The translations under genes and the position numbers were made by a program. From positions 1 through 18,146 of the forward strand of contig JBBTED010000116.1 in NCBI GenBank assembly GCA_038042445.1: a stretch of DNA of 18,146 nt, given 5' to 3'. The notes below the pieces were generated by a model. That model made no database searches and was not told where the DNA came from. It worked only from the letters and a program-made list of their open reading frames with translations. Position 1 is the stretch's first letter, and every line of letters starts with the position of its first letter. The stretch is from Candidatus Firestoneibacteriota bacterium. GTDB taxonomy: Bacteria; Oederibacteriota; D2-FULL-39-29; JBBTED01. This document shows positions 1 to 18,146 of the stretch, one piece after another.

Positions 1-2
1 AT

Positions 3-785
3 TGTAGTAGCCGATTTATCGGCGAATTAGAGTTAATGTATGCGAAGAAATATTTAGGGATAGACGAGGATAATTTAAGTGATTGGTATGTGGGGTATGT
101 GATGCCATTGGGAGAAATAGGAAGTATAGGAATAGGTGATTTATTATTTACATCAAGCAAGTATAAGGAAAACACAGGAGTGATAAGTTATGGCAAAAAC
201 CTAGGAGATATATCCTGTGGAGTAAGCATAAAAGTAATGAGTGTGATGTATGAAGAGAACGAGTATACGAGATTGGACCCATTGTTTAATGCAAATGGAT
301 ATAGCAAAACAAAAGTAGGAATAGACATAGGAATGATTTATCAAATGTATGATGACTTACGAGTAGGAGCAAGTGTAGAGAATGTGAATAAACCGAATCT
401 AACATTAGGCGATACAACAGGTGAGGAATTGCCGATGATTATACGAATAGGGACATCATACCAAATAGGCAACTTCACTCCAGCAATAGATGTGTCATAC
501 AGGGACAGGAATATAAACGGCAAAAAAGATATGAATGTATATGGCGGAGTAGAATATATTGTAGGAGAGGCGTCTCGTGTAGGACAGGATAATCTTGTTA
601 TAGAACAAGATTATCGCCTGTCAGACATAAGCCTACGAGCAGGAGTAAATCTAGATGAAGTGTCGCTTGGAGCAAGCTATAATTTTATCAGTGGAATGAA
701 AATAGACTACGCATTTATTTATCCATTTACCGCAATAAAAGGCATATTAGGTTCCCACCGTTTTGGAGTCACCTGGCAATTGTAG
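3..785 (+). CDS. Outer-membrane beta-barrel protein, PorV/PorP(SprF)-like; 5'-truncated by the window edge
   Basis: Frame is open from position 3 (CSSRFIGELELMYAKKYLG...), so ATG36 is probably internal. Alternating amphipathic strands with motifs GIDIGMIY, VGASVENVNKPNL, LPMIIRIGTSY, GGVEY...SLRAG, KIDYAF and C-terminal GSHRFGVTWQL, typical of this barrel family. Confidence 0.7.
   Translation, partial: CSSRFIGELELMYAKKYLGIDEDNLSDWYVGYVMPLGEIGSIGIGDLLFTSSKYKENTGVISYGKNLGDISCGVSIKVMSVMYEENEYTRLDPLFNANGYSKTKVGIDIGMIYQMYDDLRVGASVENVNKPNLTLGDTTGEELPMIIRIGTSYQIGNFTPAIDVSYRDRNINGKKDMNVYGGVEYIVGEASRVGQDNLVIEQDYRLSDISLRAGVNLDEVSLGASYNFISGMKIDYAFIYPFTAIKGILGSHRFGVTWQL
4..23 (+). repeat. GTAG-foot REP-like element, family A variant, inside the barrel CDS
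   Basis: GTAGTAGCCGATTTATCGGC, hairpin GCCGAT-TT-ATCGGC; one mismatch to consensus GTAGTTGCCGATTTATCGGC. Confidence 0.85.
561..622 (+). repeat. Nested GTAG-foot palindromic insertion (family C-like) inside the barrel CDS
   Basis: GTAGGAGAGGCGTCTCG-T-GTAGGACAGG-[ATAATCTTGTT-ATAG-AACAAGATTAT]-CG-CCTGTC; perfect 11-bp inner stem 589-614 closed by GACAGG/CCTGTC. Confidence 0.75.
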
Positions 786-836
786 AAGCAAATCAAATTT
801 AGTAACAAGTTAACCATTATAAGTAAAATTTTAATT

Positions 837-936
837 GTAGTTGCTGATTTATCAGCATTTTTAAAAAGTGATTTATGTTTTAAAGATAAACCAACAAATT
901 GGTTGTTGCAAGTAATGCCGATAAATCGGCAACTAC
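837..936. repeat. Family A inverted doublet (REPIN-like)
   Basis: GTAGTTGCTGATTTATCAGCA (837-857, +) and TGCCGATAAATCGGCAACTAC (916-936, -) with a 58-nt spacer. Confidence 0.9.
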
Positions 937-970
937 ATATTGTATTTTAGAATGGTTATCAAATTTATTC

Positions 971-999
971 TTTACAAGAAAAATATCATACTTTATACT
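971..999 (+). promoter_or_regulatory. Putative sigma70 promoter for the radical SAM-amidase-pgeF operon
   Basis: TTTACA (971-976) - 17 nt - TATACT (994-999), 28 nt upstream of ATG1028; the AT-rich background lowers specificity. Confidence 0.5.
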
Positions 1000-1027
1000 A
1001 TAAACACAAATTCTAAATAATTTAAAA

Positions 1028-2626
1028 ATGAGTAAAAAAATACCATTAACTAATATTAATACAAAAGATGAAATAAATCTTTGTTTTGCAAATAAATCTG
1101 CGGATGTATCATTTGCTATTGGGTTTCCGGAAAGCTACTATATTGGTATGTCAAATTTAGGGTGGCAGGTTATTTATGCAATTTTAAATGCAAGAAAGGA
1201 TGTGATATGTGAGAGGTTTTTTTTAAATGATAATTCTAAAATTTGTACTGTAGAAAACAGAAATTCGCTTAAAGATTTTGATTTTGTTGGGTTTTCCCTA
1301 TCTTTTGAATTAAATTATATTAATGTCCTGAAAATTTTAAAGCTTGCAAAAATACCATTACTTTCTAATGAACGCAAATATAATGACCCAATTATTATAG
1401 CAGGAGGAGTGTGCGCAAGTTATAATCCAGAACCATTAGCGAATTTCATTGATGTATTTGTGATTGGAGATTCAGAAGAAGTCATTAGCGAAATTATTGA
1501 TAAATATAAAAAAATAAAAGCAGATTCACGAGACAAAATATTATTAGAACTTGCAAATATACCGGGAGTATATGTTCCAAAATTTTATACTCCGATATAT
1601 AACAGCGATAACACGATTAAAAAATTTGAAATAGAGCATAATGTTCCAAAAACAATAAAACGCAGAATTGTCCAAAATCTTGATATTTGCCCTGGGATGT
1701 CGGCGATACTAACACCAAATACTGAATTTGGAAAAATGCTTTTAGTAGAAATAAATCGCGGATGTTCACGTATGTGTAAATTTTGTGTAACAAGTTTTAT
1801 ACAAACTCCTGTGAGACGTAGAAGTTTGGCTTGTGTTATGGATATAATAGAAAAAGGACTAAAATGGACAAATAAAATAGGATTGGTTGGCACAAGTATA
1901 ACAGATTATCCGGAGATAGATGAACTTGTAACATTTATAATTAAAAAAAATGCATATTTATCAACTTCATCTTTGCGTGCAGAAGGTGCTTCCGATATAC
2001 TAATTGAGGCTCTTGGAAAAGGTGGACAAAAAACATTTACTATTGCAGTAGAAACAATGTCAGAGAAGTTGCAGAAAATAATCAAAAAAGAAATAAAAGA
2101 AGAAACGATTTATTCTGTTGTATCAAAAGCAATAAAAAATGATATAATAAATATCAAACTTTATTTTATGATAGGTTTACCGGAAGAAAATATGCAGGAT
2201 ATTGATATAAACATAAGATTTATAAAAAGACTTGTTAAGTATTTTATTGAAACGAGTGTTTCTACTGGTAGAATAGGTAAAATAATTGCTGGATTTTCGG
2301 TATTTATTCCAAAACCTTTTACTCCATTTGAATCTGAGCAGATGGAAAACATAAAAAATTTAAAACAAAAAATGCAGTATTTAAAAGGTGAAGTAACTGG
2401 TATACCGAATTTAGAATTGAGATGTGAAAGTTTGCATAATGCTGTTTTACAAGGTGTTTTTTCAAGAGGAGACAGAAGAGTTGGTGGTATTTTGGATTAT
2501 GCAGTTAATAGTGGTGTTGATTTAAAGACAAGTTTAAAAAATTTAACTAAATCAGATATTGATTTTCATATTTATGGTAACTCTAAAGGAAGTGGAATTT
2601 TGCCATGGAAACATTTAAACAGTTGA
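1028..2626 (+). CDS. B12-binding-domain-like radical SAM protein (TIGR03960-like)
   Basis: CxxxCxxC motif EINRGCSRMCKFC; N-terminal FPESYYIGMSNLG, GFSLSFELNY, IIAGG..YNPEP; KLYFMIGLPEE; FIPKPFTPF; SRGDRR. Confidence 0.88.
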   Translation: MSKKIPLTNINTKDEINLCFANKSADVSFAIGFPESYYIGMSNLGWQVIYAILNARKDVICERFFLNDNSKICTVENRNSLKDFDFVGFSLSFELNYINVLKILKLAKIPLLSNERKYNDPIIIAGGVCASYNPEPLANFIDVFVIGDSEEVISEIIDKYKKIKADSRDKILLELANIPGVYVPKFYTPIYNSDNTIKKFEIEHNVPKTIKRRIVQNLDICPGMSAILTPNTEFGKMLLVEINRGCSRMCKFCVTSFIQTPVRRRSLACVMDIIEKGLKWTNKIGLVGTSITDYPEIDELVTFIIKKNAYLSTSSLRAEGASDILIEALGKGGQKTFTIAVETMSEKLQKIIKKEIKEETIYSVVSKAIKNDIINIKLYFMIGLPEENMQDIDINIRFIKRLVKYFIETSVSTGRIGKIIAGFSVFIPKPFTPFESEQMENIKNLKQKMQYLKGEVTGIPNLELRCESLHNAVLQGVFSRGDRRVGGILDYAVNSGVDLKTSLKNLTKSDIDFHIYGNSKGSGILPWKHLNS

Positions 2627-3942
2627 AAAAATCCATATTAAACATTTTAATATTTACTCTGGTTTTATCGTTTAATTTCAGCGATGTTGCATTTACTGCT
2701 ACATCAACAAAGAAAAGTTCTACAACAAAAACACAACCTTCTAAAAAATCATCAAAATCTACAAAATCCAAAAAGGTAGTTAATAAGAAAAAAAATATAA
2801 TAATAAAAATAGCTTCTACTAATGAGCAAACAGAAATGAAATTTGATGTTAAGAGTGTAAATGGAGTGTTAAAAATATCAATTCCAAGAGCATGCGAGGT
2901 ATTGAAAGTAGGATATTCTTATTCAGAATTAACTAATAGGATTGTTCTTATATATAATAACAGAAAAACAGTATTATTTTTGGATTCAAAATATTTTCTT
3001 TGTGAGAATGAAAGAAATATAGAAATGGAAGATGCTCCTTCTAAAGATGAAAAAGGCATATTGATTTCTGGAAAAAGTTTTGCAAGTATATTGAGCGCTC
3101 TTTTTAATTGTGAAGTTTTTTGGAATGAAACAAGAATGACTCTGCTTATAGAAACAGATGCAAAAAAAGATGCTATATCTTCAGTGAATACATCATTTAA
3201 AGATAGTGGTTATAAATTAAAAAAAATAATTATAGACGCTGGTCATGGTGGCCATGATTCAGGCGCAAAAGGCCCGACAAAATTACTGGAAAAGGATATG
3301 AATATTGATATTGCAAATAGAATTGTGAGATTATTAAAAAGTAAATTGCCAATTGAAATAATAATGACTCGGACAGATGATACTTTTATAAGTTTGCAGG
3401 AAAGGGTTAATATTGCAAATACGAATAATGCAGATCTTTTCGTAAGTATTCACTGTAATGCAAAGGGACGCAGGGTATCTGCTGAAAATGCGTATGGTAC
3501 TGAGTCGTATATTTTTGCAGAAGTTGCTTCAGATGAAAATGCTGCAGAAGTTGCACAACGTGAAAATATTGGGGCTCCTACAGATTTCTTGAGTTTTTTA
3601 TTAAATGATCTTCAAAAAAAATCTACAGAAAGTGTGAGTATTTTAATGGCTGGCTATATAGAAGATAAATTAGTTAATGATGTTGGATTATATGGTAGAA
3701 AAAATAGTATGATAATGCGTGCTCCATTTTATGTGCTTGCGCGCACCAAAATGCCTGCTGTTTTAGTTGAAGTTGCTTTTATTTCTAATCCTCAAGAAGA
3801 ACAAAAATTAGCAAGTCCTTATTTTCGCGAAAAGGTTGCTTTAGCTGTTTTTCAGGCAATAAAGAAATATCACAGTGAATTAAATTTAGATGAAGACAAA
3901 GCAAAAGAACCCATTCCTACTGAAAACCAGCAATCAAATTAG
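2605..3942 (+). CDS. N-acetylmuramoyl-L-alanine amidase (Amidase_3, AmiC-like) with signal peptide, Lys/Ser-rich linker and N-terminal accessory domain
   Basis: Zn-ligand motifs IIIDAGHGGHD, LLEKD, FVSIHCN, APFYVL, AVLVEVAFISN; AEVAQREN helix; hydrophobic N-terminus. Exact start uncertain. Confidence 0.92.
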   Translation: METFKQLKKSILNILIFTLVLSFNFSDVAFTATSTKKSSTTKTQPSKKSSKSTKSKKVVNKKKNIIIKIASTNEQTEMKFDVKSVNGVLKISIPRACEVLKVGYSYSELTNRIVLIYNNRKTVLFLDSKYFLCENERNIEMEDAPSKDEKGILISGKSFASILSALFNCEVFWNETRMTLLIETDAKKDAISSVNTSFKDSGYKLKKIIIDAGHGGHDSGAKGPTKLLEKDMNIDIANRIVRLLKSKLPIEIIMTRTDDTFISLQERVNIANTNNADLFVSIHCNAKGRRVSAENAYGTESYIFAEVASDENAAEVAQRENIGAPTDFLSFLLNDLQKKSTESVSILMAGYIEDKLVNDVGLYGRKNSMIMRAPFYVLARTKMPAVLVEVAFISNPQEEQKLASPYFREKVALAVFQAIKKYHSELNLDEDKAKEPIPTENQQSN

Positions 3943-4705
3943 ATATTTTACCATACCTTCTTGGTATAAATTTAATGTTTCAGCTTTTATTTCAACTAAA
4001 CCTTATGATTTGTCATTTAAAGGCATTGCTGATAAATCAGCAACTACGATTAAAAATAGAAAACTTATTGCAGATGCTATGGGTTTTGGCATAGATAAAC
4101 TTGTTACTTGTCAGCAGACACATAGCAATAAAGTAGCAGTTATAAGAAAAAAAGATGTAGGCAAAGGAAATTTAAAATATAGTACAGCTATTGCTGATAC
4201 TGATGGTTTGATTACGAATTTAAAGAATATTCCTATAGCAATTTCTATAGCTGATTGTTTGCCTATATTTCTTGTAGATCCAGTTAATAAATCTATAGGA
4301 ATTGTTCATGCTGGCTGGAGAGGGACTTTTAAAAAAATAGCAGAAATTGCAATTTTGAAAATGAAAACAGTATTTAATAGTTCACCTGAAAATCTTAAAG
4401 TTGCTTTGGGTCCATCAATTGGTTCTTGTTGCTATGAAATAGATTTAAAATTAACTGATAAATTTCTTAAGGCATTTAAAAAAAATAGCTATGAAAATCC
4501 TTTTAATTGGACGAAAATTTTTAAAAAATCCGCTATACTTGATATTAAAGAATTAAATAGACGCCAGTTAATTAAAGTAGGAGTTTTGCCTGAAAATATT
4601 TTAGTAAATCCTGATTGTACAAAATGCAATTCAGATTTATTTTTTTCTTACAGAAGAGATAAAAACAATGCAGGCAGAATGATGGCTGTTATTTGGCAAA
4701 CTTAA
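3890..4705 (+). CDS. pgeF: Peptidoglycan editing factor / purine nucleoside phosphorylase, PgeF (YfiH) family
   Basis: QQTHS, TDGLIT, ADCLPI, HAGWRG, LGPSIG..CYE, CTKC, FFSYRR, GRMMAVI. Confidence 0.93.
   Translation: MKTKQKNPFLLKTSNQIRYFTIPSWYKFNVSAFISTKPYDLSFKGIADKSATTIKNRKLIADAMGFGIDKLVTCQQTHSNKVAVIRKKDVGKGNLKYSTAIADTDGLITNLKNIPIAISIADCLPIFLVDPVNKSIGIVHAGWRGTFKKIAEIAILKMKTVFNSSPENLKVALGPSIGSCCYEIDLKLTDKFLKAFKKNSYENPFNWTKIFKKSAILDIKELNRRQLIKVGVLPENILVNPDCTKCNSDLFFSYRRDKNNAGRMMAVIWQT
4027..4047 (-). repeat. Family A element (T variant) inside pgeF
   Basis: TGCTGATAAATCAGCAACTAC, identical to the intergenic copy 4768-4788; translated as (I)ADKSATT. Confidence 0.92.
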
Positions 4706-4735
4706 GGTGGTTTTTCGTATACATCATGAAATTTA

Positions 4736-4790
4736 TTGTAGTTGCCGATTTATCGGCAGTTTTTTTATGCTGATAAATCAGCAACTACAA
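4736..4790. repeat. Family A inverted doublet between convergent genes; may double as a bidirectional terminator or 3' stabiliser
   Basis: TT-GTAGTTGCCGATTTATCGGCA (4738-4758) - GTTTTTTTA - TGCTGATAAATCAGCAACTAC (4768-4788)-AA. Confidence 0.92.
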
Positions 4791-4796
4791 AGATTG

Positions 4797-5738
4797 TTAC
4801 AGTTTTTCTATTATTGCCTGAGCTAAAAGAGGAATCATTATTTCGTGGTGTCCTGTTATTGCATATCCTTTTCCACCTTTTAAAGTAGGTCTTGTTATAA
4901 CATTTGTAATAGGTCTATAATGTTGAATCATATCAAAATTTACAGTAGTAAATTTATAAACTTTGTATCCAAGATTTCTAGATATTGATAGCGCTTTTAA
5001 AAAAACTTCTGGCATTATAACAGCAGATCCGCAATTTAATATTACTCCGTTTTCAAGCTTAGAAACTTCATTAGTGAATATTTTAAAGTCAATAAAACTA
5101 CTGTTGCCTATAGCAGCTCCGTTTGTTTCAGGATGCTGATGAATAATATCAGTACCTATTGCAACATGAACAGTTGCTGGAATATTCAATAAATATGCTG
5201 TGGCAAGTATACTCAGGTTTTTATATGGTGCTTTAAGAATAATTATTTTTTTTCCAATAGATTCGCCCATTCCTGTGTTGTCAGATATACTATGATTAAT
5301 TGCTTCGTTAATTAATTTTCCGGTTTCTTCTGCCATTCCAAAACTTCCGTCTGCTAATGCTGTTGTTACTTCCTCAGAGGTTGTGCCTGCTAATGCAATT
5401 TCAAAATCATGAATACTTGCAGCGCCGTTCATAGCAATAGCAGTAATAACTTTTCTTTTCATAAGATCTATAATCACAGGTCCAAGTCCGCACTTAATAA
5501 TATGGCCTCCAATCATTAGTATAACCTGTTTTTTATGTTTGTGGGCTAAAACAATATCGTTAATTACTTGTTTTAATTTCTGTGCAGCTAATATATTCGG
5601 TAGATTGGAAATAAAGTTATTAAATAAAATTTTCTTCTTTCCAGATTTGGCAAAATTTGTAATTTTTACCTTACTTTTTCTGCGTAATATACTATATCTT
5701 TTAATTTTAGTCAGATTTATCTGTTTATATTTGCTCAT
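4797..5738 (-). CDS. Conserved protein of unknown function, GSU2086-like (deoxyhypusine-synthase-like fold)
   Basis: Motifs GGHIIKCGLGP, AMNGAASIHDFE, GSFGMAEETG, TVHVAIGTDIIHQHP, GSAVIMPEVFLKA, GHHEIMIPLL; ATGA overlap with the upstream gene. Confidence 0.7.
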   Translation of the reverse strand: MSKYKQINLTKIKRYSILRRKSKVKITNFAKSGKKKILFNNFISNLPNILAAQKLKQVINDIVLAHKHKKQVILMIGGHIIKCGLGPVIIDLMKRKVITAIAMNGAASIHDFEIALAGTTSEEVTTALADGSFGMAEETGKLINEAINHSISDNTGMGESIGKKIIILKAPYKNLSILATAYLLNIPATVHVAIGTDIIHQHPETNGAAIGNSSFIDFKIFTNEVSKLENGVILNCGSAVIMPEVFLKALSISRNLGYKVYKFTTVNFDMIQHYRPITNVITRPTLKGGKGYAITGHHEIMIPLLAQAIIEKL

Positions 5739-6865
5739 TGATTTATTTTCCTTGCCTGACCTTTGTCTATTATTATACCTTCTGTTAACACTACATTTAT
5801 AGCGCCAACAAGAAACGCTTTTGCAGCCATTTTTACTGGAATATGTCTCACATCATCAGTTACCCATATTGTTATATCGCCTTCCTGTTTGAATATACTT
5901 TCAAAATTCATAATAGGTTTAACAACTAAAGTATTAAATTTGCCTGCTGGAACTTTTACTACTTCTTTATTTATTATTTGAACTTTTAAATTATGGAATT
6001 CTCCTTCAGAATATACTGTAATAGGTATATCTTTCCCAATTTCAACTTTTTGTGTTCTAAAGTAAAAAAAACAAGAAAGTATATCATGGACATTATCAGG
6101 CGCATTATAAATTTTATTTTCTTCAGTAACTGTATTTTTTTCATTATCAAAGTAAGCATTTGAATTCTTTTTTAATGTTCCTTCTACAAGATATTGTTCA
6201 AGGCGAATAGGCAAAAATGAATAAACATCAATATATGTTTCTACTCTATCATCTACTTTGTGAAATGTTGAAAAAAATGGCAAAGATTTTGCAGTTGTAA
6301 CAATATGATATGCATCTTTGCCTTCTGTATTTGTTATTTCTCTGACTTCCATAGTAGCTATACCTGCAGTTATTTTCATATATTGTATTGCAAAGGTAAG
6401 TTTTTCTCCAGATCCAAATGCAAAATTTTGAATTTTAACTTGTCGTTTAGATAAATCTTTTACTGTTGTTTTTTTTGCCGATAAATCGGCAACTACGGGG
6501 TTTTCCTGTTTTGCAATTGTCGTTGTTTCTAAAGATTTTTCTTTAGATTCTGATGTCTGTAGTCTGATGTCTGTAGTTTGTAGTTGTGGAGATGATTCTT
6601 TTTTATCAATAATAATTGCTTCTTCCTGTTTTGCAACTTCTACAGGGGCTTTAGTTTCTGGAATAATTGTAGGTTTATCCTGTGTGTTTTGTGCAAGTAA
6701 AGTTTTAGAATCAGTTGAATCCTCAGATTTTTTGCTTTCCTTGTTTTCTGCTTGTCCTGTTACATCATACACTTTTATATAGCCACTTCTAACACTGCTT
6801 CCGCATCCTAAAAAAAACAAAAGTGATACAATAGCTGCTTTTATATATAAATTTTTACATTGCAT
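5735..6865 (-). CDS. DUF3108-domain lipoprotein
   Basis: Likely start ATG6865 (MQCKNL...) rather than TTG6910; lipobox FLG|C; long low-complexity linker; C-terminal FGSGEKLTF, VDDRVETYID, VKVPAGKFNT, IWVTDDVRHIPVK. Confidence 0.8.
   Translation of the reverse strand: MQCKNLYIKAAIVSLLFFLGCGSSVRSGYIKVYDVTGQAENKESKKSEDSTDSKTLLAQNTQDKPTIIPETKAPVEVAKQEEAIIIDKKESSPQLQTTDIRLQTSESKEKSLETTTIAKQENPVVADLSAKKTTVKDLSKRQVKIQNFAFGSGEKLTFAIQYMKITAGIATMEVREITNTEGKDAYHIVTTAKSLPFFSTFHKVDDRVETYIDVYSFLPIRLEQYLVEGTLKKNSNAYFDNEKNTVTEENKIYNAPDNVHDILSCFFYFRTQKVEIGKDIPITVYSEGEFHNLKVQIINKEVVKVPAGKFNTLVVKPIMNFESIFKQEGDITIWVTDDVRHIPVKMAAKAFLVGAINVVLTEGIIIDKGQARKINQ
6476..6496 (-). repeat. Family A element (C variant) inside the DUF3108 gene
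   Basis: TGCCGATAAATCGGCAACTAC, identical to 916-936; read on the coding strand as VVADLSA. Confidence 0.92.
6549..6590. repeat. Heptamer tandem repeat inside the DUF3108 linker
   Basis: TCTGATG TCTGTAG TCTGATG TCTGTAG TTTGTAG TTGTGGA (five clear units plus one degenerate, 42 nt). Confidence 0.75.
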
Positions 6866-6907
6866 AATTGATATTTTTATTTTGCAAATATATAATAAAT
6901 TTCCTTT

Positions 6908-6962
6908 CAAAAGAGTATTCCAAAAGAGGATACTCTTTTGGTCATTCGCCTTCGGCGAATGA
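6908..6962. repeat. Two adjacent hairpins in the divergent intergenic region
   Basis: CAAAAGAGTAT..ATACTCTTTTG (6908-6940) and TCATTCGCC-TTC-GGCGAATGA (6942-6962). Confidence 0.75.
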
Positions 6963-7088
6963 AATAACGAATCAATGAAAAACGATAAATTTCAAGATAA
7001 AGTAACACGTGCATTCCCGTGGATATCTATTGCATAATAACATAAATTAATGTAAGAAACAACCTAAATTTTATATTAGATAAAGAGT

Positions 7089-7106
7089 TTGACTTTTAAA
7101 TGTCAA
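7089..7106. promoter_or_regulatory. Candidate palindromic operator overlapping a -35-like hexamer upstream of the pilin gene
   Basis: TTGAC-T-TTTAAA-T-GTCAA, an 18-bp palindrome with one mismatched pair, 23 nt before ATG7130. Confidence 0.35.
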
Positions 7107-7129
7107 TATGATAATTAAATATTTAAGCT

Positions 7130-7579
7130 ATGTTTAAAAAAATAGATGAAGTGGGGTTTACTCATGTCCTGTGTGTAGAAACTGGGTTTACTTTAATTGA
7201 ATTGATGATAGTTGTGGCAATTATTGGAATATTGGCTGCAATATCTATACCGAAGATGAGTAGTATTTTAGAGAAATCACGTGAAGGTGCTACAAAAGGT
7301 AATTTGTCTGCTATTAGGTCCGCTGTTGCAATTTATTATGGAGATAAAGAAGGACAATGGCCAGATGATTTAACAACTAATTTTTCTTCATATTTATCGG
7401 AAATTCCAATAGCTAAAGCTACACCACTTGGTAATTCAAATGCAATTACACTTGTTACTGTGCCTCCGACAACTACTGGTATTGGTTGGGCATATTGTAG
7501 TGCTAGTGATTGGGCTGGAGGAGTTTGGTGTAATAGTACTGCTATTGATAGCAAAGGAAATTCGTTTACTGATTATTAG
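7130..7579 (+). CDS. Type IV pilin / GspG-like pseudopilin with N-methylation site
   Basis: G|FTLIELMIVVAIIGILAAISIP (Glu5 present), EGATKGNLSAIRSAVAIYYGD, two C-terminal Cys; extra upstream GFT. Confidence 0.92.
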   Translation: MFKKIDEVGFTHVLCVETGFTLIELMIVVAIIGILAAISIPKMSSILEKSREGATKGNLSAIRSAVAIYYGDKEGQWPDDLTTNFSSYLSEIPIAKATPLGNSNAITLVTVPPTTTGIGWAYCSASDWAGGVWCNSTAIDSKGNSFTDY

Positions 7580-7609
7580 TTTGCAGATACTATTTGTTTT
7601 TTAAAATAT

Positions 7610-7639
7610 TTGACTTTTTTTCGTAAAAAATTATATAAT
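7610..7639 (+). promoter_or_regulatory. Putative sigma70 promoter for HD-GYP-hppA(-DGC)
   Basis: TTGACT (7610-7615) - 18 nt - TATAAT (7634-7639). Confidence 0.55.
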
Positions 7640-7673
7640 TAGTTTTATTACCTAAAGTCATTCGTATAGTCAA

Positions 7674-8828
7674 ATGACCAAAGGGAATATTGTAAGTATG
7701 AAAAATAAATTACAACGGCAGATTGAAATCTTGAAGGAAAAAAATTCTAATCAAGAGAAAAAACTTGAAGCTCTTACTATTATGTATGAAGTCAGCAAAA
7801 GTGTGGCTTCATTATTCAAGTTGTCTGATATATTAAAAATAATTTTGAATAAAGCAACAATTAAATTAAAATGTGAAATCGGTTCCATTTTATTAGTTGA
7901 TGAAGAAGGCGAATATCTTACAATAGCAGTTGCAAAAGGATTGTCGCAGAAAATTGTTTTGCATACTCGATTAAAAATTGGCGAAAGAATTTCCGGGTGG
8001 GTAGTTAAACATAAAAAACCTTTACTGGTTAAAAATATTGAAAAAGATAAAAGATTTACTATTAGAAATTCTGAAAAATATTACAACAAATCATTAATAT
8101 CAGTACCAATAATAATTGATACGCATAAAGTAGTTGGAGTTATAAATATTAATAATAAACATACCAGAGAATCTTTTTCAAATGATGATTTGCAGTTGCT
8201 TAAAGCATTGGCGTCTCAGGCTGCAATTGCAATTGAGAAAACGAAGCTTTATCAAAATTTACAGGATGTATATATGCGGACTATAAAAGCATTGGCAGTT
8301 GCTATAGATGCAAAAGATCACTATACGCACAATCATTCAGAAAATGTTACAAAATATGCAGTAGAAATTGCTGAAGAAATGGGTTTAAATTCTGAAGAAG
8401 TAAAAAATATAAACCATGCTTCTCAACTTCATGATTTAGGTAAGATTGGTATACAGGATTATATCTTGTCAAAATCAGATAAACTTTCTGCTGAAGAATG
8501 GAAAAAAATAAAAGAACATTCATTAAAAAGTGCAGAAATACTTGAGCCACTTGTATTTTTAAATGATGTAATAGAAATGGTGAAACAGCATCATGAAAGA
8601 TATGATGGAGCAGGTTATCCTTATGGAGTTAAGGGAGATAATATCAGGATTGGAGCACGTATAATGGCAGTTGCAGATGCTTATGATGCAATGATTTCTG
8701 ACAGGCCATATAGGAACTCTATGTCTCAAAAAGATGCAATAGCAGAACTTGAAAAATGCAGTGGTAAACAATTCGATCCTCAGGTTGTCCATGCTTTCTT
8801 GAGGGTATTAGAAAGGAGAAAGAAATGA
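7674..8828 (+). CDS. GAF + HD-GYP domain c-di-GMP phosphodiesterase
   Basis: Coiled coil, GAF (GERISGWV, SLISVPI, VGVININNK, LASQAAIAIE), AKDHYTHNHS, LHDLGKIG, HHERYDGAGYP, VADAYDAMISDRPYR, GKQFDP; start may be ATG7698. Confidence 0.93.
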   Translation: MTKGNIVSMKNKLQRQIEILKEKNSNQEKKLEALTIMYEVSKSVASLFKLSDILKIILNKATIKLKCEIGSILLVDEEGEYLTIAVAKGLSQKIVLHTRLKIGERISGWVVKHKKPLLVKNIEKDKRFTIRNSEKYYNKSLISVPIIIDTHKVVGVININNKHTRESFSNDDLQLLKALASQAAIAIEKTKLYQNLQDVYMRTIKALAVAIDAKDHYTHNHSENVTKYAVEIAEEMGLNSEEVKNINHASQLHDLGKIGIQDYILSKSDKLSAEEWKKIKEHSLKSAEILEPLVFLNDVIEMVKQHHERYDGAGYPYGVKGDNIRIGARIMAVADAYDAMISDRPYRNSMSQKDAIAELEKCSGKQFDPQVVHAFLRVLERRKK

Positions 8829-11062
8829 GTGAAGCGAATATTGTATTGCCTGCTTTTGGTACATTAGAGTGGACGTTATTGTGGGCGGTTTTAGTTTCTG
8901 CTTTTATAGGAATTGGATATGGACTGTATCTTGTCCGCAAGGTTTTAAAGGCTGATCCGGGTTCTCAAAAAATGGTTGAAGTAGCAAAAGCTATTGAAGA
9001 AGGTGCAATGGCGTATTTACGTCAGCAGTTTAGAACAATGATATGGTTTGTAATTATAATAGCAATAGGGCTTTATGTAATGTATGGCGCTATTTATCCA
9101 AGAGCAATATCAGTAGGAATTAGTATTGCATTTTTAGCAGGAGTTATGGCTTCTTATGGAGCCGGATATGTTGGAATGTGGTTAGCAGTAAGAGGTAATG
9201 TTCGCACAGCAAATGCTGCATTAAAAAGTTTTAAAGATGCTTTGCATGTTGCATTTCAGGCAGGAACAGTTTCAGGTATGTTTACTGTGGGATTTGGTCT
9301 TTTAGGCGCTACTATTATATTCATGGTGTTTAAAGAAAACGCTATGAAAGTTTTAATTGGATTTGGATTTGGAGGATGTCTTGCTGCGTTATTTATGAGA
9401 GTTGGAGGCGGAATATATACAAAAGCTGCTGATGTAGGCGCAGATTTAGTTGGAAAAGTTGAAGCAGGAATTCCAGAGGATGATCCAAGAAATGCAGCAA
9501 CTATAGCAGATAACGTAGGCGATAATGTTGGAGATTGCGCAGGTATGGCTGCAGATGTGTTTGAGTCATACGAGGTTACATTGGTAGCATCAATAATTTT
9601 AGCTGCAGCGTTACTTCTTGATTCCGGATTTTTGACAAAATATGGTGTAAATGCAAATTCATTTGCTTTGAAATTAATAATTTTCCCATTACTTATTCGT
9701 GGTATTGGAGTATTTGCATCAATAATTGGAACACTTTTTGTTAGAGTAAAAGGAGAAGAATTAAAAGATCCAATGAAACCAATAGCCATAGGATATTTGG
9801 TTTCATCAATTGCTGCAATTGCAGGTTTTGCTCTTATTAATGCTCTGTATCTTAAAGATCCTGTAACAGGGCAGATAGATTTTAGATTTTTCTGGGCATC
9901 AACTGTTGGGATTGGTCTTGCAATAGCTACTTTATTGATAACAAATTATTTTACACATCCGGATAAGCGAGCTGCTACTGAAACAGCGCAGGCTTCAAAA
10001 ACAGGTCCTGCAACGTTGTTATTAAATGGAATGGCTGAAGGTATGGAGTCTTCAGTATGGGCAATAGTTGTTATAGCTGGGACAATTCTTGCATCACTTT
10101 TTATATTTAATGGTGAATTAGGTTTAGCGTCGTATGGCATAGCATTAGCGGGTTTAGGATTGCTTACAACTACAGGTTTTATACTTGCAATGGATACTTA
10201 TGGTCCGATAACTGACAATGCGCATGGAATTTTTGAAATGTCCGGTATACACGAAGAAAAAGCAGGCAGAATACTTTCACGTATGGATGCTATAGGAAAT
10301 ACTACAAAAGCATTAACAAAAGGTTTGGCAATATCTACTGCTGTTATAGCTGCAATTTCATTGTTCAGGTCATTTATTGATGAAGCTAAACTTACTGAAA
10401 TTGGTATACAGATAAATTCGCCAAAGGTATTTGTAGGGCTTTTAATAGGTGGTGCAGTTCCATTTTTATTTTCATCTTTTGCATTAAAGGCAGTAGGTCG
10501 TGCTGCTTTTATGGTTGTTGAAGAAGTTCGTAGGCAATTCAGAGAAAAGCCGGGAATAATGGAATTTAAGGAAAAACCAGATTATGGGCGATGTGTTAGT
10601 ATAGTAACTTCTGCTGCACAAAGGGAATTAATAGGCCCGGGAATTTTGGCAATAGCTACACCTATATTAGTAGGATTTAGTTTAGGTGCTGGTGCATTAG
10701 GTGGATATTTGTGTGGTGCAATACTTACAGGACAACTTTTGGCAGTTTATATGTCAAATACCGGTGCAATATGGGATAATGCAAAGAAAAAAATAGAAGA
10801 TGGATTTATGGGAGGTAAAGGGACGGAACATCATAAAGCTGCAGTTATAGGGGATACAGTTGGTGATCCATATAAAGATACAGCAGGCCCGGGATTAAAT
10901 CCATTAATTAAGGTTATGAATCTTGTTGGTATTTTGATTGCTCCAATTGTGATACGAGACATTTCTATGGGAGCACGTTTTACAATTGCAGCATTGATGC
11001 TTGCACTTTTGGGTACTGCAATTTATTTAAGCAGACGAGGAGCGGTAAAAGCGCAAAATTGA
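8825..11062 (+). CDS. hppA: Membrane-bound ion-pumping pyrophosphatase, predicted K+-independent H+-PPase
   Basis: [52 protein letters not shown] (Lys at the K+-dependence determinant), [17 protein letters not shown]. Confidence 0.95.
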
Positions 11063-11096
11063 CCCGAAGGGTCATCCTGAACGAAGTGAAGGATCT
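11060..11096 (+). repeat. GTCA-foot element preceded by a TGACCC-GAA-GGGTCA mini-hairpin; overlaps the hppA stop codon
   Basis: TGACCCGAAGGGTCATCCTGAACGAAGTGAAGGATCT; its reverse complement matches 13359-13395 at 34/37 positions. Confidence 0.88.
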
Positions 11097-11107
11097 AAAA
11101 ATTTATA

Positions 11108-11170
11108 GTCATTGCGAGCGATAGCGAAGCAATCTCGAGATTGCTTCGTCGCTTTGCTTTTTGCAATGAT
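11108..11170. repeat. GTCA-foot inverted doublet (RPE-like)
   Basis: GTCATTGCGAGCGATAGCGAAGCAATCTC / GAGATTGCTTCGTCGCTTTGCTTTTTGCAATGAT. Confidence 0.88.
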
Positions 11171-11186
11171 AATTGAGGTGAAAAAT

Positions 11187-12800
11187 ATGAGAGAAAGGAG
11201 GAAGTTCAGAAGAATAAGGCAGGCAGTTACAGTTAAAATATTACCTTTTAGTAATCCTTCCCAGATTATAGAAGGAAAAGTGCTTGATATAAGCGCAGGT
11301 GGAATTGGTGTTTGTGCAAAAAATACACTACAAAAAGGTGATTCCATAAAATTAACATTTGAAATTTCAGAAGAACTGAAATTTATAGAGGTGCAGGGAG
11401 TTATTCATAGAGTTGATACATCTGGAAACGATTTTTTAGCAATTAAATTTGTAAATTTAAATAAAAAAGATGTGAGACGTATAGTTGAGTTTATTGATAA
11501 AAATCATGAGAAAAAAGATGCATTATTTACAAATTTATTAAGTGTATCAGCTTTTTATATTTTATGTTTTTTTGTTATTTTTTCGTTAGTGCCAAATATT
11601 AATTTTTTGACATTTGTATTGATATTTTTAATAGGTTTTGTTTTCTATAGAGTGGATATTTTAAACCACAGGTTAATCAGAAAATTAACAACTACAAATA
11701 GACAACTTCATTATGTAGATCAGCTTACTCAGGCATTAAGACGTAGTATGAAAGTTGGCGAAATGCTTGATCTTGTTCTTAAAAATTTGACTGATGAATT
11801 AGGATATGACCGCGTGATAATTTATTCTGTGGAAAATACTGGACATAAACATGATATTTTACGTGCTATTACAACTTTTGGTGTTTCTTTGGAAAAAGTT
11901 TCCGGGTTTGAATTTAAATTTGATAAAGCACTTGATATTATTCCGCGTGCTGCTATTGAAAAAAAACCATATATAATAAAACGAGCTACTGAAGATCATA
12001 GATGTTCACAGGCGTTTGTTGAACTTGTTTCACTTAAAGAATATGTTGTAGTTCCACTTATTGCAAGAGATATTGCAGTGGGTGTTTTACTTGCAGATAA
12101 TAATATAAATGAAAGGTCAATTGAAGAGACAGATTTAGAGCCGCTTACATTATTTGCAAATCAGGTTGCATTAGCAATGGAAAATGCAAAATTATATGAA
12201 AAAGTCGAACAATTAGCCATAATGGATGGGCTTACAAATATTTACAACCATCGTTATTTTCAGGATGCATTAAAAACTGAATTAAGCAGACTTGAACGTT
12301 ATTATCAGATACCTACAGAAAAACTTTCTGTAATAATGATGGATGTGGATTTTTTTAAGCGATATAATGATACAAATGGACATCCTGCAGGAGATGCAGT
12401 TCTTGTAGAAATTGGCCAGATATTAAAAGAATTAACAAGAAAGGTTGATATTGTTGCAAGATATGGTGGTGAAGAATTTATTCTATTGGTTCCATCTACA
12501 CCTAAATCTGGAGCTATTATATTGGCTGAAAGAATACGAAAAACTGTAGAAGAACATCCATTTGAATTTGGAATGAACCAACCTGATGGAAAACTAACAA
12601 TTAGTATTGGAGTAGCTACTTATGAGGAAGATGGCAGAAATCCAAAGGAACTTATAGAAATGGCGGATAAAGCTTTATATCAGGCAAAGACAACAGGTAA
12701 GAATAAAGTATGTTATATAAATCCTCCGAAAAATTTAGAAGAAATGGTTTCTGATACTGTTAAATTGGTAGAAGGAGAAAAGCGAACATCTGATAAATAG
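11187..12800 (+). CDS. Diguanylate cyclase, PilZ - 2TM - GAF - GGDEF architecture
   Basis: SD GAGGTG 6 nt before ATG11187 (the longer ORF start lies in a repeat); PilZ motifs ERRKFRR and DISAGG; two hydrophobic helices; GAF; DGLT..YNHR, DVDFFKRYND..GH..GD, I-site RKVD five residues before GGEEF. Confidence 0.92.
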   Translation: MRERRKFRRIRQAVTVKILPFSNPSQIIEGKVLDISAGGIGVCAKNTLQKGDSIKLTFEISEELKFIEVQGVIHRVDTSGNDFLAIKFVNLNKKDVRRIVEFIDKNHEKKDALFTNLLSVSAFYILCFFVIFSLVPNINFLTFVLIFLIGFVFYRVDILNHRLIRKLTTTNRQLHYVDQLTQALRRSMKVGEMLDLVLKNLTDELGYDRVIIYSVENTGHKHDILRAITTFGVSLEKVSGFEFKFDKALDIIPRAAIEKKPYIIKRATEDHRCSQAFVELVSLKEYVVVPLIARDIAVGVLLADNNINERSIEETDLEPLTLFANQVALAMENAKLYEKVEQLAIMDGLTNIYNHRYFQDALKTELSRLERYYQIPTEKLSVIMMDVDFFKRYNDTNGHPAGDAVLVEIGQILKELTRKVDIVARYGGEEFILLVPSTPKSGAIILAERIRKTVEEHPFEFGMNQPDGKLTISIGVATYEEDGRNPKELIEMADKALYQAKTTGKNKVCYINPPKNLEEMVSDTVKLVEGEKRTSDK

Positions 12801-12819
12801 TAAAATTTAGTGAACATTA

Positions 12820-12925
12820 TGTCATTCCCGCGTGTAGTAAGCGGGAATCCAGTAGGCTTGTCCTTGTATGTCTTAAGCAGGCAAAAATAGCAAAAGACTG
12901 GATTCCTGTTTTCACAGGAATGACA
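12820..12925. repeat. GTCA-foot inverted doublet with dRS3/RPE-like ATTCCC...GGGAAT core
   Basis: TGTCATTCCCGCGTGTAGTAAGCGGGAATCCAGT ... ACTGGATTCCTGTTTTCACAGGAATGACA; runs directly into the AGGAGA SD of nuoA. Confidence 0.9.
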
Positions 12926-12938
12926 GGAGACAAATATT

Positions 12939-13292
12939 ATGAATGAATATATTGTTGTTGTGGTTTTTTTAATTTTAGGGATATTATTTACAGTTGGTTC
13001 CTTGGTTTTTTCTTATTTAGTAAGGGAATCAAAACCAGATGTAAATAAATCTTTAACTTATGAATGTGGAGAATCGCCTGTTGGTGATGCGTGGATACAA
13101 TTTAATTTAAGATATTATATTTTTGCATTATTATTTGTTATATTTGATGTAGAAGTCATATTTTTATTTCCATGGGCAGTTGTGTTTAAAAAAATCGGAA
13201 TTTTTGCACTTATTGAAATGTTTATTTTTCTGGGTATACTTATATTAGGTTTAATATATGCGTGGAAAAAGAAAGCATTGGAGTGGACGTAA
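12939..13292 (+). CDS. nuoA: NADH-quinone oxidoreductase subunit A
   Basis: TYECGE, RYYIFALLFVIFDVEVIFLFPWAV, YAWKKKALEW; SD AGGAGA. Confidence 0.96.
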   Translation: MNEYIVVVVFLILGILFTVGSLVFSYLVRESKPDVNKSLTYECGESPVGDAWIQFNLRYYIFALLFVIFDVEVIFLFPWAVVFKKIGIFALIEMFIFLGILILGLIYAWKKKALEWT

Positions 13293-13294
13293 GA

Positions 13295-13322
13295 AAAGTG
13301 CAAAATGCAAAGTGTAAAACTT
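13295..13322. repeat. Short heptamer tandem repeat after the nuoA stop
   Basis: AAAGTGC AAAATGC AAAGTGT AAAACTT. Confidence 0.55.
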
Positions 13323-13395
13323 GTCATTCTGAGGCAAAGCCGAAGAATCTCATTTGAGAGATCTTTCACTTCGTTCAGGATGACCTTTCAGGTCA
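13323..13395. repeat. GTCA-foot inverted doublet plus terminal TGACCT-TTC-AGGTCA mini-hairpin
   Basis: GTCATTCTGAGGCAAAGCCGAAGAATCTC ... GAGATCTTTCACTTCGTTCAGGATGAC-CTTTCAGGTCA, ending 4 nt before the nuoB ATG. Confidence 0.9.
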
Positions 13396-13399
13396 TACT

Positions 13400-13912
13400 A
13401 TGGGAATTATATTAGATAAATTACCGTATGTTACGGAAAAAATACCGGGTGGAAAAATAATTTTAACAAGTGCAGATTATTTCATAAACTGGTCGCGTTC
13501 TTCTTCGTTATGGCCGCTTACATTTGGATTGGCCTGTTGTGCAATTGAAATGATGTGTGCTTATGCTTCACGGTTTGATTTTGATAGATTTGGGGTTTTT
13601 CCAAGACCAACTCCAAGGCAGGCGGATGTAATGCTTGTAGCAGGTACAATTACAAAAAAAATGGCTTCGCGTATAAAATTACTTTACGAGCAAATGCCTG
13701 AACCAAAATTTGTAATATCAATGGGTAGTTGTTCCAATACCGGTGGTCCATTTTATGATTCTTATTCTGTAGTAAAAGGTATAGATAAAGTTATTCCTGT
13801 TGATGTTTATGTAGCAGGTTGTCCTCCGAGACCTGAAAACTTAATGTATGCAGTAATAAAACTGCAGGAAAAAATAAAGAAAGCGTCCTTATGCAACAAA
13901 GTGAAATCTTAA
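13400..13912 (+). CDS. nuoB: NADH-quinone oxidoreductase subunit B
   Basis: [52 protein letters not shown] (N2 cluster ligands). Confidence 0.97.
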
Positions 13913-14361
13913 ATAAAATAACACAAAAGTTTCCAAAAATCGAAGAAACTAAATGTCTTGAAGGTTCATTTAAAGACTATACATTGGCAATACAGGTTAA
14001 TGCCGATGAGATATTACCTATTTGCGAATTTTTAAAAACAAATGAGGAATTATGTTTTGATTCACTAATGTGTCTTTCAGGTGTTGATCTTAAAGACTAT
14101 ATGAAAGTGGTATACCATCTTTATTCTTACAAACATAATCACAAATTAACTATTAATGTTGTTTTGAATCATGATAATTCTGTTGTAAATTCAGTAAGCA
14201 GAATTTGGAAAACAGCAAATTGGCATGAAAGAGAAGTTTATGATTTACTTGGAATAAAATTTGAAGGCCATCCAGATTTAAGAAGAATATTATTGCCACA
14301 GGATTGGGTAGGACATCCTCTACGAAAAGATTATGTCCATACACCAGACCAATACGATTGA
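13891..14361 (+). CDS. nuoC: NADH-quinone oxidoreductase subunit C
   Basis: [52 protein letters not shown]. Confidence 0.96.
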
Positions 14362-14375
14362 AAATGTTTTTTCAT

Positions 14376-14476
<101 letters not shown>

Positions 14477-14489
14477 CGATTAAAAAATT

Positions 14490-15605
14490 ATGAATAATAA
14501 TATGGAAGAAATAAAATTAGAAGAGATGTATTTGAACTTGGGACCTCAGCATCCAAGTACACATGGTGTCCTGCGAGTAGGTTTAACTTTAGATGGTGAG
14601 GTTATTGTAAAGGCCGACCCTGATATAGGGTATCTTCACAGGGGTATGGAAAAGCTTGCGGAGAACCGAACCTATGCACAAAATATTGCTTTATCTGACA
14701 GGTGGGATTATTTGGCTTCAATGAGCAATAATTTTGCATTTTGTCTGGCAGTGGAAAAAATAATGAAAGTCCAGATTCCTGAACGTGCTGAATATATAAG
14801 GGTTTTAGTCGCGGAATTAAATAGAATTGCAAGCCATTTGATATTATTTGGAACTTATGGTGTTGATATAGGTGCAGTTACACCTTTTATGTATGCACTT
14901 AGAGAGAGAGAAATGATTTTGGATTTATTTGAGTCAATATGCGGTGCAAGAATGACATATAATTATTTTAGGATAGGTGGTGTATCAAATGATTTGCCTG
15001 AAGGATTTGTAAAGAAACTTGAAGAATTTACAGAGTGGTTTAAAAAACGTTTGTCGGAGTATGACGATTTACTTTCAAATAATGTTATATTTTTGGACAG
15101 AACAAAAAATATAGGAATGCTTACAAAAGAAGATGCAATTGATTACGGAGTAACAGGACCTAATTTACGCGCTTCAGGTGTCCAATTTGATATCCGCAAA
15201 AATGATACATATTCCATTTATTCAAAATTTGATTTTGAGATTCCAGTAGGGACACAAGGAGATTGCTGGGATAGATATTACATCAGAATAAAAGAAATGA
15301 AAGAAAGTATAAATATTATTGAGCAAATTTTGAGTAAGTTGCCAGATGGTGAGATTTGCACAAAAGTTCCTAAAATTTTAAGGCCGCCTGTTGGTGAAGT
15401 TTATAGCCGTATAGAAGCCCCAAGAGGTGAACTTGGAATTTATTTGATAAGTGATGGAAATACAAATCCATATCGCCTTAAAGTCCGAGGTCCATCATTT
15501 GTAAATCTTGAAGTTTTGCCGGAACTTCTAAAAACATGGAAAATTGCAGATGTTGTAGCAATACTTGGAAGTCTTGATATAGTTTTAGGTGAGGTAGATA
15601 GATGA
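14490..15605 (+). CDS. nuoD: NADH-quinone oxidoreductase subunit D
   Basis: NLGPQHPSTHGVLR, IGYLHRGMEK, ELNRIASH, GARMT, GVTGPNLRASG, EAPRGELG, GSLDIVLGEVDR; no NiFe CxxC motifs. Confidence 0.97.
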   Translation: MNNNMEEIKLEEMYLNLGPQHPSTHGVLRVGLTLDGEVIVKADPDIGYLHRGMEKLAENRTYAQNIALSDRWDYLASMSNNFAFCLAVEKIMKVQIPERAEYIRVLVAELNRIASHLILFGTYGVDIGAVTPFMYALREREMILDLFESICGARMTYNYFRIGGVSNDLPEGFVKKLEEFTEWFKKRLSEYDDLLSNNVIFLDRTKNIGMLTKEDAIDYGVTGPNLRASGVQFDIRKNDTYSIYSKFDFEIPVGTQGDCWDRYYIRIKEMKESINIIEQILSKLPDGEICTKVPKILRPPVGEVYSRIEAPRGELGIYLISDGNTNPYRLKVRGPSFVNLEVLPELLKTWKIADVVAILGSLDIVLGEVDR

Positions 15606-16639
15606 TACAAATGCCAGGTCTTGAAATAATATTGGATAAAGTTAAAGAAAATGTGGAATTTTTGGCATTTAGAATTGGAATTCCTGATTATGTAGTTTCT
15701 CTTGTATTTAATATAGTTGGTGCAGCGTTGATTTTAGGTTTTTTGCTTGTAACAGTTATGTTTTTAGTATGGTTAGAAAGAAAAATAAGCGCTCATATGC
15801 AGGCAAGGTTAGGGCCTATGAGAACTGGTGGTTGGCATGGATGGTCGCAGTCAATTGCTGATGCAATAAAATTATTGTTAAAAGAAGATATTATTCCAAA
15901 TTGTTCAGATAAATGGGTGCATAGAATTGCTGCGGTATTGATGTTTATACCGGCATTTGTATCTTTTGCAATAATTCCTTTTGATAAAAATGTGCAGGCA
16001 GTTGATTTAAATATAGGAATACTTTTTATATTTGCTATTTCTTCTATTACAGTAATTGCAATAGTAATGGCAGGTTGGGGTTCAAATAATAAATATTCTT
16101 TATTTGGAGCATTGCGTTCTGCTGCACAAATGATAAGTTATGAAGTTCCTTTAGTTCTTTCTGTAGTAGGAGTAATTATGATAACAGGAAGTCTTAAGAT
16201 GTCCGATATAGTAAATGCGCAGTCAAAAGTATGGTTTGTTTTTGTCCAGCCTGTTGGATTTCTATTATATATAATAACCGGTCTTGCAGAAATAAATCGT
16301 GTTCCATTTGATATTCCTGAAGCTGAATCCGAACTTGTTTCAGGGTATCATACTGAATACAGTGGTATGAAGTTTGCATTTTTCTTTTTGGCTGAATATG
16401 CTAATATGTTTTTAGTTGCAAGTATTGCCACTACATTATTTTTAGGCGGCTGGCATGGACCTTTTTTGCCGCCTTTTTTATGGTTTCTCATAAAAACTTA
16501 TTCAATAGTATTTTTGTATATGTGGGCAAGATGGACTTTGCCACGTCTTAGAGTTGATAGATTGATGGATTTTGGCTGGAAAATTTTAATGCCTATTGCA
16601 TTTTTAAATATAATAATTACAGCAATAATTATATTATGA
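15602..16639 (+). CDS. nuoH: NADH-quinone oxidoreductase subunit H
   Basis: WLERKISAHMQARLGP, ADAIKLLLKEDI, SNNKYSLFGALRSAAQMISYE, AEINRVPFDIPEAESELVSGYHTEYSG, LPRLRVDRLM. Confidence 0.97.
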   Translation: MIQMPGLEIILDKVKENVEFLAFRIGIPDYVVSLVFNIVGAALILGFLLVTVMFLVWLERKISAHMQARLGPMRTGGWHGWSQSIADAIKLLLKEDIIPNCSDKWVHRIAAVLMFIPAFVSFAIIPFDKNVQAVDLNIGILFIFAISSITVIAIVMAGWGSNNKYSLFGALRSAAQMISYEVPLVLSVVGVIMITGSLKMSDIVNAQSKVWFVFVQPVGFLLYIITGLAEINRVPFDIPEAESELVSGYHTEYSGMKFAFFFLAEYANMFLVASIATTLFLGGWHGPFLPPFLWFLIKTYSIVFLYMWARWTLPRLRVDRLMDFGWKILMPIAFLNIIITAIIIL

Positions 16640-16668
16640 AAAATTGTCATTTAGACTGTGTTATAAAG

Positions 16669-16724
16669 GTAGTCGCAGGCTTTAGCCTGCGGAAAAAATA
16701 CCGCAAGCTAAAGCTTGCGACTAC
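16669..16724. repeat. GTAG-foot inverted doublet, family B
   Basis: GTAGTCGCAGGCTTTAGCCTGCGG - AAAAAATA - CCGCAAGCTAAAGCTTGCGACTAC. Confidence 0.92.
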
Positions 16725-16755
16725 TACTGCAAAGAATTTTACAGGAGATTTTTAG

Positions 16756-17187
16756 GTGAAATATATTACTGACATAATTTATGGAAGCATAAGTATTATT
16801 AAAGGGTTTATTGTAACAATAAAAGTTTTTTTTAAAAAGCCGATTACTGTGCAATATCCGGATGAGAAAGCTCCTATATCTTTAAGATTCAGGGGGCGAT
16901 TAATACAGCTTACTAATAAAGAAACAGGCGAGGGAATATGTGATGGCTGTGGAATATGCGCAAAATTTTGCCCTGCACAATGTATAAGTTTAAAAGCATA
17001 TAAAGATGAAGCATCTGGTAAGAGGAAAACAGAATATTATAATATAGATTTTGGACGTTGTATGTTTTGTGGAATATGTGTAGAACAATGTCCAAAAAAA
17101 TGTTTAATTCATTCTCAGGATTATGAATTTGCAGTATACACCCGTGATGAACTAACATATACAAAAGACAAAATGCTGGTAAGGTAA
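16756..17187 (+). CDS. nuoI: NADH-quinone oxidoreductase subunit I
   Basis: GTG start after AGGAG; TVQYPDEK, RFRG, two 4Fe-4S motifs CDGCGICAKFCP and CMFCGICVEQCP. Confidence 0.96.
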   Translation: MKYITDIIYGSISIIKGFIVTIKVFFKKPITVQYPDEKAPISLRFRGRLIQLTNKETGEGICDGCGICAKFCPAQCISLKAYKDEASGKRKTEYYNIDFGRCMFCGICVEQCPKKCLIHSQDYEFAVYTRDELTYTKDKMLVR

Positions 17188-17205
17188 ACATCATTTTCAC
17201 ATATA

Positions 17206-17228
17206 ATAGGTCAGGCATCTTGCCTGAC
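17206..17228 (+). repeat. Single (G/A)TAG-foot hairpin, family C
   Basis: ATAG-GTCAGGCA-TCT-TGCCTGAC; resembles GTAGGACAGG...CGCCTGTC in the barrel gene. Confidence 0.7.
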
Positions 17229-17256
17229 AAATGACTCAAGGGGGTTTTAACGGTAT

Positions 17257-17736
17257 ATGTTTTTAATATTAGCAATAATAGCATTAATTTCAGCAATGTT
17301 AGTTGTTTCGCTTAAAAATATTATGCACTGCGCTCTTTTTCTTGGGGTTTTTCTCCTTACAGTTGCAGGAATATTTATTTTGCTTTCAGCGGATTTTCTG
17401 GGAATAATTCAGATTTTGCTTTATGTTGGTGGAATCCTGATTTTAATATTATTTGCAATAATGCTTACCGCAAGAATTTCAAGTAAATTAATTAAAGAAG
17501 CAAATGAGCAAAAAGGAATTGCGTTTTTTGTATGCACAATTCTTTTAGCTGCTATTTTACTTGTTCTAAGAAGCACAACTTTTTCAGTAAAGAATGTATT
17601 TTTTACACCTGTTGATGGAACTGTGGCAGAAATAGGCAAATTGTTATTTACAACTTATGTTCTGCCATTTGAAGTTGCATCAATAGTATTATTGGTTGCA
17701 CTAATTGGTTCAATAGCTTTGGGGGTTAGGAAATAA
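17257..17736 (+). CDS. nuoJ: NADH-quinone oxidoreductase subunit J
   Basis: ADFLGIIQILLYVGGILILILFAIMLT, IGKLLFTTYVLPFEVASIVLLVALIGSI. Confidence 0.95.
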   Translation: MFLILAIIALISAMLVVSLKNIMHCALFLGVFLLTVAGIFILLSADFLGIIQILLYVGGILILILFAIMLTARISSKLIKEANEQKGIAFFVCTILLAAILLVLRSTTFSVKNVFFTPVDGTVAEIGKLLFTTYVLPFEVASIVLLVALIGSIALGVRK

Positions 17737-18044
17737 TGGGTACATTATATCATTATTTAGCATTGTCATCTTTGGTTTTTGTAATAGGGATATATGGTGT
17801 CCTAACCAGAAGAAATGCTATTAGTCTTTTGATGTCCATAGAACTTATGCTTAATGCTGCAAATATAAATTTAGTAGCATTTAACCATTTTCTTGGCGAT
17901 TCTTTATTTCAAGGACAGATATTTGTGCTTTTTGTAATAACTTTAGCAGCTTGCGAAGCTGCAGTAGGATTAGTTTTAATACTTTCTATATACAGGCATA
18001 TCAAAACAATAGATGTGCAAAAAATGAATTTATTGAAATGGTGA
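17736..18044 (+). CDS. nuoK: NADH-quinone oxidoreductase subunit K
   Basis: GIYGVLTRRNAI..LMSIELMLNAANINLVAF, LAACEAAVGL, LLKW; TAATG overlap with nuoJ. Confidence 0.96.
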   Translation: MGTLYHYLALSSLVFVIGIYGVLTRRNAISLLMSIELMLNAANINLVAFNHFLGDSLFQGQIFVLFVITLAACEAAVGLVLILSIYRHIKTIDVQKMNLLKW

Positions 18045-18086
18045 TATTATTCATTGCCGAGTAGCCGGCATAAATGAGAATAAAAA

Positions 18087-18144
18087 TGTCACCCTGAACT
18101 TGTTTCAGGGTCTAATGAGATGCCGAAACAAGTTCGGCATGACA
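18087..18144. repeat. GTCA-foot inverted doublet at the window end
   Basis: TGTCACCCTGAACTTGTTTCAGGGTCT - AATG - AGATGCCGAAACAAGTTCGGCATGACA. Confidence 0.9.
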
Positions 18145-18146
18145 GT

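What the first reader, a model, noticed from the sequence alone, without database searches (positions are those of the whole stretch)
4..6496. One 21-bp REP-like element is translated inside three unrelated proteins, in three different reading frames
Seen: GTAGTTGCYGATTTATCRGCA occurs 7 times in the first 6.5 kb. Four copies are intergenic (837, 916, 4738, 4768) and three lie in open frames: the barrel gene (4-23, read SSRFIG), pgeF (4027-4047, antisense, read ADKSATT) and the DUF3108 gene (6476-6496, read VVADLSA). The pgeF and DUF3108 copies are letter-for-letter identical to intergenic copies, so this is DNA-level spread and not protein-motif conservation. Known: in-frame palindromic inserts are described for Rickettsia RPEs and some GTAG/CGTC repeats; GTAG-foot REPs are substrates of HUH RAYT/TnpA(REP) enzymes. 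Inference: an active system in this lineage writes short hairpins into genes. In pgeF the copy sits in the loop between the 'DLSF' and 'NR' motifs and may replace rather than add residues.
Basis: partly seen in the sequence, partly recalled or inferred. Interest (0 to 1): 0.85.

Follow-up and report, generated by a model that had tools for sequence, protein, structure and literature searches.

The report
Hairpin repeat translated inside ordinary genes
A 21-base mobile DNA hairpin (a GTAG-type REP element) really does sit in frame inside several intact genes of this groundwater bacterium; this behaviour is already described for such repeats, but the identical repeat also turns up in very distantly related bacteria.

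Summary
The window has 7 copies of the 21-mer, 6 exact and 1 with 2 mismatches, against 0 expected. Three lie in frame inside real genes, in three different frames.

It is a GTAG-headed REP family:
- about 189 copies in the 2.8 Mb genome, with hairpin-preserving variants;
- 43 head-out inverted doublets, the REPIN form;
- 134 of 189 copies intergenic;
- one of five Y1-transposase genes is a RAYT-like gene flanked by the repeat.

At least 21 copies in 18 genes are truly internal, including ArgRS and IF-2, always in loops or linkers. Where it can be judged, the 7 codons partly replace native residues: ArgRS net +3, barrel net +4.

This behaviour, including TAG stop donation, was published by Di Nocera et al. 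2013 (PMC3733652, passages read), so it is a new member of a known kind.

The less expected result concerns distribution. The identical 20-mer, with the same variants and again in frame in proteins, occurs in 19 other assemblies whose record titles name several phyla. It was found in 0 of 40 nearest relatives. Translation and mobility were not shown directly.

The parts
4..24 (+). REP variant copy (2 mismatches, hairpin intact) read as CSSRFIG inside the barrel gene
   Evidence: The same variant sits at the same site in paralogues C18:25 and C96:23849. The 76%-identical paralogue C160 lacks it.
3..785 (+). 3' part of a PorP/SprF-like outer-membrane barrel gene, cut by the contig start
   Evidence: Pfam PorP_SprF 35.9 bits and TraF_2 36 bits. 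The full-length paralogue is 338 aa.
837..936 (.). REPIN: two REPs in inverted, head-out orientation (837-857 +, 916-936 -) with a 58-nt spacer
   Evidence: Folds at -23.9 kcal/mol, z -6.4. Runs X4 and X5 show a 46-nt skip at 867-912 within its spacer.
3890..4705 (+). pgeF (YfiH/Cu-oxidase_4 family) gene, 271 aa, intact
   Evidence: Pfam PF02578, E 2.4e-68, residues 46-269. Homologues align from about residue 27. AlphaFold2 model mean pLDDT 91.6.
4027..4047 (-). Exact REP copy read antisense as ADKSATT (pgeF residues 47-53)
   Evidence: It lies at the end of the low-confidence loop 36-50 and the first turn of helix 51-64. It aligns with GDDRTDV of solved YlmD structures. It is supported by X4 and X5 contigs.
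4738..4788 (.). REPIN: 51-nt inverted doublet (4738-4758 +, 4768-4788 -) between the convergent pgeF gene and the gene at 4797-5738
   Evidence: Folds at -18.9 kcal/mol, z -9.2.
5735..6865 (-). DUF3108 lipoprotein gene (probable ATG at 6865; signal peptide with an LGC lipobox, a low-complexity linker, then the DUF3108 domain)
   Evidence: Pfam PF11306, E 5.7e-41, residues 158-361 of P0002. The start codon and the lipobox are read from the sequence (inference).
6476..6496 (-). Exact REP copy read in sense as VVADLSA, in the linker just before the DUF3108 domain
   Evidence: The next in-frame start after the repeat falls inside the domain (alternative start at nt 531 of the ORF).

Best explanation
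The 21-mer is one unit of a GTAG-headed REP/REPIN family. Each unit has an unpaired T-GTAG head followed by a 6-7 bp stem and a 2-4 nt loop.

The family is most likely multiplied through single-stranded DNA by a REP-associated tyrosine (HUH, Y1) transposase. One such gene, flanked by these very repeats, lies on contig C63.

Most copies land or survive between genes. Copies that land in coding DNA persist only under three conditions:
- the length change keeps the reading frame (the conserved unit is 21 nt, or 7 codons);
- the copy lies in one of the four stop-free frames, which read VVAD(L/S)SA, CS(C/S)RFIG, ADKSATT and PINRQL;
- the site is a surface loop, a linker or a signal-peptide region.

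Such copies are then simply translated as seven harmless residues. Insertion is often accompanied or followed by loss of a few native codons, so the repeat partly replaces the old loop.

What is shown: the family anatomy, the RAYT linkage in this genome, the in-frame position inside intact and recognisable genes, the loop or linker placement, and depletion from genes.

What is inferred: mobilisation by the RAYT, the order of insertion and deletion, and actual translation.
For: Family anatomy:
- 63 exact copies and 189 copies at up to 4 mismatches with the hairpin kept. The reversed-genome control gives 0.
- Compensatory stem variants occur: GCCGAT/ATCGGC, GCTGAT/ATCAGC, GCCCAT/ATGGGC, GCTCAT/ATGAGC and GCCAAT/ATTGGC.
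- The logo is conserved from T(-1) to position 20.
- 43 of the 45 neighbouring pairs within 200 nt are convergent doublets, with spacings near 23, 30, 60 and 80 nt.
- The hairpins are more stable than shuffles.

RAYT:
- One of 5 Y1_Tnp hits (C63:8398-8664) has the repeat on both sides.
- Its best NCBIfam match is REP_Tyr_transpos at 70.1 bits, against IS200 at 20.5 bits.

Intragenic copies:
- 38 of 189 copies lie wholly inside ORFs of my own caller.
- For 21 of them, in 18 genes, Pfam domains or paralogue alignments lie on both sides. The genes are GH2, an MmeI-like methylase, IF-2, two GH42-like, an sCache cyclase, ComF-like, five barrel-gene copies, ArgRS (DALR domain), TMEM260-like, DUF3108, pgeF, a PMT_2-like protein, GT9 and a lipoprotein.
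- All sit at alignment gaps or variable loops.
- Copies are depleted from genes: 134 of 189 are intergenic against about 9% intergenic DNA.

Other points:
- 10 ORFs end at the TAG of the GTAG head.
- Independent runs confirm the pgeF copy.
- Di Nocera et al. 2013 describe the same behaviour for GTAG and CGTC REPs.
Against: - No insertion polymorphism or empty site was seen. No relative closer than 44% identity for pgeF or 51% for ArgRS exists in 5.8 billion proteins. Mobility and its timing are therefore inferred.
- The RAYT-like protein scores below NCBIfam's curated cut-off (70.1 against 80 bits) and only just passes Pfam's (23.5-27 against 23 bits). Its ORF has no stop of its own and runs through a REP doublet into a 1370-aa surface protein, so it may not be a normal free-standing enzyme.
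- In five other genomes that carry the same repeat, 0 of 20 RAYT-like loci have it within 1.5 kb.
- Net length changes of +3, +4 and about 0 codons do not fit a clean 21-nt insertion.
- The frames are not used evenly: 13, 3, 3 and 2 copies (p about 0.0015). A pure 'any open frame' filter does not explain this.
- My gene calls are crude.
Confidence: 0.76

Rival explanations
1. The repeat enters genes not by transposase-mediated insertion but by copying from another copy. The route would be template switching at the hairpin during replication, or short-patch gene conversion at microhomology, overwriting a stretch of similar length.
For: - There is partial replacement rather than clean addition. 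ArgRS has 7 residues where 40 of 40 homologues have 4. The barrel gene has 21 nt in place of about 9. The GT9 doublet sits where paralogues have a Cys motif. The pgeF loop is equal in length to that of long-form homologues.
- 0 of 20 RAYT-like loci in five other repeat-bearing genomes are next to the repeat.
- REP arms at the N-termini of two giant paralogues are better conserved than the proteins, which are 44% identical.
Against: - Insertion followed by a small deletion in a variable loop gives the same picture.
- Relative to four short-loop pgeF homologues the gain is exactly 7 residues.
- The PMT_2-like protein shows a clean doublet-sized insertion relative to 3 paralogues.
- The genome does hold a REP-flanked RAYT.
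Confidence: 0.15
2. The intragenic copies are kept because they do something. They might act as mRNA hairpins that pause ribosomes or set decay points, or as a useful peptide tag in envelope proteins. On this view they are not merely tolerated.
For: - There is a frame bias toward VVAD(L/S)SA, 13 of 21 copies.
- Many hosts are secreted or envelope proteins: barrels, lipoproteins, giant Big_1/CHU_C proteins, glycosyltransferases.
- Doublets are retained just before the signal-peptide core in two paralogues that are 44% identical.
Against: - The hosts are functionally unrelated and include cytoplasmic ArgRS, IF-2, pgeF and ComF-like proteins.
- All four open frames are used.
- Copies are strongly depleted from genes.
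- No homologue needs the peptide.
- Di Nocera et al. 2013 argue the same way.
Confidence: 0.07
3. It is an artefact: the frames are not real genes or are pseudogenes, or the contigs are chimeric at the repeat.
For: - The genome is a draft of 181 contigs. Two contigs start at the repeat-bearing barrel paralogues.
- 17 of my 38 'internal' copies are near ORF 5' ends or otherwise doubtful.
Against: - Homology continues on both sides of the repeat within one domain. Examples are DALR_1 451-574, Glyco_hydro_2_N2 11-182, sCache 46-185 and TMEM260-like 32-204.
- The pgeF model is confident on both sides.
- Contigs from two other studies span the pgeF copy without a difference.
Confidence: 0.02

Closest known systems
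GTAG-tagged REPs and their head-to-head dimers or REPINs, with RAYT genes ('REPtrons') (Di Nocera, De Gregorio & Rocco 2013, PMC3733652, passages read; Bertels & Rainey REPIN/RAYT papers, abstracts seen in the listing)
   Same: An unpaired GTAG head followed by a short stem-loop with compensatory variants. High copy number and mostly intergenic location. Inverted doublets. The TAG of the head supplies stop codons. A minority of copies lie inside known genes, tRNA synthetases among them, as singles or dimers. A tyrosine transposase gene is flanked by the repeat.
   Different: - The phyla that paper lists for GTAG repeats (Proteobacteria, Cyanobacteria, Chloroflexi and the PVC group; passages) do not include the labels met here.
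- The host is AT-rich (32% GC) and the unit is very short (21 nt).
- The identical 20-mer is shared with deeply divergent genomes but not found in 40 nearest relatives. The listed REPIN/RAYT abstracts describe mostly vertical inheritance.
- The RAYT ORF is fused in frame to a giant surface protein.
Rickettsia palindromic elements (RPE), in-frame inserts in protein genes (cited as refs 13 and 14 in PMC3733652; original papers not read here)
   Same: Palindromic repeats inserted in frame into functional genes, placed where the protein tolerates extra residues.
   Different: No sequence relation was tested. I recall RPE-1 as roughly 100-150 bp against 21 nt here, but that size comes from no call. 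According to PMC3733652, the intragenic Rickettsia conorii repeats are CGTC-type, not GTAG-type. No dedicated transposase is known for them, according to that paper's conclusions.
IS200/IS605 TnpA (Y1 HUH transposases) and their hairpin ends
   Same: The RAYT-like protein matches Pfam Y1_Tnp and carries HUH-like (HFHLIV) and YYEH motifs (the motif names are recalled). The substrate is a hairpin with a neighbouring tetranucleotide.
   Different: The NCBIfam IS200 model scores only 20.5 bits against 70.1 for the REP-associated model. The repeats are dispersed on their own rather than as the ends of a full insertion sequence.

Membership tests
GTAG-tagged REP / REPIN | Conserved unpaired GTAG tetranucleotide at one end | tested here: met
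   Positions 1-4 read G, T, A and G in 184-186 of 186 aligned copies. T at -1 occurs in 163 of 186.
GTAG-tagged REP / REPIN | Short palindromic stem-loop kept by compensatory changes | tested here: met
   Five complementary stem variants. 178 of 200 hits at up to 4 mismatches keep all 6 pairs. Single-strand DNA fold -6.1 kcal/mol, z -5.6.
GTAG-tagged REP / REPIN | Many dispersed copies, mostly extragenic | tested here: met
   189 copies spread over many contigs. 134 of 189 are intergenic by my own ORF caller.
GTAG-tagged REP / REPIN | Inverted doublets (head-to-head dimers) | tested here: met
   43 convergent pairs among the 45 neighbouring pairs within 200 nt, that is 86 of 189 copies.
GTAG-tagged REP / REPIN | A RAYT gene flanked by the same repeat | tested here: met
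   C63:8398-8664 has a REP at 8782 on one side and a doublet at 8339/8282 on the other. The other 4 Y1_Tnp hits are not flanked.
RAYT (REP-associated tyrosine transposase) | Match to the curated family model above its cut-off | tested here: not met
   NCBIfam NF047646 scores 70.1 bits against a cut-off of 80, although it is by far the best model. Pfam Y1_Tnp scores 23.5-27 bits against a cut-off of 23, so that one is just met.
RAYT (REP-associated tyrosine transposase) | HUH motif and catalytic tyrosine | tested here: inconclusive
   HFHLIV and GYYEH are visible in P0123. The assignment as catalytic motifs is by recall, and no alignment to a characterised RAYT was made.
RAYT (REP-associated tyrosine transposase) | Cleaves and rejoins its REP as single-stranded DNA | not testable with these tools
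   This needs a biochemical assay.
Rickettsia palindromic elements (RPE) | Sequence or size class of the RPE families | not tested
   No RPE sequence was fetched. RPE is considered only as a functional analogue, not as a family for this repeat.

The most novel reading that the evidence does not exclude
This exact REP family, with the same 20-mer and the same set of stem and loop variants, is a promiscuous element that moves horizontally between deeply divergent groundwater bacteria and decorates their proteins in frame wherever it lands.

It is present in at least three lineages whose ArgRS proteins are only 42-46% identical. It occurs in 19 other assemblies with record labels including Elusimicrobia, Deltaproteobacteria, Endomicrobiia, Ignavibacteria, Gammaproteobacteria and Patescibacteria, at loci of 38-59% GC. 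It was found in 0 of the 40 nearest relatives of this genome.

That would run against the published picture of REPIN/RAYT systems as vertically inherited, lineage-specific residents. It would also make this family a natural cross-phylum 'peptide-inserting' element.
Probability: 0.35. Interest if true: 0.7.

Novelty: new member of a known kind. Interest (0 to 1): 0.45.

Why it matters
The core finding is ordinary for specialists. REPs inside genes, read as short peptides in loops, were catalogued in 2013. This genome adds a clear and dense example from a poorly known groundwater lineage: at least 11% of copies, including copies in argS and infB.

Two further points would matter if they hold:
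1. An identical REP family is shared by lineages as far apart as bacterial phyla yet missing from the nearest relatives. This points to horizontal spread of a class of element generally held to be vertically inherited.
2. The repeated pattern of partial replacement (net +3, +4 and about 0 codons) hints that the way these hairpins enter coding DNA is not a simple cut-and-paste insertion.

Both points are directly testable with existing metagenomes.

Tried and rejected
- **Close orthologues for an empty-site test.** None exist. The best pgeF relative is 44% identical among 8000 scored candidates and the best ArgRS relative is 51%. The 40 nearest genomes are related only at class or phylum level.
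- **Reads.** Four runs were laid on window 1-7200. No allele without the repeat was seen. The pgeF copy is spanned by X4 and X5 contigs. For the DUF3108 copy the listed X5 contigs stop at 6473 and resume at 6537, so nothing can be said there. X10 and X12 cover only parts. No RNA runs hold the stretch, so expression is untested.
- **RAYT linkage elsewhere.** With P0123 as query, 4 of 5 other repeat-bearing genomes gave weak hits. Only one clear homologue was found (G042, pieces at 64-68% identity), and it has no copy of the repeat nearby. With the NCBIfam model, 0 of 20 fetched RAYT-like loci have the repeat within about 1.5 kb.
- **Protein-motif reading.** Rejected, because the DNA is identical in three frames and absent from homologues.
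- **Chance.** Rejected.
- **Contamination as the source of the cross-lineage hits.** Rejected, because those loci have 38-59% GC against 32% here and the repeat sits in many contigs per genome.
- **Earlier scan notes by sequence.** Nothing found.
- **Not run.** Rfam scan, promoter and terminator scan, structure-library search, complex prediction, metagenome-contig scan.


Full report
**1. Observation**

Six are exact and one, at 4-24, has 2 mismatches. None appeared in any of 200 shuffles.
- The pgeF copy (4027-4047, minus strand) is identical to the copies at 837 and 4768.
- The DUF3108 copy (6476-6496, minus strand, sense to its gene) is identical to those at 916 and 4738.
- The translations give ADKSATT in pgeF, VVADLSA in the DUF3108 protein and CSSRFIG in the barrel protein. 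That is three different frames of one element, as claimed.
- The four intergenic copies are two inverted doublets that fold into long hairpins.

**2. The host genes are real**
- pgeF matches Pfam Cu-oxidase_4 at E 2.4e-68. Homologues from 40 relatives align from about residue 27, upstream of the repeat.
- An AlphaFold2 model built on 22 sequences has mean pLDDT 91.6. Three confident strands (residues 10-35) lie before the repeat. The repeat-coded residues 47-53 span the end of the only low-confidence internal loop and the first turn of helix 51-64.
- The DUF3108 protein has its domain at residues 158-361 of P0002, with the repeat at 138-144 of P0002 (139-145 of the 391-aa ORF). It lies in a low-complexity linker after a lipoprotein-like signal peptide (read).
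- Window position 1 is a contig start, so the barrel gene is truncated. A complete paralogue (C96, 338 aa) and a second truncated one (C18) carry the same variant at the same place after the NPAGLGNY motif. A paralogue 76% identical (C160) does not carry it.
- Contigs from two other studies span the pgeF copy with no difference.

**3. What the element is**

Genome-wide there are 63 exact copies and 189 copies at up to 4 mismatches that keep the hairpin. The reversed genome gives none.
- Variants change both sides of the stem together.
- The conserved unit runs from a T before GTAG to position 20.
- 43 of the 45 neighbouring pairs within 200 nt are convergent doublets.
- By my own crude ORF caller (2542 ORFs, 91% of the DNA), 134 of 189 copies are intergenic, 17 overlap an ORF end and 38 are internal.
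- Ten ORFs end at the TAG of the GTAG head.
- Of five Y1_Tnp hits in the genome, one on contig C63 has the repeat on both sides. Its 138-residue product is best matched by NCBIfam REP_Tyr_transpos, at 70.1 bits against a cut-off of 80, with IS200 at 20.5 bits.

This is the anatomy of a GTAG-tagged REP/REPIN family with its RAYT.

**4. How common the in-frame copies are**

I scanned the ORFs holding the 38 internal copies against Pfam (with for the window genes) and aligned them with in-genome paralogues.

I dropped 17 copies as doubtful:
- those before the first domain or near an ORF start: C15, C21, C48, C63_641, C77, C112, and the N-terminal doublets of three giant proteins;
- one weak match (C87_50838);
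- C36 and the C50 doublet.

The remaining 21 copies, in 18 genes, have domain or paralogue homology on both sides. They are:
- a GH2 N-terminal domain;
- an MmeI-like methylase;
- IF-2, before its IF2_N repeat;
- two GH42-like paralogues, at the same site;
- an sCache cyclase;
- a ComF-like protein;
- three barrel paralogues, plus another barrel carrying two copies;
- the ArgRS DALR domain;
- a TMEM260-like protein;
- DUF3108;
- pgeF;
- a PMT_2-like protein (doublet);
- a GT9 glycosyltransferase (doublet);
- a lipoprotein.

All four stop-free frames occur, but unevenly: 13, 3, 3 and 2 copies (p about 0.0015).

**5. Added or replaced?**
- In pgeF, four short-loop homologues are exactly 7 residues shorter at the site. 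Long-loop homologues and solved YlmD structures are equal in length, with ADKSATT aligned to GDDRTDV. pgeF alone cannot decide.
- In ArgRS, the 7 residues stand where 40 of 40 homologues have 4 (compare).
- In the barrel family, the net gain over the 76% paralogue is 12 nt.
- In the GT9 enzyme, the doublet occupies the place of a Cys motif present in 4 paralogues. In the PMT_2-like protein, the doublet is a clean insertion relative to 3 paralogues.

Partial replacement is therefore frequent.

No closer comparison is possible. The best database relatives are 44% identical for pgeF and 51% for ArgRS, and no repeat-free allele was seen in the laid runs.

**6. Comparison with what is known**

Di Nocera et al. 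2013 (PMC3733652; abstract and passages read) report the following:
- GTAG and CGTC REP families in more than 80 species;
- head-to-head dimers;
- REP termini that supply the TAG stop codon;
- REPs wholly inside ORFs of known function, tRNA synthetases among them, often as dimers;
- RAYT genes flanked by REPs;
- the argument that such inserts are tolerated in linkers or loops.

Earlier notes of this scan on other pieces of the same genome reached the same family assignment (e1-1119420 for GTAG REPINs plus a RAYT; e1-937885 for an in-frame CGTC REP).

**7. The less expected part**
The record titles name Elusimicrobia/Elusimicrobiota, Deltaproteobacteria, Endomicrobiia, Thermodesulfobacteriota, Ignavibacteria, Gammaproteobacteria and Patescibacteria.
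- These loci have 38-59% GC, against 32% for this genome.
- Five of those genomes hold 63, 29, 21, 12 and 2 copies at up to 2 mismatches, with the same variant spectrum and 0 control hits.
- ArgRS identities show three deep lineages: this genome, G043/G044 and G042/G045. Identity is 42-46% between groups and 77% within them.
- In those genomes the repeat again lies in frame inside recognisable proteins: an Rha78A-like Ig domain, an RHS-repeat protein, the PmbA/TldD central domain, fn3 and Big domains, and Peptidase_C39.
- By contrast, 0 of the 40 nearest relatives of this genome (12 of the same class, 28 of the same phylum) have a single match.

This patchiness points to horizontal spread. The REPIN/RAYT abstracts listed describe mostly vertical inheritance.

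Two cautions apply:
- The taxon labels are the submitters'.
- In the five genomes examined, none of 20 RAYT-like loci is next to the repeat.

**8. Verdict**

Activity and translation are unproven. Interest is moderate, and rests mainly on the cross-lineage distribution and the replacement pattern.

Noticed in passing
G000 contig C63:4660-8772 (locus L026 661-4773, minus strand): The RAYT-like ORF has no stop of its own. It runs in frame through a REP doublet (VVADSSA ... ADKSATT) straight into the signal-peptide-like segment of a 1370-aa Big_1 surface protein. A 44%-identical paralogue next door has a doublet at the same place after a 12-residue leader. No ATG, GTG or TTG lies between the RAYT and the hydrophobic segment.
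   Followed up: partly
G000 contig C63:8798-9886 (locus L026 4799-5887, minus strand): One PorP/SprF-like barrel gene carries two in-frame REPs (residues 147-153 and 278-284) and takes its TAG stop from a third. The second REP comes with about 16 further extra residues relative to 5 paralogues.
   Followed up: partly
window 6879-7036: A contig of run X5 joins 6878 to 7037, skipping 158 bp upstream of the DUF3108 gene. The skipped stretch holds two short hairpins and may be another small mobile element that is polymorphic in the population.
   Followed up: no
window 867-912: Contigs of runs X4 and X5 skip 46 nt within the spacer of the 837-936 REPIN, so the spacer length varies between populations.
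   Followed up: no
L117 1489-2079 (minus strand; genome G042): The only clear homologue of the RAYT-like protein in another repeat-bearing genome is itself interrupted in frame by tandem repeats (GGSTSVCCS twice, LPQQQADLH three times). It sits between efflux-pump genes with no copy of the 20-mer nearby.
   Followed up: partly
L114 601-716 (genome G042): Five exact copies of the 20-mer stand in tandem at a 24-nt period, open in the VVADLSA frame.
   Followed up: no
window 3890-3942: The pgeF ORF overlaps the end of the upstream gene (2605-3942) by 53 nt. No other ATG, GTG or TTG lies before residue 42, so the long start is probably used.
   Followed up: no
G000 contig C148:16361-17491: In a GT9 heptosyltransferase-like gene, a REP doublet stands where four paralogues have a C-x2-C...C...C motif. 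Homology resumes after it, so a presumed metal-binding motif seems to have been overwritten.
   Followed up: no

Follow-up and report, generated by a model that had tools for sequence, protein, structure and literature searches.

The foot-plus-hairpin repeats in the 18,146-nt stretch of DNA analysed here (the window) probably, at a rough likelihood of 70%, represent two known REP-type superfamilies, each served by enzymes encoded elsewhere in the genome: a RAYT for the GTAG-tagged repeats and Ssn for the GTC-tagged ones. In both, the unit is a short hairpin of single-stranded DNA whose tag stays unpaired, and units mostly come as inverted doublets. What we observe directly is the anatomy of the units, their statistics, their agreement with motifs in the literature and their recurrence in many phyla. 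The repeats are real but not new: both classes had already been described.

An earlier note on this DNA had proposed that several palindromic families share one grammar of foot plus hairpin in inverted doublets, at about 15 loci in 18 kb, and shuffling, folding and coverage tests bear this out. Such repeats account for 706 of the 1430 intergenic bases of the window and are found in 10 of its 11 gaps of at least 60 bp, mostly as inverted doublets, with a GC content of 43% against 32% for the whole window. Perfect hairpins of at least 7 bp with at least three G/C number 17, of which 13 fall outside the called ORFs; a GTAG or TGTC tag is present on nine of the 17, a count that takes in two GTAG copies of family A inside ORFs. 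Folded as single-stranded DNA, the regions 837-936, 4738-4788, 11108-11170, 12820-12925, 14384-14473, 16669-16724 and 18087-18144 gave z-scores of -4.6 to -8.5, with weaker folds at 13319-13399 (z = -2.15) and 11058-11100 (z = -1.4). A Pfam search of all 18 window ORFs returned no transposase, as the earlier note had also maintained, and neither an ssn gene nor a RAYT; any enzyme must therefore act in trans. GTAG REPs and GTC-class units coexist at equal density in the window.

The GTAG-tagged repeats of families A and B are the following.

4..24, plus strand: family A single unit, variant GTAGTAGCCGATTTATCGGCG, at the window edge; two mismatches to the family pattern; small hairpin fold
837..936, units 837-857 (plus) and 916-936 (minus): family A inverted doublet, outward tags, 58-nt spacer; z = -6.9
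4027..4047, minus strand: family A single unit, read in frame as peptide GIADKSATT within the 5' part of the YfiH/Cu-oxidase_4 ORF
4738..4788, units 4738-4758 (plus) and 4768-4788 (minus): family A inverted doublet, 9-nt T-rich spacer; z = -8.5
6476..6496, minus strand: family A single unit, read in frame as peptide NPVVADLSAKKT within the low-complexity linker of a DUF3108 lipoprotein
16669..16724: family B inverted doublet in the nuoH/nuoI gap; z = -8.0

At two mismatches or fewer, the family A pattern (GTAGTTGCYGATTTATCRGCA) has seven copies in the window (4+, 837+, 916-, 4027-, 4738+, 4768-, 6476-) and not a single match in any of 200 shuffles. Both doublets reported earlier, 837/916 and 4738/4768, are thereby confirmed, but the three single copies at 4, 4027 and 6476 had been overlooked. 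A porin-like gene and a radical-SAM gene flank the first doublet; the second lies between convergent genes and has a terminator-like score. Family B is present as an inverted doublet where it had been claimed, its arms showing a compensated change (CGCAGGC/GCCTGCG versus CGCAAGC/GCTTGCG).

Families A and B are GTAG-tagged REP/REPIN-type elements of the ordinary kind, with GTAG directly 5' of a G+C-richer hairpin, many copies, and inverted doublets able to fold into one long hairpin. In other bacteria, GTAG REPs are recognised and cut at GTAG by RAYT (TnpA-REP), an HUH/Y1 transposase. The exact family A 20-mer occurs at no fewer than 63 loci; 38 of the 63 listed, among which the window's own genome is absent, come from seven MAGs labelled Elusimicrobiota. 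REPs are as a rule regarded as species-specific (PMC6006769), whereas among the loci listed this 20-mer is common to MAGs that carry the labels of several phyla. Copies there are often paired with a partner arm bearing compensated stem changes, and one locus holds a textbook REPtron, a Y1_Tnp gene between inverted GTAG hairpins (L021:19301-19843); neither the window nor the loci listed yielded a RAYT with family A or B at its flanks.

The two family A units read through in frame within ORFs resemble Rickettsia palindromic elements (RPE), of which RPE-6 and RPE-4 belong to the CGTC class (PMC3733652), whereas the intragenic copies here are GTAG-class. RPE are inserted in frame; here the nearest homologues are 43-50% identical, too distant to tell insertion from ancestral sequence, and the Pfam match of the YfiH/Cu-oxidase_4 ORF, which begins at residue 46, takes in the 4027..4047 unit.

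The second class comprises the units that the earlier note had described as GTCA-footed, all of them present where it had placed them.

11060..11096, plus strand: single unit, mini-hairpin GACCCGAAGGGTC, then ATCCTGAAC...AGGAT-C; weak fold
11108..11170: doublet of the ATTGCGAG type, left arm GTCATTGCGAGCGATAGCGAAGCAATC, right arm decayed; z = -5.2
12820..12925: doublet upstream of nuoA, both units within the strict grammar; z = -4.6
13323..13396: doublet in the nuoA/nuoB gap; z = -2.15 for 13319-13399
14384..14473: doublet in the nuoC/nuoD gap; z = -6.7
18087..18144: heterodimer after nuoK, within the strict grammar; z = -6.3

The grammar proposed for them, GTCAy-stem-(AT/GT)CY, captured a shared frame, but the foot is better described as (Y)GTC plus a first stem base A, and the supposed (AT/GT)CY element breaks down into the last pair of the stem and a C that never varies. 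A more apt reading of the "GTCA foot" is a TGTC tag, a stem starting with AT or AC, and a C right after the palindrome. With a strict grammar (GTC; a stem 7 bp or longer that opens with A[T/C] and has no more than one mismatch; a loop of 3-14; then C), we counted five units in the window, a number reached in none of 300 dinucleotide shuffles (mean 0.147, maximum 3); all five have TGTC, an 8-bp stem starting with AT (four) or AC (one), a loop of 4, 5 or 9, and then C.

The individual arms show how the frame is filled. At 12820..12925, the left unit reads TGTC-ATTCCCGC-(9-nt loop)-GCGGGAAT-CCAG and the right one, on the minus strand, TGTC-ATTCCTGT-gaaa-ACAGGAAT-CCAG. The unit at 14384-14411, TGTC-ATTCCCGC-GAAA-GCGGGAAT-CCAG, is NTS/dRS3-like (TGTCATTCCCGCGAAAGCGGGAATCCAG), and its minus-strand partner has a decayed stem. 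The heterodimer after nuoK pairs TGTC-ACCCTGAA-cttgt-TTCAGGGT-C with TGTC-ATGCCGAA-cttgt-TTCGGCAT-C on the minus strand, and this arm pair recurs with a different spacer in locus L046. At 13323..13396, the left arm is GTC-ATTCTGAGG...CCGAAGAAT-C and the minus-strand right arm is of the 11060 type, mini-hairpin included; its stretch 13359-13395 is 92% complementary to 11060..11096, which overlaps the stop codon (TGA) of the H+-PPase gene. Units of the ATTGCGAG type have a 5-bp clamp plus an internal loop, and among the loci listed the 11108..11170 units have relatives in L025, L050, L051, L052 and L057.

The very stems of the window are also present in Neisseria, in Treponema, in sphingomonads and in MAGs from several phyla. 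The 14384 unit has counterparts of 88-100% identity over 27-34 nt in N. gonorrhoeae, Sphingopyxis, Azospirillum, Legionella and Cupriavidus, and the left unit of 18087..18144 has copies in Treponema and sphingomonad plasmids that are identical to it over 25-27 nt. Heterodimer doublets built from three different stem families sit within 300 bp on a Sphingomonas plasmid, laid out like those of the window. We aligned 16 dRS3-like units, three from the window and 13 from eight loci of five MAGs: all 16 agree in TGTC, in the outer stem bases and in the C behind the palindrome, and four inner stem pairs change on both sides, the 100% pairing being partly by construction because only perfect tagged hairpins had been chosen for the alignment.

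The GTCA-foot families belong to the (C/T)GTC-tagged REPs and are the same as what was described in 2013 as the CGTC superfamily and in 2025 as NTS/SRM motifs. The earlier note had set them apart from the CGTC superfamily; by the features given in PMC3733652 the two are one superfamily, and the unit 14384-14411 fits. Di Nocera et al. (2013, PMC3733652) state that the tag is "changed to TGTC ... in many repeats", describe AT-start stems of 8-9 bp, a CCA tail and loops of 4-5, and regard CGTC-1 as the same thing as Neisseria dRS3. The window is alike in the TGTC variant, 8-bp AT-start stems, loops of 4-5 and CCA tail, in being made up mostly of dimers, often heterodimers, of several families per genome, and in some intragenic copies and no adjoining transposase. 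It differs from families CGTC-1 to -4, as characterized in that paper, by one unit with a 9-nt loop and by the clamp and internal loop of the ATTGCGAG type in place of a plain 8-9 bp stem; assignment of window units to CGTC-1 or CGTC-2 goes solely by the description in its text.

The equation of an ATTCCC-N8-GGGAAT core with dRS3 holds at 14388-14407, the single match in the window, which shares 94% identity with N. gonorrhoeae copies across 32 nt, but it holds only once, the 12824 unit having a 13-base interior. Unlike Neisseria dRS3/NIME, the window shows N8 spacing in one unit only, and no large clusters or prophage context. The Neisseria NTS consensus, at no more than one mismatch, likewise matched once (14384-14411, one mismatch), and the strict SRM pattern twice, in that unit and in the left unit of 12820..12925; neither occurred in 200 shuffles. 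Only 2 of the roughly 13 GTC-class units of the window therefore fit the strict SRM pattern, outside of which lie the 11108..11170 doublet and the stems ATTGCGAG, ACCCTGAA/ATGCCGAA and ATCCTGAAC/ATTCTGAGG. Shared with NTS/SRM as described in PMC11893778 are the HGTC tag, the AT-start hairpin, the C after the palindrome, and a high-density, intergenic distribution with genes often flanked on both sides; unlike there, most window stems are AT-richer, no ssn gene lies in the window, and the host is uncultured with 32% GC, the cultured Elusimicrobiota in that paper's table having 0-6 SRMs.

That no enzyme was established for this class, as the earlier note had it, is out of date because Chenal et al. 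(2025, PMC11893778) showed that Ssn binds and cuts such hairpins; its suggestion of a GIY-YIG-like nuclease was right. According to that paper, SsnA, a GIY-YIG protein of 94 aa, binds the NTS hairpin CGTCATTCCCGCGMAVGCGGGAATCYRG solely when this is single-stranded DNA, leaves the RNA form unbound, and makes its cut upstream by a few nucleotides, within the variable flank; the C right after the palindrome is required for binding and the three upstream bases (GTC) for cutting. Ssn proteins are single-domain nucleases of about 90-100 aa, with thousands of homologues (cd10448) of diverse specificity flanked by related motifs (SRM), which lie near 71% of ssn homologues; of the 169 genomes that exceed 200 SRMs, 137 have a homologue. 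Repeat replication by Ssn figures only as a hypothesis in the discussion of that paper.

Because an altered palindrome abolishes SsnA activity even with the hairpin kept (PMC11893778), the non-SRM stems are tied to Ssn by the shared frame only. Narrowing the earlier idea, one may propose that an undescribed enzyme, neither Ssn nor RAYT, serves the ATTGCGAG, GAACTTGTTTC and ATCCTGAAC types, which the strict SRM pattern does not match: stem sequence matters to SsnA, and none of six such stem strings occurs in the supplementary files of PMC11893778. We regard this as quite improbable, given that these stems have TGTC, the AT/AC start and the C in common with SRM units and sit with dRS3-like units on the same replicons (for example, Novosphingobium resinovorum pSA1), that Ssn homologues differ in specificity, and that the SRM pattern was hand-built from 29 genomes (PMC11893778).

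Decay visible at 14441-14473, in the right arm of 11108-11170 and at 13319-13399 could also mean that the GTC-class units are orphan relics of an Ssn-type enzyme that once spread or accompanied them and is now lost, as an ssn homologue is absent from 32 of the 169 SRM-rich genomes (19%; PMC11893778). We think this unlikely, since five units are still perfect hairpins with tag and C intact and heterodimer arms have kept compensated changes. Counting against the preferred reading, no GIY-YIG domain was seen among 69 ORFs near GTC hairpins or 191 small non-overlapping ORFs in about 760 kb of loci, weak evidence because these loci were chosen by the family A repeat and not by GTC units, nor among 10 ORFs beside Treponema copies.

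On the preferred reading of two superfamilies with separate enzymes, the genome is predicted to encode at least one Ssn homologue and a RAYT, which would act in trans on the window copies, the RAYT-type enzyme on families A and B and the Ssn-type enzyme on the GTC class; more than one enzyme class, as the earlier note had thought, is thus probable. The doublets may have spread through nicks made in single-stranded DNA during replication, DNA uptake or repair.

Almost every unit is placed between genes of one operon that run in the same direction (nuoA/B, C/D, H/I, I/J and after K), family A doublets have T-rich spacers that are terminator-like at 4740 and 842, and many REPs are transcribed, as Di Nocera et al. 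argue (PMC3733652). The hairpins might accordingly work mainly at the RNA level, in transcript stabilisation, processing, attenuation or termination at convergent genes, with no DNA enzyme needed today. We hold this to be rather unlikely: it leaves unexplained the cross-phylum invariance of the unpaired TGTC and of the C after the palindrome, the identical units in unrelated genomes and the copies within coding regions; SsnA does not bind the RNA form (PMC11893778); and the nuo-internal GTC units have no sense-strand T-run. Nor do the repeats amount to ordinary intrinsic terminators; the nuo-operon units carry no T-run on the coding strand. An RNA role is compatible with the two-superfamily explanation. 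The units probably form RNA hairpins too, as a side effect, because most lie within or beside operons and are co-transcribed.

Finally, dRS3 and REPs are targets of phage recombinase and IS insertion (PMC3733652, PMC11893778), and the units could chiefly be landing sites for site-specific recombinases or insertion sequences, as dRS3 is for the Neisseria filamentous prophage recombinase and REPs are for some IS elements. This appears highly improbable: by Pfam, none of the roughly 15 window loci has an IS, an integrase or a prophage, and a target role leaves the multiplication of the repeats unexplained.

Three further hairpins stand outside these classes.

579..622, plus strand: AT-rich long hairpin after GTAG, 12 perfect bp plus extension, within the porin-like ORF; z = -6.3
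6941..6963, plus strand: hairpin GTCATTCGCC-ttc-GGCGAATGA, atypical, the palindrome being followed by G, not C, and the tag partly paired
17209..17229, plus strand: perfect 8-bp hairpin GTCAGGCA-tct-TGCCTGAC in the nuoI/nuoJ gap, no GTAG foot; z = -5.0

The first and third had been joined as a GTAG "family C". The GTAG is there at 579-622, but the 5' flank at 17209-17229 is ATAG and the family is weak, both members being single-copy; the 17209 hairpin, the only one of the two taken into the comparison with the loci, is single-copy across window and loci. The 6941..6963 hairpin, also single-copy across the window and the loci compared, adjoins a second hairpin at 6908-6940, and 6905-6966 as a whole folds at z = -8.3.

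The window is rich in tagged hairpins with a conserved unpaired frame, covarying interiors and an arrangement as inverted heterodimers, which are intergenic or tolerated in frame and common to several phyla. They do not make up a new class, as both repeat superfamilies to which they belong, and an enzyme for the second, are already published. What we have here is a dense, unusually clean example from an uncultured bacterium, in which GTAG and GTC hairpin doublets make up roughly half of the DNA between genes in a housekeeping stretch.

All 18 long ORFs in these 18,146 bp (32% GC) have housekeeping or envelope functions according to Pfam. They encode a PorP/SprF-like porin, a radical-SAM protein, an Amidase_3 protein, a YfiH/Cu-oxidase_4 protein, a weakly deoxyhypusine-synthase-like protein, a DUF3108 lipoprotein, a pilin-like protein, GAF-HD and PilZ-GAF-GGDEF signalling proteins, an H+-pyrophosphatase, and the products of nuoA, B, C, D, H, I, J and K. 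The nuo cluster (12939-18044) runs nuoA-B-C-D-H-I-J-K, with nuoH immediately 3′ of nuoD and nuoE, F and G absent from the cluster. Pfam identified no transposase, integrase or nuclease gene among the 18 ORFs and neither Y1_Tnp nor GIY-YIG domains encoded within the window, and Rfam covariance models gave no match to it at gathering thresholds.

Counting perfect stems of at least 7 bp with at least three G/C, we obtained 17 hairpins, 13 of them outside ORFs as called. A GTAG or TGTC tag is found on 9 of the 17, including two GTAG-tagged copies within ORFs. Repeat elements, whose GC content is 43%, account for 706 of 1430 intergenic bases and are present in 10 of the 11 gaps of at least 60 bp. 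Folded as single-stranded DNA, seven doublets reached z = -4.6 to -8.5, with weaker folds at 13319-13399 (z = -2.15) and 11058-11100 (z = -1.4). The principal elements are as follows.

Tagged hairpin elements of the window
837/916 and 4738/4768: doublets of family A (GTAG-tagged, GTAGTTGCYGATTTATCRGCA)
4, 4027-4047 and 6476-6496: single copies of family A
16669-16724: doublet of family B (GTAG-tagged), arms differing by a compensated stem change
11060-11096 and right arm of 13323-13396: GTC-class units of the ATCCTGAAC type
12820-12925: GTC-class, both units resembling Neisseria dRS3
14384-14411: GTC-class, left unit of a pair, dRS3-like
18087-18144: GTC-class heterodimer, arms ACCCTGAA and ATGCCGAA, shared loop region GAACTTGTTTC

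The hairpin repeats described in the earlier note were confirmed, and its GTCA-type loci all lie where it had placed them. Its GTAG family A gained members: the two doublets were borne out, while the single copies at 4, 4027 and 6476 had been overlooked. Its "family C" could not be upheld as a family, since 17209-17229 has an ATAG rather than a GTAG flank and occurs once only in the data examined, and 579-622 is a single-copy sequence in which GTAG precedes a long AT-rich hairpin within the porin-like ORF. With 12 bp plus an extension, the latter exceeds every other perfect hairpin of the window in length, and it is read in frame (peptide around VGQDNLVIEQDYRLSD). A GTCATT...AATGAC pair at 7657-7678 was rejected as an element, with a stem of just 6 bp and z = -1.9. 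Where the DUF3108 and pilin-like genes diverge, a perfect hairpin of 11 bp (CAAAAGAGTAT...ATACTCTTTTG, 6908-6940) with a nested alternative abuts an atypical GTCATTCGCC hairpin.

Families A and B have the makeup of REP/REPIN sequences, that is, short imperfect palindromes in many copies, commonly as inverted doublets, with GTAG (or GTGG) 0-2 nt 5′ of the hairpin foot. Allowing up to two mismatches, family A has seven copies in 18 kb, as against no copy at all in 200 shuffles. All seven start with the GTAG tag, as do both family B arms, and the three inverted doublets of this class have z = -6.9 to -8.5. Two family A copies lie in frame within ORFs. The unit at 6476-6496 gives NPVVADLSAKKT, part of a low-complexity linker of the DUF3108 lipoprotein, and that at 4027-4047 gives GIADKSATT near the N terminus of the YfiH/Cu-oxidase_4 protein, within the Pfam-aligned part. 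These in-frame units may or may not be insertions: the closest homologues are only 43-50% identical, and in the DUF3108 gene the unit also falls in a hypervariable linker.

A scan of genome contigs found the exact family A 20-mer at no fewer than 63 loci in other genomes; the longest match of any of these to the window was 384 bp at 65% identity. Among the matches listed, 38 came from seven MAGs labelled Elusimicrobiota and 18 from six MAGs labelled Deltaproteobacteria, the remainder being from Ignavibacteria, Thermodesulfobacteriota, Patescibacteria, one unclassified bacterium and Anaerotignum. We treated the Anaerotignum match as chance, as it lies inside a 294-bp coding tandem repeat. The contigs carrying the exact 20-mer range from 36 to 60% GC. 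A frequent partner of the copies in these loci is an arm GTAGTTGCCCATTTATGGGCR with compensated stem changes, separated from them by a TTTTTAAAA-like spacer. REPs are generally regarded as species-specific (PMC6006769); a 20-mer common to MAGs of several labelled phyla suggests horizontal spread of the REP system, or mis-binned contigs. In one Elusimicrobiota MAG, at least five different GTAG-tagged hairpins are clustered in a BIME-like mosaic layout (L013:3560-4760), including a family A-like doublet with one additional stem base. An ORF between GTAG hairpins of the same contig (L013:3696-4421) was dismissed as a transposase candidate, having no Pfam match and a low-complexity, secreted-type sequence.

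These loci, 760 kb in all, contain a sole Y1_Tnp gene, encoding a RAYT-like protein of 180 aa with HIH...YIHYNP motifs (L021:19301-19843, minus strand; Pfam E = 1e-7), in a MAG labelled Deltaproteobacteria. It is bracketed by inverted GGTAGGTTGGGTT... hairpins (GGTAGGTTGGGTTGAG...AAACCCAAC) and is a textbook REPtron, whose repeat belongs to a GTAG family other than A and B. With this RAYT as the phmmer query, no second one was found in the loci. A RAYT-motif regular expression, which proved too narrow, gave one match devoid of a Pfam domain and missed the true Y1_Tnp. When the 213 ORFs neighbouring family A copies were clustered, the only recurring genes were syntenic duplicates and housekeeping genes. 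That families A and B would be served by a RAYT comes from established knowledge of GTAG-tagged REPs, as described in PMC6006769 and PMC3733652, rather than from a gene seen here.

Hairpins of this size could also be ordinary intrinsic terminators, an explanation against which the earlier note had set its own proposal. It does not hold for units inside the nuo operon, which have no terminator score on the plus strand: the GTC-class units at 12902, 17210 and 18091 score on the minus strand only, and no score was obtained for the remaining units of the operon. We therefore rejected it for the operon-internal units, in which the T-run expected on the transcribed strand is missing. Plus-strand scores were restricted to the family A doublets (842, 4740) and a junction palindrome at 11124; with their T-rich spacers, family A doublets may terminate transcription where two genes converge around 4706-4796. 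Effects of the RNA hairpins on the nuo transcript are likely a by-product.

The second class of repeats carries a (C/T)GTC tag. Defined strictly as GTC, a stem of at least 7 bp starting A[T/C] with at most one mismatch, a loop of 3-14 nt and a C, it has five units in the window; 300 dinucleotide shuffles gave a mean of 0.147 and a maximum of 3, none reaching five. The five perfect units all read TGTC/8-bp stem/loop/stem′/C, with a stem starting AT in four and AC in one, and loops of 4, 4, 5, 5 and 9 nt. Therefore, the "GTCA" foot of the earlier note joins the last three bases of the (Y)GTC tag to the base that opens the stem. The shared frame it had recognized stands, while its "(AT/GT)CY" is really the last stem pair followed by the invariant C. 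Likewise, the ATTCCC-N8-GGGAAT core that it had equated with dRS3 is present, though in one occurrence only. Downstream of the palindrome, the three dRS3-like units have CCAG and the two units of 18087-18144 have CTA and CTC, the C being invariant. Imperfect units are tagged TGTC, AGTC or GGTC, and one exception at 6941-6963 has G instead of C after the palindrome.

The ATCCTGAAC-type units contain a conserved mini-hairpin (11060-11073 and 13383-13395; GACCCGAAGGGTC / GACCTGAAAGGTC), for which the GTC tag itself provides the 3′ arm. The mini-hairpin at 11060 overlaps the TGA stop codon of the H+-pyrophosphatase gene, and the element ending at 13396 stops 3 nt before the nuoB start codon.

This anatomy agrees with a known superfamily. 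Di Nocera et al. 2013 divided prokaryotic REPs into GTAG-tagged and CGTC-tagged superfamilies (PMC3733652), describing the latter as mostly dimers, often heterodimers, with several families per genome and some intragenic copies; dRS3 of Neisseria is their CGTC-1, and Rickettsia RPE-6 and RPE-4 are also included. Their unpaired CGTC tag is TGTC in many repeats, as in 5/5 perfect units of the window; their stem of 8-9 bp with AT first and loop of 4-5 nt are matched by these units, and a short unpaired tail with consensus CCA is likewise seen here. The ATTGCGAG and ATCCTGAAC types, with interrupted stems, conform to this stem-and-loop layout only partly, and placement within the numbered CGTC families is by textual description only.

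On a plasmid of Sphingomonas hankookensis (L064), heterodimer doublets of three different CGTC stem families share a stretch of 300 bp. Several families with one grammar in inverted doublets are therefore the normal look of the superfamily, not a new feature. Arrays of such heterodimers with three stem types (L064:5902-6213 and 9273-9463) bracket copB and copA, which are copper-resistance genes, in a motif-gene-motif layout.

The earlier note held that the enzyme serving the GTCA-foot class had not been established. It is, however, in print: Chenal et al. 2025 (PMC11893778) describe Ssn, a nuclease of the GIY-YIG type that the note had guessed at. They extended dRS3 to a 28-nt NTS, CGTCATTCCCGCGMAVGCGGGAATCYRG, spatially linked across phyla to ssnA, a 94-aa single-domain GIY-YIG gene (cd10448). 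As reported there, binding of SsnA to the motif requires single-stranded DNA and is confined to one strand; the protein is inactive on RNA and double-stranded DNA. The key base for binding is the C directly after the palindrome, cutting is governed by the three bases 5′ of it, and changing the stem sequence abolishes activity even if the hairpin is kept. A degenerate pattern, the SRM, lies near 71% of ssn homologues, on both sides in 42%, and an ssn homologue is present in 137 of the 169 genomes whose SRM count exceeds 200. That Ssn spreads these repeats is put forward in that paper as a mere hypothesis, by analogy with RAYT/REP. Our literature search on SsnA and GIY-YIG retrieved nothing later.

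Both sequence features on which cutting and binding depend recur in our data: GTC precedes the palindrome and C follows it in 5/5 perfect units of the window and in 16/16 units of an alignment. The alignment comprises three window units and 13 from eight loci of five MAGs, and its TGTC, AT, CC/GG, AT and C after the palindrome are invariant in 16/16, partly by construction (as is full pairing), given that units were preselected as perfect hairpins with a GTC tag and AT start; the leading T and trailing C were outside these selection criteria. Four inner stem pairs change on both sides. The unit at 14384-14411, the sole window match to the NTS consensus, differs from it by one mismatch (T for the first C), and the strict SRM pattern fits 12820-12852 and 14384-14411 (0/200 shuffles). 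BLAST of 14380-14415 returned 40 records, three of them with at least 40 places each, at 88-100% identity over 27-34 nt; they include N. gonorrhoeae, Sphingopyxis, Azospirillum, Legionella, Cupriavidus and others. For the ACCCTGAA unit at 18087, copies identical over 25-27 nt are present on plasmids of Treponema saccharophilum and sphingomonads, and both arms of its heterodimer recur, more widely spaced, in L046 (from a MAG labelled Deltaproteobacteria). TGTC-ATTCC... units are also present in loci fetched by the family A repeat. Some stems are letter-for-letter common to Neisseria, sphingomonads, Treponema and groundwater MAGs.

Of the window's GTC-class units, about 13 in number, just two conform to the strict SRM, leaving the ATTGCGAG, ACCCTGAA/ATGCCGAA and ATCCTGAAC/ATTCTGAGG stems outside the pattern. 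Six non-SRM stem strings are absent from the supplementary files of Chenal et al., which list genomes and not motif sequences. Given the sensitivity of SsnA to stem sequence, the non-SRM stems would have to be served by Ssn variants of their own or by a different enzyme. Pfam detected no GIY-YIG domain in 69 ORFs near GTC units in the loci, in 191 small non-overlapping ORFs across about 760 kb of loci, or in 10 ORFs beside the Treponema copies. A regular expression for GIY-YIG motifs produced nothing convincing, and the annotated plasmid regions around matches in Sphingomonas, N. gonorrhoeae, Treponema and Novosphingobium carry no GIY-YIG annotation. These negatives weigh little, given that genomes carry ssn in one or a few copies and that a different repeat served to pick the loci. 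In Supplementary Data 4 of PMC11893778, Elusimicrobium minutum has six SRMs and no ssn homologue, Endomicrobium proavitum three SRMs, with a homologue according to three of the four criteria, Ca. Endomicrobium trichonymphae no SRM and Ignavibacterium album one. Two strict SRMs in 18 kb correspond to about 110 per Mb, a value extrapolated from one small window that is in the range of the 200 per Mb of N. meningitidis.

Overall, the earlier interpretation is partly supported. GTAG-tagged hairpins are cut by RAYTs (PMC6006769, PMC3733652), and GTC-tagged hairpins followed by C are bound and cut by Ssn on single-stranded DNA (PMC11893778). RAYT- and Ssn-type enzymes would be encoded elsewhere in the genome of this organism and might act on the window copies when the DNA is single-stranded, during replication, uptake or repair; such cutting events may explain the spread of doublets. 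In a more far-reaching proposal, to which we give about one chance in five, the inverted heterodimer doublet rather than the single hairpin would be the self-copying, REPIN-like unit of this uncultured lineage, one or more Ssn-type GIY-YIG nucleases would be domesticated mobilisers of the GTC class in parallel to RAYT for the GTAG class, and each stem family (the dRS3-like, GAACTTGTTTC, ATTGCGAG and ATCCTGAAC types) would have its own Ssn paralogue. If so, identical doublets and 20-mers common to MAGs of different phyla would reflect horizontal spread of enzyme-plus-repeat systems among co-resident bacteria.

For the field, the question is whether Ssn nucleases only cut their motifs or spread them too. 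A genome of this kind would be a good test case because stems of several families, conserved heterodimers and members of both superfamilies occur together in it. In addition, AT-rich variants escape the SRM pattern as published, so that surveys relying on it undercount such genomes. As a final observation, small genes for "23S rRNA-intervening sequence proteins" (four-helix bundle, bAvd-like) are found in repeat-rich loci, at L024:12878-13243 and L026:5852-6214, with two more at L051:13862-14254 and 17942-18301, within 5 kb and near TGTC hairpins.
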